Source: Amoebophrya sp. A120 (Eukaryota; Protista; Dinoflagellata). From it: a stretch of 64,000 nt of DNA. This document shows, piece after piece, positions 1 to 64,000 of the stretch (positions are counted from its first letter, which is position 1; every line of letters begins with the position of its first letter). The translations under genes and the position numbers were made by a program. The notes under the pieces were generated by a model. The model was not told where the DNA came from. It saw only the letters and a list, made by a program, of their open reading frames with translations, and did not search any database. The DNA is taken from assembly GCA_905178155.1 (NCBI GenBank), contig CAJINV010000008.1:2294001-2358000 (forward strand), in the 5' to 3' direction.

Positions 1-5
1 CGAAT

Positions 6-812
6 GTGTCTCCTCTTGGTGCTGGCACTGCTTCCTCTGCACGCACGATGGCCCCCGCCGGAGGTTCCTCCGCCGAGGAGACTAGTACAGAGCAGCTGCA
101 AGAACAAGAACTCCCGTCTACTTCGCTCGCTGCAGAAGACCGGGTGGAATATGTGGCGACCGGAAAAAAGGCGATTCTACCCCCGGAGACGGAGAAGCTT
201 GTCAAAGAGAAGATGAAATTGCTTTCCGCTTCGCAACACGCCGGCATGGAAATTGTGATTGAGCCAGAGGACAGCAGTTGTACTTTCCCAAGCAGCACTA
301 GCAGTTGCGACGTTACTACCAGTGAGTCAAGAAACAAAAACTGTAGTTCTGCAGTCGCTGCTGTTGAACAAAGCGTCACCAGGACGTCGTCTTTTGGAGC
401 ATCAGCTCCAGGAGTTGCAGGCCCAAAATCGCCTGTGACCGCCGAAGAGAAGTTAGCGATACGAAAGTTTCAAGAAGACAAGCTCGAGGCGAAGCGGCAA
501 CGGATTGAACGATTGCTGCTGGAAGAGGAGGAGCTGCAGAAAAACAAACCGAAAAAGAAGAAGAAGAAGAAAAAGACGCAGGATGAGCAGGGCGCGGAAC
601 AAGAGGAAGCTGCTGGCGCAGGTGAGATAAAGGTGGAGCAGAGCATCGATCGGGAAAACAGCCAGGACACTGTCGCCGCAGAGATGCTGGCGCAGCACGA
701 GGTTCTTGCACAAGAGCCTGATGACGAAAGAACTTCGGACGCCTCGGAAGATCCGCCCACGCCTATCGAGATGAAAAAACCTTTTTTTCCGCTCCCGAAG
801 GCGAGCTCTTAA
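6..812 (+). CDS. Low-complexity hypothetical protein (probably a 3' or internal exon of a gene starting upstream)
   Basis: 268-aa ORF with E/K-rich coiled-coil-like and poly-K stretches, same composition as neighbouring genes. It may join the next gene through an unresolved intron. Confidence 0.6.
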   Translation: MSPLGAGTASSARTMAPAGGSSAEETSTEQLQEQELPSTSLAAEDRVEYVATGKKAILPPETEKLVKEKMKLLSASQHAGMEIVIEPEDSSCTFPSSTSSCDVTTSESRNKNCSSAVAAVEQSVTRTSSFGASAPGVAGPKSPVTAEEKLAIRKFQEDKLEAKRQRIERLLLEEEELQKNKPKKKKKKKKTQDEQGAEQEEAAGAGEIKVEQSIDRENSQDTVAAEMLAQHEVLAQEPDDERTSDASEDPPTPIEMKKPFFPLPKASS

Positions 813-1121
813 TGCTCTTAATTTTGTACGTGAATAATGTCTACTGTACATCACTATGCTATCTATCAATCTATGAAGCCCGCAGTTGTTCTGGAGCTAA
901 GACTGCCGAGCTTCTTGGTACGATCATCTTTCAAGTTCTCACAATTTCCGCCTTTATTCCAGCTATGTGCCACGCCTACGTCGACGCACGAGGTAGATGC
1001 CTCCCCATAAAAAGTCCCCCATGGACAAGTTTGGCACTGCGGAACAAGTCTGTCTCCGAGATGAAGAATGAACTAGCGTGAAATACTTGATAGCGAGCGT
1101 CTTTCTTCGGGAGCCCAGAGC

Positions 1122-4100
1122 ATGCGCGACAAACATTTCCGTGCTGTGGGGGGTTTGTCGTCTAGGGCGCTTTTTGTTGTGATATCCACCTCTGAGCACG
1201 CTACCACGTCCCCAGCTTCGACAAATCCGCAACATCAAGCGACCTCCAGCAGCGCGACGAAAGTGACACCGAAGAATCCGGGTGAGAAAGATGCAGAAAA
1301 AAGAGCAGACGGCACTAAAAAAGTGAAGACCACTCTGCAGCAGAACAGTGTGCAGTTCGCGGAGGAGGCTCCTGCAGAGACGAAAATTATGTCAAATCGC
1401 GAGAAAAAGCGTCTAGCACGAATGCAGCAGCAGCTAGCAGGGACTAACTCCAAGAATGATGCAGGTGTGGGCAAACCTGGAGAACATACTGCTGCAGCAG
1501 CTGCGACGGGAACTACCTCTGTTAAATTGCGTCAACAGCAGATCACGAGCACGGTTGCAGCCTTTGGTGATGAAGAGCCACTACCAACATCATCTCAGCC
1601 ACAGGCAAAGAAAAGCAAGACGAAGATGAAGAACGCAGCAGACACGACATTGAGCAAAGACGCTACCTCGTCCGCAAGCAAGAAAACGTCGGGCACTGCT
1701 GGTGGGAGTGACCAGAAGCGCAGTGCGTCATGCGCCGCCGCTGAGAAGAAATCTCCGCCCAACTATGCCACGGTGCCGCAAGACACAAGAATGGAGATCG
1801 CTAACAGGTGAGATTGAGCAAGATTGTTTCAAACACAACCTTTTGATGGCTATGGGTATGAAGATCATACATGGTGTTTCCGTTTCTATCTCGCCTCCTG
1901 CTTGATACGAAGTGAAACCTTCGGTACTAATTGAATACGAGCGTGATGCTTATTACGAGCTAGTAATCATGTATGACGATAAGTACAGATGAAACAGATA
2001 GCGCGTACAACATCATGAGCGTACGCATTGGCAACCGAGGTTCTTAGGTACTACACAGAAGAAAAGCCTTGATCGAAATTCAACATTTTAAATGGCAAAC
2101 GATGTGGAGAAAAATACCGAGAATTTTTTTTTTTCAAAACAGAATCTGGGTTTTGTTCGAGCGTCGTTTGCAGGAGACGGACTTTCAGGACGTGCTCTCC
2201 ATTTGGGATTGGGACCTGCTTTCTGACCTGTATTCCAATGAGTACGAGGCAATTAAGGCAGCCCTGAGTTCAGAAACCGTGGTGCCTACGCCAGCCGCGT
2301 TTGAGGATACGCTGAAGCACGACTGGGCGAATTTGTTCGGGATCAAGGTGGACAAAGACTACGACGAGACGAGCAAGCTGCTCAGCACCCCGGAGTCCAC
2401 GGGGAGTGTCGTGGTCGGGAAGAGCGGCAAGCGAAAAGTAGCGGGCAAGGCGACGACCTCCGCGTCCACCAGGGGCGGTGCCTCCGCATCTGCCGAAGCC
2501 ACGAAAGACGGGATGAACGATATCAAATCCATGATGAAGGAGGGGAAGAAGAAATCTGCAGGAACACCAGGTACCGCGTCTGCGTCTGCGACGACCGGTG
2601 GCAATGCGTCGCTCAAGAAGGTGTCTGGTTTTCCTTCCGAGCAGCTGCGCGACAGGGGAGAGAAGGAAGCGAACAAAGCCAAGTCGGGGGAAGTCATGAT
2701 CGCCGTAGGGGGCAATGAGGGGATCATCGGGATGGATGCAGATGCAGGTTCTGCCGGCTCGGCAGCAATGCAAGACAAAGGCAAGAGCAAAATCGGTAAT
2801 CATTCGGTCAATTACGCCAGCGCCTCTGCCGCCGGTGCTCCACTGATGTCGTGTTTGAGCAGCTCCGAAAAGGACGGCGACCAGGCCCAGGGCGCGCCAG
2901 AAACACCAGATCATTCGCATTCCGGCGCCTGCTCGCGAACCGCTGTCACCAGCACGAGCCTGTCCTCGGTAGTACAGGAGCCGTTCCGTGTGCAGCCAAA
3001 GCAGCGCAAAAAGGACAAGGTGGATGCGAAGCAGAACCAAGGTAAAGGCTGCAAGGCTGTTCTGTTTTTTCTGCTGTAATATACAGTGCTGGGAACAACC
3101 GATCGTGAACAGTTGAGGTTCAGTCTACTTGACCGAGACAGACGTAACTCTTTTGACTGTGAGCGGGTTTCTGCCCGTCGATGAGGTTCTTTTGGTGTAA
3201 TGTTTCTTGTTTGCTGAAATCGAAAGAGCGAAGTCAATGCAACTCCGCTTCGTTTTTAAATATTACACAGCCCTTCCTGCTATCCGTGTTCCGCCCGTGG
3301 AGGAGCTGCAGCTGCACTGCTGGGAACGCCCCGACGGGTTGCTGTACTTTCGGAATCACCAGGTGTATCCCGAGAAACGCGCCACCCAGATTTGCCGCAA
3401 TCTCCGCGACTGCAAGCTCGGCCTGCGGTGTCCGGACGCGCACTGTCCCGAGGAGATGGAGCCGAAGACGGCGGAGCAGGTGGAACAGATGAAGGCCAAA
3501 CTGTTTTCCCAGTTCCGGGCTAACAGCGACTGCTGCTACGGGTTTCACCGCCTCTCTCACGGCGAAAAGGTACTCCTGCTCGGCAACCTGGAGCAGGCTC
3601 TGGGCGCGAAAAACGTGGGAAACGCCAATGGGGTGCTGATGACGAAAATCCGTAGCATATCGTGTTTAAAAACGTCCCCACCCCATAGTTGTAATGCAAA
3701 TCTGCATGCTGAAACCAAACTGTTTCTCATGCGGAGCCCCATGAGAAGCATTTTCTAGTCGTGTTGTGCGATTTGTCATGCTCCAATCAGCATGACATAC
3801 TAGATCTGTGATGCTGTTGAACTAGTAGCTCAAACAGCACTACACCACAAGTTGAAATCTGTCATGCGAAAGAGCCAAAACTTGTGGATTTGTCTAGCCG
3901 ATTCCCTATCTTGACTATGGGGTGGGGGCGTTTTTACATACGATAGAGCATGGTTTGTAACCGGCGGGCGTTCCAGGAGTGGCCGGACAACTTTGACCTC
4001 GTTCCGGACGAACGATTCTATCTCGCGGTGCACAAAGAGCTGGACGCCAACGTTCGCCGGGCCTTCGAGAAACTCACCCACCTCGAGCGCATCACGGTCA

Positions 4101-7100
4101 TGCGGGAGGGACCCCTGCACTGGAGCAGCAACCAGTCGGCTGCGTTGATGTCGTACATAAACAAGGTGAGGACCGGCGAGTGGCAGATGCGGGTGAATCG
4201 GGAGGCCAAGTTCCAGGAGCGAAGGAACATCACGAAAGAACGCATGTCAGCATCAACTACAACCACATCAAATGCGGAGCAGCAGCAAGTGCAAGACGGG
4301 GGTGCAGCTCCTGGTGTTCCTGCAGCGGGGGCCGGTGACCATGTTAGAAGTGGTGCATCAGGCAATAACAAAAACATCTCGTCGTCGTCCTCGACGAGTG
4401 CCGCTTGCTCGCCGCCGTTGCTGCAGATTAGCAACCCCCGTGGTTCTGCGGAACAACCACCACAGCGATGTGCAAGCGGGGAGAAAGGCCTTAATTTTGC
4501 TTCGGCGAAAATAGCTCACACCAAGCCGAGCAACGACCTTGAAAAATCCTCCCAAGTGGTCGTCAACGCCTGTCCAACAAGTACATCCGAGCCCACGAGC
4601 GCGGGAAAATCGCAGCCTACCGCAACGTCGAATTACGTCGCCTGCAGTAATAGTTCTCCGGAAACGCGGACAATGAGCAACTTTTTCGGGAGTGCTGGCA
4701 ATTTTTACACGAACAAAACGAAGAACGGCACATCAAAAATGAGCAAGGCTTCTTGCCCTGAAAGCGAACACGGTGAGGAGCTTACGCTGGCCAGTTCTGT
4801 CCCGATGACGAACAAGTCCTCCCCCGCAAGTGCGACAAAGACGAAGCACACGTATCAAATGTAAAAATGTCTGGGTCTGGAAGAATGCAAGTTTGTCATG
4901 CTTGTCTCACATGACTCTTAAATTTGTCATGCACATTACCCAAGACCGCCATTTTTCTGTCATGCAGAAACGCAGTTTGTCATGCAGAATAGGCAACACC
5001 AAGAAGCTCAGAAACTTGTCATGGTGAGCCAGCACTTGTAGCCTCCTCATGATACGCCGCCCAGCATTACAAGTTTCCAGACCCAGACATTTTTACAGTT
5101 TATAACACGACAGCTACCGCCAGGGGTCTAGCTCCAGCGGGGACGGTTGCATCAAGCTTTTTGAGTAGTTCCACCACCTCCAAAGGAGCTCCTGTGTTTT
5201 CCGCCACCTCCGACACCGTAGTTGCGGAACCGGTGAACAAGAAGAAGTACACAGCTGAAGAAGATGCTGATGAAGCAGATGACTTAGACTCATTTCCCCC
5301 ACCTGGGTTGTCGGAGCCAGCGACATCGAAGCAAGATAGTAAATCCACCACCGCCACCTACCTGTCCGGGGGAAAGGACCGAAGCAATTTCTCCCCCGTA
5401 TGGGCTCCTCAAACGTTTTTACAGTGATCGCTGTTGCATGTTGATTTGGCATGCAAAATTATTTGACGACACGATCAAGCTACTTCGCACGCAAGAAGTT
5501 CTTCACGCACTAAATGGCGTTCATTGCCAAGAAATCGGTAAAAATCCAAGACGCGCAAGCTCTAGCTCCCCCCTGTCACTTTTGCTCGCCTTGCAGCTGC
5601 GCAGAAGCATGGAGCAGCGATCTATGTCGCGTTTGAGAATGCCATAACCCAGCACGTTGCAGCTGGATCAACAGTCATGCTCGGTTTCACCGGAGTTTGA
5701 CCTGACCAGAAAGCTGATCGACGAGTTTTCGCATGAGCCGGACGCTACGAACGCATCCGGTTCGAAGAAGGTGCTAACAGCGTCTGGTCGCCCGGTGCGA
5801 TCACCGGAGCAGGATGTGTCCTCAGCCACTTCAGTCACTGTTGCTGGGGCCCCTGCTCCTTCTGGGCGCGGTCAAACAGCGACCACAGCAACGCACTTTT
5901 CGTCTTCTTGGACTGGAGCGAGCAAAAGCAATGCAGCCTCTGTTTGGCAGCGTGGTCTTCACAACACGACCAAAGGTAGTTTGGCCACGGGGGGCGCGCC
6001 GCTAGTACCTCCCGTACAGCAGCCACCGACCGCAGCCGCTGCAGCACATAGCATTAAAGGACAACAGCAGGCGACAAATTATAGCACCAGTAGCAAGGCC
6101 AAAGCCGCGTCAACAGCAGCTGCCTCCGTTCTTCTCGGCAACAAGACATCAAAACCAGACGAGATTAGCAAGTATAACTACAGCAAGCAACTAGTCAGCA
6201 AGGCGGTTCTTTCTCGCGAGGAGCGACTCGCACAAGAACCGCCGCCTCGCAGCCCGCCGGGCCTGAGCAAGATGAGCCCCACCACGCCCGGACTTCTTGG
6301 CAATAAAAACCTTTCGGCGAGCAGTAACCTGGCAGATGATCACGAGGACAATCTTCATAAGAAAAGCATCACCGATTCTGCCACCCTGTTTTTACCGCCA
6401 CCCCCTATGGTGAAACCCCCGCCCCCGCCGCTGTGCAGGCCTCCTCCGCCACCAGGACTCACGCCGGCGAAGTCCGAGCATGGCGGGACGTCGAGGGGAC
6501 CAGCGCGCGCAGGCGAGGAAGACGAGGTCCGCAGCGACGCAGACGGGGAAGATCCGAACCTCTTTTCCCCGCCTTCGAGGACCAATGTGTATGGAGAAAT
6601 AAACACCAATGGAACTACGACCGGTGTGGAGGGCACGGACCCCAGCTCTGATGCTGCGAGGCGCGACGAGGAACAGGAAGGGCAGCAACAAGAATCAAGA
6701 ACTGCTGCACTTCTACCGCTCAACAAAGCAGGTGGTCCCTCTACTGCTGCGTTCTTGAAGAAGAGAGAGCCTAGCAAGGTGTACTTCGGGCAGCAGGTCG
6801 TGGTGTCACCTGCCGGTCATTACAATTTGCAAGGCAGTTCTTGTAGTACTACAGAGGTCGCGGCGGGGAAAAGTAAAAGATCCAGCGATGTTGAGCAACC
6901 ACCTTCCGGAACTACACCCGCAGGTGGTGCCAATGTTAAAGTAGCTGGAAATAGTACAAGAGGGGCCGATGAGGAAAGAAGTGCTACGCTACTATCGGCT
7001 CGACGAGTTACGGTGACGAATGACAGTAGGAAGAGCACCACAGGTGAAGACCAGGACGCCGGCATCCAAGAAGACGTCGTAGCGTCGACCTCCATGGCGA

Positions 7101-8983
7101 GAACGGGACGCAAAGTGGCCACCTCTACAATGAAGGACTCGTCGAAAGTTTTGAGCAGCGCAACATCTTCAAAGACCATCACCACTTCTGGAAAGTTTAT
7201 TGCACCATCGTCGGGTCGTGTAAATCAGCAGAAGCAAAACACAGCCCAAGACAATTTCACTGCTTTGAAGATGAGAACGACCGAAGCTGACCAGCCGGAG
7301 AAAAAGCGGAGTCTCAGTAACAGTACGTCGTCATACACGAGCTCAGGTTCGTCGTCGTCCTGGGACGAGCGAGAGAAAAAGGTCCTCGTGGCAACAGCGG
7401 CGAGAGCAAAAGCAACGTTGAAGGCCTCAGACAGGAAGCGCGCAGCGGGCCTGGTGCCATCCGCCTCGACCTCCGCGAGGACCGGTGGTGGCGGAGACGT
7501 TGTCCTACAACCAGCACCGAGCGATAAGGAAACGACGGTTGTAGTTCCAGTAGCTGTTTCTGAAGATAATATGTTGACATCCAGGACGACCGGAGCGGTC
7601 GATTCGACATCCAAAAACGAACCAGGTCGTCCTGTGAGTGGTGGCCGACTCATTTCCCCGGTCCCGGCAACGTCAGCCAATATCGAGTATCTTACGGCGG
7701 AGGAAATGACAGAGGCCCAAAAGCAGCAGCGCGAGCAGGAACTTTTCCAAGCCTTGACCCGACCCCCGGAGGAGGACTTTCTGCATTACAGCAGCAGTCC
7801 AGAGAAACTCCTGAAAGAGAAAATCAGGCTACGAAGCACCAACATGGGAAGCAGTGCTAGTGGCGATAAGAACAGGAAGGAGAGTGGTCAACACCTTTCA
7901 GGGGGATCATCTTCATCAAATGGCAACGTCAAGAACAGCAACACCAATCAAGCGAACCTGCAACCGCTTAGCGATTCGGATTTGGACCTGCACGCGGCGC
8001 TGGACTTGCTGAAACAGCAGCACGAGCCCCAGACCAAGATCATTGTATCAAATGTAAAAATGTCTGGGTCTGGAAGATTCTGACACTTGTCATGCACGTT
8101 TTGCATGAGCCATGATGTCTGTGATGCATACCCTAGCAATGCAGATTTTTTGAGGGCTTCCTGATGCCTATTCCGCATGACAAATGCCTTCTCGTCGTAG
8201 CAAAAATTGCACTCCCTTTGCTACTCATGCAATACAGATTTTTTTGGAGTCCAGATGCAGCATCACAAGTTGCATTCTTCCAGACCCAGACATTTTTACA
8301 TTTGATACATTGAGCGCCGCATCAACTTGCTACCACTGATGCAGTATCCTGTGCAAAAGTATCGTACTCGTATTGCAATCATGCATTACAAATCTTTGTC
8401 TTTCCCTTAATGGAAATCAGCATTACAAATTTTATCCCTCATGCTGAGTTGGAAATTTGTAATGCATTTATACGAGTACGATACTTTTGCAATTCATATG
8501 CAGGGCCTACCGGCGAGCAGCATCGAAGAAAAGAGCCACCAGATGATGGTCACAGAGAAGGAGAAAAAGAAGACCTCCAAGATAAAAACGGGAGACATGA
8601 TTGGGACCACTGCCAAGAAGCACAGTCACGCAGTGGATCATGGTCGTCTGGGAACAAACGAAGATACATTATCTTCTGAGGACGAGTTTGACAAGATACT
8701 CTCAGCCTCGCAAGAGACGAGCGGCACGAACCATAAGGGTAACATGATGTTCAGTCAGGAGGACATTCTGCGGATGGAACGGTATGCTTTGCAAAAGTAT
8801 CGTACTAGTATAAATCGCATTAATAAGCATGTGAAATGGAATTTGTTATGCTGTTTTAGCTTAAGAAGGCGATCTGTCATGCATAATTGCGATTACTACG
8901 AGTACGATACTTTTGCACAGGATAAACGGCAACGCCACGACATCTTTGGCGCGCTGGCGTGGGGCAATTCATTATGCAAATAA
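1122..8983 (+). CDS. Large multi-exon protein with a CCCH-type zinc finger and long low-complexity regions
   Basis: Exons ~1122-1807, 2143-3041, 3271-3657, 3951-4852, 5110-5398, 5652-8045, 8313-8344, 8504-8782, 8930-8983 join in frame through 2 GT-AG introns (1808-2142, 3042-3270) and 6 introners. Motif CRNLRDCKLGLRCPDAH (C-x5-C-x5-C-x3-H). Start codon uncertain. Confidence 0.75.
3658..3945. mobile_element. Introner, family C
   Basis: TIR TATCGTGTTTAAAAACGTCCCCACCCCATAGT; TSD TAGCA/GAGCA; removal gives KIRSMVCNRR in frame. Confidence 0.9.
4853..5104. mobile_element. Introner, family A
   Basis: TIR TATCAAATGTAAAAATGTCTGGGTCTGGAA; TSD ACACG; frame restored. Confidence 0.95.
5399..5646. mobile_element. 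Introner, degenerate family D
   Basis: TATGGGCTCCTCAAACG...CGTTTGAGAATGCCATA; eroded TSD CCCCG/ACCCA; removal of element plus 5 nt restores the frame. Confidence 0.8.
8046..8307. mobile_element. Introner, family A
   Basis: Near-perfect ~32-bp TIR; TSD CATTG. Confidence 0.95.
8345..8498. mobile_element. Introner, family B
   Basis: TIR TATnnnnTGCAAAAGTATCGTACTCGTA; TSD TGCAG. Confidence 0.95.
8783..8924. mobile_element. Introner, family B
   Basis: Family B TIR; TSD AACGG. Confidence 0.95.
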
Positions 8984-9257
8984 AAAGAGTCTTACTCTTA
9001 GTGTTCTTGTAGTTGTACAGTTAGACAGACTGGATGGTTTTCAAAAAAGCAAGACACTACACAACGACCACTGTGGTCATGCCCGAAATACTTCTAGCGA
9101 GTCCCGCTCCCGACGCAAGTACTTGCATGCGTGTACACCCGCCTGAGGACGATCGCCGCGTTGCAAGTTTTGTTGCTCATTCAACATGCGAAGCGAGTCT
9201 GTTCATCTATACGCAGAACAGGTTTTGTGGCTGTGCGACTGCTGCTGCTAAAGTTAG

Positions 9258-12200
9258 TTGCAACATCCGGTCTGTATCTGTAAGCCTTTTTCCCTTGGAT
9301 ATTCATCCCTGGACGAAGACCAGCAGATTTATGTCGGAGCTGGGGCCGCCTCTGCCACTGCGGCTCAAATGTCGAGTGACATTGCGTCTGGAGCCGGCGC
9401 GCACGATGTTACGGGCGCTGGCGTGGATCTCCTAACAGGATGCACTAGTGGTACAACTGGCACCACTGCGGCCGGCGTGCTGGGAGGCAACGGAACCACG
9501 TCAACCACGGCGGCCACAGGTACTCTAGCACTTCCGTCATTATTTGAAGCGTGCGTTGTTTTTTTTTGTGCGCTTTGCACCTGCGTGACGAAGAACAAAT
9601 GTTGCCTGCGTGACGAAGTTTTCAGATGAACGAGTTGGTGTTGGTGCATTTCTTTTACTGAAACGTCACAGTACATACTCAAACGTATCAATATCAACTT
9701 GACAAACAGTCGATGCGACGAGCCCGCTACACCCGGATCATCATGCCACTACCACCACTGCAGCTCCTGTCCCTTCGAACACAAGAGCAACGTCTTCGGG
9801 CATCTCCACCGCGAATTATGACCGAAGTCAAACATGGCAAACTATTCAGCTGACAGGGCAGAGCCAAAACGCAGGATCATCAAGTGAGACGGATGCCGGC
9901 GCCGCGAATTTTGCTAGCGCGACGAGTCGTGGGCTCCTCGGTGCACGGAGCGGCCACATTCTCCCCGGTGGACGCCGACGACCTGGTAGTACTAGAAGCC
10001 CAGGTACTAAACTGAAAAATGTCTGCAGCAAAAAAAATCAAAATTTTTGGTAGTGCAGTTTGCGCCCTTCTCTTCTCGCCCGGACTGCAGCGCGCTGGTG
10101 AGCGCCGTGGCCTCCATGCTGGGGAACTTGACCGAGGTGCTGTGCTCCATTCCTGCTGCGTCGTTTGGTCGAAGCTCCCGCGCGAGCTTGAAGGCCCCCT
10201 AGTAGCCAGCCCAAGCCCTAGTCCTCAGGCTTCTTGTTCTGGAAGTAGTTCCTTTGGTCATGCTCCTGTCCAGCATGCCGCGGACCTCAGCCAGGTACTT
10301 GGGCGTGAAGCCCCTCCCGCCAAAAGTGGCAATTTGTAATGCAGGTCTCGCATTACAAGTGGCCTTTTCTTGTGACCCGTTCTGGGTCAGCTTTCTGGAC
10401 CGCATCACAAATCTGAGCTCCTGAATCGGCAGAATGCCGTGCTGTGAGGGTTCAGATTTGTGACGCAAAACGTGGCTCCGCCAAAAACGTCTGCACCTCT
10501 CCACTGAGGTCCCCAAGTGGAGGTGCAGACGTTTTTGGCGAGGGGGGGGGGAAAGTGAGGCTGATAGCTCGTGTTTGTCTGCGCCGCCAAAAACGTCTGC
10601 ACCTCCGAAATTGGCCTCCAGATGAGGTGTCCTTGGACACCTCTTCGGAGTCGTCCCGAGCCGCGGACCTCCGGGGCGATAATTTGCGGCCGCCCTTTTC
10701 GCAGGGCCCCGACCTGTATCGGGCTCAATTTGCAGGCAAAAGCCTGCAACTTGAGCTCATCCCCTCTTCGACCTCCTCGGAGGCCGCGAGGTTTAAACCA
10801 AAGGCGAGCCTCTTCTTCAGCAAATTCAACCCATTCGCAAACAAGGCACGCACTCGGTAAATCGTCAGGAAGCAGGAGGGAGTGTGAGAACTTGAAGAAC
10901 TACAACTGCGGACCCGGGTGGACGACGTCCACCGATACCGACGTACCGAGTCCCCCGGTGGCTGAGTTGTCTCCTCTGCTTCGTCCGCCGAGGCCTTGCC
11001 GGAATACCTGGCCTAGCCATTTCCTTGTTTGTTGTTCATTGTGAAAAAAAATAAACACACAAGCAGATGGACGCCGACGACCTGGTAGTACTAGAAGCCC
11101 AGGCAGATCGCGTGGCGGAGACGGACCAGGAGCGACTGCTGTGGGCAACTACATGACCAGAGGCACAATTGGGACAAATTTGCTGATGAACAAAGCGCCA
11201 AGTAGAGTCGTGCCGCCTCCGCCCGCGATCGTTTGCCAGAAGAAGCACCGCGTGATCATAGATTATCATGGTATTGAGCTGACCGATGACGGCAAAGGCC
11301 AGGAAGAGGGGTACCTCGCGTTGAAGAAAGGATGGCATTGTATTCCGTACGGAAACACCCTGGCTTTTGGTCACGAATACAACAAGTATTTAATACCTTA
11401 CTTGTTGGCTCCTGCTTTCATTGTTACTTATTATATTAGAAGTCGATCTAGAAGAGATGAAATATCGAGCAAGCTCTACTGCGTAACAAGTGTAGTAGTT
11501 TTTTGTACATATAGAAAGGTCTAGTTCATCACCGCGTACGCCAGACGGCCATGTTTATTGTCATTCGTTGTCAATGAATAAACAAAGGTATCATTACTAC
11601 GTGTACGGCAAGTGTGTGAATATGAACAAGGAAGGTTGGTTTCCCGCGGAAATTTTGGATTGCAATCCTGAGCAAGTGCGCCACGACGCGACTTCGGACA
11701 CACCCACAGGAGCGCTGGCCTCGTCGGCCACTAGTCAGCAAATATTGCAGGCACAGCTCCTAGCGAACATCGAAGGTGGTGGGAACGCAGCGCAGATGCA
11801 GGGAAATGATGACGAGAACAAACACGCGTGCCAGGTTCTGGCAAATCCGAGCCCGTCATCTTCCAGCGAGGGGACAGGAAGTGGTGGAAAGAAACGCACC
11901 CCCGCTGCAGCAGCGCTGGCTGTGTCGTCGAATCACGCGCCCGCTACCATATTAACTAAAGGCGCTTCTGTATCTCTCGCGGCAAAAAATAACAAGAATT
12001 TCAAGGGTAGTTCTTCATCTAGTTCTAATGCGGTCAGCAAAGAGGACGCGTCGGGTAGAAGCTCCGTCTGGCAAGAGACATACCGGAGCAGTACGGCAAC
12101 TCCGCAGAATTTTCAGCAACCTTTGACGACTTCTACCAGCACCGCAGGGACTGCTACAACTCTGAATACCGCAGGAGGTAGTTCTTCGCGCGGCAACACC

Positions 12201-14575
12201 AATGTGGCGCAGGGCAACAGCAACAAAGGCAACACTGCGCCGCCCTCCTCGGCTGGAGCTGGTAGTACAACTAGTGTGTACGCACGTGCATCCGGGAAGA
12301 GCGTGACTTTCCAATCCGCCAAGGGGCAGCAGCTGCACGCCAGCAACACAAGAACGGGCTCATCTGCTGTTGTTCTACAAAGGGGCGCCGGGGGAGGCAC
12401 CTCAACGGCAGCCAGCAAAAGTGGTGCCGCGCGGATTTCCGGTGGTGGAGGTCCCGCCCAGCAGACACCGCAGCACATGCTGGACTCGAGTGCTGCGGCG
12501 CCGGCGCGCGGTAATACAGTGACCAAATCGGCGAAGGGCCAGGGCGGTTCCGTCGCCGCGCCCGGAGGCAGTGCAACTGCGGCGGCTGCAGTAGCTGCCG
12601 CGCACGCGAAGAACGTTGCGGGGGCATACACTGGTGCTAATACAGGTGTGTTGGCGGGTAGCTGCAGTACAGCTGCGGGTGTAGCAGCAGGTCATGCCGG
12701 TGTGCATCATCCAGAATTGCTTGTTGGTGGAGTTCAATCTCAGCAGCACCTGGCACCTGCTGCGTACGTTCAGCATCATCCACTTGCACCACCTTCTCGA
12801 CTACATCAACAGGGTCCCGCGACCAGTAGCGCCGCGGCATCTTCCCGGGCTGCGTCTCTGGGTCCCCCAGGGGCCGCGGGACATCACACGTACTATAACC
12901 TGCACCAGGCGGCGGCCATCAACACCAACCCAATGGCCATCAGCCCGGCCGTGTGTTATCATGATCTTCCGCACGGGTCGCCCTATCTTTACGGGTACGG
13001 CATGCACGGCGCGAGCGGAATAGTTCACCCTGCCGTGTTGCACGGACTGTACTATGGCATGGCAGCAGCGGCTCCTGGAGCCGCGACTTACCCCCCGGTT
13101 GCCGGCGTCGGCAAGGCGGGTGGTCTCGGACCGCAACACTGTGTCGTTTCCCAAAGTGCTACCGCGATTCCCGCAGCGGCCTTTAACGCAGCCGGCGCAG
13201 CCTCCGTGGCGGCCTCCCCGGCCGCTGCACAGCCGTCGATCGCAAAAGGAAAAGCAGCGGTCGCTGCAGCCGCAGCTGGCGCAAAAGGCGGGATGGCTGG
13301 ATCCACGATTTCAAGTGCTGGCGATATTCCTGTTGGGCCGGGTGCGGCGACGTTTTTCTCATCGTCCTCAAAGGGCAGCACTAGTAGTTCGGGAGCATCT
13401 GCTGCTGCGGCCGGGGGAGGGTGCGAGCAGAAAGACGCGTCCGGCGGAACAAAGATCTCCTCCAGCGCGGGCAGTGCAGCTGCGGCTGCAAACGACACTA
13501 GAACTACAAATTACACCACGGCAGCGGCCGGCGAAGGCGGAGGCGCGAGTGCTACCGAAACGAGAAAAACGACGACGACCCCGAGTGGAGGTGGACAGGA
13601 AGCAACAACCTCGAAACCAACCTCCTTACTCGCCCAGATGTCGGGTTTGGTGACACAGGCCGCGATGGCGCAGCGGCAGCAGCGCCATCAAGCACAAGTG
13701 CAGAATGCGAATGCTAGCAGGGCTGCAACGGCGATGAGTAGTACAAGCACGAGCTCTGCGAAGGACTCGGCGTCCTTGACTTCCGCCGTGGGAGGCCCGG
13801 ACTTTTCCGCTAGTGCCACCGCACCTCCCGGTGTACTAAGTGGGACAGGAACTACCGCAACTCCTCCAAATAATTCTGGTACAATAGCTCCTGGGGGTCC
13901 GCGTGCAAGCCAGACGGCGACAACTGATGGCAGCAGTTCTCAGCCACCCCCGATGAAGGGACGGATATCGAGTGCAAATATGTCATCTGGGTCTCGATGG
14001 TTTCGAGGATTGTCATGTTCGTCATGATCTAGATCTAGAAGAGTTTGGTAGAGGGTGAGGCTGGCGATGAGGATGACTCTGAGCGGCCCTGTATTGCGTG
14101 ACCTCGTAGACGTAGAGCTCCTCTTGTCTCCTGTGTCATGCAGAAGCGGAGTTTCTCATCCTCATCCGGAAAACACAAAAAATCTGAACAAGACATCATG
14201 CTTCGCGTTGCATTTTTACTGTGCTTCTTAAGTAATTTTATTCACTGACATGCAACCTCACCCAGACATTGAAATATTCGCAACGCATAACGGAAAGCGT
14301 CCGCGTATTTCGCCCGACTTCGGGTCCACGAGGACCACGTCGAGGCTCCGCCCAATCAGGGGAACAGCCCCGTGCTGCAGCAGTATTACGCGAAAGGTAA
14401 CGCGGCATTTCACATGCAGCACCACTACGTGCATGCGTACCACCAAGGCGGGGCCGGGGGACCGGGTGCAGGAGGAGGTAGCGGCTATTACCACTATGGT
14501 CCGCAAGCGAGCCACGCTGGGAGTGGTGCGACTTATGCAAGCAAGAAGGGGAATGGGAAAATGCCGATAAAATGA
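9258..14575 (+). CDS. SH3-domain-containing low-complexity protein
   Basis: Exons ~9258-9519, 9710-10003, 11067(or 11103)-11385, 11588-13965, 14295-14575 are in frame. The spliced HRVIIDY...EEGYLALKKGW...YVYGKCVNMNKEGWFPAEIL resembles an SH3 fold (GWFP motif). 5' end uncertain. Confidence 0.65.
10004..11066 (+). other. Long GT-AG intron flanked by a perfect 36-bp exonic direct repeat
   Basis: Repeat at 9969-10004 and 11068-11103; donor CAG|GTACTA; in-frame acceptors at 11066 or 11102. Confidence 0.7.
13966..14289. mobile_element. Introner, degenerate family A-like
   Basis: TAT...TCTGGGT / ACCCAGA...ATA; perfect TSD ACGGA; frame restored. Confidence 0.8.
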
Positions 14576-16909
14576 AGTACTAAGCCTCGATAGGATTCTG
14601 AATAGAACTTCGACCCCCGTTCTCGCATCTCGATGAAGTTTTAGCAAAGCATCACCCGCCTCCGGGAATGCAAAATGGACATTAATTTGTGTGGTACAAA
14701 AGCAAATGAGGGAGCTTCACTTTACAATGTTGTCTCTTATTTTTTTTAGAATTTCCTAGGATCTTCCATTTTCGACACTAAAGGGGTCGGCGAAGTCATT
14801 GTTTTGCACGACCGCTAAAGATAAAGAGAAGGCACCGCCATTCATTTGAGCAATTTCATCTGAGTCTTGTCTATATATGGATATGCTTTTTTTTGTACTC
14901 TAGCAAAAAGATCGTAGATACTACCGAACTGCGAAAAGCGAACCCATGTAAGTAGCTGCAATTGCAAGCACTTGAAGAGGCAGTAATTTTGACGTTGTCT
15001 TGGTCTGGTTATGATCACCACATGAATGTCTGTGTATCCATAAAACAAAAAATGAAAACTAAAGATGGCGTTGCTATTGCAATACTTTCCCACTTAGATG
15101 AGTGAGCCGCTCTTGAAACATAAAAATGAAATAAATATAGTACGGATACGAAGACGAAAAAAAGAAGCCCAAGGCGAATTATCGACTACCAGGCATAAGA
15201 CAACGGAAATTTTGCTTAAACCCGAACGTATTTATTTTTGGCCATGTTTCTAAGGCATAAACTGAGTATGATTGCAACGAATTCTTGAGTAGCCATTTCT
15301 AGAAAACCTCGGCCTCTTGCATATTCTGCTAGTATCACCTGAATAAATGAATTTTTGCACACGAAATTTCTCATCTGCCCCCGTGCCCCTGAAGAAGATA
15401 CCAATCTTTTGAATTTCAGTATATTATAGTTCACAATGAATGTGCTTCGATGAAGTTGTAGCACGCTGCTCATAAAATATTTTGATTCTTCATCTTCTTC
15501 TAAACCCAAAAATTAACATCTGACTTTGTTTTCTTCTCTTTCGGTGCCAAGCGCTCTCCACAGGCTTGGTAGCAAAGTAAGAATGTTCGCGACGACACGG
15601 AATTGCTTTTCTTCATGAAATACGAACACAAATACGACAAATGATTTCTGTTGCTTTTTCTCTCTTTGAAGGGTTTGCGATTTTACTTAACCAAACCGAC
15701 CTGGCGCCACTAACACTCTAATTTGGATGTTTACAGCTTTAGGAACTTCGAGCTCAATCTTCAGGGCATATATACACCTTGATCATGCAGATGTAGTACA
15801 GAAGTTGAGGTCGCTTGGCTCAGCGTGTTGGACAACGGCGAGCGGCATCAGCAAGGTTTTTTTTAAATAAACGTTTTCAATAAATCAGTAGTAGTTATTA
15901 AGGTTTTATTACACCGACTTCATTATTATTGGGAAGAACACAAACTCCGAATCTTGCAACTACAAAACAGTGAGGCACGTAGATATTGAAGTTGAGCCCG
16001 GCTGCTTAAGATGTGGATTGAGCGGGGGACGAGATGGAGATGAACAAACTTTTTTTCAGATATGCATTTTTTATGCGAAGTCTGATTTCTTTTAGGAAAA
16101 CAAATCAATGTCTACTTCAGATCACCCGATTGAAGCGACATATCTTACTTTCTAATGAGAAAGCGACCGAATACGAAACAAATCAGAGCGAGCCGAATGT
16201 TGTGGGCCAACCTATGTGTGTCGCACGCCGGCCCCCGCTGAAGACCAGCGGCAGTCGTGTGTCAAAAAGATGACCTAGCCGTAGCCGAAGCCGTGCAGTC
16301 AATAATGCCGATCCGTCAATTTTGTCGTGTTTTTCCCCCTTCATCGTGCTCATCTCGCTCTCATGGCTCTAGAAAAGTGGTCGCGCCCGAACCGAAGGAT
16401 CCTGGCTTTTCTTGATCCTCTTGGCTATGACTATGCCGACGTTCTTCTTTCATCACTCACACCCAAGTCTAGTTCCGGTAGAAGATGATCCTAGGCAGAT
16501 CTTTTCAGTCAAAGTGCAGTAAAGTTGTTGGTTTTGTTCCGAAATAGATCTTGATGATAATTTTCTGTGTGTTGTTGACGCATTCGCGGTTCCACCGAGA
16601 TATGAATGTATGAAGCTTTTCTGCTTTTTCCAGTGTGGTCCCGTCCTCGCGTTTCGAGGGTCGCGTAGATACTCCTGGAAGATATTGTGTGAGCTATCAC
16701 GACGATAGTTGCATGAGCCTTTCTTTGAAATGACATAGAAAGCAATGTCGCAATTGTGAACGAGGTTTGATATCTTTAAGAATAGGTTTTTAGAAATGCA
16801 AGGAGGTTCAGCTTCTATTTCTCCTGTCTGGTAAATTTGGACCGTTATTCTTATTAAGTGAATCCCAATAGATACTTCGATATCCACATCTTTCTTCGTT
16901 GACGTCACA

Positions 16910-19900
16910 ATGTCATCACAAGAACGCACGGCAGCCTCGGCGAGGAATAAAAATGCCACGATCGCAAGGCATCTGGCGTCTTTGCAGAAGGAAAGTTGTG
17001 CGCTGTCGAGAAAAATCTTCGCTTCGAAGTTGAAGTACGGACTAAATCACTCCGTCGTCGGCTTGAAGTTCCTCAAGAAGGAAAACAAAGAGTCGAGGCA
17101 TTTGTTGGGAACGTGCTTCTTACCTTTGATTCCAGAGGAGCATCACCCGAAACAAGACGACGAGGAGGGTGCGAAAAGCTTTCTCCTGAACGCTTACCAG
17201 GACCGAGCAGCGGAAACCAGTCCGGGGTACGGTACTCAAATTGCGGTGTTCGATCTGGTTTTGGATGAGTGGCGCAGTTTTCTTCTCGACAACGTCGAGG
17301 AGTTCCAGGTCCTGCAGAAGGTCGGCAAAGCGAAGGAGTTTATCTCGCACCACATTTTCCCCTCCGGGTTTGTCGACGATTTTTCAGACGATTTCGTTGA
17401 CTTAGGAAAGAAAACCGAGGAGGATGAGAGCAGTAGCCGAAGTGCATGCGGTCCTGGCGGTTCCGGGAACGGCCACGACACCACGCGGAAAAAGGTGACG
17501 CCGTCCGAGCGGACGACGGTGCTGGCGCGATTCCTGGCGAAGTTCAAGTACCTCGGAGGCCTGCAGAAGGAAGAGGAGAGACGGAGTGACCTGCCGGTTT
17601 GGGCTGCTGCAGCCGCAGGAGCAAAGGGGAATAAACCAGGAGACCTCCGTACGGAAACTTCGACTGCGCGTGACAAAGTGAGAGGCAAGCGCGTGTACGA
17701 CACGCTGCGGAAATACGCGGCGGAAAATGAGCCGGAAGATGAAGCGCATGATAGTACTCCGGTCCCCGAAGGCGTCGGGGTGTTGCACGTAGACGACATG
17801 CAGCACATGAATAACTACAGCTCTGCGACGTCATCTAGTGGACCAGCGACGTCGGCTGCAGCGCGGCACAACAAAAAGGAACAAACCCAGCTGGAACATC
17901 AAATTGCCAAGGGGCAAGCCCCCGCTGTGCTGAGTAAGTACAAAACAACTTTTAACGACATTTTTGACGCCAACTTCGGCGCTGGCACCGACTTAGAAAT
18001 GTTGGCCGATGACGTGTTGAAAAGTTTCAAAGAAATCGGCGGGCTTTTGCAAGAGGCCAACGACTATGCAAGATTGAAAATTATACCGATCTGGGTCTGG
18101 TTTTGTATAAATGCGCGATGAACTTTCGTTCTTCGTTGTTTCTGACAGGGCTGGAATTGTTTGCTGTGCACGCGAAATAAGTACATGATAATTTGACGTC
18201 GTATAATTGGAAGCCTAGTACGGAAACAACATCTACTTGTGGTCAGGCTCCGATGGGGTCTGGAACAAGTGATTGGTCTGTAAACTCGAGAATCAGATGA
18301 ACCACGTATGGATCATGTGCATTTTTCATTTTCCAACCCAGATCGTTTTTATCAGTTGATACCGACGAGCACTACAGCGGCAACAGCGATTTGTACACGC
18401 AGTACGCTGCGACGCTCCAGCGAGCTGGGTTTGTTGCGTTTGATGAGGCACGCGGAACGATGGATCAGAGTCAGACCATCGCGATCGTGAAGGAGTTCTT
18501 TCAAATCGCCGGACGGGACAAGGACCAGCTGGTTGTGCACGTGAGCAGCCATGCTGGTCCGACCGGGGAGGCGGCGACGAGGAACAGCGAAGAAGAAGAA
18601 GACGCGCTTCCCCTGCCGGTCCCCGACGCGCTGATTGAAAAGCAGCGGTATCCGCAGCTGCACCTGGACTACAATTGCGCGCGCTTGATTGCGACGAAGG
18701 CAGCACGAGAAAATAATGATCATGGAGGTGGTCCATCGTCCAGTAGTAGCACACCAGCGGCGGTGGAGCAGTCGTGCTCCCGAACAGCTGCACGGGGGCA
18801 GCAAGTACTGAAAGTGAAAGAAGTGCTGACGTATTTTGTCAGCGACCTGGTCCTCCTTTCGCGCACCGATACGTCCTTGGCCAGGAAGGCCATGGAAATC
18901 GTCCGGATTGCCTACGGGCAATTGTCCCTGTTTTCCCAGCAGTTCGAGTTCGAGTTGATGCGCGACATCGTCTCCAACCGGCAATTTTCGGAATGGTCCT
19001 GGAACAAAACGAAAGTGATCGAGGGAGAGAGGCCGATTTTTCAGCAGCAGGAACAGTACGCACTGGAGCAGAACCGCTACCTGCGCAAGTTGTATTACAG
19101 TGAAAAGTGCCCCCCACCCCCGAAGTTGCAAAAATTTGTGATGCGAAGTTTCCAAATGAAAACTTTTTGTCATGCATGCATGAAAGGAGTATGAATCTTT
19201 CTGATGCAGATTCTAGTCGTGTTTCGCATCGCTTGCATGACAAGCGCCGCTCTTGCTGGGATCTTTTGCAATGCAAATTTTTGCTATTCACGATCGGAAA
19301 TCTGTGATGCTGATACATGCAAGAGGGCGAATGTTTCATTTGGAAAGGTTTGCAATACAAATGCTTTCAAGTTCGGGGGTCGTGGGGGCATTTTTCATTG
19401 TAATAAGTTGCAGAAGTACTTCATCCCGCAGAAGTATCTGAAGACGATCGACCGGAAGAGGGGGAAGGTGATCACGAACTTGCTGCACAAGTTTGTGTGC
19501 AACGACATCGGGTGGCATATGGAGTTCTCAAATGTTACATTCTCAACTGTTACATGAATTTGTCATGCAAAAACACTATCACTCTTAACACGATCAAGCC
19601 TTCTCCGCATGACAACTTCTTGACGCGCTAGATAGCATTACAATCTGCTCCTAACCTGTAATGCAAAAGGCGCAACATTTTCCCTTTCAATTTTGCCATT
19701 CTTGCATTACAAATTTCATGTAACAGTTGAGAATGTAACGTTTGAGAACGCCATATGGCAGCTGTGGCACAGCTACAGCCAGCTCGTGCCCTGGAGCATG
19801 ACGAAGTGGGAACACATATCCTGAGTAAAAACGTACCCACACCAGAGTTGTAATGCAGATTTGCAAAGACAGGAAGACTTGTAATGCGCATCCCCATGAG

Positions 19901-22900
19901 AGCCATTTCCAGTCGTGTTTTGGAATTTGTGATGCTGTGAACAGGATGAGCAGCTGGATTTGTGATGCGGCTGCACTTTCTAACCTGCACTACACTACAG
20001 AGTGCAACTTGTCATGCGTGACTCACAAAACTCCTAGGTTTGTGTTGCAAAATCCCCATCCTGACTCTGGTGTGGGTACGTTTTTACTCAGGATAACACA
20101 AGATTATCACCAACAAGCTGTTCCGGCGAAGCAACAGATACCCACCGGAAGCGGTGTCCTTGCAGAAAATGTTGACCCGGTGGAACTATCGGCGGACGAT
20201 GGAGCTGATGCTCTACGCCGAGGAACTGCAGCAGCTTGCGGACATCCAGTGGTACGATTTGACCAAAATCAAACTCACGAAAGCGACCAGGACCGTGGCA
20301 GTACGGATTGGAAATGAATGATACTTGTTATTGTTTTCGATCTGGGTCCTCTGCTGGAGAGATTTGGCCATCTTTTTGGCGATGCTCGGCCGTATTAAAG
20401 CCTCCAATTTTTTTGAATGCATGGCGCGGAAGCAGAGCCGTGTCAAGAACGACAGAAGCTTGCCTTTATGTGCGCAAGTGCGACTTAACGCGCTAGGTAT
20501 GTGTGTTGAGCATGTAATAGAATAGATTTTCAAATTTTGTATAAATCATGCGTGAGTCAGTGTCAGAGTCAGACTCCAAGTCTGTTTGTCATTGTAACTG
20601 ACATGATGTCGGTCTGTAGGACGCGTATTATTGATGAATTAAGTAAGTACTTTTCTATCTAAGTGGGCTTTCCACACGACCCAGATTGAAGATAGATCAG
20701 TTGCATTTCATAGGCCGGCGCGGTCCGCAACCTGTTTCGGATCAACGTACCTGGGCTGGCGGAGAAGCGTCCGTCGGTGCTCAAGGGAGATAAGCTGTGG
20801 GTGCGTCAAAGCGACAACAATAAGAAGAAAAAGAACAAGAAAGCGACAGCGACTTCTTCCTCTTCTGCGGCGAACAAAACCTATGTTGCGTACGTGTGGT
20901 TCGTGAACATTGATCACGTGATTGCGAGCTTTGACGCCGAGTTTGGCTCCGCGGAGGACTTGGATAACTCCTATGATGTGCGATTTATGCTGAACGATTT
21001 TTCCCTGCAAGTGATGCACGACGCGATCAGGCACCCCTACGTGGCCGAGTGGTTTGGAGAGAATTACGAAAACTTCAACACTTGTGCCGAAATTGCGAAA
21101 AAGAAGGAAATGGAAAAGGTGGTCGCGAGCAACAACTCTTACACCAATAGCGTCTCGGGCCTTGCGGTCGGGTATGATGGGCAAAATCAGCAGTACCAAC
21201 CGCAGCAGATCTTTCACCCCAGCTTCAACTTCTTCGCGCCACAGACAGCTTCTACTACCGCGGCAGCAATCTCGGCAGCGAACCAGCATCTCGTGTTACA
21301 GCACCAACAAACACCAGGTCCCCCATATGCAACAGAGTACCACAATCCGACCTACGCGAGTCTCCCAGGGGCCGGATCATCATCCGCGTACTACGGGACC
21401 AATGCGGTCTACGGAGAAGCCCAGCTTCCGTACAACCAACAGGGTAGCCATACTGTGAGCTACTTTCAACCTGTCGTAGACGTGAATAGCGCGTTCCAAC
21501 AGAATCAAGGCGTCACCACATATAATCGCGTGGTCGTCTACGAGTCCCTATCCTCTACAAAAGTCTATTTTACTTCTACTACAGTGCCACCAATTTCCAA
21601 CTTCTATGAGACTCTTTTGTACTTAATTATTTCGCGTATTGCTCCGTCTTTTGGAAAGCTTATCGGCTTTTTTACAGTGACATTTTCTCTACGGTGCGTA
21701 TGCACGGCTTTTGTTGTCATACAGTGTTGCAGTTGGGCTTAGGATCTATTCTTGGTGGTGTCGTCTGGTAAATAAACTTTTGCAGAGGATACTCGTCTCT
21801 GGACGATCGCGTGGCGACGTACGACCAGCAGAATCGGTGGCGTCAGCCGGAGCTGAATACGGAGCAGAAGCAAGCGGTCGCTATGGTGTTGTGCAAGCCG
21901 TCCGCGCCGGTGATTCTGTGGGGCCCGCCGGGCACCGGGAAAACGAAGACGCTGGTGGAAACGATCTACCAGGTTCTTTACACGGAAGAGCAGCCACGAA
22001 TTCTCGTATGCACGCCCTCGAACCACAGCGCGGATCTCGTCGTGGACCGGTTGATAGATCTCGGCGTCACCCACGACAAGATGTTTCGCTTAAACGCCCG
22101 GTCCCGGGATCTGGAGGACTTGAAAAGCGAATTCCCGAAGGTGCTGTACGGGACGTCCGGGCACGGGTACTGCGGTTCCGATCCGCAAAACCTGCCGAGC
22201 CGCGAGGAGCTCCAGTCCTACAAGCTCATCGTCTGCACGTGTGTCACTGCCAACGTGCTGTTTCAGCACGGTTTTGGGCCGGACGTGACGGGGGTGGGGG
22301 GAGATTCAGCAGGTAGTCAGGGGGCGTATTACGACACGCAGAAGAATCAGTGGGTTCAAAACAGCAGAACAACTGTTGGTAATAAAAATCCTTCCGAAAA
22401 GAAGCTGAGTCGGAAAGAGATTTCGCGATCCGCCAAGAAAAACCCTTACTTCACGCATTTATTGATCGACGAAGCAGGCCAGGCGCTGGAGCCGGAGATC
22501 GCTGTCCCGCTGAAGGTGACGGGCGAAGATTCGGTGGTGGTGCTGTGCGGCGACCCGAACCAGCTGGGGCCGGTCGTGCGCTCCAATGTGTGCAAGAAGT
22601 TCGACTTTCACCACTCGACGCTGCAGCGGATCGCGAAGAAACGGGAGCTGCTGGCCACCTTCATGAACAACAACAAGAAGAAGGGAGGAGGACACCAGCA
22701 GCCGCAGACAGGAACAAGGAATACAACTTCGCGTGGCACTGCCGAGCCAGAAAATGCGTACGCGAACGTGACCGCGGCGACCAGCTCCTCCTATCAGACA
22801 CAGCAACGGGAAACGCAGCGGCAGCGACTCGAACTGCTGAAGAAGGGCTGTGTGTTGCTCCGCGTCTCCTACCGCGCGCACCCGCAGTTGGTGAATTTGT

Positions 22901-25364
22901 ACTCCAGTCTCTTCTACAACAACGCGACCACCTCCTGCGTACATGACCAACGCATGAACAACATATGAAATGCAAAAGTATCGTACTAGTAGAAATCGCA
23001 TGACAAATTTCCTCAGCATGAGAAATGAAATTTGTAATGGGGATTTGACCACCACCACTTGAGAAAGAAACTTGTAATGCGTGACTGCGATTAGTACGAG
23101 TGCGATACTTCTTTTGCACAGGATACAACGCGGGCAGCTACCACAACAGCTTGGAGCAGTTTATGGCGTTCTCAAACGTTACATTCTCAACTGTTACATG
23201 GATTTGTGATGCAAAAACAGCGAATAGGGAAAGGTTGGGCGAGCTTGCAAGTCTCGCATCACATTTAGACGCTGCCTAGCCCTTCGAGACTTTGTCATGC
23301 GAAGCAGCTTGATAGTCTGGCGGCTCATGATCATTTTGCATGACAAATCGTGTAACAGTTGAGAATGTAACATTTGAGAGCGCCATACAGTTTTCCCAGT
23401 TCCGGTACTGGTCCCGAATTCGAAATCACATGGATTTCCCGTTCCTCTTCGTGCACGTATGAGAGTGCACAAGTCGTCTTTCCCGATGCTGTTTCAGGTG
23501 CTGCAGGCGTTGTCCGGCAAGGCAGTGCTGAAATGCAGTGCTTGTCGTTGCGTTTTACTTTTATTTGCATGGCACTACTCCATCAATTTCAGTAGAAATA
23601 CTTGAGCGCCGTCACTCAGACTTAGAGAGAGAAGTTGTGCACTCTGATACCACGTGGAGGGCAAGGAGAACCGGGATTACGACAGCTATCCTGAGTAAAA
23701 ACGTACCCACACCAGAGTTGTCATGCCAATCTGCATGCCAAAAAAGTTTCTCATGCGGAGCCCCATGCGAAAGCGAACCATTTTCTCGCCGTGTTTTGGG
23801 ATTTGTGATGCTAGAATCAGCATGATATCCTAGATCTGTGACGCTTCGGAACTAGCTAAACAGGATTACACTACGAGGACAAACTTGTAATGCGAAACAA
23901 CCAAAGGTGGCTGATTTGTCTAGCGGATTTCCCAGCTTGACTCTGGTGTGGGTACGTTTTTACACAGGATAACAGCCCGAGTTGGTTTAACGATGTGGAA
24001 ATCGAAACCCTGTGGGAGTATTTGACCTCTCTGTTTCAGGAGTTTGGCGAGGGCGATCCGCGGCACTTACCGGGATCGCCGCACTACTTTCCCGGCGGCA
24101 CGACGGGCCAGTTTCTGAAGCCCCAGAGCGTCGGCGTCATTGCGCCCTATCACAAGCAAGTCATGAAGCTGAAGGCGAAACGGATGGCCTATGGCCGCCA
24201 GCTGCACCCGCAAGCCGCCGCTGCGCTGAAAATTGGAAGTGTGGAAAACTTTCAGGGGCAGGTATCTATGTTGAATCATCGGTACTTCTTGCGGCAATCG
24301 TTGTTCGGATAAGTAAAGCTAATTTTTTTCCGTTGGTGCTACGCCATGAATGATAGAAGTTGGAGATGGCATTTGGATTTGCAGTTCCGGACTTCCTGGA
24401 TCATGTTGTCTGATTGTTATTACTTGAATGATTTCCCCCGGTATAGAAACTTCTACGAAACGCTACACAGGAAAACGACGTGATTTTCATGTCGACCGTG
24501 CGCTCGAAGTTCGACGACGAGATCAAGCAGGACCTTCGCATGATGCTCGGCTTCGTCGGTTCCCGGCAGCGGCTCAATGTCGCGCTGTCGCGCGCCCGCC
24601 AGCTGCTGGTCATCGTCGGCAATGGGAAGCTCTTGTCCTTTATCAACTGTAAAAATGTCTGGGTCTGGAAGAGTCATGCTGTTTCTGCATGACACAGAAG
24701 GTCTGGCATGGAAGCTCTAGCATCACAGGTCCCGAGAAGCTTCCGCAATGCCGAACCCGCATGACAAATCCCCCATTTTGGTGACAGAAAGTGAGTAGCT
24801 TTTGCTACCTATGCATGAGAGATTTTTGTGTGTTCTGAAATGCGCATCACAGGTTACATCCTTCCAGACCCAGACATTTTTACATTTCATATCCTTGGAC
24901 CGCTCGTGGAACGTCCTGCTGCGCATGGCCTGTCGCTGTGGCATATCAAAAGTAAAAGTGTCTGGGTCTGGAAGGATGCGAACTTGTCATGCATATTTTC
25001 CATGCCCCATGAGGTCTGGAATGCACGACCTAGCATGACAGGTTTTGCGAAGTCTCTATCATCCCAATCCTGCATGAGAAACTCCCTCCAAAGTTGGTCG
25101 AAAGTGGACAGCTTTTCGCACTCACGCAACACAGATTTCTGCATGATTCGGATTTAGCATGACAAGTTGCAATCTTCCAGACCCAGACACTTTTACAGTT
25201 GATATGGCAGCGTCCACGGGAAGTTGCGGGAGAGCGATTTGAGGCCGCACGAGCAGAGCAAGACCGTGGAGGGCTTTGATTTGGAACTGTTGCACCAGCA
25301 AAACGACCCGACCGAGTTCTTCGCGAACTGCGACCTGCCCTGGCGGAGTGCGGAGCAGATTTAA
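16910..25364 (+). CDS. MOV10/SDE3/Armitage-like UPF1-family (SF1) RNA helicase
   Basis: Reconstructed motifs: LYAEELQQLADIQWYDL, VPGLAEKRPSVLKGD, GPPGTGKT, CTPSNHSAD, LIDEAGQALEPE, GDPNQLGPVVRS, SYRAHP, FPFLFVHVEGKENRDYDSPSWFN, GVIAPYHKQV, GSVENFQGQENDVIFMSTVRS, RLNVALSRAR. 11 introners plus GT-AG introns ~20301-20713 and 24262-24470. Possible alternative last exon 25448-25557. Confidence 0.92.
18065..18361. mobile_element. Introner, degenerate family A-like
   Basis: CGATCTGGGT/ACCCAGATCG inverted pair; TSD ACGAC/CCGAC; frame restored. Confidence 0.8.
19093..19405. mobile_element. Introner, family E
   Basis: TIR TATTACAGTGAAAAGTGCCCCC; TSD AGTTG. Confidence 0.95.
19518..19755. mobile_element. 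Introner, family D
   Basis: TIR TATGGAGTTCTCAAATGTTACATTCTCAACTGTTACATG; TSD TGGCA. Confidence 0.95.
19817..20095. mobile_element. Introner, family C
   Basis: Perfect 32-bp TIR TATCCTGAGTAAAAACGTACCCACACCAGAGT; TSD ACACA. Confidence 0.95.
21549..21791. mobile_element. Introner, family B-related (old)
   Basis: TATCCTCTACAAAAGTCTATTT / AAATAAACTTTTGCAGAGGATA; TSD eroded (GTCCC/CTCGT), but removal of element plus 5 nt restores the frame. Confidence 0.8.
22964..23125. mobile_element. Introner, family B
   Basis: Family B TIR; TSD CAACA/CAACG. Confidence 0.92.
23162..23387. mobile_element. Introner, family D
   Basis: Family D TIR; TSD CAGTT. Confidence 0.95.
23458..23649. mobile_element. Introner, family F
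   Basis: TATGAGAGTGCACAA / TTGTGCACTCTGATA; TSD GCACG/CCACG; rebuilds FVHVEGKE. Confidence 0.9.
23687..23971. mobile_element. Introner, family C
   Basis: Family C TIR; TSD ACAGC; rebuilds DYDSPSWFN. Confidence 0.95.
24641..24891. mobile_element. Introner, family A
   Basis: Family A TIR; TSD TCCTT. Confidence 0.95.
24944..25204. mobile_element. Introner, family A
   Basis: Family A TIR; TSD TGGCA. Confidence 0.95.
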
Positions 25365-26107
25365 AATTTGAAGTTTTGGCATCATGCACTCAACATGATA
25401 CTGATAGATAAACGAATGCAATAACTAATTTTTCCACGATCACGCAGAACAAGAAGAGTCGAGTGACCTGCTCGACGAGTTGGAACACTTTTGCGGCGGC
25501 GGTGGGGGTGGAGTGTCGCCCGTTGCATTTCGCAAAGTGACTGAAGATATGAAGTGACTTGCTGTGCTACCTCAACCTCAGAGCTCCTTGTTTTCAGGAT
25601 TCATGTTCTCGCTGACTGAGTGGCACGAATCCGAATACCTCTGCTGTTCTGCAGCTATTCGCTCTTCGTCGCTTTGTCCTGTGATGTTGAGATTTCGCCG
25701 TTTTTGATAGCATCGCGTCTCGACCGATATCTTCATCACGAGTTGAGGAAACGGAGAGATGATCGACGATGAAACGTCGATTGCATGTCAACTTAAAAAA
25801 TTATCGCTAGTGGAGTCGTGTGCTGTGGTACTATGTATGACGAGCATCAACTAGGAGGGCACTCCAGCGAGGTTGCAATGCGATTTCAGCAGCTTAAGGC
25901 AAAAGAATTGCAAGCGCGTGTATGATTATGTGAGTATCGTGAGGGTTGTTCATTTAATCCGCGGGCGCAGAAGATCCGGATTTCCACACTGAAAAAACAT
26001 TCGCATCGAGGTCCTTGAGGTCTGCCTTCGACTTGCATCTTGGAAGAGACCACCACGTGGTTTCAATCGAGCAGTTCAACAAGAGCAACCAGCGTTGTTC
26101 AGTGCCA

Positions 26108-27718
26108 ATGCGATTACTTTTCCCTCTCTCGCTCGCAATCCTTCACGAATCAGCCTACTTCGTCGCGACTGCCATTTCGGTAGAGAACAAGGGACCAGTT
26201 CAAAAAGAGGCTGCTGAAGCGCGATTTGGTCGTCGCGGCGAGACACTAAACGATGACGCAGTTGGCGCCGGCGTACCAGCACAGCGAAACCAATTGGAGC
26301 CCACTTCGATTCCTCGTGTCGTCGAGGAGGACGTAGCGAGATCTTCGGAGGTCGTGGTGGCAACGAAGGCTATCGACCGGGATCTTCGAGATTCCGCAGC
26401 GAATAAAGTATCACGACCCGTCCGCACGGAGTTCGAAGAGAGGAGCAGCTCCACGACTACTTTTCTGCACGAAATTGATGAGATCGGGAGCGTGCGAGGC
26501 AAGATCAAGAAGAAGCGTGTACTTTCAACAGTGGACAACGGGAACAGCACGAAGACATGGAATCCAGGAGACAGCGATAAAAATGCAGCACCAGATGATT
26601 CTGCTCCACGACCACGCGAGAAGATCGAGCAAGGTGGTGGGGCAGAGGACGTCGAACCGCAGCAGCCTCTGATGCGAAAAGAGCGACCAGGAAAATTGGT
26701 GTCGGGACTGCGCGAAGTAGAAGGTGATTTTGAAGTCGATGACCAGGAACTGCAAGATCGCGAGCAGCAGGGGACTGTTCAGCAAGCTTCGTCAAGTAGG
26801 ATGCAGGACCGAAGTACACCTGGCGTAGGACGAGCTGGAGCTGCAGGCGGGACATCAGGAGATCACGCAGTCTCGGAGCCGGAGGGGAACCACGCTGTGC
26901 CTGCAACTGACGAGATAATGGAAATGCAGACAGGTCGTGATATTGAGGACCTTCCGACGGCGCCGTGGCAACATCTCGACGACAGCGACAACAGTAATCT
27001 CGCAGAATTTGGACATCGGGTTCGTGTCTCACAGGCAAGCCGCATTTACGAGTGCCCTGCTGATTCGAAACCAACCTGCACGGCAGAGGACTGCTACAGC
27101 ACGCACATGAACTCCCATAGCGGGGAAAAAGAGACAGGAGCGTACAAGCGCGGCCCCGATGATGGAGTGTCGTGCCACGGCGGAGAAGACGCAGCCCAGA
27201 CCCAGAGTGCTGGAGACCCCTACACGCTCTCGAGCATTGAGACACTGCTCTCAGAGTGCAAGGGCCTTTGCGACGATATGCGCGCCGAATTTGGGGCTCA
27301 CATGTGTGCGGGTTTTGCCGCCCGCCACTCCAGCGGCCAGCATTACCAGTGTCTTATATACCATCGGCCGGTCCAAGTCCAGCGTGGGGGCACGTCCGGT
27401 AGCAAGTTTTTAAACGCGCATCTCACGCTCTGGTGCGATCCTGACGACCCAAACGTCTGCGACCCAACGACCACCACTACTACATCAACGACCACAACTT
27501 CTAGCACGGCCGCCCCAGGCGGCAGTGGAAAGAGTAGCGGAGTAGATAACAGCACAAATAACGCGTCAAATAAAGAGACTGAGACGGCGTCACCCGGAAC
27601 TTCGGGAGACGCAGCAGCGGCCGAAAGCGGCGGCCTGCTGACTCCGATGAATATGGCAATCGCAGCGGGAGTCATCGTCGCGGGGGGAGCGATCTACTTC
27701 AACTACTTTGCGGTCTAG
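26108..27718 (+). CDS. Secreted or membrane-anchored surface protein with a Cys-rich PAN/apple-like module
   Basis: Intronless ORF. Hydrophobic N-terminus (MRLLFPLSLAILHESAYFVATA), ECKGLC...CAGF...CLIY cysteine spacing, Thr/Ser stalk and C-terminal hydrophobic helix (MAIAAGVIVAGGAIYFNYFAV). Confidence 0.7.
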   Translation: MRLLFPLSLAILHESAYFVATAISVENKGPVQKEAAEARFGRRGETLNDDAVGAGVPAQRNQLEPTSIPRVVEEDVARSSEVVVATKAIDRDLRDSAANKVSRPVRTEFEERSSSTTTFLHEIDEIGSVRGKIKKKRVLSTVDNGNSTKTWNPGDSDKNAAPDDSAPRPREKIEQGGGAEDVEPQQPLMRKERPGKLVSGLREVEGDFEVDDQELQDREQQGTVQQASSSRMQDRSTPGVGRAGAAGGTSGDHAVSEPEGNHAVPATDEIMEMQTGRDIEDLPTAPWQHLDDSDNSNLAEFGHRVRVSQASRIYECPADSKPTCTAEDCYSTHMNSHSGEKETGAYKRGPDDGVSCHGGEDAAQTQSAGDPYTLSSIETLLSECKGLCDDMRAEFGAHMCAGFAARHSSGQHYQCLIYHRPVQVQRGGTSGSKFLNAHLTLWCDPDDPNVCDPTTTTTTSTTTTSSTAAPGGSGKSSGVDNSTNNASNKETETASPGTSGDAAAAESGGLLTPMNMAIAAGVIVAGGAIYFNYFAV

Positions 27719-28170
27719 CCTACAGCTGATGTCGTTTCTTCGAGTAGAAAAATCTCTCTGATTTGGTGAGTATGGAGCTCGAGGCCGAGATGATCAGAAT
27801 GCGCAGTTGTGTCTATCGTCTTGCTTAATTTTGATAAATGGAGTAGTCTGTAGAATTTGAAGCTAAGAAGTACTCACTTACTTAAGTACTCGCGTTACCT
27901 GTAAGTCACGGCAGAAATTGCACTCTATTTTGATTTTTTTCGGTCATGGGCTGGCATTACGAAGGCAGCAGGATGATGCGACAACAGAAGAAACTATATG
28001 ACAAAAATGATCTACATCTACATGTATTTGGGTGGTCTCAGAAGCGAAGAGAGACCCACCTACTGACGTGCTATTCGATTATCTTATCAACATCGCCAAC
28101 GCGATATTTTTCGTTTTCCGCCACTGTGTTCAACCATGGCCGGACACCCACCCGTTCACCTTGCTGGATA

Positions 28171-28299
28171 CCCACCCACCCACCCACCCACCNNNNNNNN
28201 NNNNNNNNNNNNNNNNNNNNNNNNNNNNNNNNNNNNNNNNNNNNNNNNNNNNNNNNNNNNNNNNNNNNNNNNNNNNNNNNNNNNNNCACCCACCCACCC
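28171..28299. repeat. (CCCA)n microsatellite spanning a 94-N assembly gap (28193-28286)
   Basis: CCCA repeats on both sides of the N run. Confidence 0.9.
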
Positions 28300-29063
28300 G
28301 CTCGCCCAAAATCCGTTGTCCCCTCCTACGTGCAGCAGAAGCGGGCAACACTCCGAGATCGAAAAGTATGGGAAAGTCTGGCCGGATGAGATTCTACTTC
28401 TTCAAGCAAGGAGCTATACTTTCTCGAACTCTACGTGTACTAGCAGTAGACCGGTCGGTAGTTTTTCCCAATTCTCGTGTGAGCTCGATCTTCTAGAACA
28501 GTTCATCTTTGTTTGTTTGTTTTTGTCTCCCCGTCGGTCTACTCCGAGGTTTCTTGTTTTCTATCTTTGTGGCTTCTCTGGCTGTGCCTGTGTCTCGTGA
28601 CATTGAAGCGGAGCAGGCTGAAGCAAAAGGAAAAGTAAGAAAGAGGAAAGACCTTCGCAAACTGCAAGTTTTCGTCCCTTCTATTACTGCATTTAAGATG
28701 AAGTGCTGCTGGTTGTGGGCGTAAGTAGGACTTTTTCGTTCAAGATGGACGAGAGACCGAACTTTGGGTTGTTTGCCACCTACCTGGGTGCGGTGGTCGT
28801 CTGCTTGGTGATTCGCTTCCTTACCATCTAAGCAGGTTCGTTTCTACGGACGAGAAATGAAGATGCTGGTACGACCTTCGCCGTTTGAGTGCGTCGACAA
28901 GCTGGCGGCTTATGTGGTCCACTATGCATCAACGTGGTCCACCTCGCGGTCGTGGTGCGACTGTGACTGTGACAGCGAGCAGGGAATAAAAATTGCACCG
29001 CACTGCTGACAGACGCTTGTGAAGATACCTGCACATGCAGCAATATGCTGATTTCCGTCTTCG

Positions 29064-32000
29064 ATGCCCGTGCCGCCAAAACCCAGCGGACGAGGATGTT
29101 GCGAGGTCGTGGAAGCTGTACAAAATGACAAGCCGGCCTTCGAATCACAACCACCAATTACAACTACATGTAGTACCGGTCTTGCGTCCCAGAACTTCAA
29201 CTTGGTCCCGCAAAAAGATATTCCCATCGTCCCGCAGCAATCCTGCAACACCGCAGCCGGCTCATCTCCAAGCGGTAGAAGCACTATCTGTTGTACGACT
29301 ACCGCCAGCACATCGCGAGAGGAAGCGCAAGACCAGGTTCCTCCCACACCAGCTGCGGGCAAGGCGAAATCGTGGGCGTTGCCGAGGCCCGAATTTTCAG
29401 TTTCCGCTGAGGCGCATCTGTCACACTTCCGTGCGAAAACCCTCTCCAAGAAGAACTCGAATCCTCTAAAAAGTTGCTTTCGTGCAACTTCTTCTGCTTC
29501 GGCATCCTCGTCCGGCGGCGCAGCGAATAGGAGTGTAGTTAGAACGGACTCGTCGTCGACCTGTGGTTTGTCGCAGGACATGCCCAACTCGAACTCCTCC
29601 ACACAGCAGCAAGCCCGCGACCGTGAAGTCCAGCAGGAGCCCTTCTACTGGAGTAAGAGCAGCCGTGTTGTAGACCACAGCTGCGGGGGCACGACGCAAC
29701 AAGGTGGCAGAGGACTAGAGAACATCTCAAGAATACAAAAATCCGATGGAGAAGATGCGTGCGCAGCTGGGAATGTCGCAACCTCGACGTCTGCATTCAT
29801 CCAGCAGGCGGCTCCGAAGAATTGTGCCATCAGTGGGGAGACAAGTACGTCGTCGACGACCACCATCACATCTTCGCGGAGCACGGCTGCCTCGTCGTCA
29901 TCCACGACTACCCTCTCGGGCACGCAGAGAGCAACGACGAATACGTGCAGGAACCCGCCGCCCCCGGGTGACGTCAGTCTCTTGCAGCCCGCTTCCACTC
30001 TCGACCCACGAGGACCTGCCGCAGCGCGGGCACGAGCAAAAGGGGTCGTGACTACACGAAGTGAAGATGCCACGACACAACAGAGCCAAGTCCGGCCTGC
30101 TCTATCAGCGTCGACACAAGAACCCTGCAGCTCTGGAAATGCACGAGCGACAGTTGCGCCCACGTCGTCTTCTCCTCCGAAACCAGGGAATTATGCCGCT
30201 GGTCCCTCACTGGCGCGGGCGCCCACACCCAACGGATCCTCCACGAATACGAGCAAAAATCTTCCTCGGGGCAAAAGCAATGGCATGAGCCTGCACCTGC
30301 TGAGCACCGGGCAGCACCCGCGGCAGGCCGACTTCCAGGCAATGGGGTTATGAGACTGCGCAACTCCTCCTCCCCCTCATTTGTATTGCATGAACAGCAA
30401 TAGAAGGGCCTGCAAGAGTGCAGCTCTTGCATGACAAATTTTCACAGGATTGTTAGTGGTTTTTGGGCTGCCAGAGTCATCTGTGATGCTACCACTCCCA
30501 AGGCGCACAGAGTGGATTTGGTATTTTGCATCACAAATGAGAGGGAGGGGGAGTTTTGCACTGTTATAAAGGTACGTGATGAAGCAGATGAAGGGCCAGG
30601 CCGAAAAGCAGGCCGCCGCACAGGCGGACAGGCAGCGGGTGCAAATGTTGCATTTCTTGAAACCGAGGGGGCAGGACCTCCAGCCGAATTCGCAAATAGA
30701 CGAGGCGGAGGTCCACGTCGATGTTGACCAGCAAAGCGACAGCATTTCTTCGACACGAGAAGGCGGAGTAAAACCGAGCAGCTGCACCACAGCAACGGGA
30801 AAGGGTGTGCAGCATGGGAAGAACGCAGACAATAATCGTAATTCCTCAAGTTGTCGTGCTCACTCTGGGTCTGGCTCTGCATCTGCTTCACGTTCATCAC
30901 CAACTTCGAAAACAAGCACCAGCGCTTCCCCCGCGACAAGGTCCTCCCTTCGCGAGTACACTGTCAGGACGCTGTTGGGCGAATCGCCCCGGACAGCACG
31001 GCTAGCTGCACCGACTGATCCCCAACCGCACCCCACGAGCTGCGAAAGAGAGATTGCAATAGGGGCGCCGAGAAACCAGATCCGGTCCTTCTTCGACACG
31101 TATCATGTTGGCAAGCACCCCGTGCGCAGCTACAGTGCCTTCATGCCCCTTGAGTTGTTGCACTACCGGAAGCACCACGCTGACTGGAACACGTTTTCCT
31201 TATGCATTGCAAAAGTATCGTACTAGTATAAATTGCATCACAAATTTTGGCAAGAAGAAAAGTGGAATTTGTAAATGCTGTTTTACCTTAGGAAGGAGAT
31301 TTGTCATGCATATTTGCAATTAGTACGACTACGATGCTTATTTTTGCACAGGATATTCCTACCGGATCAGCAAGTTGGTCCACATCTTTGTACAGAAAAT
31401 GAGCGGAAGGGAGAGGTGGTATTGTTTTGGAGGTCTGGAATTTTCTTCATTGGTCTCAGGATGTTTGAAGTCTCTACATACGGCAGAAGATGTGTAATAC
31501 AGACGGATGCGTTTGTAGTTCCCATCGCTTTGCAATCTCTTTGTTTGCACGTTTATGAATCAGGCATGAAAAAAGGCAGTATGATGTAAGTTGTGTGCTA
31601 TAATACCAGGCGTATGATTCGTCCCGGCGAGTCCTTCTACGCCCTGGACGGCATGACGGCAGCGGAGCGCTTGGTATTCGCTTCGTATTACCTCTGCCCC
31701 CCAAACGCGGTCTTTTGGCACGAAGCCTTCGCGTTGTTCAAATCCGCCGGGTTTCCGAAGGAGAAGGGCATGATCCAGAAAGTGTTTGAGTTTTTGCCTC
31801 ACTTGCCCCCCTCCCTCCCGGATTCGCCGCGTAAGCCTGGTTCTGCAGAGGAGGCAGCAGCATCAAGCGGAAGTGGAGCACAACCTGCAGCGGGCGGAAA
31901 AAGTTCGTCGGTGTCGCAGGACGATATGAATAACACACGTTGTGGTCGTGCGAGTGAGAACGCGTGCACGAGTTCGAATCCTTTGAATAATACAACAAAC

Positions 32001-35000
32001 GCTGCACCTGCAGGAGCCGATGCCGACCTCCAGAAAAAAGTAGATGAGAAACAAGAGAACTACGAGAGGAAGAAGGATCAAGAAACACGAACTACATCTA
32101 CAGGAAAACAGCCACACCAAGGTAATTCTCGCGACACTTTTCGCTTCCCTTGTCCGCCGGATCACGATTTGCGCACGAACCTCTTCCTGCTGTACCGCCG
32201 GACGTGTTGGGAGCAGCACTTTCGCCTGGGTCTCTGGAACTTCGATCGCATGAGAAGGCGGCTGAAGAGCCGTGGAGATGATAAAAACAGTAGTTCCACC
32301 GCAACACTGCAACGAGATCCGATAGATGTAGAAAAGGAAAATCAAAATCTTCACCAAGCAGGAGCGGAAAATAAGGAAAGTCCACCTGGGAGCTCCTCAA
32401 AGGAAAACTTGGACCCGAATAAATTGTTGGTCGGGAGCTCCTCTTCATCTGCAAGTCCAACCACTGGGAAGAAGAAGAAGAAGACTGATCCCGACGCGGC
32501 AGAACGGATAAAAACCGCTTCAATGAATAATTGCAACGCCCTGGTGGCCCAGCCCTCTGCGAGCTTACGCCCGGCAAACGGCGCGAGTACTAAAGCAACT
32601 TCAGCGAAGAATGCTTCGAAAAAAGCAGCTGCAAAAGCAAAAACGGCGAGTAAGAACGCCAATAAAAAAAGTGCGAGTGCTTCTACTACCAAGAAGGACA
32701 GTCCCGAAGCGAAGCAAGCAGATGAAAAGACAAAGAGTTTTTTGTTCTCAGAGAACAATGCGGCCGCCACAAAAACAAATGCGGCAGGTGGAGCTGCCGC
32801 GGCTCCTGTGAAGAACCACGAGCAACAAAAGGCACGAGACTTCTGCCGGAAGACATCCTCTTCAAGCAAACACCTTTCTACGGAAGATGAACACGACCAT
32901 CAGAGTTCTTGCCAGAACGTTCTTCACGCCAGCACTTCCACTTCCAACGCGACGTCTTCGCCGCACGAGTTGTATGATCCGCTTTTCACGACGATAGCGT
33001 TTACGGATCCGCGAAATTATCGAAAGACCTGGATCAGCACTGGTGAGTTCGAAATGACGTACTTCATGACGCAAGTCTTGCTCCGGGTCCGGTCCATGAT
33101 CATTGAGGAGGAAGAGATGGGGCCCCGGTGGGAGTTTCTCCTGGAAAAGCCCTTCCTTTCCCGCATGCTGGAGCACGTGATCGCGTATTTCGACCGCACG
33201 AGACCCATTTTGTTCAAGGACGCCGACCAGTCGGCGCTGCAGGGAGGAAAGCTGTTGCTGGTCGAAAGAGATCCTTTTGAGGAAGAGATAGACAGAGTTT
33301 TTGCACTAGAGCAGAAAAATAATAATCTACAACCCGATGCAGGTGGTCCTGCAGCGCCACCAGCGAATTCAAGTTGTAAGGGAACAACTTCGCTACATTC
33401 CGAGAATTCATCTAGGTGCACACAGAAGAACAAAAGTACCGAATTGCTGCTGGCGCCTGAACGTGGAGTAGACGACGAGGACGATGAGGATGATGAAGCC
33501 GATTTGTACAAAGATCGCAAAGATGGGAACCGCTTTCGCTTTCCCGATCCGGAAGAATTTTCGGACGCTACGGTCTGGGATTTTCTCCAGTACAACTACT
33601 ACCGCGCGCACCAGTTGACGCTGAAAAGCATCTTCGAGCTGAACAAAATCGGCAAGCAATACGCGAGCAAGTTCGAGAGCCATTTTTGTCCCAGGTACTC
33701 CGTGTTTTCCATCGACCCCGTGCCGGAGGTGGGCGAACCCGAACATTATTTGGAGAGGGACCTGGAGCTGATGGTGTTGAACAGTCGTCGGAAGGATGGC
33801 CGTGCTCCGCGTGATCATGTCAGTGGTTCGACGACGTCCAACTCGGAAAGGACCGCAACGAAAAAAGCCAAAACGATGAACGAACAGAAAAATGAAGCAG
33901 AAAATCAATCTGAGGCAAAGAGTGAAGTAGATTCTAAAAGTAGGAACAAGGTGGACAAGGACAATAGTTTTTACAAAAATATCAACAAGTTCAACCACGC
34001 GGCCACGCACCTCGACATCCCGCGGGAATACCCACGTGGAAAGTCGTTTGTCGCTATCGAAGAAGTCGTGCTCGGCCACGACGGAAGCTTTGTGGAGCGA
34101 AGCTACCTGAACAACAGCGGGCTCGAGCAGGCGCCGGACATTGACAAGTTGCTCGTGCGCAGCATGCCCGAGGATCTCAAGGGAACAAGGAAAGAAGTAG
34201 AGACCAGTAGAGCGGAAAACAAGAAAGAAGCCGAAGGACCACGAGAAATTCAACAAGTGATCTGGTAACCAAATGCGTGCGCGCGCGCGCGCAGAGCGCG
34301 CGCCGGCCCACGAAGCCGGCGCGCGCGCTCTGCGCGCTTGCGATATTGCGTAGCAAACGCAGCGCGAAGGCAGTTGCCGTTACCATATAGGGCAACCGCC
34401 GGGAGGCGTGAAGGTCAGGGAAATGGCCAGAAATGAAGTGGGAGAAGGGAAAAAAAGCGGACCAGATGGGAAAATGGCCAGGAGGGCAAAAATGTCGCAA
34501 AAACGGCAGAAACCAAGCGGGAGAAGGTGAAAAAAGAGCATTTTTGCGGTTTGGCCCACTTGATATCTGAAAAATAGACGGACTGTTTTTTGCTCCGCCC
34601 GCTGGGCAGCTGCGTTGGAGAAGCAGGCCCGCGACCTGTCCGGAAGCCTTGGGCCGCTTCGTAACTGGAAAAAGTTGGAAAAAAATGGCAAAAATTTGCT
34701 TCATACCGTGGGCGGAAGCAATCGTCGGATTTTGTCCAGATCCCCCGGGCCACTTGGAAAATGGGAAAAGAAGAAAAATCTTGCAAAAGCGCAATCCCCC
34801 CGCAGGCTTCAAAACTGCCAGTCAGGTGGGGGCGGTGAAAATGTGCAGGTCGCCCGGGCCACTTGGAAAATGAAAAAAGATGAGAAATCGCGCAAAAGCG
34901 CAATCCTTCCGCAGGCTTCAAAACTGCCAGTCAGATGCGGGCGGTAAAAATGTGCAGGTCGCTGGGGCCACTTGGAAAATGAAAAAAGATGAAAAATGGC

Positions 35001-38000
35001 GCAAAAGCGCAATCCCTCCGCAGGCTTCAAAACTGCCAGGGAGATGCGGGCGGTAAAAATGTCCAGGTCGCCCGGGCCACTTGGAAACCAGAAAAAGAGA
35101 AAAAAATGCGCAAAAGCGCAATCCCTCCGCAGGCTCCGAAACTGCCAGGCAGCTGCGGTCGGTGAAAATGTCCGGAGCCCTTCGGCCACCTAAGAACCAC
35201 AAAAAAGAGCGAAAATTGAAAAAAACCGAGAACCCTCGGCAGGCTTACAAACTGGCCGCCAAGGGCGGTCCGGCGGGCGCGTGGTCGCGCCATACCATCG
35301 GGATTGTGAAAAAAAAAACGCATTAGAAGCGGGCGGAGGGATGTCACAAAATCCCTATTTGCCCTGGTTTGTGGGCACAAATCCTGCACCTCCGCCGCGT
35401 CTGAAATGCCCGATTTTGGTGGCCCGGAAGGGTCCGCGGAGATTCGGCTTTCCGCATACCTTCTTGGCCAGGAGGCCAGTTTGTCATGCAGGGGGCTAGA
35501 AAGGATGCCCCGCTGCGAAATAGCAGACCGGATTTCGCCTTCAATGCTTATCGCAGGAGCCTGCGGGCCGCCGCGGGCGACAGTAGTTGTCCGCGGCCCT
35601 TTAGGGCCGCGGGGAAGTGGTGGAGCCCGCGGCGGCCCGCAGGCTCCTGCGATAAGCTTTGAATGCGAATCCGGAAGCCCCCGATGACCCAGATACCTTC
35701 CTGGCCAGGGGGCCAGTTTCTCATGCAGGGGGCTTGAAGAAGAAGGAGTGGGACTGTAATCAAAAATAAATAGCGCCAAAGCGCGGCCCGCAGGGCCGCG
35801 CTTTGGCCGCGCGGCTGGTTAGGCTTTCGCGCTGGTTAGAATTTCGCGCACGCATTTGGTTACCAATATCGCCCTCCGGGCGCGACCTTCATAGCAGGAG
35901 GTAGCACGACAGGTCCTGGTAAAGTAGCACGCGAAAAAAGAAGGTCGAATAAGACGCCCGCGGAAATGAATTCTTCCGTCAATTGTAACAGAGCCATCAC
36001 TCAAGAAGGAAAGAAAACCGATTCTTCAAGAACATCCAGCGTGCGAGACAACAGAGATGCAACTGGTCGCGCGAGGACCGCAAAAGCCTCCTCTTCGAGT
36101 TCGGCGGTTCTCTCATCTCTCGACGAGGAACATCAAACAGTGTGCCCTGCTGCTGAAGAAGCTGCTGGAGAAGGACAACATTCGAAGGTTTACTTGATAC
36201 TGGAGCACCACAACAGTAAGTTCAAGTCTTTCGATATCCTGAGCAAAAACGTCCCCACACCAGAGTCAAGATGAGGACTTTGCAACACAAACCTAAGAGC
36301 CTTGGACGTCACGCATGACAAGTTGCATTCCATAGTGTAGTACAGGTTAGCAAGTGCAGCCGCATCACAGATCCATATGCTTATCCTGTTCACAGCATCA
36401 CAAATTCCAAAACACGATTGGAAATGGCTACCATGGGTATGCGCATCACAAATGTCCTCGTCAACGCAAATCTGCATGACAACTCCGGTGTGGGGACGTT
36501 TTTCCATATGATATTCGAAAAAGAGGACCGCAGCTACGACAGTGAGGGCTTCTTTCGGAACACCGGGTTCTCGCCCCTGGACCACCCGTTGCTTGTCCGG
36601 GCCTGCGAAACCCCCCAAAAACTTGGCAAGTGCCCGATCAACCGGCTGGAGCGGTATTTGATACACGGAAACCACGTGGAGCAGTTTTTTCCCACCGGCC
36701 TAGACTGCGTCTTCAATTCGGAGCTCGACGGGCTCATGGAGGAGTATTTCGCGAGGCTCAAAACCGAATTGGAACATCAATTGGTAAGCTACCAACCTGC
36801 CCCGTCTTCGCTACTAGCAAAGGCGGGGCAGGTTGTTGCGGACACGGGACGAGCAGTAGTTCCTGACGCCGGAGGAGAGGCAAAAAACGCAAATGCCTCC
36901 TCCTGTGGGCGGGGTCCTCTCGTGGGCACTACGAGTAGTAGAACCCCTGCTGAAAATAAAATGTCGGGCACCACGACGCAAGAATGTCAAAATTCTATCC
37001 CTGTTTGTTCATCTGCAACGTCCCGTCCTACTCCTACCAGTACAACTGCCGCCTCTGCAAAAAGTGCAATTATGTCTAATGTCGCTCCAGCAGGAGCACC
37101 AAATCCAAAGCCGGCGAATTGTACTACATCGTCGACAACGATCACTAGTACGACCAGGCGTTCCTGGGTCGACCCTTTAATGTCCATTTCCATTTCGCTT
37201 TCCCACTCGCAGACTCTGATGCAAAGCACTTTCGGCATTGGCACGGGGCTCAGCGAAGACAAGGACCGGCGTAACCATTACTCGCACAAGTTCGCCGACC
37301 TCATGTTTCGCCCACGAATGCCGGACCCAACCGCCCGGTTACGCCCGGACATGGTCGAGTTTGCGAGAGAACACGTCAAACACTGCTGCGCAATCGACTA
37401 CGGGTCGACCGCGGGAAAGCCTGACGATTGGTTGTCGGACACTGACTGCAAAGAAATGACGGACACGCTGCTACTGCTGCTCCACAGCCGCTTTCAGATT
37501 CCGAAGCACGAACAGCCCACCACGATGTCCGTGCCCTTTCCGGCGACGTTCTCTGTTGCACCGCCCGCCAGCCACGTTGCTGCAACACGAAAAGATAGTA
37601 CTTCGGGGTCCTCTGGTGTGGTGGTCGCAAAGCCAAATAAAGCTCCGCCGGCTCCTGTGTCTGCGCAGGGTAAGAACAATGGTCAGATTGTTGCGCCGTC
37701 GGCGGGACGGAATGGCTCTGGCGAGGAGAACATCAAATCTTTTTCTGCCGCGCCAGCTGCTCATTCAGGACCGACAATGTCAAGAACAAGTGCTGTGTCG
37801 TCTTGTGATGACCTCCGAATCGGCACACACGTCCAGAAAGGACAGGAAACCTCGCTATCCTCAGGAAAATCTTCAGGAAGAACACCGACATTAGCATCAC
37901 CCCAGCAGGGCGGTGCGCAGGGTGTGCACACCACAGTGCCAGCAGTTGCAAAAAACCAAGAAACAGTTTCTGCGGCCAGTACTTCTAATACAAGCAGCGC

Positions 38001-39195
38001 TCCTGTCGGAAATGGATTAGCTGCACCATCCTCGGCGGCACCCGGAGTTGTAGTAATCACGCCAGCACATCTAGCACCAGCAAAAAAAGTTTCGGAAAAC
38101 GAAACTTCTGTGCCGTCGCAGCAACCTCCGCCGCCACAGCAGGCGCAAATAACTGGCGGGTTTTTAGGGGCCATGCGGTCTCTGTTCTCGGCGATCATAC
38201 CAGGCTCAAACTCGAGTTCCCCTTCTGACAAAACGAAAAAGAGTTCTGACAAGACGCCTGGTGCCGCACAGGAAATGTTTGGTGTCACATCGAAAGCACC
38301 CCCGAGTGGTGGTGCGCCATCGTCGAGCTTGAGCAACCCCGAAACGACTGCAATTAATGGCGGGAAAACGAAAACAACCAACTTTTCGGCCCATCCCCCT
38401 GCACCCCCAGAGCAGGCACGGAAAAAATCAGAAACCACGACGCAGACGAGTGCCACCAGTTCTCTTACGGATCCACTAGTGGCTGGAGCCGCAGTCGGGG
38501 ATGATCTTCCTGAGTCTCAGCAGATGTTTGCAGCTCTAGTCTTGGAAGAGGAGAAGAAAAATCTTCATCCCAGAAGACTAGGCCCGAATCATGACGAAGC
38601 AGCACCACATGTTGCAGCAGCAGATGTGACCTTTGCAAAATCGCAAGACAAAAACTCTGCCCCGAACGGCCAGGATTTTTCTTGTACTTCAAACCCAACG
38701 CGTCCCGTGCCGCAGAGCTCATCTCGTGTAAAAGAACCCTCCGACAGGAGATGCGTCACTTTTGACGAGACCACGCCTGAAAGGCAAGAACAACTTCCGC
38801 TACCCTCCTCGCGGCAACCGTCGAAGGTCAAACTGCGGCAAGGAACGCCCGGCAAGTGTCTGCTCGAGAGCTCCCCAGAGACGTCCCCCAGTCCGGCGGG
38901 ATGTGGGTCCTCCACCACTAGCAGCGTGGCCACGTCGCAATCAAGTTCTTCCACCGCCAACGGCTACAACCGGTGCAAGAAGTCCCGGAAGCGCGTCCAA
39001 ACAGAAGACAACCTCCACGAAGCCGGGGGCGGGCTGCACCGCGATGGGATTGCGGTTGCATTGGATTTTTCCGAGGCGGGCTCGTGCCGCACCTGCGGAG
39101 GGGGAGGCGAAGATGCCAAAAATGCGGAAAGTAGCTCACAGAAGACTCAGAGGCAGCCTTGCGAAAGTAACCCGACGAGGTACACCCTGTTTTAA
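29064..39195 (+). CDS. Very large hypothetical multi-exon protein (possibly two genes, split at the 1.6-kb TIR element)
   Basis: Exons 29064-30348, 30574-31200, 31361-31415 and 31610-~34260 are in frame (2 introners, GT-AG intron 31416-31609). The open frame resumes at ~35840-36234 and continues 36519-39195 after another introner. Confidence 0.6.
30349..30568. mobile_element. Introner, family F-like
   Basis: TATGAGACTGCGCAACTCC..CTCATTTGT / ACAAATGAG..GGAGTTTTGCACTGTTATA; TSD GGGGT/AAGGT. Confidence 0.88.
31201..31355. mobile_element. Introner, family B
   Basis: Family B TIR; TSD TTCCT. Confidence 0.93.
34263..35865. mobile_element. 1.6-kb non-autonomous TIR element with internal ~109-bp tandem repeats
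   Basis: Perfect 21-bp TIR TGGTAACCAAATGCGTGCGCG; at least 4 tandem units at ~34747-35190; internal hairpins at 35547-35657 and 35776-35806; no clean TSD. Confidence 0.85.
36235..36513. mobile_element. Introner, family C (reverse orientation relative to 19817-20095)
   Basis: Family C TIR; TSD TTCGA; the body is a diverged reverse complement of the 279-bp copy at 19817. Confidence 0.95.
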
Positions 39196-40816
39196 AACGA
39201 CAATGCTCCTTATTTAGATAAAACCTGTAGAGAATCAACATACGCAACTGCGGTGTTGGCATACAATGATCGATGCACGGTAAGAACTAGAGCTAATATG
39301 TCCCCACCAGAGCAGGACGATCTTCTTCCGTGGTTGGGCGTCTTTGATGGAAGTACAACGAATACAAAATGCGCCTGCATGCATCGCATGAACTACATCA
39401 TGCCGAGCGATTCAACTGACTTTATTCAAGGTCTTCACAACTATGCCCTGGCTGTGGTCGGTCGCCTGGTGCCACGGAAGCCGATGCTTTTGGTACTACG
39501 ACATCGCGTTTTTCTGTACAGTCTTCTGTTTGCGTTGAACAACTACTGCGCAGACGTTTGCGCACACAGACGTACAACTGCTACCCGGCAGTGACAGTGA
39601 GTCTATGCGTAATGTTTCTGCCCCTACTTCGGTCACGATCTGGCACTAGTCTGTCTACTTCCACCTCCTCTCGTCTAGTACTAGTAAATCGCCGCGTGTC
39701 CTCCTCCTCCGCCCCTACCACAGGCTTGCATGGAGAGACCGTCGGCCATTTTCGGGCGCATCTCTTCTCTGTGCGTGTCTTCCATCGCCCGTGCCCTTCC
39801 TGGCGTGACGGGTGAGCCTAGGGCGCCCTGTCGTGGCGCACTCGCTACGAGGGCCTACTACCACCCGACGAACAACGACCATGACGCCAGCAGCTCGGTG
39901 CCAGTTCGCGCCGTCAGATGACCTGTCCAGCCACAGCCAGCCGCTGCATGGGAGCGGTGCAGTCCTTCCTTGTTGCCCGATATGCCATTCCCGGTGTCTT
40001 CGCAGGCTATCGCCATAGGCCTGTGTTTGAGGCTGCCGTACGCTCCTCCGGTGCGTTGTCTTGCTTCTCACCCTACTTGCCCTCCCCGGCGACTGTCTCT
40101 AGGAGAGCTGCGCGCACAGTCGTCTTGCAGGCCGGCCGGGGCCGGCAATTCCATGCCGGGTTTCGGATTCGGCTTGGCTTTGGTTACTACCTTCCTTCCC
40201 AACCATCCCGCCCGGGATCTACACCGCACCCTCACGTGGGGACGGGGCCGGAGATAAGGGATAACGCCAGCCTCCCACAATGACTCGTGGGCTCTCAAAT
40301 TTTGGAAGCCACAGAAGACTGAGCTGACCTCCCTCTGCGTGGTTTCTCAAATTTGAAAAGATGCTCCCTCGGCATCTTTTGAAATCCTGAAAACCACAGA
40401 ACAGCCAGCTGCCCTCCTCGTCGGTCTGCGGCATGTCAAATTTGAAAAGATGCTCCTTTCCTTCAGCATCTTCTCGAATCTTGGCAACCTCAGGACAGAA
40501 AACGGATCGGCTCTTCTGCGGCTTCGAAGATTGAAAAGATGCTTCTTTAGCATGGTGCCACGGAACCCGATGCTTTTGGTACTACGACATCGTATTTTTC
40601 GTCTGTGTGCGTCTACGTCTAGTCTTTAGACTCTTTGAAGTTCGCTTTGCGTGTGCATATACAACACTGCTGGGATTGCACTTTACATATATGATAAATT
40701 TTTTTTTACCTGTTCCTGTTGTTGACCAATTAGAATGTCCTGTGGGGATCGATTTGTTTTCATCACTATGGTACGTGTCTCGGTCGTCGAGTCCGGGAAT
40801 GTCTGAATTCTATCAG

Positions 40817-43800
40817 GTGCGCGAATATGGGAGCCTCCTGAGCGGAGCGGCACACGCACCCGAGGACTATGAAATGCAAAAATGTCTGGGTCTGGAAGGA
40901 TACAAGGTCTGTCATGCACATTTTGCATGAGTTCTGATGTCTGTGATGCATGCCCTAGCATGACAGATTCTGTGAGGGCTTTCTGATGCCTATACCGCAT
41001 GAGAAATGCCCTCTCGCAATGGAAAACACCGGACCTCTTTTGCTGTTCATGCAATACAGATTTTTGTAGAATCCAGCTGCAGCATCACAAGTTCGCATCC
41101 CTCCAGACCCAGACATTTTTGCATTTGATAAGGACTGGAATTCTGCAAGAAGGCGTTGGAAAAAGCGGCCGCTACCGATATGGATTGTAAAAATGTCTGG
41201 GTCTGGAAGGTTGCAACTTGTGATGCTATGTTTCGACTCTAAAAAGATTTGTATTGCATGACCAGCAAGAGCCTAGTCCAGTTTTTGCTACGTGGGGAGG
41301 GCATTTGTCATGCGGAATAGGCATCAGGAGGCCTTCCAAAAATCTGTGATGCTAGGTCCCGCATTCCAGACCTCATGGGTCATGGGAAACCTGCATGACA
41401 AACATGCACTTTTCCAGACCCAGACATTTTTGCATTTGATAACCGACGGAACCGAGCAAAAGAACCCGAAGGCGGGGGTACAAGAACTACAACAACATGT
41501 CGAACCAGCACTAGAAAAGGATCATTTGGATTTACCAGAGACCCCGATCAGCTTTTCAGCAAGTCCCAAACATTTTTTCGTGCAGCAAGCGTCAGCAGAA
41601 GCAGACAATACTCCGACGACGTCGACGTTGTTCGCGAAGCCGCCATCCAAGTTTGCAGGCAGAAAGGATTTCGCACTGAAAAGTTTTCTCCGGGCGCAGG
41701 AAACCACTTCCACGACCTTGCCGGGAGCCAGTGGCACGTTTTGCGGCGGCTCGACGCACGGAGTAGGTGTCGGACGGCCCGCAGTAGGGGCACAACAACC
41801 ACAGGCATCAGTGCCGCCGAGCAGCGGCTCAAGTGGGGCGTCGACGAATAGCAGAAGTACGGCACCAGCTACAATCCAGGCGAACCAAAACAGCAGTGCA
41901 GTCGCTGCTGCAGCTAGTACCAATTGTTCCAATCTCCACCAAGCTGCACAGCCACCTGCTGGCGCTACTTCCGCGAGCACGTCGAAACACATGAGTAAGA
42001 AAAAAGCTGGAAAGCAGCATGCCCGACTCAACGCACAAAAGAGATTTTGCCCCTCGGCTGTGAACAGCGACGGCGCGGCGAGTGCAGTGAGTGCCACGGT
42101 GACCACCAATTCGAATACAGGAGCATCGCCTTTAGCGGGATCGGGCGTTGCTGGATCTTCATCCAGTGCTAGTGCTGCCAACTGGGGATCTGGAGGAGGA
42201 CCGACTCCTGTACCCGCGTCCAAAATACAGCCGGGACTGGGCGATCAGATCCCGGCACGCGCACAAGACGCACCTCCGATGCCACCGTCTGTACCGCAGC
42301 AACAGAATACTGCCACGCCCAGAGGAGAGCAAAGCGGAAATCATGGTCTGGAGGTGCAACAAAAACAAAATTGCCAAAACCTCAGCCAGGACCTAGGACA
42401 GGAGCGACAAGTTGTGCTAGACCACTGCCAGAACAACGCAGCAACCGCGGGGCAGCTGCAAGCAGTGGCCAAGAACATGTCACCCTCGGCCTTTGCGAAT
42501 TTGATACCCACCAATCTTGCATCCTGTGCAAATCCCGCTGTTGCCTGTCCGGCAGATGCAACTTCTACACCAGGAGGCACGATGAATACACCGCTGCAGC
42601 AGCCGCGAAAGGCCCCGACCGGAGGAGTGTTTCCGCCGCGGAGAACGGCGTTCGGCTTGGAAACGTTGCCGACAACGCTGACTTATGATCTGCAAAAGCA
42701 TCGTACTCGTATAGATGCATTAGAAATTTCCTCTGCATCGGAAATAAAATTTGTAATGCGGATTTACCTTGACAAAGAAACTTGTAGTGCATGATTGCAA
42801 TTACTACGAGTACGATACTTTTGCACAGCATATGACTGCAGAAGAGCGAGCGGCGGAAATTTTGAAGGAGTACAAGAAAGTGACCACCTATCAAAGAAAA
42901 AAAGTTCGTCACGATCACTCATGCGCATTTTTGCAATACAAAATTGTTTGTCATGCGTAAAAATGCATCACGGCCAAACTTCATTAGGGATTTCCCTAGT
43001 GTTTCTGCAATACAAGGAAAGTTTGTGATGCTGAGAAAATTTGTAATGCAAAACCTGTTTGTCACAGTCACTGTGACTGTGACAAACTTTTTTCTTTCCA
43101 TACCACCGACCCTGTCACCGGCGCCTGCACTGCGGACACGGGACTGGGACAAAGCTCCTACATACCAAAGCATACTCCTCAGGTAACGGTCGACATTAGA
43201 TATGCAGCTTGATGTAAGTAAGTACTTAAGTACTTTTTTATTCCTTTGCTTTGTTGTTCTTCTTGAATCTTGATGGAATTACGTCGTTGCAGAATCAATC
43301 TTGACGTAAGCCCCTCCGACTGATTTGGGTTTCATTTCCTCCAACGACGCTGGGCGCGACGCTTCACGTCGTGCAGAAGTGAGAGTTACTTGAATTGATA
43401 GATCGAACTCTCTGTAGTTCAACCAAGGTAGTATAGTACGACAAGGTAAAAATCACACCGCGGTATTGACAACAACATATCAAAGTAATGACAAATACAT
43501 ACAACAGCTGCTGGAGCAGATGTACGGGGGAAAGCCGCCTCCGACTGCCGCGGCGGCGCAGTTTCTCGAGCAGTACCCCGCAAGCAACCAGTGACGCACG
43601 AGAAAACTGTTTCACCGTAAGCAGGTCATGCAGAGGTTGCAACACCAACACAGAAGCATTTGCCTCTTTATCGATGCTAAATACTTAAGTAGATTTTGTT
43701 TCTGGGACTAGGTTCGGAGTTATTATGCAGGACAAACCTGTCGGTGTCGTTGTGTTGTCATCTAGGTTCTGCAATAAAATCTTTACAGTGAAACACTTGT

Positions 43801-45400
43801 TTCTCGCGACAAGCCGTGGTCTTCAAAATCGTCCGGCTCTCCCGGAACGAAAGCAGCAAGCGGAACGAATCCTCCCAGGGCTCCTGCGGGAGCAGGCGTT
43901 GCCACTTCTGCAACAGCGCAAAAGCAGCAGAAGAAGAAAAACCAGAACCGAATTATCAATCAGAATACTAACAATAACCGCGGGCCAGGGGTAAACAGCA
44001 GTAGCACAGCCGCGCAAAGCCAACCGCCGCAGCCGGAGCCTGAGCGCGGGACGGCAGAGTACAAGGCCATGCTGAAGCAGAAGCTGAACGAAGCAAAACT
44101 CCGGTGCAGAAGACAACAGAAGACCGGGAAGAATAACAACACTACAACATCAAGTGCGAACACTACCTCCGGAAGCACAACGACGAGCAGCACCACCGCT
44201 GCGACGAGTCCACCAACATCGAATGTTGCAGCGCAACCGGCTAGAGGAACAGCAAACGTAGCTCAGCAGCAGCCGGTTCTTGGGCCCTCGTCAGGGGTAG
44301 CACAGCAACCTGGTACATCAACTAAGAATACCGGCGGGAACTACAACATCACCAGCTCGCAGAGCGCCGCTTCGCCGCCTGCAGCAACAACTCGAACAGC
44401 TACAACTTCCCAGCAAGAACAGCAAATCACTGTTTGCGTGGCCACGACGGGGACAACGAACACGAAAACAACAGCGGTTCCGCGGACAGCGCAGGACAAA
44501 ACCCAGCAGCAAACCTCAGACCAACCGCCGGAGGCCGCTCCCGCAACTAGTTCCCGCACTGAGTCTTCCGCTGGCACGACCCCAGGAATGCAAGAAGGGT
44601 TGAAGAAAGAACAAGCGCAAGAGCAGCCCGGCGAAGCAGAGGACGCCCCGCTCCCGAGTCAAAGCCAAAAGAAGCACAAGGCCAGCACAATGTTGGCTGC
44701 TCCTGCGATGGCCGCGGGGCCTTATCAGCAGCAGTCACTTCTTCGCTCCATACCTCAGATGGGAGGAGCTGCGGTGCAAACAAAGCAGAGCGCGTTATTC
44801 GGAGGCCCCACGACCGCGAACCACTTAGCCTCCGCGCAAAACCTGCTGCGCGACACCATTTCTGGTTGCGACTTTGGCATCACGAGAAGCGTCTTCTCCG
44901 AAAGCGAGCCCGCCTTCTCCCGAGTGTTGCACGTGCGGCCCCCGCTGTTTCCCCGCCCGAGCACGTGCAACATGCCGTCCCTGCCGTGGTCTGGTTCAAC
45001 AAGCGGGGATCTGCTTGCTCCCCCCAAGAACACAGTTCCGCACCTCTCCGCATCTTCGAGTGGACGGCACGCAGATGGTCCTGCCGAATCCGCTTGCAGT
45101 GGTGCAAGCAGTGCTTGCTCGTCGACACTTCCAACCTCGTCTGCAGCTGAAAAGAATCCGGTACCTACTTCAACTTCTTCATCGAAAGGCCAAATTCAAA
45201 ACGCCAACGGAGTTGGAGTTGCTGCTGAATCAGCGACGTCATCGCTCGCTCCGTCTTCTCAGTTCGTGCTGAAATCCGAGCTATTGACAACGACGGTGAC
45301 GGAATTTTTTTCCGCCGAAAAAACAAGCAATAGTGCGAGTTTGTTCGCGCAGGCATCGGCGGAGCAGTCCGCTTTAGAAAACTCTGCGCATGCCGGATGA
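40817..45400 (+). CDS. Hypothetical low-complexity multi-exon protein
   Basis: Exons 40817-40867, 41136-41178, 41447-42683, 42838-42888, 43108-43182 are in frame across 4 introners. GT donor at 43183; final exon ~43789-45400. The 5' end and the 43183-43788 region are unresolved. Confidence 0.6.
40868..41130. mobile_element. Introner, family A
   Basis: Family A TIR; TSD AGGAC; body similar to 8046-8307. Confidence 0.95.
41179..41441. mobile_element. Introner, family A (reverse orientation relative to 8046 and 40868)
   Basis: Family A TIR; TSD ACCGA. Confidence 0.95.
42684..42832. mobile_element. Introner, family B
   Basis: Family B TIR; TSD TGACT. Confidence 0.95.
42889..43102. mobile_element. 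Introner, family G
   Basis: TATCAAAGAAAAAAAGTTCGTCAC / GTGACAAACTTTTTTCTTTCCATA; TSD CCACC. Confidence 0.92.
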
Positions 45401-46888
45401 GCAACTTTTTTTTATTGAAGTTGGCACTTCAGCCGACCGCATTGGGAAAGGCAATCTTGATCGTGCTTTTTTTTCTCCGTCTGTACCTACAACAAGAAAC
45501 ATTTTGGGGAGGGTCATCGCTACAGTTTTTCTCGATTTATTGCTGCTTTACTGGGATGATCCATCGGTGTCCGTCAGGATCGTTATCAGAGTTGGTTTAA
45601 CCTAGTAAAGTATCTTGATTGTATACCGATGCTAAGTGCGTAGCGTTCGCTCTGCGCTTTTACCAATTTTTTTTCAGTGTTCATTTACATGTTGATTTAC
45701 TTCTTTTTCATTTTGTAGTTGCCGGCCTAGCTGGGGATGGCACAGGCGACATAAACATCTGGCAGTTTTTGCGACGACGCCCGACAAGTTAAAGTTTTGA
45801 GTTTCTATCGTGACCCGCCTCCGCCTGATGGAGCGTATTCAATGAACTGCAAGAATAAAATCTTTATACGGATGTAATGAGTCAAGTGGTGCCCCCGGGA
45901 GCGGCCAGGTAGTAAAGGCACATTCACTTTTTTCATCGCGAAAACGACATGAATCTTTTTCGTAGGAAAATAAACATGAAACGAATTGAATCCATTGATA
46001 ATTCTCTGCGGGGGTCGTCTGTAGTGTAAACCTCGAGTACTCCTGTTTTTGCTGCGAAATGTATTTGTTGTAGCTTTCTTCGTCAGATGAAACCCTCTTC
46101 GAAGCCGTTTGGGTGGTCTTACGCGAAACAAGCTTGTGCTTGTGCTGGGAAATAGCGACGTAGTTCCACATGCGCTGACACGGGCTATCGCCATCCTCTC
46201 TCATTTGCGATTGCGTTCCTGTTCTGTGTTGTGACCTTCATCAAAAAGCCAAAAAAAGTTCAAATAAGCCTGACTTCCATAGTTCTGGGTAATGGCAAAG
46301 GAGAGAGCAATCAAGGGAAGGAAAACAGAAGGAGAGTGTCTTCAAATCAAGTTGAGAGAGAGAGTGATCTTGTGGCAAAGTTGAGGCTCACGGATCTAAA
46401 TGGAGTATGAGATATGCGCATACATGCTGTGTCGCCGCTGGAGCTGCGTGCGCGGGGCTGGATGGTGATGTCAAAGCATTTTGAAGGCGCGCTACAGTAC
46501 GTCGGATACACAACGAACAAGCTATTACAGATATTTTTTGTTTCTTGTTGTGAGTACTAAGTTTTTCCATAAAAATGGGTAACTGCTGTATTGTTGGTGG
46601 AGTAAACAAGGCAACTGCCGTAGTGCCAACCACCACACTGGATGGAAGCGAGCAGAACAGCCCGGTATTTTTGTCATTGATGATGTGATGACATGGACAC
46701 GCTAGACTGCGAAATCGAAAACTGAAGAAACAGTTTCTTCAGTCAGCATTGTTTTGCAATTTGATCATTGCTGTATATGCATAAGCGAATTAAATTTGAA
46801 TTGAGAACATTTCGAATGACTTGATGACTTAGTTAGTATACTAACTTGCAATGAATATCAGGATTCCCCGGCAGGAGCCACGCAGCGT

Positions 46889-49800
46889 ATGGCGAAGTTC
46901 GAGTCCTCAAAGAATGCGCAGAAGAATATCACCCATGGTCTGGCCCAGCAGCTGCACGCGCCAGCAAAAGGGCTCCCCACGACCCGGCCTTCCGACGCGC
47001 GGCAGGACACGAAGGGAAATTTGCTTTTGCACATGGACAACGAAGAGAGTTATTTCCCGAAACAGGTAAACGACGCATCTTCCGGTACCTGCTCGCCTGA
47101 AAATGCCGCAACTACTGCGAATCACTTTGCCGCGCACGACCGATGCACGACGAGCAATGTGCTTGCCACCGCGGCGCGAACAAATGATGTTGAGAAAAAT
47201 GTTCCAGCTGAAAGCGATCACAACTCCGAGAGTGACCACGACCACCAGCCGCTGCTTGACTGCAAGCCCGACCTGATCCCAGGCGAAGAGATGGTGCGGC
47301 AGATGAAGCGAGGCGTCGAAACAAAGACACTGTCCAAGGTGCTGAAACGACTCAAGAGCTCGATCGTAATCTCCAGCACGGACCAAGATCGGTGTGCGGA
47401 TTTTTTGCGCGAGGAAGGTCATCTGCAGCTCGACCAGATGGGACAAAACGAACTACAGGAGATGAACTTTAGTAAGCAGATCAACTTCAACGGCTCGGGT
47501 GAGAAAGACGAGGGTGAAAATGTTGCCTACACCGCTCGCGGGAATGCAACAGCACCCGCAACAGCCGGGGATGAGGTGAGCCGCGACAACTCCAGTTGCA
47601 CTCAGTGGTCGCATGATCAACCACCGGAAGAACGAGGAGCTTGTGTGGGGACGATGGATCATAAGACTGCTCTGCAAAAATCTTTTCCAAAGTTGCAGAC
47701 GACCCAGACCGCCCACTTCGGTACGAGCTCGAGCCGCTTTCTCGGCGGCGAAAATCCAAGTGGTCCAAGTTCTCCTGCGGATGCTGGTGAAAATAATTCC
47801 CAGCACGGCCAAAACCTTGTTGCAGCGCTTCCGAATGCAACTACGACAGTTCCGACAAACCCAACCATCTCTACGCCGCTCGTCCGGGACATTAGCTCGG
47901 AGGCGGACGCGGTGACCCCGCCCAACGGGAGCAATTCCAACGATGCCAAGTTTGCCACAACTTCCAGCAGTGATGACACGAACAGCGAGTATCGGCTGGA
48001 CCGTCACACCAGTCGCAACACGTTCTGGAACGCGCGGACCACGGCAGGAGCTGGCGGTGCCCCGGGCGGGTACAACAACCTTAGCCCCCCACGAAACAGC
48101 ATCAGTCCCTCAATCACCGGCGCGACGGCGGGCACCAGCAGATTCCCGAAAGACTTGACGGGCACGACGAACAACTCCGTGAAAATTTTGAAACTAGAAG
48201 TCGAATCCGACGCGGTCCCGCTCTCCGCAGTCGGTTCCTCCTCGTCAGCGAAACACGACGACAAGATGAACGGCGGAGAATGTTGGGGTACTAACGGAAT
48301 AAATAACACGGCGGGCTGGAGGTCGACGGACGGGCGCAGCGCGAGCATGGCGTCCTCTACGGTTTCGAACGACCTGCTAAAGACCAAGAAGAACATCAGT
48401 AGCCTGGCGTCCTCAAGTGCGACCAGCGTTGCGTCCGGAGCAGGCTGCTCGAGTACAGGAGCGGCGAATGATGTTAACGATGTGCGAACAAACTACATTA
48501 ACGGCAAGGACGAGAAAAAGATGTCGAACATGAATAAACACGACGCTTCTTGGATGTTGTCCGGTGTTGAGGACATGACGAACAACAAGGGTTCATCGGA
48601 CAACGCCAGTTCAGAAGAAAGTCACTTCGCCTTGAGCCGCCAGCGAACGACCAGCAAAGACCGCGCGGATAGTACCAATTTCCACGACGGTGACGATGTG
48701 GACCACTTTCCGGCGCTGGCTTTCACGGTGACAAAGGGCATCAGCGGGGTTTTATGGAGTTCTCAAATGTTACATTCTCAACTTTGGCATGGATTTGTAA
48801 TGCAAGAGTGGCAAAATTGAAAGGGGGAAGATTGCGCCTTTTGCATTACAGGTTTGGCGTAGATTCTCATGCTATCTAGCAAGTCGCGAACTTGTCATGC
48901 GAAGCAGCTTGATCGTGTAGGTATTTATGGCTAATTTGCATGCCAAATCCATGTAACAGTTGAGAATGTAACGTTTGAGAACGCCATAGGTGTCGAAAGT
49001 GGGTTCGAACCAGAGCCAGTCGAACAAGAGCATATTACAGTGAAAAATGCCCCCACCCCCAATGTTGCAATAATTTGTGATGCGAAGTTTCCAAATGAAA
49101 GGCCTCTGTCATGCATGAAAGGAATATGAATCTTTGTGATGCAGATTCTAGGCGTATATAGCATTGCTTGCATGACAAGCGCCGCTCTTGCTGGGATCTT
49201 TTGCAATGCAAATTTTTGCTATTCACGATCGGAAATCTGTGACGCTGATAGACGCAAGAGAGCGAGTGTTTCACTTGGAAAGGTTTGCAATACAAATGCT
49301 CCCAAGTTCGGGGGTGGGGGCATTTTTCACTTTGATAGAGCATCACCTCTGTTTTGAGCCCGGCCAAGTGCTCCGAATGGACCGAGGAATCGAAGGGAAT
49401 CGGAGGAGGTACGTAGTTACTACGAAAAAGGAGATACTTCTTTTGTAGTACATAGCTTTATCTTTATTGCTACACGAAAAGGCGGTGCTGGTACGCTTTA
49501 TGCGTCTCTAGAAACCGCAACGGGAAAATCGATTTCGACAATCTCCGGGGCTTTACTTGGAAAAATAGCTTTATACGCAATCCTCGTTGTGTACGACGTG
49601 GTGCGCCGATCTCTACAGGGAACGTGTGATAGTGAGAGCTACTACTACACATTAACGGCAACCAGGTCTACCCATCCCAGCCGGGCCGTTCGACAACAGT
49701 CCTGCGCGCGGGAAAATGGCTGCAGCCGCACAGCAGCAGGAACCGCCACAACAAGCGGAAGCCGTGCAGATGGAGATCCAGCAGAAACACGAAACCCTCT

Positions 49801-49988
49801 CTCTTTGCCTGAACGCGTGCTACCAGGACGCGATTCGCAACGTCAGCAACCCCAGCACCCCCGTCGAACTGGGCATCTCGACGCCGTTGCAGTCGATGGT
49901 GCCGTTGCAGCAGGTGTCGCTGGCGACGACCTCGAAGGACGTGCTGAGCTCCTGCTACGCGAATGTCTTGCAGACCATGACAAAGTGA
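46889..49988 (+). CDS. Hypothetical protein
   Basis: Exons 46889-48752, 48994-49032, 49343-49408, 49666-49988 are in frame across 2 introners and GT-AG intron 49409-49665. Confidence 0.7.
48753..48988. mobile_element. Introner, family D (reverse orientation relative to 19518)
   Basis: Family D TIR; TSD GGTTT/GGTGT. Confidence 0.93.
49033..49337. mobile_element. Introner, family E
   Basis: Family E TIR; TSD GAGCA; body similar to 19093-19405. Confidence 0.95.
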
Positions 49989-51382
49989 AGACGATGGGCG
50001 AGTCGTGGAATAGGCGTTGCCGAGTTTTAAAGTTGATTTTTCAATTTTCCAGTAGAAGGAGAAACAAACACGAGTCAGATGGGTACGTCGATTTTGAGGA
50101 GGTAAGTAATTCTTACGCTAGCTGTACATCGATCAACATCAAGCCGCAGCGCTCATATGTAGCATCGACGGAGTGATCGTCATCGAACGCCGCATTTTTA
50201 AACAGGCAAGCAAGACGAGAAGACTCTGCCCCTTCCGGTCTTATCATGTCATCTTTTCCTAGAAATATAAACAACATGACCGAGGACCGCATGATGCTTT
50301 AGACAAGAGCCGTTTTTTCATCTTCTTGGGCCCGTCTCGTAACGGCAACAGAAACGGCGTTCTGACACCTGACCGCGAACGCCGCTTGAGGCGTCTCGCT
50401 CGAGGGTGGAAGCTTTTGCTGCAGTCTTCATGTGTATGCAAATTACGTTTTTTTTCAACAATGCCTTTCATCTTCTTTTGCCGCTTTCGATTGTTTCCCT
50501 TTCGATTCGTCTCCTGGCAAGGTGAATAGTTGTAGTGCTGCAGTTAAGTAGTTCTCATTCGTTTGAATGATGCTTGTTCTCATATAACTTGTGTTGGCTT
50601 TGGCATGAGCACGAGCACATATGTGTTGTGTAAGATGATAAAAATGCATACAGTTTATGTCTGAAATACGAAGCATATTTATGAATGTTTCTTCTCGCAT
50701 ACGTTTCTGTTCACCTTCAGGCTGTTTAGCTAATTTTTCCATAAATAATGAAGATGACGGCATGGGCATGGCGACGACAAGTCAAACTCCACCAGTGTAT
50801 AATTTTTCGAAAATGGCAAAGATTCGGACAACACTTTACAGACCGCAAAATTTAGTGTGTGTAGATCCGTGCATAGCTAGATTCAAAAGATCGTCTGAAC
50901 TGTATATTGGAGACAAGAAGGTATTTAATTGGTTCTCGCGCACTGTTTCTGTTGGTCGCCGCTACGGCCAATGTCTGTGTTTTGTTTGAGTCATGATCTC
51001 ATCGGAACTCAAATTGTGTTCAGGAAGGGCACTTTAGTTCCGTTATTCTTGCCATGGAAATGGAATGGAAAGAGGGAAGTATTGTCGATGTTCGCGAGGT
51101 GCGAGGCTGCAAAAAGACGACAAGCAAAACCGTGAGTCGTGTGTAGTGAGCGGATGAGCTTCCAATATTACTTGCAATTCTTGCCGTGCTTCATCATGAA
51201 AATATCCATCGAGCCGCAAGTGTCGGATCAGCTTCCCAACAAGACCACAAGGACAAGGCATGGTACGGAATAACAGCAGCTCCATCGTGTTTCGTGTTTT
51301 TGCTCTAAAAGGAATTGAAAAAGTAACGACAGAAGAGCCTAAAGGAATCTCATTTAGAGCAACGCACTACATAAAATGGCAG

Positions 51383-51870
51383 ACACTTGACACACATAAA
51401 GAGGAGGCTGTTGGTCTCCGGTCCTCGGTCCTCACTCCATCACGAGGCAATATATGAGGAGATAAGAAGGGAGAAGCACCAGACACATAAGAAGGAGGTT
51501 GTTGGTCTCCGGTCCTCGGTCCTCATTCCATCACGAGGTAATATATGAGGAGATAAGAAGGGAGAAACATCAGTCACATAAGAAGGAGGCTGGTGGTCTC
51601 CGGTCCTCGGTCCTCACTCCATCGCGAGGTAATATATGACGCGATAAGAAGGTAGAAGCGCCAGACACATAAGAAGGAGGGCGTTGGTCTCCGGTCCTCG
51701 GTCCCCACTTCGTCGCGAGGTAATATATGACGAGATAAGAAGGCAAAAGCGCCAGACACATAAGAAGGAGGCCGATGGTCTCCGGTCCTCGGGCCTCAGT
51801 TCATCTGGGGGCAATTAATACGCGACGGGCCAAGAAGGTAGAAACAACAGACACATACGAGGGAGGTTTG
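51383..51870 (+). repeat. Subterminal tandem array with 91-bp period (left arm)
   Basis: TGGTCTCCGGTCCTCGG recurs at ~51411, 51502, 51594, 51685, 51776. Confidence 0.92.
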
Positions 51871-54800
51871 TGGCCTCCGGTCCCGGTAGCCGGCCCGCCG
51901 GTGTTGCTAGTACCTCCCTCGCAAAGTGCTGGCCCGCTGCAGCGATTCACAGCACATCTACAGACTCCGCGAGCCGCTGTGCTGCCGTCCCAGACGCGGG
52001 CCGACTGGCGTTCCCACTTTTGCGCCGGCGCATGTGGCTCCGAAGCCGATGCCGCTGTGTCTGAGAAGTCGACTTCCATCCGCTCTGCTATTATAGTACA
52101 GCTACAGCGCCCGGATACAGCTCGTTTTGCGCGCCCAGAGATCTTTCTCGACCGACGGCGCGATCATGCCGAGCTCGCGCCGCTTCTCCTCTGATGGCGT
52201 TGGTTCCCCCTCCGCTGCCACCTTCAGGGCCCTCGCGAGGGGTAGTCAACTGCCCACCGCCGGGCCGGATGGGAAAACGAAAAAAAAACGCGCCGGCCTC
52301 TTTCGGCACCCCCCCCCGGGGGACCTCGTGCGCAACGACATCCATGCCGCCGCTGACGAAAGCCGGTCCGTGTAGCTGAAAACTGCTTGCTTCGCCCCCC
52401 TTTCGGCTGCGCTGCTAGCGTTGCTAATGTGGTCCCTGGTTGTGCACCGTCTGGCCAGCGGCGGGCGGCCCGTTGGTACGGCACCACCTTCCGCCGATGT
52501 TGGTTGGCCTTGGTTGGTGGGGCCATCCAACAGCATGCAGGCAAATACCCTTCGGGCCCGGCAGGCTTGTCAGCGCGCGAGCCCATTTGGCCGGACTGTG
52601 TTGCGTTCTTAGTGTAAGAAAGAGCTGAAATCTTACAAAATGGCCCAAAGTTTGCGCGCTGGAACGAAGCGAAGGGGGTGGCGTTCTCTTACGAAAAAAG
52701 GCTGCATTTTGCCAGTCAGTAGCCCGCGCGCATATAGATACGCCATCACTCACGTGGAGCAAGTAGCCGCACATCCTTGATGACATCGATCCAGTAGCGA
52801 CACAGACGCGCAGCAACTGCAGCGCCAGGGTCTCCTCCTGTGAAATCACAGCACCGCGCGACCCGCAGCGAGTGCGTGGGTTGGCCGTTGGCGAGCATTT
52901 CTGCGGCCCCGCAAAAAGCAAAAGGTGGCGAAGCAAGGCGATGCTGATACTCGTGTCGTTGCACGCGAGGGAACTTACCTGCCTGCCGCCTGCCTCCGTA
53001 GCTTGCAGGAAATCTCCGGAGCGTTGTAGGCCGCCGCTTGCTGGAAAAAAACCTGCCGCATTTTGATGATGATGGCGCTGCGCTCGGGCTACGGCACACG
53101 GGCGCACGCTTTTGGACAGGTTTTCCCCGCGCGGCACTAGGTATTTATAGGCGCGCCGACTTTCGGAAACTCCTTCCACATTCAAATGCGCGCGCAGTTT
53201 CTTCGTGTAAAAGTACACCAAGGACCGAACTCAAAAGACATCGCCGGCCTTCTCAGCCGGTCGGTGACCGATATACGCGAGCGCCGTTGGCCGACATCTG
53301 CGCGGCGCGCCCGAGTTTCTTTGTGACATGAGTGGCAAGAGAGATCTTCTCTTGCTCGACATATGTACACCAGCACCATCATCACACACCGGCGACGATG
53401 GTGGCACAAGAAGGCGTCCAAATGGAACTGCCCACCTCGGTCGGCTCCGTCGCGTCAAACTCAAAACGGCGAGAAATCGCCGCACACCGCCACGCTCTTT
53501 GATCCGGGGCTGTGCTTCGCACGTAGTCGCTTCACTTCGCCCACTCTTTCGCTCAGAGTCGCCTCGCCTCACTTCTACGCTTTAGCCAGTGTCGGTTTGG
53601 GAAAGCTTGCCCGGCAAGTGAAGCCGACTAGTGACGCTGTCTCGCGCGCGTCCTCTGCTTCGTTCCGTCGCGTCAAAACAGCGAGGGACCAACTTGGCCG
53701 AGAGTTCGACTGCGAGCGCTGCGGAAAGACATCAGGCAGGCGAGTAGGGCAGTGCCCGACTCGCTTGCTACCCACTTAGACTCGCTGTCTCCCACTCCTT
53801 CGCACATAGTCGCGGCCTTTGTTCCTGGGCTGTTCTTCGCACATAGTCAGTCCGTTTCGCTCTCTCACTCGATCGCACGTAGTCACTTCGCTCCACTTCT
53901 ACGCTTTTCTTTGCCAGTGTCGGCGGAGTAGAAATGAAAAGGGGCCACCTCGGAAGCAGTCTACTAGTCAACAACTTGGGAGGAGATATACTTTCGCCCT
54001 GACATCCGCGTCCACAATTCCGCCGCCTCCGATCGTGCGCGTTCTGATGATGATGCGCCGAGCTGTGAGGTCTGGGCTGTAAGTGAGTCTATCAGCTTCC
54101 CTGTCCTGCTTTGGTTTTGGGAAATGAAAAAAAACCGGCCTGCGTGGTGGATGAAAGTCGTAGAATAAGAAAACGGATCTGGATGCATTTGAAGGCGGTG
54201 CTGATCTTCTGCGCCGAATTGGTCTGAAGTGGGTGCGTTGATCTTCTCACTATCTCAATCTGTGTCATATTGGAGCAAGTAGCGGACTTTCTGTAAAGGA
54301 TGGGAGCGCTCCGCTCTGCACATTGCAGAAAGCCGAGAAGTAAACTGCAATCCGCCAACGTGATCCCTCGTATTATCTTGCTCGACGGCATTGCTCAAAC
54401 CGCGACAGCTCGGCCCTTTCGCTTCGTAAGAGCCGTAGTAAAGCTCGCAGGGTGCTGCTGCTGCTGAAGCAGGAGCCTGATACTTGACAAGCCCAGAAGA
54501 ATACTGCCACGGAAGACAAATGGCCGATCGCCTGGCTTGGATAGCTTTCTCGCTTTTTTTCTCTCGTGCCTGGGCATGGCGTCAAATGTTCAAGGCCCAT
54601 TGCTTTCATCTCCATCCATTTGGATAACTCTAGAGACCGGACCTCGCCCGTTATGCCGTGTGGCCTGCTTCTGATTCTTAACTTGATTTAATTATCGGGA
54701 TCGTCAAAGCTGTGACGACGGTGCCACTTTTAAACTTCCCGATCTGCTCGCTTGGGAAGGACCTCAGAACCAACGCGATTGCGGTTGATTTCCTCCGCGG

Positions 54801-55244
54801 TGCTCTTCTGGCTGCTACTACCGTAGCGCTGCAGATCCTCAAAAATGACCTTCGAGAGCGCTCTTGATTGACTGCTGCCACTGTTGCGGCACTCCTGCTG
54901 TTTTGAAGAGGAGCGAGGTGCCATATTGGGGTGGTGTTGATGATCTGCCTGCGATTTCGTAGGAGGAGCAACGCTGGGCCGAGTGTGCCGCCGGAGGATC
55001 GCAGGGGCCCTAGCTTTATCGAGTGCGTTCGCCATAGAGAATCGGGCGGCTTTTCGCAGCGACAGCTCAGAGCACCTCCATCGCCTTCAACGGTGCTACA
55101 GCTCTGAAGAAGAAAAAGGGCGCGCGCGCCTGAATTCTTCCAATGGCGGCCGACATGGCCCCAGCGACTTGCTCCTCCAGAACTGTAACTGGCGAGCGAA
55201 AAAATAACAAAAAACACACGAAAAAGCTCCGCACTTTCGCGGGC

Positions 55245-55830
55245 GTCCGGACCGAGGACCGGAGGCCAACAGACTCCCGCTCATGTGTGTCCCCCTTCTC
55301 CTTTCTTCTCTCTTTATATATTGCCTCGCGAGGGACTGGGGGCCGAGGATGGGAGACCAACAAGCCCCCTCCTATGTGTCTGGGCTTTCTGCCTTCTTAT
55401 CTCGTCAGCCATTACCTTGCGAGGGACTGAGGACCGAGGACCGGAGACCAAGAAACCCCCTTTCATGTGTCTCAGCTTTCTACCTTCTTATCTCGTCAGA
55501 TATTACCTTGCGAGGGACTGAGGACCGAGGACCGGAGACCAAGAAACCCCCTATCATGTGTCTCAGCTTTCTACCTTCTTATCTCGTCAGGTATTACCTT
55601 GCGAGGGACTGAGGACCGAGGACCGGAAACCAAGAAACCCCCTTTCATGTGTCTCAGCTTTCTACCTTCTTATCTCGTCATGTATTACCATGCGAGGGAC
55701 TGAGGACCGAGGACCGGAGACCAAGAAACTCCCTTTCATGTGTCTCAGTTTTCGACCTTCTTAGCTCTTCAAGTATTCCCTTGTGAGCGACTGAGGACCG
55801 AGGACCGGAGACCAAGAAGGCCCCTCTCAT
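55245..55830 (-). repeat. Subterminal tandem array with 91-bp period (right arm, inverted)
   Basis: CCGAGGACCGGAGACCA recurs every 91 bp; reverse complement of the left array. Confidence 0.92.
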
Positions 55831-56107
55831 GAGTTGCGAGGAAGGTTCTTCCTTTTGCGGAAGTTGAGCGGTTGAGTGTTGTTTGTTGTTGTTGGCACGA
55901 GCCCAAATAAGCAGCATTCCAAGCGAAACACCTACCATTTTTTCACCTGGAACAAGTGCAACGACTTGGATTCCCATCGTGATCTGGTTAGTAGGTGGAT
56001 CCCTTCGGAACACAGAAAATAGAAGAAAGGGATAGCATGAGAGGCGTCTTGGGTGTGTGTGTGTGTGTTGTGTAAAGTGTGGAGGAAGTTGGCTTCCTTG
56101 CTTGAAT

Positions 56108-56375
56108 TGCGAAACGCGAAAAGCGAAAAAAATACAAAGCCGACCCATAACAGAACTCATATAGTAAGCAAAGAGAAGGGGGAGGCGGCTGCCGAAATGC
56201 GAAACACGGAAAACAAAAAGAGCCCCAAGACAATGAATATAGTAAGCAGAGAAAAAGCGGAAGCGACCCACGAAAAGCGAAGCGCGAAACGCGAAGAAAG
56301 CGACCGGGGAAATAATTAGCAGAAGAGATAAAGAGAAGCGAAAGCCGCCCCCGAAATGCGAAACGCGAAAAGCGA
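56108..56375 (+). repeat. ~80-bp tandem array (left arm of nested element)
   Basis: GCGAAACGCGAAAAG-type units, 4 copies. Confidence 0.85.
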
Positions 56376-58159
56376 GCCCAGCCATTTGGCTTTGTTCCGC
56401 CTTTTTTTCCATCACAACGAACCCCCCTCCTTGCTTTTTGAATGAATGGCATGCACGCAGCCCCTCCGGAATGAATGAATGGCCACAACGAGCCCCCCTC
56501 CTGAATGGTATGCACACAGCCCCGCGCGGTTTTCTTCAATAGCGTGCGACGCGACCGATCTTGGCGAAGCTCCGCATTGCATACGTTGCGCAGCTAGTTT
56601 GCAAAGGAAAGCGAAAGGGGAGGCGTCCGGGTCGTGGAGGCCTGGGCCCCGAGGGCGTTTTTGCTTGCTCGGTCTCAATATTGTCGCGAGGGATGTTGCC
56701 CGCCCGTGCGCCCGCAGCAGATCGGCGCGGCCCCCGCCCGCGAGGGGCTGCGCCGTCATCAGCAGAGCCAGTCTAGCAACATAACGCAAGCTAACAACTA
56801 ACAAGCGCCGGGCCGGCGCGATCTTCGACAGGACAGGATACACCGAAAGGGCGCGCGCACTACAAACATGCCGCGCGCACTACAAACGCGCGCGCATGCG
56901 GGGGGTCTGGGGCGTCCGGGGGCCGGTGTCGCGCCTTTCTCCAGGGTGGCGCCGCGCGCCCATGTGGGAGGAGGGCCCCGCATCCGGCCGGAGCAGATCG
57001 GCGGCTGGATGGCAGCAAGCCCCACTCGGCAAATCCAGGCTGGCCAGTGCGGACCGCCGGCGCGACCGCGAGCGCTTTCAGGGGCCGCATTTTGCTCCGC
57101 GGGCGGATTCTCGCTGAGAGAAGGGCTAGGCCTGTTGCCATGGGCAAGCACTTTGCAACGCCATCGCTTTCGAGCACGATGGCGCTCCGGGATTTGCGTT
57201 GCATGCTTCTACCGATGAGAGGCCTGCGCTTTTTTCTTCGAACCACGAGAGGACTTTCTCGTCAGTAATCCGCTTGCGCTTTTGGATGGATGGGCTTGCT
57301 GCGGTGAACAGGGTCGCCTCCTTCTCGTCATTAATTTTTTGCGCGCAATGAATCGCGTGGCTTTGTTTGCATTTGCTTCCATTGGTGAAGAAAAATGCGC
57401 GCGCTTTCATTCTCGAGCCACGACCGAGCTGCCAGCCTGATTCACTTCGCCGGCGCTATTAGGTGGAATTTGTTGCGATGGCCCTCGTCTTCTCGCGAAA
57501 CCCTCGCAACTTTGTGCTGCCGCCCGCGCCTCGAACACGGTGGGAGGCTTGGCGCCGGCGGCCCTCAGGGGCGCCCATCGCTGCGCTCTGCTACATTGGT
57601 GCGCCCGCCGGGAAGTTTCTCGCGATATTCATCTCGCCACGCACACACACAAACAGAAGCGCCCCCAGGCGAATGCCCAGCGTTTTCGTTTCGGGCCTAC
57701 GCAACAGGGTGCCAACCCCGCCAGAGGCTGCGGCTGGTGCGACCGACCAAGGGCCCGCCGCGCCATTTGGCGCGGCATGGGCCAAGCGCTGCGACGGACT
57801 GGGATCCATGCCTCCGCTTTCCGCGCGCCCCCCGCCGGCCCCGGCCTCTCGCCCGGCCAAAACAAAGACAGACGGGCGGGACGGTGGTCCGCGTCGATCT
57901 GTTGCGCTTGGGCGCACGGGCGAGCCGCGTGCCTAGCGACAATGCCAAGACCAAGAGCCAACCCCTCCGGGCCCCCGGCCTCCTAGAACTGGACGCGCCC
58001 CCATGCGCATTCAAACTATCACTAGCCCCGCAGGATATTCAGTGTGGGGGTCGCGGATGTCGCTAGTGCGGAAGGGGAGGAGGGACAACGCCGGAGGCGG
58101 CGCCGAGCGTCGCCAATGTCTCCACTTAGTAAGAGGCGAAGGGCCTGCCTTCTTTCCTC

Positions 58160-58530
58160 GCCGCTTTTCGCGTTTCGCATTTCGGAGGCGCTGTCGCTTT
58201 CTCTCTTCTTACTCTACTCATTATCAGGGAGCCCACCCCTGTCGCTTTGTTTTTTTTCGTGCTTCGCATTTCGGAGGCGCTTCCGCTGTCTCTCTTCCTA
58301 CCCTACTGAGCAGCCACGGCCCCCCTTTGGCTTTTCGCGTTTCGCATTTCGGAGCCGCTTCCGCTCTCTCTCTTCCTACTCTATTAATTGCCCACGGCTC
58401 CCCTTTGGTTTTTCGCGTTTCGCATTTCGGAGGCGCTTCCGCTGTCTCTCTCTTCTTACTCTCCTAGTTCTCTATTGCCCTCCTTTGGTTTTTCGCTTTT
58501 CGCGTTTCGCATTTCGGAAGCGCTTCCGTT
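58160..58530 (-). repeat. ~80-bp tandem array (right arm of nested element, inverted)
   Basis: TTTTCGCGTTTCGCATTTCGGA-type units, 5 copies. Confidence 0.85.
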
Positions 58531-58873
58531 TTCTCTATAGTTAACTTGACAGATCTGCAATCTCTTTTAGGAAATTAGGCGAATCACAGCGGTGCTCTGC
58601 TTATTTGGGCTCCTCCCTTGTTGTTGCAGTTCTTGCTCAAGTAGAGAAAAAACGCCAATCACGATGGAGCTGCTGTTATTCCGTACCATGCCAAGGACAA
58701 GAAGGTTTGAAAAAAGTAAACGGTTTTGTGCACACGCCAGACTTCAGTTGAAAGTACGCTTTGCATGCTTCGTCCATGCCATCACGCCGATGACCACTTT
58801 TCCCTTCCAGCCTGTTAAGTCTGTCTAAGTATGGAAAGTATATTAATCGCAATATAGAAAAACAATATTCGGC

Positions 58874-61800
58874 ATGCCATCACTTTCACTCCGCAACATG
58901 GTCACTGTCAGACGCTTCTCGAGAGTGGTCCTCCTGGCTGGGTTCTTGAGCTCCGCGCCGATTTTAACCCTGCTCACAACCTTCTGCCTCGCCCATCGCC
59001 CTGAGCAGGTGCACTTGACGGTCGGCTATGATCCCGTCAATACCCGCATCGTACAGTGGGCAGCCTTGGACGAGCAGGATGTTTCTCCCTACCCCGTTTT
59101 CGTTGTTTACGGCAAAGACAAGAATGCGGTGGAACGCTACAACGCGTCGACGACAGTAGGATCTTCCATATTGGAAGCAGCGGGATCCAGCCCCGACGAG
59201 GAGAGGCTAGTTGTGGCACTTGGGAAAAAACACACAGCCACGTCGAAAAAGAGTAAAGTATCCGATGACTTCGTTTTCGCGACACACAGCGATACTCTTG
59301 CGAAGATCGCAGTTCGCCAGGCCCGCAGTTTCGTTTTTCACGTCCAGGAATGGGGTGAATCAGGCGACCCCACAACATGGGCCGGGTATAAGGACTTCGA
59401 AACTTTCAATATCGCACGGAATTACACGATGCACGTTGCAGACATTGCGCTTAGGGACCTAGTACAGGAGAAAAAGACATCAAACACGACATTCTCGGAC
59501 TTCGTCTACTACAAAGTCGGTCGTTCCACGGATCCGGGAGGGGGGTGCCGACCAGCGACGGAGATGTCAACAGCGCCAACGCTTCTGCTCTCGCAGATTG
59601 CGAATTTTGTGACGGGCAAGAAAAAAGCTGCAGCGCAGCGCAACAACTATCAAGACACCTGTTGGTCCAAGACGTTTAAGTTCAAAACGTCACTACCGGA
59701 CGCAAGTTTATTGTCCACGAGTGCACCAGACTCGCCGCGAGCTGCTCGCGACGCGCCGCGTTCCGAATTGCACGAGGAATCGAAGAACACGCAAAAATCT
59801 TCAATGGCATCTGCTCCGATACAACCAGGTGTGGAAACCAACGGCGAGATGACGTCGAGCGACAGGGCCGCCATTTTACCTTCTCCGCATACGTTCGCCG
59901 TGTACGGGGATATGGGGGACTACAATGGCCAGTCCCGCCCCATGATTTTGCAGCACCAGAAAGACTATCAAATGTAAAAATGTCTGGGTCTGGAAGAATG
60001 CAACTTGTCATGCTAAATCTGCAGCATGCAAAAATCTGTGTTGCATGATTACCAAAAGTCGCCCAGTTTTGACCAAGTCGGGGGGCAGTTTCTCATGCAG
60101 GATAGGCATGAGAAAGATCGCACAGAATCTGTCATGCTAGGTCCTGCATTCCAGACCTCATGGGTCATGGAAAAGCTGCATGACAAATCGCGCATTCTTC
60201 CAGACCCAGACATTTTTACATTTGATAAAGACACCAACTACAACCTCACCGCGCTCCTCCACGTCGGAGATTTCGCCTATGCGTTCTCAACTGTTACATT
60301 CTCAGCTGTTACATGGATTTGCGATGCAAGAATGGCAAAAGTGAAAGGGGTCACCTTGCGCGTCTTGCATGACAGATCTGGCGCAGATTCTCAGCCTGTT
60401 TGGCTCTTCGAGCATTTGTCATGCGAAGCAGCTCGATCGTGTCAATTCTGATTGTGGTTTTGCATTTACAAATCATGTAACAGTTGAGAATGTAACGTTT
60501 GAGAACGCCATACCGCCTACGATTTCGAATCGGACAGCGGGTTGAATGGGGATCTGTACATGCGCGACATGGAGGAAATCGTCGCTGAGCTGCCGTATCT
60601 CACCGTCCCCGGGAACCACGAGGACCATTACTACTACAACCACTACTACCACCGGTTTCTGAACCAACCGACCCCGCCAATCGAGAGGAAACTGCACAAC
60701 TTTGAGCACTTCAGCAAGTATCACGCGCAAGTAGCTCCTGGCGGTAGAAGTACAATTACAGATACCAAAGCCCGTGGAGGTTCTCCTGGAACTGCTGGTC
60801 GTGAACATCATCAAGATCAAGAGCAGCGCGAAGATCTGTACCAGAACTTTTGGTACAGCGTCGGGTTTCCGAACGTCGGCAAGTTCGTTTTCTTCACGTC
60901 GGAGTTATCCACAGAAAAAAACCCACCCACATCCAATTTGTCACGCAAAACGCGCATCAAGTCATGTGTTTGTCATGCAAAAAATGGATGTGAATGGTTT
61001 TTTTATTGTGGATAGGAGTTCTACATGAAGTACAACCTGGACGACGCGCTGGTCCGGCACCTGCGCGAGCTCCAGTACGCTTGGCTCGAAAACTATTGGG
61101 GTGTCAGGATTGAAATCTTCAAAGTTGAAAAGGTTTGTCATGCATAAAATCTATAACCACTTGGAGCCCCAGTTTCCAATCGGCGCATGACAAATTTTCC
61201 TGGCCTGTGAAGCAAGTCTGTCATGCTGTTTAGGGCAAGAGGGCTCCTCCCTGTGATGCTAGCGAGCAATCCAATTCATGAGCCTTGCCAGCACTATACT
61301 CTGCTTCCTTTGCGTCCTCTGCAATAGAGTCAGTCTTTGTGTCGCATTTTATGCATGAGAAATCATTTCAACTTTGTTGATTTCAAACCTGACACATCCA
61401 TAAAAACGAGCTGAAGAGGACCGACCGAGAGCAGTTCCCGTGGCTCGTGCTCGCGTCGCACCACCCCCTGTACTGCAGCGCCGGCCCCCGGACGGTCGGG
61501 GACTGCGGAGACGAGGCGCACACAATACGGACCGGCGTCGCACAGTACCGGGTCGCAGACGAGTCTTCTACTACGGTCCACCTCGACGCTGCAATGTTAA
61601 AGGAGGATGTGGCACGACACGCACAGGCACCAGTAGTGGGCAACAAGCATTACGGCGAGAAGCTCTCGGGATCTTTGGACCAGCTTTTCTACGAGACCGG
61701 AGTGGACCTCTTCCTCGCGGGTCACGTGCACAACTACGAGCGTATGTTCGACGTGAAGCCCGCGGAAAACAACGACCCCACCGGCGTGAACAACTGGAAC

Positions 61801-62889
61801 TCGGGCGTCACGGAGCGGAAGACGGTGAACCCGCGGGCAACGACGCACATCGTTACCGGCGCCGCCGGGAACGTCGAAGACCACCAACCCTTCAACGGCG
61901 GGGAGACGAACCGCACCGCGTTCCGGTCCGAAAACTACGGTTGGAGTCTGTTTACGATCTGGAATAAAACCCACCTGCACTGGCAGCAAATCATGACAGA
62001 TAATTCCGAGCCGGTAGAGGACATGGGCAAAGTAATTGACGACTTCTGGCTTGTGCAGGAAAAGCACGGTTCCTTTGCTGGTAGAGATGATGAACTTTTC
62101 GGCGACGGCGCCTCGCACGGCCACCACAAGTCGGCGCTTGTGGAAAATTCGGCCGCAAGTAGCGAGTTCGGCAGGACAGCGAGTCGAAGCGATTCCTTTT
62201 TGCCATCGGGTGTTCGACGTCCTGGCTCTAGCAGTTCAGAGGAACACGATCTGCAGCCGCTGCTGGCAAAGGATAAGGCAAAGACCGCACTGTCGTTGCA
62301 ACACGACAAGCAAGCGGACGAACAAGCACATGACACCACCACGACCGCACGGGAAGAAGGACACGAGCGCAATGACGCGACAGATTCAGTGGCAGATCAG
62401 AAGCCAAGTACAAGTACAACGAAGATTAAAGCGCGCCAGTCGGGAGGTGGAGGTGCTCGCGAAGATTATACCCCCGAGAGAATATCAGAGGGAGCGACTC
62501 GCGATTCTGATAGAGCTTCGCCTTCAAACCAGGGCTTCGCTGTGTTGGTCACAGATCATAGTACGAGCGAAAGGGCCGAGCCCCAAAATCCTGCGGAACT
62601 TCACGAGCGCCGTCGACAGGAGAGCGAAGCGCAGCGACTTGAAAAAGTCCACCGCTTCGGCTCGTGGCAGGCGACGCGGATGGAAGCACTAGCTCTGCTA
62701 GAAGCTGAGAAAAAGGACGAGCCGTCAGGAGATCATGCCCCTAGTACCCCTGCAGTGGCATCTTCGTCCTCGTCTGCTGGAACGATGAGAAAAAGGAGTT
62801 ACGCGGAGCCGGAAAAAAGATTCTACAAGCCGAAGGTTCATGATATTGAAATGGAGGATAAAGATAGCCCGGTTTTTTTCTACGTGTAG
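58874..62889 (+). CDS. Secreted purple acid phosphatase (ACP7/PAPL-like metallophosphoesterase)
   Basis: Signal-peptide-like N-terminus, PEQVHL, and metal-ligand motifs YGDMG, HVGDFAYD (rebuilt across an introner), PGNHE, WLVLASHHPLYCS, LAGHVHNYER, HIVTGAAG. Exons 58874-59965, 60233-60277, 60518-60905, 61020-61093, 61408-62889. Confidence 0.93.
59966..60227. mobile_element. Introner, family A (reverse orientation relative to 24944)
   Basis: Perfect TIR of more than 30 bp; TSD AAGAC. Confidence 0.95.
60278..60512. mobile_element. Introner, family D
   Basis: Family D TIR; TSD TCGCC/CCGCC; splits the catalytic GDFA|YD motif. Confidence 0.95.
60906..61014. mobile_element. Introner, family H (smallest, 109 bp)
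   Basis: TATCCACAGAAAAAAACC..CACATCCA / TGGATGTG..GGTTTTTTTATTGTGGATA; TSD GGAGT. Confidence 0.93.
61094..61402. mobile_element. Introner, family I
   Basis: TATTGGGGTGTCAGGATTGAAATC..CAAAGTTGAAA inverted pair; TSD AAAAC; rebuilds QYAWLENELK. Confidence 0.93.
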
Positions 62890-63720
62890 AATAATCAAGA
62901 ATGTTGTTGCTCAGAGCTCGAAGACGGGACCAGGAGATCGCACGTTCTCGTTCTTGTCTTCTGTTTTGCCACGTCGACCTTTGGTTACATCAGAATCTGA
63001 TACCTGTACGAAGATCGCAACACCCGTAGTAAGTAGAGGAAATACATGGGATGTGCTGTGTGTTTTTGGAAGGACAGCGACAGTGTGTCTGTGCAACTAC
63101 TTACCCGGGACGCAACGCGTGGAAGAGCATCGCTTTCACGGGCGAGCGCATTCCCGCACCTGACACAGAAATGCGACCGCATCTGAGACACGTCTCTATT
63201 CCATCAAGTTCGTTGGGTTGTTCAGCATGAGATTCATGATCATGTACAGTTTTTGTTTCACGTGTTCATTTTCTCCATCGTCGTGTATGGTCGTTTCGAA
63301 GCCTGAGCCCGTTGCTCGTGGGATTTTTCTGAATGCATGCGACGACATTGTCAAGGTTCCAAAGCTGAAGGAATGTAACAATATAGCGCAAAAGGGTCGC
63401 ATCACGAATACATAGATACATTGCGAAGTGGGCGTCGTTCGTAGGTGAGTCGTAGTTGTTCCTCGATCGAGAGAAGTGGGGGAGCGACTATAAATAATTA
63501 ACAGAATGAGAGAAACAGGACCATCGAGGCAGGGATTTGATTTATGTGAAGGAAGCATGTTGAGGGAAGCTGCATCGCATGGGTTCCTGAATTTTGTTAC
63601 TACGATAGGACTAGTTGGTAGGTGTGCAACGACCCGGCACATATTTGTTAACCGCAACGCTGCGTTGTAGGTGTGGGCGTGGTGCAGCATCAGCAAACAA
63701 TACGCATCAACAAGGAAGAA

Positions 63721-63909
63721 ATGGATTCTCTTCTCTGGTCCGGATCGCCGATAGTTCCGGGGAACCACAGGGCCAAGGACACGCTGCTTGGTGGCGAGCC
63801 CTTTTCCTTCAAGGACATCTTTTCGATCTTCTCGCCCAAGCCTAAGACTGCACCACCGGCCACCGCATTGTTGAACAACGCAGAGCCACAGCATGTGGTT
63901 CCGAAGCAG
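63721..63909 (+). CDS. Possible exon of the next gene, running off the window
   Basis: MDSLLWSGSP... ORF ends at a CAG|GTAGTT donor-like site. Confidence 0.3.
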
Positions 63910-64000
63910 GTAGTTTGTTTCAGTGTGTCATGGGAGTTTCATCTTTCGGTTTGGGTGGTGTCTTCATCTTTCTCAGGGTGGTGGATTTGATAACGCTACA

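Follow-up and report, generated by a model that had tools for sequence, protein, structure and literature searches.

Introner elements in coding sequence of Amoebophrya sp. A120 and a probable single register for their removal

The analyzed window, a 64,000-nucleotide stretch of the Amoebophrya sp. A120 genome, contains three mapped host genes, encoding an unnamed protein (P0121), a MOV10/SDE3-like RNA helicase (P0001) and a purple-acid-phosphatase-like protein (P0122), together with 34 inserted elements of 109-421 bp (Table 1). P0001 and P0122 are public Amoebophrya sp. A120 proteins that matched the window at 100%. Elements were searched for using a scan for TAT..ATA ends, a 5-bp repeat and terminal inverted repeats (TIRs). 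The scan returned 27 candidates, of which 20 carried a perfect repeat; ten shuffled controls gave 0-3 candidates per shuffle and none with a perfect repeat. Two of the 27 (8360-8924 and 26409-26942) were at chance level and were removed, and the final set was enlarged using a terminal PWM, RNA contigs and protein mapping. All 34 elements ended in ATA, 33 started with TAT (the single exception, at 20302, started with TAC) and the 5-bp duplication was perfect in 23. A first-pass annotation of this DNA had described 31 elements of 109-324 bp with the same ends and with duplications eroded in some, and its count and range were reproduced after setting aside the elements at 764 (421 bp, outside 3658..61402), 8973 (329 bp) and 20302 (411 bp).

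Table 1. Elements and host genes in the window. Repeat sequences are given as left/right copies; "ORF" means sequence and ORF restoration only.
Feature	Position	Strand	Details and basis
Decayed element, 421 bp	764..1184	+	ACGCC/TCCAC; register >=4; P0121 mapping
Element, 288 bp	3658..3945	+	TAGCA/GAGCA; scan, P0121
Element, 252 bp	4853..5104	+	perfect repeat; inferred intron 4852-5108; scan, P0121
Element, 248 bp	5399..5646	+	CCCCG/ACCCA; register <=4; PWM, P0121
Element, 262 bp	8046..8307	+	perfect repeat; scan, P0121
Element, 154 bp	8345..8498	+	perfect repeat; scan, P0121
Element, 142 bp	8783..8924	+	element+5 = 3n, no stop in host frame, yet missing from P0121
Element, 329 bp	8973..9301	+	weak TIR; PWM, P0121
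Element, 324 bp	13966..14289	+	329 nt skipped in probable-RNA contigs (X1, X2)
Element, 297 bp	18065..18361	+	ACGAC/CCGAC; 302 nt skipped; register >=1
Element, 313 bp	19093..19405	+	piece end 19086, 369-nt arithmetic; P0001
Element, 238 bp	19518..19755	+	369-nt arithmetic; P0001
Element, 279 bp	19817..20095	+	369-nt arithmetic; P0001
Decayed element, TAC start, 411 bp	20302..20712	+	GGCAG/GGCCG; register >=4; piece start 20717
Element, 243 bp	21549..21791	+	GTCCC/CTCGT; intron 21548-21795, register 4; X2 contig
Element, 162 bp	22964..23125	+	CAACA/CAACG; register <=4; piece end 22957; P0001
Element, 226 bp	23162..23387	+	scan; P0001
Element, 192 bp	23458..23649	+	helicase motif HV|EG; scan, ORF restoration, P0001
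Element, 285 bp	23687..23971	+	helicase motif DS|PSW; scan, ORF restoration, P0001
Element, 251 bp	24641..24891	+	scan; P0001
Element, 261 bp	24944..25204	+	scan; P0001
Element, 220 bp	30349..30568	+	GGGGT/AAGGT; GT-AG possible at register 3; ORF
Element, 155 bp	31201..31355	+	ORF
Element, 279 bp	36235..36513	+	ORF
Element, 263 bp	40868..41130	+	ORF
Element, 263 bp	41179..41441	+	ORF
Element, 149 bp	42684..42832	+	ORF
Element, 214 bp	42889..43102	+	ORF
Element, 236 bp	48753..48988	+	GGTTT/GGTGT; ORF
Element, 305 bp	49033..49337	+	ORF
Element, 262 bp	59966..60227	+	scan; P0122
Element, 235 bp	60278..60512	+	TCGCC/CCGCC, in GDFA|YD; register >=1; P0122
Element, 109 bp	60906..61014	+	scan; P0122
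Element, 309 bp	61094..61402	+	scan; P0122
Host gene P0121, unnamed protein (3453 aa; start upstream of window)	3..14572	+	9 elements, 5 GT-AG introns
P0121 GT-AG introns	1808-2142, 3042-3270, 9520-9709, 10004-11066, 11386-11587	+	protein mapping
Host gene P0001, MOV10/SDE3-like RNA helicase (1675 aa)	16862..25361 (outer open-frame limits)	+	12 elements, 1 GT-AG intron (24262-24470)
Host gene P0122, purple-acid-phosphatase-like (1026 aa)	58847..62886 (outer open-frame limits)	+	4 elements

BLAST grouped 33 of the elements into 8, 13 or 16 clusters depending on the threshold, with 5 multi-copy clusters at E 1e-10. The earlier count of at least 9 unrelated families did not hold: TAT-N7-AAA(A) ends were common to all, and the families are therefore not unrelated at their termini. 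A was present at element positions 11-15 in 22-32 of the 34, and the TAT and A-tract persisted in decayed copies. Matching at the ends was kept even where self-complementarity was lowest: in the 8 elements concerned, end positions 1-3 matched in 8, 8 and 7 and positions 11-14 in 6-7, as compared to 0-6 (mostly 1-4) elsewhere. Both orientations occurred within families, inside + strand genes, and many different flanks surrounded element sequences in a DNA-like run, X5. No transposase family was found among the 23 window ORFs scanned. Short, non-coding and multi-copy, with TIRs and a fixed-length duplication, the elements have the features of MITEs and other non-autonomous TIR elements. Introners described from A120 (PMC7789003) carry TAT, 7 variable nt and at least 3 A, have 3-5-nt direct repeats (5-bp repeats in the Fig. 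S19 legend), measure about 240 nt and fall into many families with RNA-supported removal by machinery given as unknown. The window elements share the strain, the TAT-N7-AAA inverted ends, the 5-bp direct repeats, the non-GT-AG removal and the families and are not a separate thing. They belong to the 'introner elements' described by Farhat et al. 2021 (PMC7789003) and are likely non-autonomous DNA transposons; the first-pass view that the class was probably not new was correct. Ginger2/Tdd elements (PMC2836005) also have TIRs, and TDD-4/5 make 5-bp duplications, but Ginger1/Ginger2 ends read TGTNR and those of the window elements TAT; an integrase-related TIR introner reported in A120 was reported not to be a Ginger.

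Removal was assessed in X1 and X2, two contig sets from one sample that were presumed by guess to be RNA. These contigs skipped 329, 302 and 248 nt at 13966, 18065 and 21549, and 369 hidden nt were accounted for exactly by four further removals (19093, 19518, 19817 and 20302). At eight elements the contigs lacked exactly the element plus 5 nt, as the first-pass annotation had predicted, and six consecutive elements were missing from one contig. X1/X2 depth was uneven and fell to zero inside the GT-AG intron 10004-11066, and one piece began at the GT-AG acceptor at 11588; the empty intron and the piece start indicate that these sets behave as spliced RNA. In X5, contigs ran unbroken over 11074-19116 and 20074-22993 with the elements in place, and depth over unique sequence was even at about 42-59. 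Among raw reads of this organism (X8), none fell on the window.

Public gene models already take these introns out. The introns of the three mapped proteins numbered 31, made up of 25 elements and 6 GT-AG introns with no third kind, and all 25 non-GT-AG introns followed one pattern, the absence of the element plus 5 nt. Removing this length reproduced P0001 and P0122 exactly and matched the P0121 exon blocks at its 9 elements. The helicase motifs HV|EG and DS|PSW and the phosphatase motif GDFA|YD, which the first-pass annotation had described as restored, were intact in these products. Its broader claim that the deletion restores the frame at every element stood for these 25; the other 9 are placed by ORF restoration, and 31201, 40868, 41179 and 48753 are weaker cases because a +4 or +6 deletion scored higher on a local open-frame measure. 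If retained, 22 of the 34 elements would shift the frame, and 11 of the remaining 12 would add an in-frame stop. Transposase insertion and a product lacking the element plus 5 nt, taken jointly, are almost certain.

The position of the cuts was evaluated using the register, defined as the number of nt removed 3' of ATA, for which six values (0-5) are possible. GT-AG ends were available in any register at only two of the 34 elements (30349 and 48753), bearing out the earlier statement that most have none; at 48753 the predicted product differs between a GT-AG cut at register 1 and one at the proposed register 4. The junction at 21549 had no slippage and was the sole junction to fix the register by itself, at register 4 (C-TAT...ATA-CTCG). 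Seven informative junctions with eroded duplications intersected at register 4 only (exon|N-TAY...ATA-NNNN|exon). Low and high registers can be told apart at three junctions (764, 20302 and 21549), each of which excluded registers 0-3; register 5 is tested at three (5399, 21549 and 22964), and each excluded it. Support for this register is modest: the chance of one shared register is 9% for seven independent random registers and 29% with the RNA junctions alone, and gene models possibly not independent of the contigs supplied three of the seven. We consider it probable that the cuts are fixed at 1 nt before TAY and 4 nt after ATA as a general rule. The junction coordinates proposed in the first pass were correct in length and likely lie 1 base too far right. 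We did not find a fixed single register for A120 introners in print, and PMC7789003 gives the borders as variable or unknown; beyond that work, the window shows a single register admitted by seven junctions, a direct repeat that removal can do without, and removal of elements in either orientation.

At 21549 only 2 of 5 repeat bases match and the element was removed exactly without slippage, so removal does not depend on the direct repeat, which is better read as a transposon footprint than as a removal guide. The repeat at 764 likewise matched at 2 of 5. Of the single structure-guided system proposed earlier, the one rule for all non-canonical introns of the mapped proteins stood and the direct repeat as guide did not. 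Folding was strong in 29 of 34 elements (z <= -2.9) as compared to -0.8 to +1.4 in five GT-AG introns, and in most elements the donor would lie buried within the predicted stem, which counts against a spliceosome. A perfect stem is not required, as 13966 and 20302 were removed with terminal pairs predicted at probability <=0.02. No branch-point consensus was seen in the elements, which also counts against a spliceosome. At register 4 the terminal dinucleotides were GT in 8/33 and AG in 2/33, and the GT/GC-AG pair of U2-type introns occurred in 0/33; position +1 was A9 G8 T8 C9, and no exon bias was seen at the cut sites here. The RTATCCTT donor and U12 branch motif of U12-type introns were also not found, only TAY being fixed.

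Three other accounts of these junctions were considered. If the elements were excised at the DNA level, as ciliate IESs are, in a genome that is somatic or limited to certain stages, X1/X2 would be DNA; their run type was guessed, and the X5 joints (best 15 of 868) are dominated by repeats, leaving room for a minor excised form. The uneven X1/X2 coverage, its gap in a canonical intron and start at an acceptor, and the even X5 depth across elements in place make this the least credible account. A hairpin with a direct repeat is a known substrate of reverse-transcriptase template switching, and as the data are cDNA-type contigs the skips could be such switches in RNA that retains the elements. 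This is very unlikely given the lack of microhomology at the 21549 junction, the run of six missing elements in one contig, and the frame shifts and stops that retention would place through conserved helicase and phosphatase motifs. The register could instead vary by element or family and be shared here by chance, for which the 9% figure leaves some room and which fits the variable sites and the inverted repeats 1-5 nt from splice sites reported in PMC7789003. We regard a variable register as improbable: the exclusions of 0-3 and 5 each held at every junction testing them, slidable repeats suffice for apparent variability, as in Euglena, and 20302 passes over an available GC-AG option at register 1.

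For the removal itself, we propose that a transposase inserts the element by a 5-bp staggered cut, producing the duplication, and that the RNA product then loses the element plus 5 nt, as seen in contigs (8 elements) and in public proteins (25 elements). The 5' and 3' cuts would fall at register 4, as found at 21549 and compatible with the six further junctions, and because 1+4 equals the duplication length the gene would be restored for any target sequence. The signal would lie solely in the symmetric ends, TAY/ATA plus an A/U tract 11-14 nt in, assisted by the hairpin. A spliceosome may read N-U-A-Y as a GUA(Y) donor with a relaxed +1 position, with the acceptor measured and AG unread. Local canonical donors start with GTA in 5/6 and GTAY in 4/6, and register 4 alone of the six places TAY at +2..+4. 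This alignment of N-TA(Y) with GTA(Y) leads us, from sequence, to give an altered U2-type spliceosome about an even chance and to favour it over an endonuclease-ligase like that envisaged for Euglena. In Table S4 of PMC7789003 the top 9 A120 non-canonical motifs all begin N-T, 8 of 9 also ending A-N, a feature that does not follow from register 4; the top 9 A25 motifs all begin TT, and A25 ends are TTA+RR. Nearly all spliceosomal proteins, the U1 proteins and U2/U4/U5/U6 are present, and A120 is reported to lack U11, U12, U4atac and U6atac (PMC7789003). The presence of the U1 proteins makes a loss of U1 uncertain. The N-T bias in Table S4 may come from HISAT2 aligner tie-breaking.

With the same elements and register, a dedicated non-spliceosomal endonuclease could take the base of the hairpin as its reference and cut 1 and 4 nt away from it, with the exons joined by an RtcB-like ligase, convergent with euglenozoan nonconventional introns. 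Free bases at +1, -1 and -2, which also speak against a spliceosome, removal in both orientations and the strong folds relative to GT-AG introns are consistent with this possibility. Nuclease-ligase routes have been proposed for diplonemids, and in Euglena, the closest analogue, a paired trinucleotide is used at fixed spacers, introns leave as circles and the authors expect non-spliceosomal factors. The TAT itself may be a transposase end requirement only. Set against an endonuclease-ligase, the cut sits at the spliceosomal-donor position (N-TAY vs GTAY), and the weak folders 13966 and 20302 were removed all the same. Only tentatively might all 'variable' A120 introns (tens of thousands) share the one code exon|N-TAY...ATA-NNNN|exon, cut by an undescribed mRNA endonuclease-ligase of this kind that would measure from transposon ends and require no +1 G and no AG.

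The Euglena code, N3-CDG...CH'G-N5-6|R (PMC12501133; review PMC11282704), resembles the A120 pattern in its TIR/TSD-like ends, slidable junctions that hide the code, paired trinucleotide at fixed spacers and likely MITE origin. The window elements do not follow that code: Euglena has CDG/CH'G with spacers of 3 and 5-6 and a purine opening the exon, whereas A120 has TAY/ATA with spacers of 1 and 4 (N1-TAY...ATA-N4). The lineages are unrelated, and intron circles were demonstrated in Euglena. An adapted U2 spliceosome is the working model for the non-canonical introns of Fritillaria borealis (PMC13326754, PMC11282704), which are also transposon-derived and non-GT-AG, but prefer AG-AC and AG-AT ends, with U1 retained and U2AF duplicated, whereas the A120 terminal bases are free. 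Transposon-derived U12 introns of Physarum (bioRxiv 10.1101/2020.10.12.336362) have inverted ends, relaxed terminal dinucleotides and an RTATC donor resembling N-TATC at register 4, but depend on RTATCYTT together with a TTTGA branch lying 9-12 nt away from the acceptor.

As the class was already published for A120, the elements themselves are not news, and the question of interest is how they are removed, for which a fixed offset would be a simple code for the removal machinery. Were the 1/4 register to apply across the genome, splice-motif diversity as reported would reduce to one code, intron borders in the annotation would be corrected and cut sites fixed for the mapping of lariats, circles and end chemistry, and it would explain how 5-bp-duplicating transposons fill coding sequence without damage. 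Should the endonuclease-ligase reading be true, insertions would be harmless in either orientation and the system convergent with that of Euglena. Either outcome would be notable: the remover would be a spliceosome working without +1 G and 3' AG, or mRNA splicing by non-spliceosomal means would gain a second example, from outside Euglenozoa.

The element set was assembled from a scan of the window for TAT..ATA sequences with inverted ends and a 5-bp repeat at the flanks, together with a terminal PWM, probable-RNA contigs and protein mapping. The scan returned 27 candidates, with a perfect repeat in 20/27, and ten shuffles of the window gave 0-3 candidates apiece and no perfect repeat. Candidates 8360-8924 and 26409-26942 were discarded as chance-level, and cross-element pairings and low-scoring PWM pairs (e.g. 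1857-2138 and 15035-15366) were rejected, as was the PWM pairing of the element at 764 with an end at 836, which was overruled by mapping of the unnamed 3453-aa public protein P0121. The final set contained 34 elements of 109-421 bp, named here by start coordinate, starting with TAT (33/34) or TAC (1/34) and all ending in ATA, with a perfect 5-bp repeat in 23. The first-pass annotation had listed 31 elements of 109-324 bp; these are the final set minus 764, 8973 and 20302, and its observation of the elements as a whole was confirmed. TAT-N7-AAA(A) ends were common to all elements, and BLAST grouped 33 of them into 8 clusters at E 1e-3, 13 at 1e-5 and 16 at 1e-10. Each of the 34 sits within an open reading frame, and neither the six GT-AG introns nor the 9-kb stretch 49500-58800, where long ORFs are lacking, was found to contain any. 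Between 8046 and 61402, 13 of the 33 gaps between neighbouring elements measured 31-107 nt where uniform placement predicts 2-6 (P < 0.001), and no gap was below 31 nt, a clustering that suggests local hopping or insertion next to an existing element, plus a minimum exon length. In X8, a raw RNA run on another sample labelled as the same species, reads matched one element family at 90-95% (25120-25197) and no exon, indicating that another genome or locus contains related elements. Nearly all of the 98 X8 reads on the window were 90-95% alike and on elements, making this run uninformative for these genes.

Two exons, one helicase and one phosphatase, matched at 100% proteins named Amoebophrya sp. 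A120 by their sources. The introners of this strain were described by Farhat et al. 2021 (PMC7789003) as having inverted ends of 'TAT, seven less-conserved nucleotides, at least three As' and 3-5-nt direct repeats, in 29,850 copies. The window elements are members of this known class, as the first-pass annotation had thought probable. A120 introners are also covered in PMC12130899, among them an integrase-related TIR family; Ginger ends are TGTNR (PMC2836005), and a Ginger assignment of the elements was rejected. In the accessible text of PMC7789003, A120 splice sites are variable relative to the hairpin with the border unknown, U1 snRNA is not detected and the removal mechanism is left open. 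GT-AG introns and U1 are retained in Amoebophrya sp. Kv (PMC12005148). One review restates the 'highly variable motifs' view (PMC11453091) and the available part of another holds nothing further on mechanism (PMC12787238).

Removal was assessed using contigs from two runs, X1 and X2 (single sample, 7500-26500), whose RNA nature is a guess. Within one GT-AG intron, depth was zero over 10036-10669, and one piece began at the GT-AG acceptor 11588; the contigs therefore behave as spliced RNA. They skipped 13961-14289 (324+5), 18061-18362 (297+5) and 21548-21795 (243+5). Pieces ending at 19086 and starting at 20717 in X1 record 3 are separated by 369 nt, the exact remainder once four more elements, each with 5 nt, were removed. 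Counting a piece end at 22957, contig evidence of removal covered 8 elements. Deleting each element plus 5 nt, together with one GT-AG intron, reproduced exactly the MOV10/SDE3-like RNA helicase P0001, and the same deletion reproduced exactly the purple-acid-phosphatase-like P0122 with GDFAYD intact and fitted P0121 at 9 elements. Within the window the genes of these three proteins have 31 introns, 25 elements and 6 GT-AG introns and none other, a census independent of the motif scan. For nine further elements the sole support was ORF restoration, weak for four. Retention would cause a frameshift in 22/34 and an in-frame stop in 11 of the other 12. The removal of element plus 5 nt proposed by the first-pass annotation was thus supported; its reading of the direct repeat as the removal guide was not, as the copies at 21549 match at 2/5 bases and the junction is formed without slippage.

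The cut register r, the count of left-copy bases kept, can be read in the product where the repeat copies differ. Contigs gave r of at least 1 at 18065, 4-5 at 20302, 4 at 21549 and at most 4 at 22964, and public proteins gave 4-5 at 764, at most 4 at 5399 and at least 1 at 60278; junctions 3658 and 23458 were synonymous and uninformative. The sole value compatible with all seven junctions was r = 4, exon|N-TAY...ATA-NNNN|exon. With independent, uniform registers a shared value would arise by chance in 9% of cases for seven junctions and 29% for the four RNA junctions, so a single register across the elements is suggestive, not proven. In Table S4 of PMC7789003 the nine leading A120 motifs all start N-T and 8/9 end A-N, and nine motifs of the A25 genome all start TT. 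The N-T starts fit r = 4. Aligner tie-breaking could also yield such an N-T bias, and the A-N ends are no prediction of r = 4. No fixed-register analysis for Amoebophrya was found in the literature outside subscription papers, including the accessible parts of PMC11453091 and PMC12787238, and figures of PMC7789003 (Fig. 3, S19-S25) may already hint at one. Mutated repeat copies at 30349-30573 and 48748-48993 create possible GT-AG registers; these may represent intermediate steps towards conventional introns.

Outside the elements, the canonical acceptors of GT-AG introns 1808, 3042, 9520, 10004, 11386 and 24262 were A/C-rich (AAACAG, ACACAG, AAGCAG, ACAAAG), with scant pyrimidine tract adjoining the AG. 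The 1063-nt intron 10004-11066 is bordered by an exact 36-bp direct repeat (9969-10004 and 11068-11103), the end of the preceding exon recurring at the start of the next. Rfam gave no match in 1-29500 or 49520-64000, and weak Pfam hits under their cut-offs (PP_M1, ABC_toxin_N, Zn_ribbon_LapB) were treated as noise. The 7.4-kb stretch is possibly a foldback-type element; the ORFs tried within it had no Pfam match above cut-off.

Repeats and assembly gap of the window outside the element set
Feature	Coordinates	Remark
7.4-kb stretch	51257-58692	edged by 51-bp inverted repeat (92%)
Inverted 91-bp tandem arrays	51392-51887, 55249-55831	inside the 7.4-kb stretch
Inverted arrays of 78-bp unit	about 56104-56375, 58165-58509	inside the 7.4-kb stretch
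Tandem array, period about 109 bp	34733-35270	
51-bp direct repeat	39464-39514, 40550-40600	copies 1.1 kb apart
Assembly gap	28193-28286	94 bases

At r = 4 the +1 base was evenly A, C, G and T and AG ends occurred in 2/33, so the terminal bases do not carry the signal. Nor is the interior the signal, because members of one family lie in both orientations inside + strand genes. Hairpin strength reached z <= -2.9 in 29/34 elements versus pair-block shuffles, and five GT-AG introns gave -0.8 to +1.4. Predicted terminal pair probability was <= 0.02 for 764, 8973, 13966 and 20302, and 13966 and 20302 were removed despite this; the predicted hairpin is typical, not always strong. Among the census elements, the 8 with the least self-complementarity (two of them ranking low merely through an indel) still matched at positions 1-3 and 11-14 of their ends, whereas most other positions had decayed. 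This pattern suggests that selection acted on TAY/ATA and on the A/U tract once mobility was lost.

Our favoured reading, to which we give roughly even chances, is that an altered U2-type spliceosome would remove the elements. Register 4 is the only one of six that sets TAY at +2..+4, and local canonical donors are GTA in 5/6 and GTAY in 4/6; the TTA+RR ends of A25 (PMC7789003) would parallel GTA+RR, with the A25 cut predicted right at TTA. The A120 spliceosome is nearly complete (PMC7789003) and Fritillaria offers a precedent (PMC13326754; PMC11282704). Against it, +1, -1 and -2 are unconstrained at r = 4, no branch consensus was seen in the elements, the donor would be buried by the predicted stem, and a transposase requirement alone could account for TAT. 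Transposon-derived U12 introns of Physarum share the TATC donor with the elements but require RTATCYTT plus a TTTGA branch (bioRxiv 10.1101/2020.10.12.336362); a U12 reading of the elements was rejected.

The main rival, tentative and rated clearly below the altered spliceosome, is a hairpin-measuring endonuclease that would act with a ligase. By analogy, the nonconventional introns of Euglena rely on a paired trinucleotide placed at constant spacing, a code that had been hidden by slidable repeats (PMC12501133), and enzymes of this type have been proposed for diplonemids (PMC12621601); two elements with hardly any predicted terminal pairing were nevertheless removed. The other readings are less likely. 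A register that varies between elements is improbable, with one value fitting every informative junction, and reverse-transcriptase skipping is very improbable, with no microhomology at the 21549 junction. Excision from DNA is the least probable; the DNA-like run X5, whose joints table was swamped by repeats, evenly covered unique sequence and was unbroken over 11074-19116 and 20074-22993. A single splicing code is likely, and it would make the open mechanism of intron removal in A120 directly testable.

Follow-up and report, generated by a model that had tools for sequence, protein, structure and literature searches.

Amoebophrya, a marine parasite, carries tens of thousands of non-canonical introns, and both their movement and their splicing are at issue. 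The window analyzed here, a stretch of 64,000 nt from Amoebophrya sp. A120, poses this as a question about one short motif that recurs inside its introners: does the motif belong to mobilization, to splicing, or to neither? A preliminary description had proposed that three words, common to otherwise unrelated introner families, form a binding site for the mobilizing transposase or for the excision factor. We analyzed the window together with 133 loci on related contigs of another assembly; results for these loci are for the matches listed, from 24 of the 64 parts of the scan, which was baited with family A, so that this family is over-represented (187 of 420 elements among the matches listed). 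Family letters A to N are our own naming, independent of the earlier A to I.

The motif is concentrated in the elements. Counting both strands, the window holds 66 exact matches (TTGTCATGC 34, TTGTGATGC 16 and TTGTAATGC 16), with TTGTTATGC occurring a single time and GCATGACAA being the commonest non-N 9-mer. As proposed earlier, most introners carry the motif repeatedly: the 26 intact elements (6,113 bp) account for 62 of the 66 matches, with at least one in 25 of them and at least two in 20. The claimed scarcity elsewhere also holds, the remaining 57,887 bp containing four exact matches. Exact words are thus enriched over background, at 10.1 per kb inside intact introners versus 0.07 outside and 0.023 expected from a Markov model, and the 24 window elements detected blind to the motif contain 56 matches versus 0.6 in dinucleotide shuffles (maximum 3 in 30). 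Such shuffles also rule out CpG decay as the origin of the word. Sites often lie just inside the TIRs, as had been noted, with 32 of 62 matches 30 to 56 nt from an element end and the closest at 32 nt. The three words are real, but the motif itself is broader, an 11-position degenerate form, A-T-[T/C]-T-[G/C]-T-[C/G/A]-[A/T]-T-G-C. Among the matches listed for the 133 loci, an exact word is present in at least 373 of 398 motif-blind elements, which hold at least 830 exact matches versus 8.0 in shuffles, and the motif occurs in each of the 14 multi-copy families.

The four exact matches of the window outside introners all fall within two inserts (Table 1). The cluster described in the long intron is real and lies ~330 nt from the left end of this insert, which has no TIRs. 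The occurrence in the 1.6-kb element fares less well: one site is exact, but its partner near 35718 is only the variant TTCTCATGC, at a place where a 46-bp internal repeat recurs. With a lone exact match, for which the chance in 1.6 kb is ~0.04, and with sites far from the ends, this element is a weak case. For the long insert and the 1.6-kb element, as for the low-cover rows of Table 1, the RNA contigs showed no joint, which at such low cover speaks neither for nor against splicing.

Table 1. Motif-bearing and eroded elements of the window, with motif sites by position and strand and their state in RNA contigs
Feature	Positions	Motif sites	RNA contigs
Eroded TAT..ATA intron	764..1184	none	spliced; cut -1 or 0
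Introner, family C	3658..3945	3689+, 3773+	spliced
Introner, family A	4853..5104	4893+, 4924+, 4977+, 5064-	spliced
Introner, family A	8046..8307	8087+, 8175-, 8260-	spliced
Introner, family D	8345..8498	8383-, 8420-, 8457+	spliced
Introner, family D	8783..8924	no exact word; two strong variants	spliced
Eroded TAT..ATA intron	8973..9301	no strong site; one weak	spliced
Long-insert cluster	10334..10466	inverted pair 10334+/10350- (7-nt spacer), 10402-, variant near 10458+	
Eroded A-like intron	13966..14289	no strong site; two weak	spliced
Eroded A-like intron	18065..18361	none	spliced
Introner, family E	19093..19405	19136+, 19167+, 19235-	spliced
Introner, family B	19518..19755	19560+, 19607-, 19635-, 19704-	spliced
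Introner, family C	19817..20095	19848+, 19879+, 19927+, 19960+, 20009+	spliced
Eroded TAC..ATA intron	20302..20712	none	spliced; cut -1 or 0
Eroded intron, decayed duplication	21549..21791	none	spliced; fixes cut at -1/+4
Introner, family D	22964..23125	22998-, 23072+	spliced
Introner, family B	23162..23387	23204+, 23292+, 23338-	spliced
Eroded F-like intron	23458..23649	none	spliced
Introner, family C	23687..23971	23718+, 23803+, 23885+	spliced
Introner, family A	24641..24891	24759-, variants	spliced
Introner, family A	24944..25204	24984+, 25157-	spliced
Introner, family F	30349..30568	30429-, 30528-	low cover
Introner, family D	31201..31355	31235-, 31301+	low cover
1.6-kb element	35456..35738 (repeat pair only)	two copies of 46-bp repeat: 35481+ (exact), ~35718+ (variant)	
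Introner, family C, reverse	36235..36513	four sites, all -	low cover
Introner, family A	40868..41130	41082-, variants	
Introner, family A	41179..41441	41218+, 41305+, 41393-	
Introner, family D	42684..42832	42751+, variants	
Introner, family G	42889..43102	42948+, 43023+, 43041+	
Introner, family B	48753..48988	48795+, 48892+	
Introner, family E	49033..49337	49075+, 49134+, 49170-	
Introner, family A	59966..60227	60005+, 60178-	
Introner, family B	60278..60512	60416+, variants	
Introner, family I (109 bp)	60906..61014	60970+, variant 32 nt before it	
Introner, family H	61094..61402	61135+, 61185-, variants	

How far the families are independent bears directly on what a shared motif means. Among the matches listed there are at least 14 multi-copy families, of 2 to 187 copies each, with non-coding elements of 109 to 322 bp and a common end design that combines a TAT tip, a 5-bp duplication and an inverted repeat (~30 nt) particular to each family, with 2 to 7 motif sites behind it. 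Full-length copies found by alignment have TAT..ATA ends in 330 of 334 cases, an exact 5-bp target duplication in 265 and a 6-bp duplication in none, and at 834 ends from a scan that required TAT, A occupies positions 11 to 14 in 82 to 95% (both among the matches listed). With the motif masked, alignment still joins 9 of the 14 families in three groups, C-F-L-B, K-H and J-G-N; to call the families otherwise unrelated, given this and their common ends, was an overstatement. The interiors of families A, D, E, I and M give no motif-masked alignment at z >= 5. Only one insertion site is shared across the 133 loci, among the matches listed. The families likely stem from one ancestor, with selection having retained the motif while the rest diverged, and descent and function are not mutually exclusive accounts of it.

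Motif sites are more conserved than the interior around them. Across seven families, the fixed positions of the motif show differences at 0.35 times the interior rate when copies within a family are paired at random, 0.36 when each is paired with its nearest neighbor and 0.44 when pairing is restricted to copies within 10%. These ratios pool substitutions from before and after insertion, and they may overstate conservation because sites were picked on family majority sequences. A rare-variant count (ratio 1.14) saturates and was left out of the argument. Position is patterned as well. A first inward-facing site is present at 24 of 28 family ends, 7 at 32 to 33 nt from the tip, 10 at 40 to 46, 4 at 53 to 56 and 3 deeper; these distances vary between families in ~11-nt steps. 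The 21 inward sites up to 63 nt show helical phasing (R 0.79; 0 of 5,000 simulations; kinship-collapsed p 0.0002), with a cut-off set after the data were seen; all 14 collapsed values give p 0.021 at 10.5 nt, and the best-fitting period is 11.25 nt rather than 10.5. Outward-facing sites show no phasing (R 0.17). In 12 of 14 families, same-strand sites recur at a spacing of 31 to 33 nt (null mean 2.3, maximum 9), and site orientation varies among families and between ends. Relative to transcription there is no strand bias, with 518 sense and 499 antisense sites in the 208 of 420 elements that could be called among the matches listed; the calling model replaced an earlier one (89 of 420) that gave the same null result. 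In family C, where almost every site has the same strand, the two orientations stand at 10:12.

Could the motif instead be an RNA signal, read by a factor that splices non-canonical introns or acting as a splicing enhancer? Strong sites are indeed present in all 13 intact introns observed to be spliced and in none of 5 GT-AG introns. However, the seven clearly eroded TIR introns without a strong site are all still removed in RNA-type contigs, as is a probable eighth; these include the copies at 18065 and 21549, where the motif had been described as weak or absent and where we find zero sites. Moreover, 21 of the 208 called elements have no sense-strand site. The contigs reveal that splicing occurs but not how efficiently (3 and 0 reads came from two raw-read runs), and an enhancer effect is compatible with them. 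Also in favor of an RNA role, 492 kb of DNA without family assignment holds at least 80 exact matches (0.16 per kb) among the matches listed; many of these sit in introns that look eroded, and the motif may therefore persist to some extent once an element has inserted. Cut geometry, on the other hand, tracks the element tips. Twenty joints (one sample) excise the element plus 5 nt, in contigs from which GT-AG introns are likewise missing; three element-internal joints and the joint 35612-35826, all likely from other copies, were kept out of the 26 joints analyzed, which were taken from those listed. As an observation in its own right, each of the 20 spliced TIR introns is consistent with cleavage 1 nt ahead of TAT and 4 nt beyond ATA. 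Because there is no strand bias and seven eroded copies are spliced without a strong site, the motif is unlikely to be a splicing-factor signal; a role as an RNA splicing signal or enhancer seems to us highly improbable, and the excision-factor part of the earlier proposal lacks support, provided that excision is taken as RNA splicing. Motif-free old copies that are still spliced, together with the -1/+4 geometry, make the paired tips the place to look for what governs splicing.

Other readings treat the motif as a relic, as paired sites or as the target of a host protein. That it is a passive relic of common descent, functionless today, accords with the three motif-masked groups and with the end features common to all families, but this reading is largely refuted and now very unlikely: within families its rate of change is about a third of that of the interior, five families retain it although their interiors give no alignment at z >= 5, and tip-to-site distances differ between families in ~11-nt steps. 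Recent descent alone, which the preliminary description had named as a refuting observation, does not explain the sharing, since the interiors of families A, D, E, I and M fail to align at that threshold and the sequence around the motif diverges faster than the motif itself. There is scarcely any likelihood that the inverted pairs, with their 7- to 8-nt spacers, form RNA or single-stranded DNA hairpins or are core sites of a tyrosine recombinase. Such pairs, 15 to 17 nt apart, do recur in several families, one in the long insert is perfect, and those of family A are slightly rich in pairable letters (7.15 versus 7.04 +/- 0.05). Against this, few pairs are fully complementary (18 of 112 that converge, 7 of 62 that diverge), the central letters match no more often than in shuffles (0.34 in both), and 5-bp target duplications point to an integrase making staggered cuts. 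A host DNA-binding or architectural protein, not encoded by the element, might bind the motif and aid transposition or shield the element. Conservation, phasing and strand neutrality would be expected on this reading too, which also fits both the site cluster in an insert without TIRs and the lack of a recognized transposase in A120. We nonetheless regard it as unlikely, given that the motif is nearly missing from non-element DNA (4 in 57.9 kb, all in two inserts), that its phase is fixed relative to the element tip, and that an integrase-like family sharing these ends has been described.

The motif is missing from old copies whose splicing persists, is spaced by helical turns and occurs in all 14 multi-copy families, so it is likely a landing site for a transposition protein rather than a splicing signal. 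The sequence patterns suggest that it is probably a set of sites in double-stranded DNA, inherited and under selection, to which the mobilizing transposase or a partner binds; an integrase-type protein is predicted. The transposase half of the original proposal thereby gains indirect support from sites that are conserved, helically phased and strand neutral. Protein subunits would sit on one face of the helix at the phased sites and bring both ends together, and the joined ends would undergo cut-and-paste transposition, so that copies with an intact array would proliferate and give rise to families. Once an element had inserted, its array would be free to decay, and the paired tips would direct removal from RNA of the element plus one duplication.

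A bolder version, possible though doubtful, is that a single protein reads the TAT tip and the phased array for all TAT/5-bp families, and that the inverted repeat serves as an RNA stem that fixes the -1/+4 cut without U1 or GT-AG. If so, the inverted repeat may be any self-complementary sequence, family by family, and many of the reported families would be one transposon system whose mobilization code is separate from its splicing code. Such separation would explain both the diversity of families and the failure to find family-specific transposases. In 17 frames scanned against Pfam for a transposase, nothing relevant was found, and a profile search with the long insert returned one spurious repeat-summed match to a starfish NACHT-LRR protein. 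Five long elements checked for a transposase are ordinary copies with internal insertions, and no autonomous copy was seen in the window or among the matches listed at the 133 loci. Viral contigs gave 2 matches to the family A end and 36 to a motif pair, none of which extends into an element. A shared, conserved and phased motif could serve as bait in pull-down experiments, as a signature by which to locate an autonomous element, and as a means of merging many introner families into one lineage.

The elements agree with the published introners of A120, which have TAT, seven variable bases and an A run at their ends, inverted repeats, direct repeats of 3 to 5 nt and non-canonical splicing (Farhat et al. 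2021, PMC7789003). The TAT/variable/A-run ends, a junction direct repeat (5 bp in 265 of 334 copies, among the matches listed), non-canonical removal from RNA and genomic repetition are all found here, and one exon of the window matches an A120 protein at 100% identity. That genome paper divided the elements into 1,954 families, called the splice sites variable and left them undefined, found no transposase in A120 and ruled out general mobilization by transposase; the available portions of its text do not describe the internal motif (PMC7789003). A120 introner family 38 (fam38, 'Ginger') is ~810 bp long with '5-bp TSD, TA/TA Termini', inverted repeats of ~50 nt and remnants of an integrase-like ORF (Gozashti et al. 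2025, PMC12130899). Its termini and duplication size are shared by our families, in a comparison by published description only, whereas our families are shorter and non-coding. IS3EU/GingerRoot transposons likewise have TA..TA ends (TAYGG..CCRTA in rust fungi) and inverted repeats of >30 bp, with no fixed target sequence (PMC10045372, PMC12730594, PMC6839031), but their usual duplication is 6 bp, a length seen in none of our 334 copies among the matches listed; the word 'subterminal' is absent from the main text of the GingerRoot paper. The 5-bp duplication is also shared with hAT5. Euglenid nonconventional introns, in which inverted repeats pair the intron ends and junctions are non-canonical and often duplicated (PMC11282704), differ in lineage and end signals, and no such internal motif is described in the accessible part of that source. 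Subterminal repeats are a known kind of signal, although we found no description of this particular motif in the portions of the literature available to us. Arrays of subterminal binding sites are a requirement of many transposons, among them piggyBat and piggyBac, with Ac, Tol2 and Tn7 cited alongside (PMC11707139). Our putative binding sites resemble these in that copies of a short word recur behind each tip, facing either way and unevenly distributed between the two ends; they differ in that one word spans 14 families with differing inverted repeats and in that the elements are spliced as introns.

The short word TTGT[C/G/A]ATGC, read on either strand, is concentrated in introners, the mobile introns with TAT..ATA ends and terminal inverted repeats (TIRs). 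Intact introners in the window number 26, at 109 to 313 bp; they start in TAT and end in ATA, a 5-bp direct repeat is clear at most of them, and eroded copies are present besides. Inside these 26 lie 62 of the 66 exact matches, a density of 10.1 per kb versus 0.069 outside and 0.023 expected; 25 of the 26 have at least one match and 20 at least two, upholding a preliminary description in which the motif recurred in most introners and looked rare in exons. Training a weight matrix on the window yields the consensus A-T-[T/C]-T-[G/C]-T-[C/G/A]-[A/T]-T-G-C. The remaining four exact matches comprise a cluster at 10334-10402, confirming the motif in a long insert, and one at 35481 in a 1.6-kb element. 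The latter had been credited with the motif at two places, of which one is exact and the other a variant, both within a 46-bp internal repeat that is present twice, well away from the ends; as a motif carrier, this element is a weak case.

A second data set comprises at least 133 loci matching the end of family A (all contigs prefixed JACKZZ01, ~626 kb non-redundant), which have element families, and no long stretch, in common with the window. Elements here were detected by ends and duplications alone, with the motif left out of the search. Among the loci listed, 373 of 398 such elements contain an exact word, and the 398 hold 830 exact matches versus 8.0 in dinucleotide shuffles (maximum 19 in 30). 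Another 410 matches in the loci listed fall in partial copies (330) and in 492 kb of unassigned DNA (80), many of the 80 in eroded-looking introns. The 420 elements of up to 420 bp from the same listed loci group into 14 families with at least two copies each, lettered A to N here, and 7 singletons; strong motif sites occur in all 14 families, at 2 to 7 per family.

By alignment, TAT..ATA ends are present in 330 of 334 full-length copies, an exact 5-bp duplication in 265, and a 6-bp duplication in none. With the motif masked, alignments at z 5-12 link C-F, F-L, B-L, K-H, J-N, and J-G; families A, D, E, I, and M give no interior alignment at z >=5, and A-B reaches z 5.1 only when the ends are included. 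The common ends and duplications, with the masked alignments, contradict the initial view of the families as otherwise unrelated and point to one lineage or one machinery with descent partly traceable. In seven families, element ends are nearly fixed at positions 1-3 and ~11-16 and more variable at 4-10, which suggests a two-part end; position 4 often differs between arms (TATG versus TATC).

Plotted relative to the ends, as had been proposed, the sites fall into classes. A modal inward-pointing site occurs at 24 of 28 family ends, the first lying 32-33 (n=7), 40-46 (n=10), or 53-56 (n=4) nt from the tip or further in (69, 80, and 80). The 21 inward sites up to position 63 have a best period of 11.25 nt (R 0.79; 0 of 5,000 simulations as high), and 12 kinship-collapsed values over this range give p 0.0002, the cutoff at 63 having been picked after data inspection; at 10.5 nt with no cutoff, p is 0.001 for all 24 sites and 0.021 for all 14 collapsed values. 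Outward-pointing sites at the family ends show no phasing to the tip. Of the 14 families, 12 have same-strand sites 31-33 nt (three turns) apart (null mean 2.3, maximum 9 in 5,000), and inverted neighbors are spaced 15-17 nt. Such helical-step spacing is what a protein on double-stranded DNA would impose.

In runs X1-X4 (a single sample, labelled "RNA?"), the contigs pass over five GT-AG introns and thus represent spliced RNA. The same contigs lack 13 intact and 7 eroded elements of TAT type, each time the element plus 5 nt, and mRNA length after TIR-intron removal equals the pre-insertion length. Cleavage 1 nt upstream of TAT and 4 nt downstream of ATA (-1/+4) is allowed by 20 of 20 joints (window 763-25204), with four informative joints carrying the rule; at 21548-21795, where the duplication has decayed, only this cut is possible, two joints are consistent with -1 or 0, and at one the 0 position is ruled out. 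Three large published A120 introner families are dominated by N-T starts in a data table of PMC12130899; these are compatible with a -1/+4 cut and may come from aligner tie-breaking. As had been noted for some of the most eroded copies, the 7 have no exact or strong site and three weak sites in all; they retain TA[T/C]..ATA, with matches at 10-18 of 20 end letters. Across the 208 of 420 elements with callable strand, 518 sites point with transcription (sense) and 499 against it (antisense), with no bias in any family, and family C, whose sites lie nearly all on one strand, shows element orientations of 10:12. Because eroded copies lacking strong sites are spliced and strand bias is absent, the motif is dispensable for splicing, judged by the presence or absence of joints in the contigs. 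The suggestion that it serves an excision factor, read as RNA splicing, is not supported by these data, and a splicing signal has a very slim chance of explaining the motif.

Features of the window and of JACKZZ01 loci
Feature	Position	Observations
Long insert	9969-11103	1.06 kb, with a copy of a 36-bp exon duplication on either side; could be removed as GT-AG intron 10004-11102, leaving one copy; left end resembles family A tip; palindromes at 10475-10606; no protein match; no splice joint in the contigs, where cover is low
MOV10/SDE3-like RNA helicase gene	~16900-25363	13 introns seen spliced, 12 TIR-type; exon 100% identical over 386 aa to Amoebophrya sp. A120 protein
Probable eighth eroded TAT-type intron spliced without strong sites	25546-26042	497 nt, downstream of the stop codon of the helicase gene; observed in a single run; no strong motif sites; starts A-TAT; would fit -1/+4 rule with degenerate right tip
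1.6-kb element	34263-35893	109-bp tandem repeats and 147-bp palindrome; right end closes in ATA; ~26 outer nt of left arm missing; stop in the upstream frame at 34268; RNA-type contigs contain diverged copies
Nested inverted structure	51257-58692	Bounded by a 51-bp inverted pair; exact motif absent, Pfam without a notable match
Opposed 91-bp tandem arrays	51371-51887 and 55249-55834	Within nested structure
Opposed 78-89-bp arrays	56104-56375 and 58162-58539	Within nested structure
Likely purple acid phosphatase gene	58847-62885	Weak Pfam match below cutoff (E 0.021); four introners inside
Introners with internal insertions (0.2-0.9 kb in the five)	L040:9994-10965	Both L040 insertions end in A-rich runs adjoining a motif site; one duplicates ~19 bp including the site
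	L040:14896-15391	
	L046:11765-12912	
	L069:765-1461	
	L013:10079-10535	

The observed architecture, conservation, phasing, strand neutrality, and splicing without the motif lead us to infer that a protein binds the array and acts in transposition. It is fairly probable that a transposase or partner would bind the array and help bring the element ends together, that copies with intact arrays would multiply, that the array would decay after insertion, and that paired tips would guide element removal from RNA. We found no transposase in five long elements, by Pfam on frames or by a profile search with the long insert, and the text of Farhat et al. (PMC7789003) reports that none was found in A120. 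A120 introner family 38, as given in a data table of Gozashti et al. (PMC12130899), is ~810 bp with "5-bp TSD, TA/TA Termini" and integrase-like ORFs, features that make an integrase-type enzyme the lead candidate mobilizer.

Binding by a host DNA-binding protein is an unlikely alternative reading of the motif. That the motif is a passive relic is highly improbable, as its fixed positions differ at 0.35 (random pairs), 0.36 (nearest-neighbor), and 0.44 (close pairs) of the rate at other interior positions in seven families, and its two variable positions at 0.75-0.88, with sites chosen on majority sequences, which may inflate the conservation ratio. In three of five families, site number is slightly lower in copies farther from their nearest neighbor. 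Pairs of motifs acting as hairpins or recombinase cores are scarcely credible, with inverted neighbors fully complementary in just 18 of 112 and 7 of 62 pairs and thus poor hairpins. Recruitment of a transposase or its partner remains our preferred reading.

The window elements share the features described in the text of Farhat et al. (PMC7789003) for introners of Amoebophrya sp. A120, a parasitic dinoflagellate, and the 1.6-kb element is close, by size alone, to family 86 (1,619 bp) in a data table of PMC12130899. We found no description of the motif in the literature on Amoebophrya or introners (mostly open papers, text without figures); it is a real cis-element of known introners, apparently undescribed. 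In the text of the sources, TA..TA ends are common to IS3EU/GingerRoot elements, but the usual 6-bp duplication of those is absent here (PMC10045372, PMC12730594, PMC8232023, PMC6839031), and our elements are therefore not assigned to them; hAT5 has solely the 5-bp duplication in common (PMC12730594). Introns of another Amoebophrya species are described as mostly GT-AG (text of PMC12005148). Subterminal binding arrays are of a known kind (text of PMC11707139), and the nearest splicing parallel, from the text of PMC11282704, is with euglenid introns.

Follow-up and report, generated by a model that had tools for sequence, protein, structure and literature searches.

The Introners and Their Host Genes

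The window analysed here is a stretch of 64,000 nucleotides from contig CAJINV010000008.1 of Amoebophrya sp. A120. The gene at 16910–25365 (+ strand) encodes a MOV10/SDE3-like RNA helicase of 1675 aa and contains 12 introners, along with one GT-AG intron (24262–24470). A purple acid phosphatase of 1026 aa is encoded at 58874–62889 (+ strand), with introners at 59966, 60278, 60906–61014 and 61094–61402. A third, predicted host frame, at 35966–39195 (+ strand), surrounds the introner at 36235; no family is assigned to its protein, for which we found no database match, no deposited protein, and no Pfam family. Every host frame in the window is on the + strand, as the preliminary description of this DNA had stated.

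There are 31 introners in the window, 26 found by a pattern scan and five by eye; applied to 20 shuffles, the scan gave 0–4 hits each. The introner ends are TAT...ATA inverted repeats with the consensus TAT-N4-TG(C/T)AAAA. An exact 5-base duplication flanks 22 of the 31, as it does 180 of the 216 introners of a second assembly. Mismatches between the duplication copies peak at position 1 (16, 8, 4, 5, and 8 for positions 1–5). Because the search pattern demanded TAT and ATA, the invariance of these triplets is partly a matter of ascertainment, and the needs of a transposase could explain it equally well. A GCATNA(C/G)A motif is common to the introners, with 630 copies against 10.8 expected, on both strands. 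A search of the window against Rfam gave no match.

These elements are the published introners of A120. Farhat et al. 2021 (PMC7789003) describe 29,850 copies of around 240 nt, with repeats made up of TAT, seven looser bases and at least three As, and with 5-base direct repeats. The elements of the window likewise have repeats that begin with TAT, continue with seven looser bases and then As, and have at their junctions a direct repeat, here of 5 bases, where the published range is 3–5 nt. They form repeated families and are absent from transcripts where a check was possible, the proteins covering 16 of the 31. With terminal inverted repeats (TIRs), a target-site duplication, short length and many copies, they also have the features of miniature inverted-repeat transposable elements. 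We take introners to be DNA transposons that are short and non-autonomous, have inverted ends, and lie in genes either way round. The anatomy suggests that they were inserted by a cut-and-paste transposase whose cuts are staggered by 5 bases. The available text of PMC7789003 reports no transposase in A120, and TIR-type introners with ORFs have been reported from this strain (PMC12130899).

Orientation

The introner at 19817–20095 (+), in the helicase gene, is 279 bp long, with a perfect 30-nt TIR and a 5-base duplication. Two further members of its family, F1, have the same orientation (3658–3945 and 23687–23971, both +), and 36235–36513 (−) is opposed to all three. The preliminary description had presented 36235–36513 as a reverse-complement relative of 19817–20095, and the alignment bears this out: 19816–20103 is 85% complementary to 36227–36514 across 288 nt, and the two elements, each 279 bp, align end to end. 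The other opposed pairs that it had named were recovered with blastn. In family F2, the copies at 8046–8307, 24641–24891, 24944–25204, and 40868–41130 (all +) have one orientation, and those at 41179–41441 and 59966–60227 (both −, the latter in the phosphatase gene) have the other. Here, 41179 is opposed to 8046 (81%) and to 40868 (72%), which is only 48 bases from it, and 59966 is opposed to 24944 (84%). The introner at 4853–5104 (−) has F2-type ends in the second orientation and clusters with a sister family. In family F4, 19518–19755 (+) is opposed to 48753–48988 (−; 83%) and 60278–60512 (−; 80%), and also to 23162–23387 (−), a copy within the same helicase gene. As a small correction, the length of 60278–60512 is 235 bp. 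Family F3 contains 8345–8498 (−), opposed to 8783–8924 (+) in the same gene and to 22964–23125, 31201–31355, and 42684–42832 (all +). In family F5, 19093–19405 (+) pairs with 49033–49337 in the same orientation.

The terminal repeats do not create the opposed orientation as an artefact: once 35 nt are stripped at both ends, the interiors of opposed pairs match at 0.72–0.85 in the opposite sense, versus 0.52–0.58 in the same sense. An element compared with its own reverse complement, ends stripped, gives 0.43–0.60.

The orientation tally in the window is 16:6, where 15:7 is expected by chance. As a stand-in for a genome-wide count, we used loci of the second assembly found by the pattern scan (82 of 142, those of at least 1500 bases), which gave 53:56. 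The orientation count that the preliminary description had proposed thus comes out at about 50:50, with no bias detectable in the window and the second-assembly loci. No tally of this kind appears in the accessible text of PMC7789003, where "strand" has no hits and the passages with "orientation" concern gene order. A search of the openly available literature, including the text of PMC7789003, found no study of introner orientation or mechanism in Amoebophrya.

Evidence of Removal

Removing an element together with 5 bases gives + strand frames of 558, 920, 1568, 654, 1023, and 1035 codons, and removing 6 or 7 bases instead breaks the frames in those six genes. The test is not discriminating for 13966 or for the gene with 48753 and 49033, and is weak for 40868 and 41179. 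At 36235, removal of the element and 5 bases joins 131 open codons upstream, versus 4 and 12 for the other joins; in-frame ATGs inside this element are a caveat on the frame test. For 36235, 41179, and 48753, the reading frames are what suggests removal.

For the helicase and phosphatase genes, deposited proteins can be consulted. Two proteins predicted from the window match deposited A120 proteins at 100% identity, and these deposited proteins equal the element-free sequence across 16 junctions. The elements missing from the helicase protein, P0004, include 19518, 19817, 23162, and 23458–23649, and 59966 is missing from the phosphatase protein, P0001. The introner at 60278 splits the conserved phosphatase motif GDFAYD, which is unbroken in P0001 and in the homologues P0002 and P0003.

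Assembled contigs point the same way. One sequence run is called RNA-like here, which is a label, as no run containing this stretch has RNA on record. In it, depth is zero at 19621 and 19652 (within 19518) and at 23314 and 23330 (within 23162). Its contig record 10 joins 21547 to 21796, skipping the introner at 21549–21791, and resumes at 20717 after the degenerate introner at 20302–20712; the RNA-like contig also skips 19817, by an exact length sum, and the degenerate introner at 18065–18361. The length of record 11 fits the loss of all later elements (predicted end 25577), a fit of length only, with the individual pieces unseen. In the raw RNA runs X9 and X10, reads fall on element ends only (209 and 2), and none crosses a junction. 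Antisense copies are removed as well as sense copies: the opposed F4 copies 19518 and 23162 are both missing from the RNA-like run and from P0004.

The preliminary description had offered precise excision of DNA, in the style of ciliate internal eliminated sequences, as one explanation. Those sequences are removed from DNA, are bounded by TA duplications, have transposon-like TA ends, are free in orientation, and leave one copy of the duplication behind. The A120 introners resemble them in their TA-starting ends, neutral orientation, and precise loss leaving one duplication copy, features typical of DNA elements. Under this proposal, the elements would be excised in transcribing nuclei and RNA would never hold them. 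However, in the DNA-like run X1, exact contigs without gaps include 18065, 20302, 21549 (record 2), and 23458 (record 3), at a depth of 42–45. Three of these four are also skipped by the RNA-like contig, and P0004 is without all four. DNA excision is therefore disfavoured, since DNA-like contigs run unbroken through elements that are absent from the protein. The duplication, moreover, is a variable 5-mer and not TA. The second assembly retains 216 elements, and a search of the loci for 214 empty-site joins found none, a test of little power. Interiors of other element copies do occur in the RNA-like run, although DNA carry-over could account for them. In favour of DNA excision, contigs hide rare alleles, and the DNA data fall short of every life stage. 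We know of no separate germline and somatic nuclei in Amoebophrya. On balance, we regard programmed DNA excision as highly improbable.

Reverse transcriptase jumping, which would make the splicing only apparent, has its classic setting in hairpins with short direct repeats on either side. The deposited gene models are themselves based on transcripts. Against this, a conserved helicase is broken and the phosphatase motif is split if the elements are retained, both being intact only after removal; the interiors of 19518 and 23162 are at zero depth in the RNA-like run; and the joint at 21549 has no base shared between the two sides. An artefact of this sort can hardly be the explanation.

The Position of the Cut

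The removed piece consists of one base, the repeat-bounded element, and four bases (N|TAT...ATA-NNNN). One junction is fully informative for this register, and four more are consistent with it. At 21549, whose two copies of the duplication disagree at positions 1, 4, and 5, the cut is fixed at 21548–21795, and the joint is a mosaic of the two copies, which also argues against DNA excision. The deposited proteins require that 1 to 4 bases of the left duplication be kept, and the mismatch at position 5 between the copies flanking 22964 limits the cut to at most four. The introner at 20302, which starts with TAC and has poorly paired ends, is removed in the same register. Farhat et al. 2021 anticipate this 4 + 1 register in noting that four bases of the repeat lie upstream and at most two downstream (PMC7789003), and the legend of their Fig. 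3 calls the splice sites variable relative to the hairpin.

Among 173 sense-oriented copies, the first two intron bases are GT in 50, AT in 50, CT in 43, and TT in 30, the T at +2 being fixed by the register. Neither the GT or GC donor of major U2 introns, with GT in 50 of 173, nor their AG acceptor, present in 16 of 173, is the rule here. No preference for GT or AG is seen, and the two occur together in 7 of the 173. The 5′ and 3′ arms show no difference at positions 4–20, positions 1–3 being set by the search. A U-run lies at −15 to −19, with frequencies of 0.74–0.95. YTNAY with its A at −7 occurs in 73 of 173 copies, and with its A at −14 in 54, equally on both strands. In the interval 18–45 nt before the cut, neither branch-point consensus, TNAC or YTNAY, exceeds its level in shuffled sequence.

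In Table S4 of PMC7789003, the nine commonest motifs of A120 all have xT- starts, and the nine commonest of strain A25, whose repeats begin with TTA, all have TT-. Given these motifs and the different starts of the A120 and A25 repeats, it appears that two different repeat types both place U at +2 and A at +3.

A Possible Nuclease and Ligase

A second explanation in the preliminary description was an RNA endonuclease and ligase that recognises the hairpin. Such a pathway might be a second, spliceosome-independent route for some 30,000 introns, with a nuclease reading the stem or a repeat motif and a ligase rejoining the exons; we consider it possible but doubtful. A route of this kind is also under consideration for the nonconventional introns of euglenids. 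Its cut would, again tentatively, fall one base before the repeat and four after, regardless of flanking bases or orientation. The indifference of the terminal bases and the full symmetry of the arms speak for this reading, and the GCATNA(C/G)A motif, being on both strands, could bind a dedicated factor. No U1 snRNA was detected in A120, according to PMC7789003. Most introners are predicted to fold with paired ends in both orientations, in a stem that would join the ends as in euglenid introns, and the staggered geometry is like that of the euglenid stem (PMC11282704).

Other findings do not favour recognition of a stem. The sense-strand fold is the more stable in 19 of the 31 window introners, and G-U pairs outnumber A-C mismatches there by 15:7 (p 0.13), but at 173 copies the excess is gone (138 versus 130). 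There is no sign of selection for a sense-strand RNA stem. Stem positions 4–7 pair in only 45–78% of copies, and 20302 is still removed, although in its predicted fold the first 12 bases have no partners. Strain A25, with repeats of another type, appears to have the same register, U at +2 and A at +3. Since the flanks are direct repeats, the sequence would not allow a helix of the tRNA type at the site. No candidate enzyme is named in the literature that we found.

A Proposed Modified Spliceosome

We propose that a modified spliceosome, likely the major one, removes the introners by measuring from the ends of the repeats, and we put the probability of this at roughly 60%. The preliminary description had inferred that recognition relies on symmetric features only. 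That the recognised signal lies in symmetric ends stands, in keeping with the even orientation count. The further step, that this speaks against a spliceosome, is not supported. A TIR gives a motif at its 5′ end and the complement at its 3′ end in any orientation, and therefore supplies polar signals on both strands; the cut itself is polar on the RNA, with one base outside the repeat on the 5′ side and four on the 3′ side. Of the options put forward earlier, the "highly modified spliceosome" fits best.

In the proposed mechanism, the spliceosome would read marks in the repeat ends in place of GT and AG. The register would give the intron a U at +2 and an A at +3, like those of a normal donor, and we count this register, with its recurrence in A25, for a modified spliceosome. 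On the acceptor side, the marks would be the U-run at −15 to −19 and two A residues that do not vary, at −5 and −7. Distance from the branch A, likely the one at −7, would determine the 3′ cut in place of an AG. Orientation is irrelevant because the complementary arms carry both sets of marks either way. Short, fixed distances from branch to intron end are known in Yarrowia, Trichomonas, and Giardia (PMC2483917). Of 89 spliceosomal proteins, A120 retains 83, and it has U2, U4, U5, and U6, with U1 not detected; the authors leave the mechanism open and suggest an altered, U1-less spliceosome (PMC7789003).

Several observations weigh against a modified spliceosome. Neither G at +1 nor AG is preferred, and no branch-point enrichment is seen at 18–45 nt. 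The arms show no asymmetry at positions 4–20, though separate donor and acceptor roles might leave one, and neither a lariat nor an intermediate came to light. A G at +1 and an AG at the end normally define the second splicing step.

Taken together, the even split of orientations, the free terminal bases, and the register of one plus four reduce the question of removal to one of lariats versus circles. If the proposal of a modified spliceosome is true, this is a spliceosome that needs neither the G nor the AG. If a nuclease and ligase act instead, there is a second route of nuclear mRNA splicing, and a transposon of this kind would have no effect on the mRNA of whatever gene it entered. Either reading explains how transposons could flood coding sequence at little cost.

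Comparison with Known Systems

The finding is not a new system, because a 2021 publication already described the elements with their odd splice sites, and introners in either orientation are known elsewhere. Those of Polarella glacialis and Aureococcus anophagefferens lie in either orientation and have near-ordinary splice sites (10.1101/2020.10.14.339549). Like the A120 introners, they derive from transposons and take their splice sites from the element end and the duplication. In contrast to A120, their donors are GT, GC, or GA and their acceptors AG, and the preprint notes a bias toward one orientation, where none is detectable in A120 (10.1101/2020.10.14.339549).

Fritillaria borealis is similar to A120 in having non-GT/AG introns within the inverted repeats of non-autonomous transposons, and there a modified U2 spliceosome removes these repeat-bounded introns (10.1101/2025.08.15.670264; PMC13326754; PMC11282704). 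The preferred ends in Fritillaria are AG-AC and AG-AT, and U1 is conserved, whereas A120 has no preferred ends and, in the available account, no detected U1.

The nonconventional introns of euglenids share with those of A120 a staggered end-joining stem, repeats at the junctions, and the lack of GT-AG (PMC11282704; PMC6221363). In the euglenid stem, positions +4 to +6 pair with −8 to −6, and the excised introns are circles and not lariats (PMC11282704). The euglenid pairing is a short, conserved CAG/CTG, with a pyrimidine/purine trend at the junction (PMC11282704; PMC6221363), whereas in A120 the repeats are long, the duplication is strictly of 5 bases, and the junctions follow no consensus. 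Position 4 of the A120 duplication is a pyrimidine in 72 of 173 copies and position 5 a purine in 100 of 173, and the arms begin with TAT.

Element families and their identity

The window contains 31 elements of one build, with TAT...ATA termini, inverted ends and a 5-base duplication; 26 came from a scan that gave 0–4 hits on shuffled sequence, and five were picked by eye. The preliminary description had taken the 279-bp elements starting at 19817 and 36235 to be reverse-complementary, and they match in that sense at 85% over 288 nt. The remaining pairs that it named (41179 with 8046 and 40868, 59966 with 24944, and 48753 and 60278 with 19518) hold as well, at 72–84% identity. With the terminal 35 bases stripped, interiors match in the opposite sense at 0.72–0.85 versus 0.52–0.58 in the same sense; therefore, the orientation of the elements is real.

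Two window exons are 100% identical to proteins labelled Amoebophrya sp. A120. The available text of PMC7789003 describes 29,850 introner copies in A120, lacking a dinucleotide signature, with short direct repeats and introner repeats that start with TAT, followed by seven looser bases and then As; it also reports a nearly complete spliceosome, in which U1 snRNA was not found. The window elements are these introners. The observation is thus real and already known, the elements in strain A120 and the either-way property in kind; introners in either orientation are reported for Polarella and Aureococcus in the accessible part of 10.1101/2020.10.14.339549. Our literature search found no orientation count and no mechanism test for Amoebophrya introners. 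The orientation count and cut register are useful additions and make the open mechanism of removal testable.

Removal from RNA in both orientations

Deleting each element plus 5 bases results in long + strand frames, whereas deleting 6 or 7 bases breaks the frames in six genes, in keeping with the earlier placement of all host genes on +. The element-free translations of the MOV10/SDE3-like RNA helicase gene (16910–25365, +; 12 elements and one GT-AG intron removed) and of the purple acid phosphatase gene (58874–62889, +; four elements removed) exactly match the deposited proteins of 1675 and 1026 aa. The deposited models were built from transcripts and so count as RNA evidence of an indirect kind. 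The phosphatase motif GDFAYD, intact in two homologues, is interrupted by element 60278.

Two sequencing runs bear on removal. One, X3, is putatively RNA, covering some genes and leaving others at almost no depth; the other, X1, has even depth and exact contigs across intergenic DNA. An X3 contig omits 302 bases at 18065 and 248 bases at 21549; between 19087 and 20716 it omits a further 1261 bases, exactly four elements plus 4 × 5 bases. X3 depth is zero at the listed positions within both 19518 and 23162, two copies of a single family that lie in opposite directions within the helicase gene. Elements 18065, 20302, 21549 and 23458 are retained within gap-free X1 contigs. Taken with the proteins, these data indicate that both orientations are removed while the elements are held in DNA, which bears out the claim that an introner works either way round within + strand genes. 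Precise excision at the DNA level, offered earlier as an option, is a poor fit to these contigs and to the conserved proteins, as is a reverse-transcriptase artefact; we regard both as very improbable.

For 36235, the 5-base join gives 131 open codons upstream versus 4 and 12 with other joins; a caveat is that the element itself contains in-frame ATGs. The removal of 36235 is predicted from the frame only. A protein database search gave no match for its host protein. The frame test is weak for 41179 and 48753.

In a raw RNA run, X9, about 200 reads match the end of 24944 (25120–25205) at 90–95% and then run into one foreign flank; they represent either another copy kept in abundant RNA or DNA.

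Orientation relative to the host strand

The preliminary description had proposed a count, with about 50:50 as the sign of symmetry. Five families in the window divide 3:1, 4:3, 4:1, 3:1 and 2:0, a majority total of 16/22 versus 15.0 expected at 50:50 (P 0.36). A second sample, obtained by scanning with the end motif of one family, comprises 142 loci on JACKZZ01-series contigs that, outside the elements, do not overlap the window. The 82 loci of at least 1500 bases hold 216 distinct elements (0 in shuffles). A codon model called the host strand for 142 of the 216, versus 48 and 64 under shifted removal, and calls were concordant in 36 of the 39 loci having several. Splits in the four largest families were 27:24, 7:8, 10:8 and 8:7. 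When all families that also occur in the window are pooled, the loci give 53:56 (interval 0.39–0.58). Neither sample shows an orientation bias. A stricter subset of loci gives 8:3 in one family and 7:2 in a small one. Same-family neighbours within one locus, compared independently of strand calls, are alike in 13 cases and opposed in 15, and opposed copies are up to 96% identical.

The JACKZZ01 assembly is filed among metagenomes and carries the same introner families, at up to 96% identity to window copies. Comparison of orthologous loci could possibly make it a source of presence/absence differences.

Position of the cut

The cut was located through duplications whose two copies mismatch. 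In the RNA-like contig at 21549, base 21547 is joined to 21796: the left copy keeps four bases, the right copy keeps its fifth, and the joint includes no base that the two share. At 20302, the contig retains at least four left bases. To fit the deposited proteins, one or more left bases must be retained at 18065 and 21549 and within the phosphatase gene, and no more than four at 21549 and at 22964. It follows that the removed piece is N + TAT...ATA + NNNN, a register with one fully informative junction (21549). PMC7789003, in its available text, calls the splice sites variable, yet remarks on four bases of the repeat lying upstream and as many as two lying downstream, and may itself already show this register.

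Mechanism of removal

Among 173 sense-oriented copies, the first intron position is unconstrained (G 50, A 50, C 43, T 30); 16 end in AG and 7 are GT-AG. The feature needing explanation is this indifference to G and AG. We suggest, with a probability of about 0.6, that a modified major spliceosome removes the introners at the N + TAT...ATA + NNNN register, which would supply U at +2 and A at +3. In the available part of PMC7789003, T stands at +2 in all of the commonest Table S4 motifs of both strains, despite their differing repeats. Within the 3′ arms of the elements, a run of U occupies −15 to −19, and the A at −7 is a candidate branch point; −7 is within the range of species having a fixed branch-to-end distance, according to the portion of PMC2483917 available. 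It had been argued that polar signals are unable to serve both orientations. That argument fails, because an arm read inwards is the donor-side motif and the complement of that arm makes up the acceptor side, so inverted ends supply the signals on either strand. The spliceosome, nearly complete in A120, handles introns of such a kind in Fritillaria (10.1101/2025.08.15.670264, available in part).

Against a spliceosome, a standard branch motif was looked for upstream and not found, the 173 copies show no arm difference at positions 4–20, and TAT/ATA was itself ascertained by the search. A serious rival, though a clearly less probable one, is a hairpin nuclease with a ligase, acting independently of the spliceosome; such a route is left open for euglenids in the accessible text of PMC11282704. 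However, the stem shows no sign of selection on the sense strand, and copies with poor pairing are still removed. The 173 copies show no excess of G-U over A-C pairs (138 versus 130). For the modified spliceosome as for its rival, everything beyond removal from RNA at this register is what we infer.

Additional features

The sole GT-AG intron of the helicase gene (24262–24470) starts with GTAT, resembling the N + TAT start of the introners. Inside 173 elements of the window and loci, the motif GCATNA(C/G)A was counted 630 times, versus 10.8 expected. Both strands carry it, facing copies lie immediately internal to either element end, and it is likely a site shared by several families for a transposase or a splicing factor. 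Positions 4–7 of the element ends pair in 45–78% of copies, versus 95–97% for positions 11–13, and fall into a few haplotypes, found at either end within one family.

Nested inverted arrays occupy 51357–58536, where 91-bp units at 51357–51887 face 55234–55870 and 78–89-bp units at 56104–56371 face 58142–58536. They have no Rfam match and are possibly a large fold-back element. A 109-bp tandem array (34733–35277) followed by a GC-rich palindrome (35528–35674) lies between two genes, and an assembly gap of 94 N (28193–28286) lies within a CCCA repeat. An exact 36-bp direct repeat (9969–10004 and 11068–11103) flanks a 1.1-kb insert with a small palindrome (10479–10540), which is an insertion of a different kind.
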